This document shows positions 1 through 24,507 of a stretch of DNA of 24,507 nt, piece by piece. Source of the stretch: Parcubacteria group bacterium GW2011_GWA2_47_8b (GTDB taxonomy: Bacteria > Patescibacteriota > Minisyncoccia > UBA6257 > WO2-44-18); NCBI GenBank assembly GCA_001003205.1, contig LCOU01000002.1, forward strand, positions 1 through 24,507, given 5' to 3'. The notes under the pieces are model-generated. The model saw only the letters and a program-made list of their open reading frames with translations. It did not search any database and had not been told where the DNA came from. The position numbers and the translations under genes are program-made. How positions within the stretch are numbered: position 1 is the stretch's first letter; each line of letters opens with the position of its first letter.

Positions 1-5605: not shown

Positions 5606-5914
5606 CCCCTTCGTAAAGTCTCCTCGGGAACCGGAGTCGGCTCCCTGCCTGCCGGCAGGCAGGGCTCCGGCGGCTCGCCGCTCCTAGGGACTCGCCGATT
5701 TGCCAATAGTTAAGAGTTAATTATAACTATTGACCCAAGCCAAATCGGCTCCGTCACTTTCCCTACAGGAGACTTTACGAAGGGGTTACGTTTACCGGCC
5801 ACTATCCTATAGGATAGTGGCTAGAACCCTCCCCCAAGAATGTCTTTGAGGGAAAGTGGAAGATATTGTTGGGGGAGGGGCGTATAAGATGGAGAGGAGA
5901 CTTTACGAAAGGGG
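5606..5914. repeat. Composite palindromic (REP/MITE-like) intergenic patch
   Basis: 19-bp perfect IR CCCCTTCGTAAAGTCTCCT (5606-5624)/AGGAGACTTTACGAAGGGG (5767-5785), with a third copy at 5895-5914 (+1 A). Palindromes at 5643-5664 and 5798-5821. 11-bp IR at 5827-5837/5869-5879. Confidence 0.85.
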
Positions 5915-5953
5915 AGGAATGTCAGAGAGGGGATTTTGTGTTAAATTTACCGT

Positions 5954-6544
5954 ATGACATTTTTGGAGAGCTTCGTCCTTATAAATCCGCTCATAGCCTA
6001 TTTAATTTTATTCGGGGGAATGTTTATTGAAGGGGAGATATTTTTCCTAACTGCCAGTATTTTTGCCCTTGAGGGCTATTTGAACTTGTGGTGGGTGGCC
6101 GGCGTGGCCTTTGCCGGCGTCATTATTGGAGACGTGGCTTGGTACTATCTTGGCCGCTATTCAAAAGAAACCAGGATAGGGAATTGGGTAAGTCGGAAAT
6201 TTGAAAAACACCAAGGGTGGCTATTGGAGAATATTCAGAATCACTATGTACGCCTCGCCTTTTTTTCTAAATTTTTGTATTACGTAAATCGGATTACGCC
6301 GCTTTTGGCCGGCTGGCAAAAAATGGATTTTAAAAAATTTTTTAAGACTCATTTGATTGCCGGATTTGCTTGGGTGGTGGCCATGACGATACTCGGTAAA
6401 TTTTTCGGCTTGATTATTATAGCCATTGGCACTAAAAAAGTATTTCGCGGCATCCACTGGTTTTTTATCAGCTTGGCGGTGTTGGTTATTGGCGGCGAAT
6501 TTATTTTGAAGCGCTTGTTTGTTAGAAAAGTAATAAAACATTAA
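5954..6544 (+). CDS. DedA family membrane protein
   Basis: FIEGE..., GVIIGDVAWYYLGR and LAGWQKMDFKKF motifs with hydrophobic helices typical of DedA/SNARE-associated proteins. Confidence 0.85.
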   Translation: MTFLESFVLINPLIAYLILFGGMFIEGEIFFLTASIFALEGYLNLWWVAGVAFAGVIIGDVAWYYLGRYSKETRIGNWVSRKFEKHQGWLLENIQNHYVRLAFFSKFLYYVNRITPLLAGWQKMDFKKFFKTHLIAGFAWVVAMTILGKFFGLIIIAIGTKKVFRGIHWFFISLAVLVIGGEFILKRLFVRKVIKH

Positions 6545-6563
6545 GGTGAGTTATACTTAAAAA

Positions 6564-8102
6564 ATGAGCTTGTTTAAACCAAAACCGAAATTGAAGATTT
6601 TATTTGTAGCCACCGAGGCCGCTCCTTTTGCCAAGGCCGGGGGATTGGGGGAGGTGATGTTTTCTTTACCAAGAGCGTTGGTAAAACTTGGTTACGATGC
6701 TCGGGTTATGGTTCCGCGCTACGCCGGCATAGATCTAAACCAATACAATCTTAAAATGGAATTGGAAGGCTTGATGATTCCCACTGACGCGGAAGGGGAA
6801 AGTGAGCCGCGTTACTTGACGTGCAATGTCCGGAAATACGAAGCCGGCGGTATGCCGCGCTCTCCCGTTACGACTTATTTTTTGGAGAACATGGAATACT
6901 ATGAGCAGCGAGCTAATGTCTATGGCTATGCCGATGATGCCGCTCGCTGGGCGCTTTTATGCCGGGGCGTGCTGGAATTTTTGCGCTCGTATAGAAATTG
7001 GAAGCCGGACGTGATTGTTGCCGCCGATTGGCAGACCGGATTCTTGCCCAATTATCTGAAAACCATTTATAAAAACGATCCGTTGCTTGCCTCCATTGCG
7101 ACCGTTTTTACAATTCACAATCTTTATTACCAAGGAATGTTTGATCACCGATTTGTTTCAGAAATGGATTTTGACGACGGCCAATCGCCGGTTGGATCTC
7201 TTTTCAATCCGCGATTGCTGAAGCTTAACGGAATGCGGCGGGGGATTATGTTTGCCGATGTGATTACCACGGTTTCACCAGGCTATGCCAAGGAAATAAC
7301 CACGCCCGAATACGGCGAATTGTTGGACGGATTATTGAGGGAGCGGCGCTCACGGCTGTACGGCGTGATTAACGCCATTGATTATAAGATTTTCAATCCC
7401 GAACTAAGTCCGAATTTAGCCAAACATTACAGTGCCGGTAATTTTGCCAACCGGATTCTCAATAAAACCCATCTTCAAGGCCGCTTCGGTTTGCCCAAAG
7501 ATGAAAAGGTCTTTATTCTCGCGGTCGTTGCGCGTCTTATAGAACAAAAGGGATTTGACTTGCTTCTTCCGGTTGCTGACCAGCTTTTAAATGCGATGAA
7601 TATGCAATTAGTGGTGCTGGGAAACGGCGATGCGAAGTATATGAGTTATTTCCAAGATTTAGAAAAACGATTCCCGGGCCGGGTCGCGGCCAATCTGGTT
7701 TTTGATAAAGAACTTCCGCATTTGATTTACGCGGGAGCGGACGCGGTTTTGGTTCCCTCCAAATTTGAACCTTCGGGCCTGACCCAAATGGAAGCGATGC
7801 GTTATGGTTGCATTCCGATTGTGAGAAAAACAGGCGGCTTGGCCGATACGGTAGAAGATTACGATCCCGGCAAAAATACGGGTACCGGATTTGTGTTTGA
7901 GAACTTTGATTCCATGTCTCTGGTGGTCGCCATTACCCGCGCCTATGAAAATTATCGCAGTTCGGAAATTTGGAGCGGACTGCAGCGTCGAGCGATGGAT
8001 AAAGATTTTTCCTGGAAAAAATCAGCGGATGAATACGCAAAAGTGTTCGCAATCGCCAAATCAATTGTTGAAAATTCTGAAGGCAAGAATGTACTGGGCT
8101 AA
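6564..8102 (+). CDS. glgA: Glycogen/starch synthase (GT5)
   Basis: EAAPFAKAGGLGEV (KxGGL), VFTIHNLYYQG, VPSKFEPSGLTQMEAMRYG and TGGLADTV. Confidence 0.93.
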   Translation: MSLFKPKPKLKILFVATEAAPFAKAGGLGEVMFSLPRALVKLGYDARVMVPRYAGIDLNQYNLKMELEGLMIPTDAEGESEPRYLTCNVRKYEAGGMPRSPVTTYFLENMEYYEQRANVYGYADDAARWALLCRGVLEFLRSYRNWKPDVIVAADWQTGFLPNYLKTIYKNDPLLASIATVFTIHNLYYQGMFDHRFVSEMDFDDGQSPVGSLFNPRLLKLNGMRRGIMFADVITTVSPGYAKEITTPEYGELLDGLLRERRSRLYGVINAIDYKIFNPELSPNLAKHYSAGNFANRILNKTHLQGRFGLPKDEKVFILAVVARLIEQKGFDLLLPVADQLLNAMNMQLVVLGNGDAKYMSYFQDLEKRFPGRVAANLVFDKELPHLIYAGADAVLVPSKFEPSGLTQMEAMRYGCIPIVRKTGGLADTVEDYDPGKNTGTGFVFENFDSMSLVVAITRAYENYRSSEIWSGLQRRAMDKDFSWKKSADEYAKVFAIAKSIVENSEGKNVLG

Positions 8103-9492
8103 CTTCCTTCATATTTATCAGCCGCCGACTCAAAAAGAAATTTGGGTCAGGAGAATAACCGACGAATGTTATAGAAAGCTGTTCGCTGGCATTTTAAAAA
8201 CCCTGCCTCATCGGCAGGCAGGCCTGCCCGCCGGTGAGGTGGGTAAACACGCGCGGCTGACATTGAACATTAATGGCATTTTATGCGAACTTTTGGACAA
8301 GCATGGCGGCCGGGATGTCCTGGAAAACATTAAAAAACTTTTGCAAAACGGCACGCTGGAACTAACCGGTAGCGCGAAGTTTCACGCCTTTTTGCCGTTG
8401 TTACCGGAAAGCGAAATTGAGCGGCAGATACTTTTAAATGAAGCAATTCTTGATAAATATTTTGGGAATTTGTGGCGCGGGCCTGCCGGTAATGGCTTTT
8501 TCAGCCCAGAAATGGCTTATTCCCACAAGGTGGCGGCGGTGGCCGCCCGGCTTGGCTATAAATGGATGGTTATGGATGAGCTTGGTTTTCCGTCGGGGAA
8601 AAAGTATTCGCCGGACACGATATACAAAATAAAAGGCCTGGAAGACTTCTCCGTTTTTTTTAGAGAGAGAAATTTGTCTTTTACGATTTTGTCGGCGCAG
8701 GTTGGCACCGTCCCTACCATATTGCGCTATCTTGGCCAGCGTTTGGAAAAAAACGAATACGTGGTTACGGCAATGGACGGCGAGACCTTCGGGCATCATA
8801 GGCCCGGCCTGGAAACGCTCCTGTTTGATTTGTTGAGTGAAAAAAAGATACAGTCATTGGCGATTGGAGATTTGCCCGGCAAATTCACAAAAACGGAAGA
8901 AATAGAACCAAAAGAATCTACTTGGGCGGTTACAAAAAATGATATTAAAAACAATACGCCCTTTTCCCGTTGGAATAAAAGCGATAACCCAATACAGCAA
9001 AATCAGTGGGAATTGACCAATATTGCCATTGCGGCGGGCAACCGAGCGCCCGTTGACGATAAAGTCCGCGGTTTGTTGGACGCGGCTCTTCACTCCGACC
9101 AATATTGGTGGGCCTCTGCTCGCCCGTGGTGGAGTTTGGAAATGATGGAGCGCGGCGCTTATGAGCTTAAGCAAGTCGTTTTAGAAGCTCCCGCTTCAAC
9201 GGTCCAAGAAAAAAATAGGGCAGAGGAATTATATCGCAATATTGTTTACACCGCCTTGGAGTGGCAGCGGAGCGGTTTAGTAGACGCGATTTCCCGACAA
9301 GAAGACGAGGAGGTGCGCGAACGATTGGAAGAAAAGGAGCAACTCTTCATAACTAAAGATGAGTATCGGCAAATGATTGCCACGCTGGAACAGCAGATGC
9401 ATCTGGCGGCCAAGGCCGAGGAATACCACCGGGCCGCGATGATTAAAGACAGAATTCGGGAGCTTAACGAGGAAATGGAAAAACAGAAATGA
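8089..9492 (+). CDS. Glycoside hydrolase family 57 protein with a C-terminal UvrB/UvrC (UVR)-like motif
   Basis: N-terminal ANFLHIYQP, FHAFLPL, catalytic PEMAY and DGETFGHH, HSDQYWWAS. C-terminal LEQQMHLAAKAEEYHRAAMIKDRIREL. Start at ATG 8089 overlaps the glgA end by 14 nt. Confidence 0.88.
   Translation: MYWANFLHIYQPPTQKEIWVRRITDECYRKLFAGILKTLPHRQAGLPAGEVGKHARLTLNINGILCELLDKHGGRDVLENIKKLLQNGTLELTGSAKFHAFLPLLPESEIERQILLNEAILDKYFGNLWRGPAGNGFFSPEMAYSHKVAAVAARLGYKWMVMDELGFPSGKKYSPDTIYKIKGLEDFSVFFRERNLSFTILSAQVGTVPTILRYLGQRLEKNEYVVTAMDGETFGHHRPGLETLLFDLLSEKKIQSLAIGDLPGKFTKTEEIEPKESTWAVTKNDIKNNTPFSRWNKSDNPIQQNQWELTNIAIAAGNRAPVDDKVRGLLDAALHSDQYWWASARPWWSLEMMERGAYELKQVVLEAPASTVQEKNRAEELYRNIVYTALEWQRSGLVDAISRQEDEEVRERLEEKEQLFITKDEYRQMIATLEQQMHLAAKAEEYHRAAMIKDRIRELNEEMEKQK
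8202..8243. repeat. Two tandem 21-nt CCTGCC..GGCAGG-family palindromic units inserted in-frame in GH57
   Basis: CCTGCCTCATCGGCAGGCAGG + CCTGCCCGCCGGTGAGGTGGG = 42 nt, giving the LPHRQAGLPAGEVG segment. Confidence 0.8.
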
Positions 9493-10535
9493 AGTATAAA
9501 TTTTATACGAAATCCGAAAAAGCTTGGGTGGCAATGCTCCAAGACATCAAAGAGGCAAAACACTCCATATATTTGGAGAGTTTTATTTTAACCGACGATT
9601 CGTCAACTCATAATTTTTTTGAAGTACTCAAAGAAAAAGCGCGCCAAGGCGTGATGGTCAAAATAATAATTGATCGCGTTGGCAATCTTTGGCTTGGCTC
9701 AATCAATAGAAAAGAATTTGAAGAGGCGGGAGCTGAAATGCTTTTTTTTAACCGCTGGTTTTATCACTCGCACAGGAAAATTCTGGTCATTGACGAGTCC
9801 GTCGCTTATATTGGCGGAGTGAATGTGGGAGGCGCTTACGCCAATTGGCTGGACTTGCACGTCCGTCTCACCGGAAAGTTGGCGCGCAGCCTTTCTAAAT
9901 CCTTCAGCAGAGTCTACGGCATTGCCGGTGGGCAAGACCCGGCAATTTTAAACATAAGAAAACAACGGAAACTTCCCAAGGCGCGGACAGGGTTATATAA
10001 AGCGAAGTCCTGGCTCATTGAGCATTGGCCCATAAAAGGAAAATCGGCTTTGCGGTATTACTACAAGAAAAAATGCGCCGAGGCAAAAAAAAGCATTACG
10101 ATTGTTACGCCTTATTTCATTCCGCACCGCTGGCTGATTAGATCGTTGCGGGCCGCCGCTAACCGCGGCGTCAAGATTGAGGTAATCGTGCCGGAAAAAA
10201 CTGATGTTTTCATAGCCAACATCGCCCATAGAGTTTTTGCCGACAGCTTAAAAGGCATTCTAACAATTTATTTTATTCCGGAAATGAATCACGCCAAAGT
10301 TTTATTGATTGATAATCGCGATGGATTAGTGGGCTCCAATAACATTGATGCCCAAAGTTTTGATTTTAACTTGGAGGCAAGTATTAGCTTCAGGCGCAAG
10401 GATATGGTGGGGGATCTTAGAACAATTTTAGAGCGTTGGAAGAAATTAGCCGTCCCTTTTAACCCGCACGCTTTGTTGCGCTGGTACTATTATTTCTTGG
10501 GATTTTTTATAAGAATTATTCAGCCGATATTGTAA
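9489..10535 (+). CDS. Phospholipase D family protein (cardiolipin synthase-like)
   Basis: Two HxKxxxxD motifs (HRKILVID and HAKVLLID), GGVNVG and GSNNID..SF; ATGA overlap with GH57. Confidence 0.9.
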   Translation: MKYKFYTKSEKAWVAMLQDIKEAKHSIYLESFILTDDSSTHNFFEVLKEKARQGVMVKIIIDRVGNLWLGSINRKEFEEAGAEMLFFNRWFYHSHRKILVIDESVAYIGGVNVGGAYANWLDLHVRLTGKLARSLSKSFSRVYGIAGGQDPAILNIRKQRKLPKARTGLYKAKSWLIEHWPIKGKSALRYYYKKKCAEAKKSITIVTPYFIPHRWLIRSLRAAANRGVKIEVIVPEKTDVFIANIAHRVFADSLKGILTIYFIPEMNHAKVLLIDNRDGLVGSNNIDAQSFDFNLEASISFRRKDMVGDLRTILERWKKLAVPFNPHALLRWYYYFLGFFIRIIQPIL

Positions 10536-11366
10536 TGAAAAACACGGGGAAAAAAATCGTGGTCATTGGCGGAGGTACTGGCGTGTTTACCGTTCTTTCG
10601 GGGCTTAAAAAATATTTTTCTGATCTGACGGCCGTCGTTACCATGGCCGATGACGGTGGCTCTACCGGGATTTTGCGCGAGGAATTTGGAATTTTGCCCC
10701 CGGGTGATATTCGCCGGGCGCTTATTGCCCTTTCAACATCCGACAATAAAATGCTGTCCCAGCTTTTTAATTATCGTTTCGCGGAAGGCGGCGGGCTGTC
10801 GGGCCATAGTTTTGGCAACTTAATGATTACCGCGTTGGAGCGGCTTACTGGCAGTTTTGACAAAGCCGTAGAGGAGACGGGAAAGCTTCTTTCGGTGCGC
10901 GGCCGGGTTTTGCCTGTAACCCTGAAGAAAACCGCCCGGTATTTAAACAAGCAAAGCAATTTTTTAAATTGTTATCGGACCGGGAGATTTGTTTACGAGT
11001 TTAATTCCCAATCTTCTGGTTGATGGAATGAGGGAAGCGTTGAAAAAAAGTCGTGCGAAAAAAATTTATTTTGTTAATCTGATGACCAAATTCGGAGAAA
11101 CAACCGGTTTTCAGGCGTCGGATTTTTTACGGACTATAGAGGAGTATCTCGGCAAAAATATTTTGAATTATGCCGTCGTGAACAAGACCAAGCCGACCGC
11201 GATGCGTTTTCGGCCGTATTCCAAAGAAAGAGCAGAGGTTGTTGAGCCGGATTTGAAAAATTTCAACGCTTCCCCCATACCAATCGCCGCAAATCTTCTT
11301 CGTCGGTACGGCTTGCTTAGGCATGACCCAGAAAAAATTGCCGAGATCGTCAGAATGCTTATTTAA
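10535..11366 (+). pseudogene. yvcK: YvcK/UPF0052 (CofD-like) gene with an internal deletion and frameshift
   Basis: GGGTG, DDGGSTG and GHSFGNL lie in the frame of 10535, but IVIGPGDLFTSLIPNLLV..NLMTKFGET lies in another frame from about 10968. The usual segment between VLPVT and IVIGPG is missing. Confidence 0.75.
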
Positions 11367-11974
11367 CCCGCCTTTCTTATTCTAGAAATTACAAAATCTC
11401 CCACTAGAACCAAAATAATGCCGAGATTGTTAACGAGGAGATCGCTGGAAGTATCAAATGCCCCGGTGACGTTGTGGGCGCCATAGTAGCGATCGCCGAT
11501 CAATTCGGCAATTTCGTAAATTACGCTAAACAGATTGGTGGTGGTCAGAGTAACGTAATAAACGACTATTCTGGGGATGTTGTATTGGTAAAATCTGGAA
11601 ATTACTCGTATTAGATTCAAAAAAAACACCGTGCCTAAGATTCCGGTAGAAAAATGCACAATTTTATCGAAATTTTGTATTTCAAAAAGAGAAAATGTAT
11701 TGGCGCCGAAATCAATGCCGCCAAGGGCGGTTCCCAGAGCCCAAAAAACGGCAGGCAAGTGGCCAAAACGCGTTCGTTTCAAGTACCAATGAGCGCCCTC
11801 TAGAACAAACCAAAGTACAATCGTGGTAAGAAACGGCCCGAGCCAAAGCCTGCCCCATGCGGCCGGTGAGAGGTCGGATTGATCTGCGACCAGGCCATTA
11901 TAAAGCACATAAAAAAGAGTGGCCGCCAAAAAACCGCGGCAAAAATTGACAACCCACTTATTTTGCGACCTCAT
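11363..11974 (-). CDS. Multi-pass membrane protein (DUF2238/VanZ-like motifs)
   Basis: Several hydrophobic helices with FDKIVHF, IYEIAE and [12 protein letters not shown] motifs; its start overlaps the recA stop by 17 nt. Confidence 0.7.
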
Positions 11975-12962
11975 AGATCTTCTTTTCTATGGCACGAATA
12001 AGTTTTTTATCTTCCGCCAGCTTGGCTTTCACGGCCTCTATGCCGATGCCTAATTTCTCACCTTCAAAACTGTAACTGGCGCCGGCTTTTGTAATAACTC
12101 CATACTTAAGCGCGGAATTTGCCACATCGGCTTCGTAGGAAAGCCCCTCTCCGTACATAATGTCAAACTCGGCCAGCTTAAACGGAGGAGCAACTTTATT
12201 TTTGACCACTTTGGCGCGGACTCGGTTGCCGACGACGTTGTCTCCCTTTTTAATTTGAGCTTCTCGCCGCACGTCTATTCGCACCGAACAGTAAAATTTA
12301 AGCGCCCGTCCGCCCGGGGTAACTTCCGGGTTGCCGAACATAATGCCGATTTTCTCCCGCAATTGATTAATGAAAATAACAAGGGTGTTGGATTTGGCGG
12401 TAATGGCGGTGAGTTTGCGCAGCGCCTGCGACATTAATCGGGCCTGCAGTCCGATGAATTGGGCGCCCATTTCTCCCTCTATTTCCGCTTTCGGGGTCAG
12501 TGCCGCAACGGAGTCAACTACTACTACGTCAATTATCCCGGAGCGAACCAAGCTTTCCAGGATGTTCAACGCCTCCTCGCCGTTATCCGGCTGTGAAATC
12601 AGCAGTTCTTTGACTTTCACTCCGAGTCTTGCGGCATATTCCGGGTCTAGGGCGTGCTCGGCATCTATGAAAGCGGCCTTGCCCCCTTTATTTTGGGCTT
12701 GGGCTACAACATTGAGCGCCAGCGTGGTTTTTCCGGAAGACTCCGGTCCATAAATTTCCACGATTCTGCCCTTGGGCAATCCACCTACTCCCAGCGCCAA
12801 ATCCAACGAGAATGAACCCGTCGGAATCACATCAACGTTGACCCGCTTGGCTTCGCCGAGCCTCATAATCGCTCCTTCGCCGAACTTGCTCTGTAATGTT
12901 TCCAGCAGTCCCGCCAATTCTTTTTCGGTATCCTTTTTTTCCGGTTCGGGTTTATTCATCAT
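11958..12962 (-). CDS. recA: Recombinase RecA
   Basis: [16 protein letters not shown] (Walker A), [17 protein letters not shown] and [16 protein letters not shown]. Confidence 0.99.
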
Positions 12963-12966
12963 TTTA

Positions 12967-13605
12967 TTAATTGTTCTCTTCTTGATAAATTATTTGCTTA
13001 ACTACCTTTGTTTCTTTTCCTAAAAACTTCTTTGCCATGAATTCAAACGTGTTCAAACCGGACTGCAGGCTATAATTTTCCCTGAATTTTCCATCCTTGT
13101 CAACGTAGACCTCTTCGCCGTTAATGAAAAGTTTATCAACGGGGTCCACGTTTCCTTCAAGGACGAATAATGAGTTGTTGACGATAATAGTTGCCTCAAG
13201 CGGATTGGTAATCGCGAGGTCGGGAATGCCGGTAACTTTCCCGGAACTGACGAAAACATATACCATTATCGCGGCAATGATAAGCGCCGGCACAAGCCAT
13301 AGCCGATTTTCGGCCTTGATGGCAAACCGATTTTCCGGCAGGCGGTCGGATGCCCCGGAAGTGCGTATTTCGCTCTCTTCTTGGAATTTTTTCCACAAAA
13401 ATCCGGTTTCTATATCAAGAGCTTGCTCTAATTTTTTAAAATAGCCGCACAAATAGGGCGCGGCCGGCAATTTTTTCCATTCACTTTTAAGTATTGCTTC
13501 CAGGAAATGTTTGGAGATGCCGGTCAACATCGCGGTTTTGTCCAGCGTAAGTCCCTTGGCTTCCAGGCGTTCCAAAATAAAGTCTTTAATCGGCTTATTT
13601 TCCAC
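12967..13605 (-). CDS. RodZ-like protein: N-terminal HTH, one TM helix, C-terminal Ig-like domain
   Basis: [28 protein letters not shown] matches the RodZ HTH pattern; TM helix [17 protein letters not shown]; beta-rich C-terminus ([10 protein letters not shown]); GTG start; lies between ftsK and recA. Confidence 0.8.
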
Positions 13606-13607
13606 GC

Positions 13608-15656
13608 CTAATTTATATCACTATTTTCCTGATTAATAAATACCTCTCTGGGTTTGGCGCCTTCTCCGGGCCCGATGATTCCCTTTCCTTCCATAATATC
13701 CAACAAACGGGCGGCTCGCGCGTATCCGATTGACAGACGTCTTTGCAGAAGAGACGCCGAGGCTTTTTTAGATTCCGTAACCACTCGGACGGCTTCCTGG
13801 AAAAGTTCGTCACTTGCTTCATCGCCATCCGAATCGCCAGCAAACCCAACCGGACTGTTTCCTGAGTCGCCGCTGAAAGAATATTCCTCAACCGTATCAT
13901 TATTTTTTTCAATAAATTCCGCCACACTGCGAATTTCTTCCTCGGAAATATAAGCGCCTTGAATTCTTTTCGGTTTGGAAAAATCAGAGGAAATAAAAAG
14001 CATATCCCCGCCGCCGAGAAGTTTTTCGGCGCCGGCCATGTCCAAAATTGTCCGGGAATCAACTTGACTCGCAACCTGAAGAGCGATGCGCGCGGTGATG
14101 TTGGCTTTGATCAGCCCGGTGATTACCTCCACCGACGGGCGTTGAGTGGAAACCACAAGATGGATTCCTGTGGCGCGCGCCATCTGGGCGAGGCGGACGA
14201 CCGAGCTTTCAATCTCTCGGCCATAAGCGGCCATTAAGTCGGCTAATTCATCCACCACCAATACAATATAAGGCAATGCCGTTTCGCTCTTTTGATTGTA
14301 GGAGCCGATATCGCGGGCGCCGGCTTCCAGAAGTATTTCGTAGCGGTGTTCCATTTCTTTTATTGTCCAGCGGAAGAGGCCAATGGCTTTTTTCCCATCG
14401 GTAATCACGGGGCTGATAAGATGCGGCACGCCGCCGTAAATTGAGAGCTCCACTCGTTTGGGATCAATAAGCGCCAAGCGCAAGGTGTCGGGCGAATTTT
14501 TGTATAACAAAGAAACTAAAAGGGCATGAATGGAAACGCTCTTGCCGCTGCCGGTACTGCCGGCAACCATAAGATGAGGCATTTTTTCCAGATCGGCCAT
14601 AACGGGTTCGCCGCTGACGCCGCGTCCCAGAATAAAAGCGAGCGGGCCGGATTCCTTGAAATCCGGGTAGGCCATCAAGCTGCCAAGGCGGACAACCGCC
14701 GCCGATTTGTTCGGTACCTCTATTCCGACCAGAGATTTTCCCGGGATGGGAGCTTCAATTCTGATGGGATGAGCGGCCAAAGCCAAAGCCAAATCTTGGT
14801 TGAGCGTTAAAATTTTGCTTATCTTCACGCCCTCGGCCGGTTTCAGCGTATAGCGGGTAACTTTTGGACCGATATTTATTTCCCCCATTTCCACGGCTAT
14901 GCCAAAACTTTCCAAAGTCCTTTTAATAATGTTGGCATTTGCTCGCAAATCGCCGGAAGTCGGCTTCTCCACAGATGTTTTTAAAAGCGTTAGCGGCGGC
15001 ACAATATAATTGGCGTAGGTTTTAGCCCGGACAGGAGACTTGCGCGCCGGCGGCATCGGGAAATCATCGGCAATTTTTATTTTGTCCATCTTTGCCACGG
15101 CTGCGGGATTTGCGATTGGCGGCTCGGGTTCAGTAATTGCCGCTTCTTCCGGTTCGTTGTCCGGCGCTTCCCTCGCCGGTTCGGCCAGTTTTTCTGTTTC
15201 TACTTTTTTGAATTTGATTGAGGCGTTGAAGGTTATCAAAACGGCGGCAATTAGCAGAACCAAGCTTATTATAATAGAAGCCGTGTAGCCGAACGGTATT
15301 TCCAGCAAACCCATTATCCGCCCCAAAAACCCTCCCTTGTTTTCAAAAATAATATCAATCAAACCCAGACCGGATACGATAAATAAAGCAGCGCCGAGGA
15401 AGCTGGTGACGACAAAAACCCTTTGCCGCGCGATTAAAAATAAAAAGGCGACCAGGACTGCTATCGTTGGCAGCATATAATATCCCCAGCCAAAAAGATT
15501 TTGCAGGATGACGTAGATAAACCGGCCGACCGGTCCGGCCTTGTCAACGGCGGCCAGTATCAAAATAACGGCAATGCCGATGAGGGCGATTGCTATCAAG
15601 CTGTTTTTGGTTTCCGAATGTATTTTTGGCTGATGAGGGCGTTCTTTTTTGGACAT
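13608..15656 (-). CDS. ftsK: FtsK/SpoIIIE DNA translocase
   Basis: N-terminal TM helices, PHLMVAGSTGSGKS, LVVDELADL, STQRPS and a gamma domain ASASLLQRRLSIGYARAARL. Confidence 0.97.
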   Translation of the reverse strand: MSKKERPHQPKIHSETKNSLIAIALIGIAVILILAAVDKAGPVGRFIYVILQNLFGWGYYMLPTIAVLVAFLFLIARQRVFVVTSFLGAALFIVSGLGLIDIIFENKGGFLGRIMGLLEIPFGYTASIIISLVLLIAAVLITFNASIKFKKVETEKLAEPAREAPDNEPEEAAITEPEPPIANPAAVAKMDKIKIADDFPMPPARKSPVRAKTYANYIVPPLTLLKTSVEKPTSGDLRANANIIKRTLESFGIAVEMGEINIGPKVTRYTLKPAEGVKISKILTLNQDLALALAAHPIRIEAPIPGKSLVGIEVPNKSAAVVRLGSLMAYPDFKESGPLAFILGRGVSGEPVMADLEKMPHLMVAGSTGSGKSVSIHALLVSLLYKNSPDTLRLALIDPKRVELSIYGGVPHLISPVITDGKKAIGLFRWTIKEMEHRYEILLEAGARDIGSYNQKSETALPYIVLVVDELADLMAAYGREIESSVVRLAQMARATGIHLVVSTQRPSVEVITGLIKANITARIALQVASQVDSRTILDMAGAEKLLGGGDMLFISSDFSKPKRIQGAYISEEEIRSVAEFIEKNNDTVEEYSFSGDSGNSPVGFAGDSDGDEASDELFQEAVRVVTESKKASASLLQRRLSIGYARAARLLDIMEGKGIIGPGEGAKPREVFINQENSDIN

Positions 15657-15694
15657 GAAGCAGAATGCCTACTATTATTAATACTAATACTAAT

Positions 15695-16153
15695 ATGGAT
15701 CCAATCATATTTAAAGCCTACGATATCCGAGGCCGCTATCCGAAGGAAATTAACGAGGAAGTTGTCGCCAAAATTGCCCGAGAGGTGCGGGGTAGGCTTG
15801 GCGGCGGTAAGATAGTCGTCGGCCACGACGCCCGCTTAAGCTCACCCGCCCTTTATAAATCCGTTCTTCAATCATTAAAAATTAAAAAATTCCTGCCTGC
15901 CCATGCCTACCGGCAGGCAGGCGGCAGGCAGGTAAAATTTAAAATTGAGGCTGTAGGCCTTGCTACTACGCCCATGTTGTATTTCCTCGTGAATAAGTTG
16001 AAGGCCGCTGGCGGCATTATGATAACCGCCTCTCACAATCCCAAAGAATTTAATGGTCTTAAAATCGTCGGAAAAAAAGCGATACCCATTAGCGGTGCAG
16101 AAATTAAAAAATGGTTCCCGTTAGAAGTGGCACCATCTCAAAATCATTTCTAA
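15695..16153 (+). CDS. Phosphomannomutase/phosphoglucomutase, N-terminal part (domain 1)
   Basis: IFKAYDIRG, VVGHDARLSS and catalytic-serine motif ITASHNP; ends at a stop inside the 16116-16220 element; ATG 15695 is the likely start. Confidence 0.85.
   Translation: MDPIIFKAYDIRGRYPKEINEEVVAKIAREVRGRLGGGKIVVGHDARLSSPALYKSVLQSLKIKKFLPAHAYRQAGGRQVKFKIEAVGLATTPMLYFLVNKLKAAGGIMITASHNPKEFNGLKIVGKKAIPISGAEIKKWFPLEVAPSQNHF
15892..15932. repeat. Nested CCTGCC..GGCAGG palindromic element inside the pgm N-terminal ORF
   Basis: Outer arms CCTGCCTGCC (15892-15901) and GGCAGGCAGG (15923-15932) enclose a second 21-nt copy, CATGCCTACCGGCAGGCAGGC. Confidence 0.85.
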
Positions 16154-16220
16154 CGGCCAAATACAAAATTATGTTAATAAGTTATATCAAAACGTCGATG
16201 ATAGACCACTTCTAACGGGA
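16116..16220. mobile_element. 105-bp MITE-like element with 15-bp perfect terminal inverted repeats, splitting pgm
   Basis: TCCCGTTAGAAGTGG (16116-16130)/CCACTTCTAACGGGA (16206-16220); internal extra TTCTAACGG (16148-16156); AT-rich core with in-frame stops; no coding capacity. Confidence 0.65.
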
Positions 16221-17101
16221 TGGACTACCTAAATTTGTACGTAGATTTTTTAAAAAAATTTTTGAAACCAAAACGGCCCCTGCGCATAGTGTTTGATTGC
16301 TCCAACGGAACGGCCGGAACAGTTCTTTCTAAAATTAAATCCGCCAGTCGGCGGATAAAATTGCAAATTATCAACGCCAAGCCGGACGGGAATTTTCCCG
16401 CTCACGGTCCGAATCCGATGTTGAAGGGCGCGATGGGTGATTTGAAAAAAGCCGTTTTGAAGAATAAGGCAGACCTCGGTGTTATTTTGGACGCCGATGG
16501 CGACCGCGTTTTTTTTGTGGACAATTTGGGTCGGGAAATAAATCCGGATGCCGTGGCTGTCTTGATTTCAAAAAATTTTTCAGGCCCAGTAGTTTTGGAT
16601 GTGCGATCGGGATATTTAATTCGTGAAGCGTTAGCCACCGATAAAAAAACGGTGCTTGATTCCCGTGTTGGCCATTATTTCATTAAAAGATTAATGTCAG
16701 AGAAAAAAGCGGACTTTGGGGCGGAAACATCGGGTCATTACTATTTCAAATTTGGGGAGGCGTACTGGGATTCCGGAATTTTCGGCGCAATCCACCTTAT
16801 TAACGCGTTACCCGACGACGTTGCCGCTTGGATTGATCAGCTTCCGAAATATTTTCAATCGGGAGAAATTAATTTTTCTGTTAAAAACAAAACCGCGGCT
16901 TTACAAAAAATAAAATCCATTTACATAAAAGAGGCAAAAAAAACTTCGGAACTGGATGGACTCAAAATGGAATTTGGGAATTGGTGGTTTAATTTGCGGC
17001 CTTCTAATACGGAAAATTTACTGCGACTAAACATTGAGGCTAGGGGAAAAGATATTTTGGACAAACATTTGCGACAAATTACAGAAAACTTGGTAAAATA
17101 A
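16220..17101 (+). CDS. Phosphomannomutase/phosphoglucomutase, C-terminal part (domains 2-4)
   Basis: VFDCSNGTAG, metal loop DADGDR, sugar loop GAETSGHYYF and phosphate site LRPSNTENLLR; same reading frame as the N-terminal ORF. Confidence 0.87.
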   Translation: MDYLNLYVDFLKKFLKPKRPLRIVFDCSNGTAGTVLSKIKSASRRIKLQIINAKPDGNFPAHGPNPMLKGAMGDLKKAVLKNKADLGVILDADGDRVFFVDNLGREINPDAVAVLISKNFSGPVVLDVRSGYLIREALATDKKTVLDSRVGHYFIKRLMSEKKADFGAETSGHYYFKFGEAYWDSGIFGAIHLINALPDDVAAWIDQLPKYFQSGEINFSVKNKTAALQKIKSIYIKEAKKTSELDGLKMEFGNWWFNLRPSNTENLLRLNIEARGKDILDKHLRQITENLVK

Positions 17102-17125
17102 TCACAGTCCCTTTTTGGAGGTGGT

Positions 17126-17380
17126 ATGCGCCGCGTCGTTTTCTTTGTGATTTTGGCGTTCGTCGGGGTTTTTGTATTCGGTTGCCGCAGTCATCATCAC
17201 CGTTCGGATTCTTCCACCGTCTCTGACGGAGGTGACAATACTTCTGATGACGGTGATGAGGACAAGGACAAGCACGAGAACAACGGCGATAACGGCAAGA
17301 ACAACGGCAAGGGACATCACAAGAATTCAGACAAGCCCGGCCATCGTCATCATGGTGATGACGAATCCGAAAACAAGTAA
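17126..17380 (+). CDS. Small putative lipoprotein with an Asp/His/Asn/Gly-rich low-complexity body
   Basis: Strong SD GGAGGT (17117-17122); MRR, a hydrophobic stretch, then VFG-C (lipobox-like); 84 aa. Confidence 0.7.
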   Translation: MRRVVFFVILAFVGVFVFGCRSHHHRSDSSTVSDGGDNTSDDGDEDKDKHENNGDNGKNNGKGHHKNSDKPGHRHHGDDESENK

Positions 17381-17388
17381 TATGATAG

Positions 17389-17952
17389 CTAGAATAGAGT
17401 GGCCGGCAAGTCCACTTCCTGCCAACCCAAAGCTACCTTCATCAGTTCGCCAGTTTGGCGATGAGGCACCATTAGGTGCCTCTGTTTTTTTGCCAGTTCA
17501 TAAAGCTCTTTGGTAATTTTAACGTCGTTAAGGCAATAATTTTTCAGTTCTTCAAAATTACCCTCCCGATAAAATTTAATTGCCTCAAGCCCGTGGTGTG
17601 TTTTTCCGATACCGAGATTCGTTTTTGCCAGAATATCCAGGCTAATGCGGCTACCCAGACCGATTTCCACCTCTTCCAGGAGGTCCAGTCGGGGAATGCC
17701 CCAGATGTCAAAATTGACGTATTTTTCCAGAACCGGAATGTCAAAACGATTGATGCTAAAGCCGATTATCAAGCCGGCTTTTTTTAGAAGTTCATTTAAT
17801 TCGCCGAACTGATTTTCAAAAAAAGAAAAGTAAGCATCCTTGTTGTACGAATAAACGCCGACGAAAGAAGCGTCCAGTTTTTTGATATGTTCTTGCCCGC
17901 CAACGTCGGCAAAGGTATTTTTTGTTTCTATGTCTATTACAAGTTTATCCAT
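17389..17952 (-). CDS. RNase H-like DEDD exonuclease-domain protein (RNase_H_2/YprB-like)
   Basis: LVIDIET, IIGFSINRFDIPVL and YCLNDV acidic motifs. Confidence 0.82.
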   Translation of the reverse strand: MDKLVIDIETKNTFADVGGQEHIKKLDASFVGVYSYNKDAYFSFFENQFGELNELLKKAGLIIGFSINRFDIPVLEKYVNFDIWGIPRLDLLEEVEIGLGSRISLDILAKTNLGIGKTHHGLEAIKFYREGNFEELKNYCLNDVKITKELYELAKKQRHLMVPHRQTGELMKVALGWQEVDLPATLF

Positions 17953-17955
17953 TGG

Positions 17956-18438
17956 CTAGACATGCCGGTCGGCTACGTTAGACGCGGCATAACTTTCGGG
18001 CTTGGTTTTTACCTCAAAATTGTTGGCGCGAATCATTCCTACTAATTCCTGGATCATAACTTTTGAAGCGCCGTTTTCACCGACATCAATATGAATTTCA
18101 AAATCAAACTTTGGCGCTTCCATTTGTTTTAATTCGCTCAAGAATTCTTTGGCGGCTTCTAACGAAATCAGCACTTCGTGGGTTATGCGATCGCGCAGGG
18201 TGTGGAATTTTCCTGGATTATCAATACGCCGCCAAAAGTAGCGGCCTCCGCGGCCGACTCGGTGAACTACAATGGCGGTCACAAAGTCGGCGAGATCGTT
18301 GTGAGTTCTAAGCGAATCGGTGCCAATGGTTATCTTGTATTCCTTTTGAGAATCGGCCCTCATAAAGTTAACTATTTCCCGCCCTACCTGTTCGGCGCTC
18401 ATTTTTAACCCCACGGAGCTATTGAAAAAATCTGACAT
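17956..18438 (-). CDS. RNase H-like YkuK (DUF458) family protein
   Basis: ITIGTDS, FVTAIVVHRVGRGGRYF, EIHIDVGENG and KPESYAASNVAD. Confidence 0.82.
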   Translation of the reverse strand: MSDFFNSSVGLKMSAEQVGREIVNFMRADSQKEYKITIGTDSLRTHNDLADFVTAIVVHRVGRGGRYFWRRIDNPGKFHTLRDRITHEVLISLEAAKEFLSELKQMEAPKFDFEIHIDVGENGASKVMIQELVGMIRANNFEVKTKPESYAASNVADRHV

Positions 18439-18465
18439 TGGCTATAAAGTAACTCTTTTTAGGGT

Positions 18466-19767
18466 ATGAAGTCAATTTATTTAGATTACGCCGCCTCAAC
18501 GCCTATTGATCCGCGGGTTGTAGCGGCGATGTCGCCTTATTTTACCGAAATTTTCGCCAATCCCAATTCCCTTCATCGCTTCGGCCAAGAAGCGTCCCGG
18601 GCCGTTTTTGTTTCACGTCAAACAATTGCCCGCTCTCTTGGCGCCGATTATAAGGAAATTATTTTTACGGGTTCGGCAACCGAAGCGAATAATCTAGCCT
18701 TGCGAGGCTCGATTAAAGCGATCCAAAAAATTCAAATACATTCGAATAATTCGAATGGAAATTCGGATATTTTGAATCGCCCAAGAATTATCGTTTCCGT
18801 GATTGAGCACGAATCGGTTCTAGAAACCTGCCGAGATTTGGAAAAGGAAGGAGTGGAGGTAATTTACATTTCCGTTAATAAGGAAGGAATTGTGGATTTG
18901 AAAAAGTTGAAGTCGACATTAAACGACCGAACTGTATTAGTTTCCGTGATGTATGCCAACAACGAAATTGGCACCATTCAGCCCATTGATAAAATTTCTG
19001 AAATTATCAGAAATTTTAGAGAATCAAGAATCAAGAATCAAGAATCAAGAAAGGCGGATTCAAAATTCATAATTCATAATTCTTTATTCCCGCTATTTCA
19101 TACCGACGCCGTCCAGGCATTTCAATATTTGGATTGTAACGTGAAGAATTTAGGCGTTGATCTAATGACCCTCTCGGCTCATAAAATATACGGACCGAAG
19201 GGAATAGGGGCGCTCTATGTGCGCGATGCGATTCAAAAAATTCAAATACATTCGAATAATTCGAATGGAAATTCGGATATTTCGGATCGCTTGCTAGCAC
19301 CCATAATAACTGGCGGCGATCAAGAAAACGGTTTGCGTTCCGGCACGGAAAATGTTTCCTATATTGTCGGTTTCGCCAAGGCGGTGGAAATTGCCGATAA
19401 GGTGAGGGGGCCAGAGTCGGCTCGCGTGGAAAAATTGCGAAACTATTTTTGGCGATCGCTTCAAAAGGCGTTTGGTTCAAAATCAATCGCGCTAAACGGG
19501 TCTCTGCAAAATCGCCTGCCGAATAACCTCAATATTTATTTTGCCGGCCGGAGCGCGCAGGAGTTGCTGATTAAACTTGACTTGGTTGGCGGAGTGGCCG
19601 CCTCATCCGGCGCCGCTTGCGCTACGCGCGTGAATAAGGAGTCTCATGTATTGAAGGCGCTCGGTTTTACGCCCGCGCGCGCGTCGGGAAGTTTAAGATT
19701 CAGTTTGGGCCGTCCGACTACAAAAAAAGAAATAGACTCGGCGGTTGAAAAGTTGAAAAACCGTTAA
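18466..19767 (+). CDS. iscS: Cysteine desulfurase (IscS/NifS), expanded by three low-complexity insertions
   Basis: YLDYAASTP, FTGSATEANN, HTDAVQ, PLP-lysine motif TLSAHKIYGPKG and catalytic Cys motif SSGAAC. Confidence 0.93.
   Translation: MKSIYLDYAASTPIDPRVVAAMSPYFTEIFANPNSLHRFGQEASRAVFVSRQTIARSLGADYKEIIFTGSATEANNLALRGSIKAIQKIQIHSNNSNGNSDILNRPRIIVSVIEHESVLETCRDLEKEGVEVIYISVNKEGIVDLKKLKSTLNDRTVLVSVMYANNEIGTIQPIDKISEIIRNFRESRIKNQESRKADSKFIIHNSLFPLFHTDAVQAFQYLDCNVKNLGVDLMTLSAHKIYGPKGIGALYVRDAIQKIQIHSNNSNGNSDISDRLLAPIITGGDQENGLRSGTENVSYIVGFAKAVEIADKVRGPESARVEKLRNYFWRSLQKAFGSKSIALNGSLQNRLPNNLNIYFAGRSAQELLIKLDLVGGVAASSGAACATRVNKESHVLKALGFTPARASGSLRFSLGRPTTKKEIDSAVEKLKNR
18718..19290 (+). repeat. 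63-bp direct repeat (18718-18780 and 19228-19290) and heptamer arrays (19021-19083) inside iscS
   Basis: The two 63-bp copies match at 60/63 and both encode AIQKIQIHSNNSNGNSDI; (GAATCAA)x4 at 19021-19048; ATTCAAA-ATTCATA-ATTCATA-ATTCT at 19058-19083. Confidence 0.92.
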
Positions 19768-19792
19768 TTTTGTGTTAATCTGTCAGTAGAAA

Positions 19793-22405
19793 ATGCCTAA
19801 TTTCAACCGTTTCACAATCAGGGCGCAGGAGGCGATACAAAGCGCTCAAGAGCTTGCCGCCCAGCGAAATCACGGCGAATTTAAAATTGTTCACCTTCTT
19901 TTTGCGTTAATTAGCGACGAGCAATCCTTGGTTCGTCCCATGCTGGTCAAGGCCGGCGTCAATTTGGATGTCTTATATAGGGAGATTGAGGAAGAGCTCA
20001 AAAAAATGCCCAAGATTTTTACGACTTCCAATGTCGGCCAGCTTTATCTTTCACCGGAGTTGATGCAGGTTTTGGATAAGGCCGGTAAAATCGCCATTTC
20101 CCAAAAGGACGAATATATTTCCTGCGAGCATTTGCTTTTGGGCATTTTAGACTTCGCTTCCTCGGCGCAAAAAATATTGGAAAGATTCGGGTTGAAACGA
20201 GACGCGGCTTTTCGGGCGCTGGCGCAACTGCGCGGCTCCGCGCGGGTAACCGATGAAAGTCCCGAGAGTAAATTTCAGGTTTTGGAAAAATACGCCGTCA
20301 ATCTTACCGATCGGGCGCGCGAGGGGAAATTGGATCCGGTTATCGGCCGTAGCGAAGAGTTGCACCGCTTGATTCAGGTTTTGAGCCGCCGCACCAAAAA
20401 CAATCCGGTTTTGATAGGGGAGTCGGGGGTGGGCAAGACGGCGATTGTTGAAGGGCTCGCCCAAAGAATTATTTCCGGCGACGTTCCTGAAACCCTAAAA
20501 GACAAAGAAATTATTATGCTTGACTTGGGGTCGCTCATTGCCGGCACTAAATTCCGCGGCGAGTTTGAGGACCGGCTCAAGGCTTTTGTTAAGGAAATTC
20601 AGAATGCCGCCGGCCGGCTTATTTTATTCATTGACGAAATTCATATGATTGTCGGCGCTGGCGCCGCCGAGGGCGCCATTGACGCCTCCAATCTCCTTAA
20701 GTCACCGCTCGCCCGCGGCGAACTTCATGCCATTGGCGCCACCACCACCAGGGAGTACCAGCGTCACATAGAGAAAGACGCGGCCTTGGAGCGCCGTTTT
20801 CAGCCCATCGTAGTTGAGGAACCCAGCGTTGAGGACGCGGTTCTGATTTTGCGCGGGCTTAAGGAAAAATACGAAATGCATCACGGTTTGCGCATTAGCG
20901 ACGAGGCGATTATCGCCGCCGTTAATCTTTCGGCGCGTTATATCAGCGACCGTTTTTTGCCGGACAAGGCCATTGATTTAATTGACGAGGCGGCGGCGGC
21001 TCGCCGCCTGGAAGCCGAAAGCCTGCCGACGGAAATAGAGAAGGTAAGGCGTGAAATTACCCGCAACGAAGTGGAGCGCTCGGCAATAAGCGGAGATGCC
21101 TCGCCTAATAGCAAGGCTCGTCTTAAAGTTCTCAAAGACTCAATTGAAAAACTTAAATCAAAAGACGAAGATTTGTCGGCTTCCTGGCGCGGGGAAAAAC
21201 TTGCCATGGAAAATTTGCACAATCTTCGCAAAAAAATAGATGACCTCAAGCGCCAGGCGGAAGTGGCGGAACGGGAAGGAAATTTGGAAGGGGTGGCAAA
21301 AATAATTTACGGTACTTTGCCGCAGGCCGAGAAGGATTACAAAAATTTTGAGAAAAAGAATGCCAAATCCGGCGGCTTTATCAGAGAATCGGTTGACCCT
21401 GAAGACATCGCGGCGGTGGTTTCCCGCTGGACGGGCATTCCGGTCAGCAGAATGCTGGAATCAGAAGCGAAAAAATTGACGCGCATTGAGGAGACGCTGG
21501 GTCAGAGAGTTATCGGCCAGAGCGAAGCCTTGAGCGCCGTTGCCAATTCGTTGCGGCGGGCGAGGGCCGGTTTGGCGGACGAGAATCGGCCGCTGGGTTC
21601 CTTTATGTTTTTAGGCCCAACCGGCGTAGGCAAAACCGAACTGGCCCGTACGCTGGCCGAATTTATGTTCAATGACGAAAAAGCGATTGTCCGCATTGAT
21701 ATGTCGGAATATATGGAAAAGCATTCCGTTGCCCGATTGATTGGTTCGCCGCCGGGCTATGTTGGTTTTGAGGACGGCGGTCAACTTACCGAAATCATTA
21801 GGCATCGCCCGTACAGTTTGATTTTGTTTGATGAAATTGAAAAAGCTCACCCCGAGGTATTCAATATCTTGTTGCAAATTTTGGACAACGGCCGATTGAC
21901 CGATGGCAAGGGTAAGCTGGTCAACTTCAAGAACGCGATTATTATTATGACCTCCAATGTTGGCAGCCAGTACTTCAAGGAAATGTCCAGGTTGGGATTT
22001 GTCTCCGATGGCAATCAGGCGGAGGCCAAAGAAGCTGATTTAAAAGAAAGGATTTTGGAATCTCTGAAGCGCACGTTCAAGCCGGAATTTTTGAACCGCA
22101 TAGATGAAACCGTCGTATTTAATACGCTCCGCAAAAAAGAAATAGAAAAAATAGTTGATTTGCAGGTTGAAATGCTTAAAGAGAGGCTAAAGGAGCGCAA
22201 TATTAAAATTAATATTGATACGGCGGCCAAGAAATATATAGTAGATAATGGCTTTGACCCGGAATATGGCGCCAGGCCGATTCGGCGCTTGATTCAAAAA
22301 GCTATTCTGGACAAGCTAGCGGATAAAATTATAGGCGGTCAAATAAAAGATGGCGACAAAGTTAAAATCAGTTTTGAAAAGTCCTCAATTACTGTTAGCT
22401 CTTAA
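19793..22405 (+). CDS. clpB: ATP-dependent chaperone ClpB
   Basis: Clp N-domain, two AAA+ modules (GESGVGKT and GPTGVGKT), [21 protein letters not shown]-like motif and a long coiled-coil middle domain. Confidence 0.96.
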
Positions 22406-23057
22406 AGCTGTTGCGTTTGGCATCGGCCTGAACTTTTTGCCGGCGGCGCTTTTTGTGCCGCTGGCTATTTTACTGTACGCAATCCCGTTTTTTAGGACCA
22501 TTGAGCTCATCCGCCCCCTCTCCGTTCTTGTAGTTGTTTCCTTGCTTGCTTTGCGAACTGTAAACAGGTGGGATTACTCGCTGTTTTTGGTTGTATATTT
22601 CGCCTTTTTATTTTATTTGATTTTGGGGATTAAAGACTTAGTCGTGATAAAGAGAGCCGGCTGGTACCGGTTTTTGAACCTGGCGCTGGTGCATATGATC
22701 CTGCTCCTGTTTTTTTACTACAATCAGGAATTTTTCTTGATAAAACTCGTAATCGTCTTCTGCGCGCTTCTATTTTTACTAAAAGAGCTGTTAAAGAATC
22801 GTTTGGTAGTTTGGCTGCTTGCCTTTTTAATGACGCAAAGCATTTGGGCGATTGGCCTCTTGCCAGTTGGTTTTATAAACGCCGCCAATTTTGGACTGCT
22901 CGCCTATTTTATTATGTTGGACTTGGCCGAATATCAACTTTCAGGCCCTGCCTACCGGCAGGCAGGCTATTTGCCTCGCCGACGGATTTTAACAGATGTG
23001 ACTATTTTCGTTTTGTTGGCGCTTTTGATTTTTGCCACGTCCCGTTGGGGGCTTTAA
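22350..23057 (+). CDS. Multi-pass membrane protein of unknown function
   Basis: About seven hydrophobic helices. The start is uncertain: ATG 22350 overlaps clpB by 56 nt. Contains an in-frame palindromic insert at 22947-22966. Confidence 0.72.
   Translation: MATKLKSVLKSPQLLLALKAVAFGIGLNFLPAALFVPLAILLYAIPFFRTIELIRPLSVLVVVSLLALRTVNRWDYSLFLVVYFAFLFYLILGIKDLVVIKRAGWYRFLNLALVHMILLLFFYYNQEFFLIKLVIVFCALLFLLKELLKNRLVVWLLAFLMTQSIWAIGLLPVGFINAANFGLLAYFIMLDLAEYQLSGPAYRQAGYLPRRRILTDVTIFVLLALLIFATSRWGL
22947..22966. repeat. CCTGCCTACCGGCAGGCAGG palindromic element in the membrane-protein CDS
   Basis: 19/20 identical to the intergenic palindrome at 5644-5663; encodes PAYRQAG. Confidence 0.85.
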
Positions 23058-23321
23058 GAGTGTCCCGCTTGCCTGAATTGTCTGTAAGGACCGGCGGTTC
23101 TTTTGCCCAGCGGCAAAATCCCGCCTATGGGCTCACCGCGAAACTTTTATTTAACCTCCTATTATAAATAAAAGACCATGCTTTCGCGGCTCCGCCAATT
23201 CCTTTCAGAAGAGTTTGTGTGGGAGTTCGCTCTATGACAGGCGCTCGCTTGGGTTTCGGAGAAAAGAAAGTGGCGGAGGGAGACAAAATGATTCTCTTAG
23301 CAAAACCAAAAGCGCCGTGTT

Positions 23322-24182
23322 TTAGGGTTGAGTGTTGTTATTCAGATATTGCCGGAACTCTTTGCCCAGTTTTTTGTGATGTAGGCCAAAATAGGCCTGG
23401 GCCTGCATAAGGCCGATCATTGAACCGGCATCAAATCGCTTTCCCTTAAAGTGCCACCCGTAAATCCTGCCACCTTCATATATATAGTTCTTTAACGCGT
23501 CGGCCAAGCCGATTTCTTTGCCGTGATACGGGTAGAGCTTGCCTATCTCATCCAAGATGGCAGGCGTCAGCACATACCTTCCTATAATAGTAAGGTTTGA
23601 CGGCGCTTCGGAGGGTGCCGGTTTTTCTATCACATCGGTAATTGGTATTAGGGATTTACCTGCCTGCCGGCAGGCATGGGACTCTGCCCGCCTCGGGTAG
23701 GCAACTACCCCATAACGTGAAACGGATTTTATAGGGACCGACTCCAGAGCCAGCGTTGGGGAGCCCGTTTTATTGAATAAATCTATTAATGTTTTCATGG
23801 GCGGCTTTTTTTCCACCAGCAAGTCATCGCTGAAACAGACGAGAAACGGCCTGCGTTTTAAATACTTTCTAGCGGCAAATACCGCGTCGCCGTTGCCCCA
23901 GGGATTTTTCTGAACGGCGAGGTCAATTTTTACCTTAGACTTTCGCCATTCCGGATCGGTTTTAATAAAATCCAGATATTTTTTAAATTCCGGCTGGTTG
24001 GGTTTGGTTACTATTATAATGTGGCGAATTCCCGCCGCCACAATTTCGTCTATTACATAGTGGACCATCGGACGATCAACGATGCCAATCATTGCCTTCG
24101 GCTGATGAAGCGTTAACGGCATCACTCTGGTTCCCAAACCGGCAACCGGCAATACGGCAATCTTAACGGGGTTGACTTTCAT
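23322..24182 (-). CDS. galU: UTP--glucose-1-phosphate uridylyltransferase family nucleotidyltransferase
   Basis: AVLPVAGLGTR...PKAM...DRPMVHY, Q..PWGNGDAV, FSDD, YGVV, EKP and IIGRYVL motifs. Confidence 0.85.
   Translation of the reverse strand: MKVNPVKIAVLPVAGLGTRVMPLTLHQPKAMIGIVDRPMVHYVIDEIVAAGIRHIIIVTKPNQPEFKKYLDFIKTDPEWRKSKVKIDLAVQKNPWGNGDAVFAARKYLKRRPFLVCFSDDLLVEKKPPMKTLIDLFNKTGSPTLALESVPIKSVSRYGVVAYPRRAESHACRQAGKSLIPITDVIEKPAPSEAPSNLTIIGRYVLTPAILDEIGKLYPYHGKEIGLADALKNYIYEGGRIYGWHFKGKRFDAGSMIGLMQAQAYFGLHHKKLGKEFRQYLNNNTQP
23659..23702. repeat. CCTGCC..GGCAGG-family element plus a degenerate second unit inside galU
   Basis: CCTGCCTGCCGGCAGGCATG (23659-23678), then GGACTCTGCCCGCCTCGGGTAGG; gives PRRAESHACRQAG in the protein. 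Confidence 0.8.
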
Positions 24183-24208
24183 ATACTAGTAGTCTAAATT
24201 AATTCTTA

Positions 24209-24507
24209 ATGTTTGTTAACCAAAAGGTTCAAGAAATCAGTTACGCCTTAATTAGGGTTGCCGCGTACATTCGTCGGCAGGATTTACGGCAAAGGATTGA
24301 GCGATTGGCCTTCCAGCTCTTGGAAGACGTTGCCGGACAAGGTTTTGAAAGCGCGCTTAGAACATCCGCCAGTTTGGAACTTTTGATAAACCTCGGAAAA
24401 AACATATATGAGATAGAGCCGGTTAATGCCAAAATCATTACTGGAGAGGTGGAAACGCTGAATGCGGCAATGCGGCAATTGATTGGTTTGGGGGAAATGC
24501 CGAATTT
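24209..24507 (+). CDS. 5' part of a helical hypothetical protein running off the right edge (absent from the ORF track because it has no stop)
   Basis: MFVNQKVQEISYALIRVAAYIRRQDLRQRIERLAFQLLED...NAAMRQLIGLGEMPN is open to the window end; divergent from galU across 26 bp; TAAATT lies 8 nt upstream. Confidence 0.7.
   Translation, partial: MFVNQKVQEISYALIRVAAYIRRQDLRQRIERLAFQLLEDVAGQGFESALRTSASLELLINLGKNIYEIEPVNAKIITGEVETLNAAMRQLIGLGEMPN

Follow-up and report, generated by a model that had tools for sequence, protein, structure and literature searches.

The small dispersed repeats SDR1-8, which Elhai et al. reportedly described in 2008 from Nostoc punctiforme and its relatives, are 21-27 nt long and apparently mobile. 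They are said to show precise insertion at defined points, nesting and tandem heptamer arrays, in cyanobacteria only, and we know of no enzyme for them. Rickettsia palindromic elements, which are 100-150 bp long and confined to Rickettsia, are found in-frame in protein genes, where they are tolerated as a surface peptide. Mobile G+C-rich palindromic clusters of yeast and fungal mitochondria are also short (units of 30-50 nt, with target-site features of their own); they invade AT-rich DNA including coding sequence, form tandem or nested arrays, and occur alongside GIY-YIG homing endonuclease genes. For Fusarium, compare PMC7218506. SDR5 has been found inserted precisely inside the HIP1 octamer (PMC4390886).

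REPs and REPINs are short palindromic repeats whose movement is ascribed to a RAYT that is present in single copy and acts in trans (Bertels and Rainey, 2011, PMC3116915). REPs are extragenic, imperfect and species-specific, and flank their RAYT (PMC3116915). In the Ssn system (Chenal et al., 2025, PMC11893778) a small single-domain GIY-YIG gene is paired with a dispersed hairpin repeat of 20-50 nt, the NTS/SRM, and enzymes of the Ssn family cleave single-stranded DNA beside the hairpin. The flank of an SRM is conserved and oriented, the repeats are usually present to either side of the gene, and 2% of them fall within genes; Ssn, of CDD family cd10448, is a restriction-like modulator of transformation, not a mobiliser (PMC11893778).

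Here we describe P (CCTGCCTGCCGGCAGGCAGG), a 20-nt palindrome followed up from a window of 24,507 nt, meaning the whole stretch of DNA that was analysed. The host is a tiny-genome groundwater bacterium. P was found at all coordinates given for it in the original prediction, and the five sites named there are real as described, save for one degenerate unit in galU. Chance expectation for P in the window is 0, and the enrichment extends beyond it: the 451-kb genome (G000; assembly 67% complete) holds 42 copies at three or fewer mismatches and about 50 once 21-nt variants are included, compared with 0-2 in shuffled sequence. Genome-wide, P is far ahead of all other perfect palindromes in count. 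A literature search with P and its sub-strings found no paper containing the sequence, and Rfam matched only three tRNAs in the window, leaving P and its host MITEs without a family. Our best explanation, to which we assign a probability of roughly 0.55, is that P is a non-autonomous mobile hairpin of 20 nt, acted on in trans by a GIY-YIG nuclease and carried by phages. That P is a selfish and mobile hairpin micro-element, frame-filtered by selection, is supported, and it is among the smallest mobile DNA elements seen. It would spread by copying itself or close variants into new sites, without target duplication.

Empty sites were taken from a syntenic genome of the same genus (G001), which is ~80% identical. 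The perfect P at 5644-5663 is non-coding, forms the core of a 22-nt palindrome (5643-5664) and lies near the apex of an imperfect hairpin in a MITE of ~170 nt (5610-5781), which has terminal inverted repeats TTCGTAAAGTCTCC and GGAGACTTTACGAA. When this MITE is aligned to its two paralogous copies in G001 (C1:44473-44629 and C9:13884-14035), these 20 nt are exactly what the paralogues are missing, and the target is not duplicated. The reverse arrangement is seen in a second MITE of ~200 nt (~23058-23260), which by copy alignment has a P-less reference site at 23112-23131; its paralogues on contigs C1, C10, C12, C16 and C19 carry P at that point, and C1:7733 and C1:7820 differ from the P-less copy by exactly 20 nt. 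The four remaining sites lie in genes. Two tandem degenerate 21-nt units at 8202-8243, on the forward strand of a gene with a Pfam GH57 match, add 14 residues (TLPHRQAGLPAGEV), a gain of 42 nt over G001, where the protein has GILKIKNARL at this point. At 15892-15932 (forward strand), domain I of pgm contains a nested 41-nt composite: an inner copy, 21 nt long and of the T/A sublineage, divides an outer P into halves (10/10). The design is repeated at C9:16676 and C37:3117. The pgm site in G001 has another, 18-nt palindrome instead; in other genera there is mostly no insert, and several have independent inserts. The copy at 22947-22966 (forward strand), in a membrane-protein gene, has one G-to-A change, is read as PAYRQAG and amounts to +21 nt against G001. 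In galU, a 21-nt sublineage copy (the T variant with one additional G) at 23659-23679 on the reverse strand encodes HACRQAG at residues 169-175, again +21 nt. A second, degenerate unit had been proposed beside it; ~23680-23702 aligns gap-free to G001, and galU therefore has a single 21-nt insertion.

Across the genome, at least 21 copies of P lie inside ORFs of at least 200 aa, 13 of them verified as gene insertions, and the element is intragenic as often as not. All 13 clean coding insertions measure 21, 33 or 42 nt. Relative to G001, 21 nt were gained at the membrane-protein (C2:22947) and galU (C2:23659) sites, at C12:2421, C13:5618, C14:9846, C27:3254, C33:4649, C37:2373 and C8:6874, and by the inner copy at C9:16676; 42 nt were gained in the GH57 gene and at C5:6624, and 33 nt at C9:2449. 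The three clean non-coding insertions are each exactly +20 nt. Filtering of coding insertions to multiples of three by selection for reading frame, as originally proposed, is thus supported. The coding copies that survive either exceed P by one base or belong to 21-nt sublineages, which then propagate as such. Copies group into sublineages by common diagnostic changes: all 12 T-variant copies have the identical extra base, two further 21-nt variants are recurrent, and in the 21-nt sublineages one or more flanking bases have been copied together with P. If our reading of P is right, the known lower size limit for mobile DNA drops to 20 nt.

No target duplication was seen at any of the 16 clean insertion sites, and a consensus in the target flanks was looked for in the empty-site alignments without being found. 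A 7-nt target duplication had been hinted at by direct repeats that adjoin P in other phyla; it was rejected because the empty sites of G001 already hold heptamer arrays, with nothing duplicated. The half-sites of P in the genome were all assigned to variants of P; a long element or insertion sequence bounded by such halves was looked for and not found. The idea that P is a MITE, or the solo terminal repeat of an insertion sequence, was discarded on the same two counts, no duplication at the 16 sites and no parent element.

All six frames of P are free of stop codons, and it is therefore predicted to be read through as a 7-residue insert, with peptides of the types LPAGRQ, PACRQAG and CLPAGR. 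For annotation, P accounts for odd 7-residue inserts of this kind (LPAGRQ and similar). The predicted P-derived inserts are placed in surface loops. In galU, where comparison with orthologues and mapping onto structure had been suggested, an equally long loop is not general: the insert is missing in 37 of 39 orthologues, and only the query and a relative at 96% have it. In the predicted structure, residues 166-174 are the only segment with pLDDT below 50, a loop modelled between two strands. Were the selfish reading true, it would show how conserved proteins of otherwise extremely streamlined genomes can gain short loops from selfish DNA. In-frame presence in protein genes is the sole trait that P shares with Rickettsia palindromic elements; it is five to seven times shorter and, unlike them, occurs in many phyla.

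More than 120 stretches, some of them from isolates, carry exact P and together represent about ten phyla; hosts are Patescibacteria, Bacteroidota (isolate genomes too), Omnitrophota, Planctomycetota and others. Exact P is also present in 35 viral stretches, with several copies on some phage contigs. If our reading holds, the same sequence across many phyla and phages is a sign of continuing horizontal traffic into candidate-phyla-radiation bacteria, and phages may carry P and its nuclease as a pair between phyla. The fungal GC clusters, in contrast, are organellar and lack cross-phylum sequence identity. Conservation of all 20 nt across phyla could also be expected of a selected functional motif that is not selfish, such as a protein-binding site, an uptake or segregation signal, a terminator or a peptide motif, and one orthologous copy (C27:5682) is 20/20 identical in G000 and G001 while its flanks differ by ~16%. 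However, both the sister genome and 37 of the 39 galU orthologues have empty sites, P is read in all three frames and on either strand, and its locations include tRNA-like pieces and MITEs as well as genes. Older copies also decay; the outer one at C9:16676 has done so in G001. We regard selection for a function as very improbable indeed.

Self-targeting of the centre, part of the original prediction, was borne out. P makes up ~0.2% of the genome, and 6-7 of the ~50 copies sit inside another copy. Nested entry falls after base 11, three times in G000 and in two cases in other phyla (L026, L050). At C9:16676, G001 retains the older outer copy only, without the inner one. Period-7 heptamer arrays occupy 0.6% of the genome, yet hold 5 of 13 clean insertion sites. 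The preferred targets are structured or repetitive DNA, namely the loop of P itself (after base 11), the loops of tRNA genes, the hairpins of larger MITEs and the unit boundaries of heptamer arrays. Insertion may take place on single-stranded or extruded DNA, at nicks in loops. In its length of 20-21 nt, precise +20/+21 insertion, nesting and heptamer-array context, P resembles the SDRs. It differs from them in sequence, in its range (about ten phyla and phages, as against cyanobacteria), in being a perfect palindrome often in frame in genes, and in its link to a nuclease gene cassette.

Precise insertion could in principle be managed with no dedicated enzyme, if host repair at breaks or stalled forks used an existing P as the template for short-patch synthesis, after which fold-back self-templating would keep the palindrome perfect. 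The absence of both a target duplication and a target consensus, and the flanking bases that were copied with P in the 21-nt sublineages, would fit such a process, and the identity at C27:5682 against divergent flanks is as expected from gene conversion among copies. It would, however, leave unexplained how one identical sequence came to be in about ten phyla and phages, as well as the fixed entry after base 11 and the recurrent link to a nuclease gene, and we consider it distinctly unlikely.

The original prediction drew an analogy with REP elements, and P is like them in being short, palindromic, multiplied in the genome and without target duplication. The genome has a Y1_Tnp gene on C28 (40 bits, above the Pfam cut-off), and HUH transposition likewise proceeds without target duplication, as is established for IS200/IS605. 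P might then be a REP-type repeat moved by this RAYT (Y1 HUH) transposase. The analogy did not survive inspection of the gene itself: the RAYT (C28:2821-3546) is bracketed by its own, unrelated AT-rich hairpins, and C28 carries no P. Moreover, P has neither a conserved 5' tetranucleotide nor a target consensus, and unlike REPs it is pan-phylum and frequently in genes. Mobilisation by the resident RAYT is very unlikely.

A different gene is found beside P elsewhere. In other genomes and on one phage contig, P lies 15-33 nt upstream of the start codon of an ~85-aa single-domain GIY-YIG gene. Nine such cassettes (L005, L045, L114, L126, L184, L196, L266, L107 and L085) are located at different tRNA genes; P usually falls inside a duplicated 5' part of the tRNA gene, and it is only ever 5' of the nuclease gene. 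At L068, P and a GIY-YIG domain are together, in frame, inside an ORF of 714 aa; P and nuclease therefore travel as a unit outside tRNA genes too. In the tree, P-linked GIY-YIG proteins of different phyla and of a phage pair up, and other GIY-YIG subclades go with a different upstream motif. The closest solved relatives of the P-linked proteins are UPF0213 (1zg2, 1ywl; E 7.5e-15) and SLX1, and NCBIfam returned weak homing-endonuclease matches only. SLX1 is a structure-specific nuclease. Judged from sequence, the mobilising enzyme of P is probably, but not demonstrably, a small GIY-YIG nuclease, predicted to be a single-domain protein of ~85 aa from the UPF0213/SLX1-like branch. It may act in trans on solo P copies, in the manner of Ssn nucleases and RAYTs paired with hairpin repeats; solo copies, with no adjoining nuclease gene, make up more than 90%. 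As in the Ssn/SRM system, a small single-domain GIY-YIG gene adjoins a hairpin repeat, here in genomes other than the G000 assembly. Unlike SRMs, P is symmetric, has no flank consensus, lies 5' of the gene only and is common in genes, and its nuclease is nearest UPF0213/SLX1 among solved structures.

It was correctly noted at the outset that no mobilising enzyme is visible in the window. The P-linked GIY-YIG gene was also not found in the G000 assembly, 67% complete as it is, despite the ~50 copies of P; the single small GIY-YIG there, on C14, is of another class. Among 41 relatives, GIY-YIG gene number and P copy number showed no relation, and in one genome (G010) none of 13 P copies adjoins any of its four GIY-YIG genes. 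The nuclease family is present in all 25 P-positive genomes, which is uninformative because 38 of the 41 relatives have one. P has further been found in tRNA-like pieces with no ORF (C27:6037, C31:398, L023 and L038); with P removed, ARAGORN found no credible tRNA in the C27 and C31 pieces, which are partial 5' copies. The missing P-linked gene in G000, the lack of a copy-number relation and the ORF-less tRNA-like pieces, together with the several P copies on phage contigs, would suit a reading in which P is mobile and the small GIY-YIG is not its enzyme, the true mobiliser being, for instance, phage-borne or transient. Adjacency would then reflect a shared preference for tRNA loops and tolerance of P in the non-functional duplicated part of the tRNA. 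Such a coincidence sits poorly with the constant 15-33 nt spacing in nine cassettes at different tRNAs, with the joint insertion of P and nuclease in a protein gene at L068, and with the match between nuclease subclade and upstream motif. We think it unlikely.

A more ambitious form of the preferred, GIY-YIG-based reading is that P and the ~85-aa protein make up a complete two-part system, combining the smallest mobile DNA unit (20 nt) with the smallest mobilising enzyme known. We put this forward tentatively, as the less probable outcome. The nuclease would excise hairpins at their base and open the loops of others (P centres, tRNA-gene loops), after which ligation or copying by the host would finish a transposition that takes place on single-stranded DNA; phages would disseminate the pair among at least ten bacterial phyla, and the loops of essential proteins would be remodelled as a by-product. 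GIY-YIG enzymes hydrolyse DNA, and strand joining by them is not known to us; the ligation or copying step is therefore assumed. If the reading is true, a small nuclease with a defined 20-nt hairpin as its recognition site is a possible single-stranded DNA tool, a use which has been argued for Ssn enzymes (PMC11893778).

The window copies of P are crossed gap-free by independent Logan assemblies from four runs of four studies; the galU insert is crossed by contigs of all four runs, and the 22947-22966 copy by those from runs X1 and X10. An artefact of assembly or sequencing might be suspected where contigs often break or mis-join at P, but these crossings, the exact copies in Bacteroidota isolate genomes, and the mutated copies with reading frames kept make its probability practically negligible. 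P had been called an active selfish element. Its selfish and mobile nature stands, given the empty congeneric sites, the sublineages and the cross-phylum and phage copies; activity holds on an evolutionary time scale only, and four population data sets revealed no presence/absence variation of P at the window sites. Among the joints and indels listed for four DNA runs, from contigs which drop rare variants, none skips a copy of P. Polymorphism was, however, seen for two larger MITEs of the window. Loose contig ends and chimeric joints at P are common, and copies of P lie near contig ends; in metagenome assemblies, P accounts for contig breaks and chimeric joins.

The 20-nt perfect palindrome CCTGCCTGCCGGCAGGCAGG (hereafter P), or near copies of it, was found by motif search at positions 5644, 15902, 22947 and 23659 of the window, where none is expected by chance. 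Read from the sequence, there is a 22-nt palindrome at 5643-5664, a pair of degenerate 21-nt units at 8202-8243 (in the GH57 gene) and a 41-nt composite, one copy within another, at 15892-15932 (in pgm). The window forms contig C2 of the source genome assembly (G000; 451 kb, 45 contigs, 47% G+C, estimated completeness 67%), which has 42 copies at up to three mismatches, at least 22 of them perfect. The family reaches about 50, or roughly one per 9 kb, once 21-nt variants with one extra base are included, against 0-2 matches in shuffled genomes, and P far outnumbers every other perfect palindrome in the genome. The motif copies named in the original prediction are therefore borne out, apart from the second degenerate unit placed in galU, which aligns without gaps to the same-genus genome G001 and is ordinary coding sequence. 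The copies at 22947 and 23659 are spanned ungapped by Logan contigs from four runs of four studies, some from a strain differing at about 2% of positions, and exact P is present in Bacteroidota isolate genomes; on these grounds an assembly artefact was rejected. We regard P as an element with high confidence.

G001 is syntenic with G000 at approximately 80% nucleotide identity, and the whole of it was used to align every P site having an orthologous counterpart. In coding sequence G000 is longer by a net 21 nt at ten sites, including the window membrane gene and galU, by 42 nt at GH57 and C5:6624 (contig:position), and by 33 nt at C9:2449. Three non-coding sites are longer than their P-less counterparts by exactly 20 nt: window 5644, judged against two G001 paralogues of its host MITE (a larger non-coding repeat) that lack P, and two copies on contig C1, judged against the P-less member of their own host MITE family at window 23058-23260. 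Neither a target duplication at any aligned P site nor a flank consensus among them was found. The seven extra galU residues are limited to the query and one 96%-identical relative in an alignment with 38 orthologues, which, together with the shorter G001 sites, confirms that these are insertions. Their predicted placement in loops also agrees with the AlphaFold model of galU (mean pLDDT 89), in which the insert, residues 166-174 between two strands, is the sole segment below 50. The insertion point in pgm is likewise a loop, unoccupied in most genera, which has received independent GC-rich inserts in several lineages; at the same spot G001 has a different palindrome of 18 nt.

P is free of stop codons whichever frame is read, and all three are used. 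Among the 21 copies in long ORFs, 12 are read as LPAGRQ, the sole reading without cysteine, five as PACRQAG and four as CLPAGR. The copies also fall into sublineages. All 12 copies with a T variant near one end carry one extra base past the palindrome, and those of G000 all lie within ORFs. A second 21-nt form with an extra central C recurs four to five times, and GH57 shares a third, whose centre is CAT, with one G001 site. These shared diagnostic changes indicate descent from master copies rather than convergence, and the sublineages with an extra base show that the copying of P can take in one or more flanking bases.

P is present in 25 of the 41 relatives of the same order (1-13 copies each); the highest count is that of G000. 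A scan of 596 Gb, with one genome per species, found it in at least 120 stretches, where about 0.5 would be expected; the hosts among the matches listed include Patescibacteria lineages, Omnitrophota, Bacteroidota, Planctomycetota, Bdellovibrionota, Thermodesulfobacteriota and Chloroflexota. In viral contigs, 35 stretches contain exact P, some with 4-6 copies. A literature search found no published P sequence. The suggestion that P is active holds in that its insertions are younger than the split of G000 from G001, but no joint or indel displayed in four population data sets skips a P copy. The orthologous P at C27:5682 shows no difference between the two genomes, whereas its flanks have diverged by about 16%, a possible sign of homogenisation among the copies or of repeated insertion.

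The same four data sets reveal polymorphism of two larger MITEs in the window. At 16111-16220, between the two pgm ORFs, a 109-nt insert is made up of a 105-nt MITE, whose terminal repeats are CCCGTTAGAAGTGG, and a duplicated ATGG (4 nt); contigs in three of the four runs skip it exactly, and hence it is polymorphic in the population. This MITE has 4-5 copies in G000, and G001 also has copies. It did not break an intact pgm gene. In most genomes of the family, pgm (window 15665-17101; loci L213-L230) falls into two ORFs at the domain I/II boundary (domain I frames of 130-166 aa). G001 is one of these, and in it an A-rich run contains both the end of the first ORF and the overlapping ATG of the second. 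Either a conserved split gene or a programmed frameshift may account for this. The second MITE, of about 200 nt at 23058-23260, has terminal inverted repeats of about 35 nt and an internal hairpin with compensatory changes between copies; G000 has at least eight copies, often at contig ends, and in some contigs of all four runs the window copy is replaced by 24 other bases.

The proposal that P targets its own centre is well supported: six to seven copies lie in another P, against a P coverage of about 0.2% of the genome, and entry after base 11 of the host copy recurs in three G000 cases and two loci of other phyla. At C9:16676 the inner copy is the later one, since G001 keeps only a decayed outer copy. 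Tandem arrays of period 7 make up 0.6% of the genome, yet account for 5 of the 13 clean coding insertion sites; they are targets rather than duplications, because G001 already has them, and the same context is seen again in other phyla and phage contigs. P is also found in tRNA genes and tRNA-like pieces (D-loop, anticodon loop, variable loop) and in hairpins of larger MITEs. Structured single-stranded DNA could be the factor common to P centres, tRNA loops and MITE hairpins.

The period-7 arrays of G000 total 123, a number similar to that in G001, and are mostly A/T-rich (e.g. window 19020-19082, in iscS). Many measure 32-33 nt (about 4.6 units) and lie within genes. Besides being favoured entry points for P, the arrays may themselves represent another type of in-frame insert. 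A second family of GC-rich palindromes, with core CCGCCAGCTGGCGG, is found at the pgm hot spot on G001 contig C2 (orthologue of window 15892), at C5:10873 and C10:5918 of G000, and in loci L019 and L024 from other phyla, again next to A/T-rich heptamers.

The search for a mobilising enzyme did find a RAYT-type Y1 transposase gene (C28:2821-3546; HUH motif NHYHLL). It is an unlikely mobiliser of P, since several copies of an AT-rich hairpin of its own, unrelated to P, stand on both sides of it as in a classical REPtron. A long element ending in P halves was looked for and not found. A small GIY-YIG nuclease is the candidate enzyme, with moderate-to-low confidence. A family profile finds its gene in 11 of 128 P-centred loci of other genomes, and in five of these P lies 22-41 nt ahead of the domain start; the same adjacency was seen in relatives (3 of their 29 GIY-YIG loci), at one viral locus and in two more cases. 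The cassette runs from a duplicated 5' tRNA part, whose D- or anticodon loop contains P, through a 15-33 nt spacer to the start codon of the single-domain protein of about 85 aa, and then to an intact tRNA. A 714-aa ORF at locus L068 contains both P and the nuclease domain in frame, which shows that the pair can occur away from tRNA genes. What look like relics of this cassette, minus the ORF, are present in G000 at C27:6037-6085 and C31:398-490, where an intact tRNA-Ile is closely preceded by a partial 5' tRNA-Ile copy whose D-loop contains P. The tRNA on C31 also has a 9-nt stretch on its upstream side that can pair with another on its downstream side.

In a short, poorly resolved tree of 38 GIY-YIG proteins, P-linked genes of different phyla and a phage pair up, and another upstream motif, CCCGTTAGA, accompanies other subclades. 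This motif, which lies immediately before one subclass of small GIY-YIG genes in relatives, is present in the 105-nt MITE too. The sole small GIY-YIG gene of G000 (C14:18049-18279), flanked by two tRNA-Met genes and lacking a clear start codon, is of a class that has an upstream AT-rich hairpin; one P copy is about 300 nt off, past the next tRNA. Across the 41 relatives GIY-YIG number shows no relation to P number. The small single-domain GIY-YIG is a multi-copy family, with 1-10 per genome in 38 of the 41 relatives (0.4-1.3 Mb), a heavy load for such small genomes. GIY-YIG enzymes are hydrolases, and the joining step is therefore left unexplained by such an enzyme. The closest solved structures are UPF0213 proteins and SLX1. 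Ssn, another small GIY-YIG family, has been shown to cleave single-stranded DNA next to a hairpin repeat of its own (Chenal et al., PMC11893778), and is by analogy the closest documented precedent for the pairing of P with GIY-YIG.

Overall, the interpretation in the original prediction stands, with corrections. P resembles REP-RAYT and Ssn-SRM pairs in its linkage to a small nuclease-type gene, and proteins tolerate it in frame as they do Rickettsia palindromic elements. Very small palindromic mobile repeats, termed SDR, occur in cyanobacteria, and P is best described as a pan-phylum variant of this kind of repeat.

Further features of the window were observed. At 3779-4044 an intact tRNA-Val lies within a split tRNA-like gene, the anticodon arm of the latter being an 18-nt perfect palindrome; locus L023 has a comparable nesting, of tRNA-Met within a split tRNA whose D-loop contains P. 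At 17229-17233 another strain's contigs have 21 extra bases (8+8+5) in three runs. Repeated MFHAKQMFHVKH-type ORF pieces, unrelated to P, lie on either side of yraN at 4903-5592.
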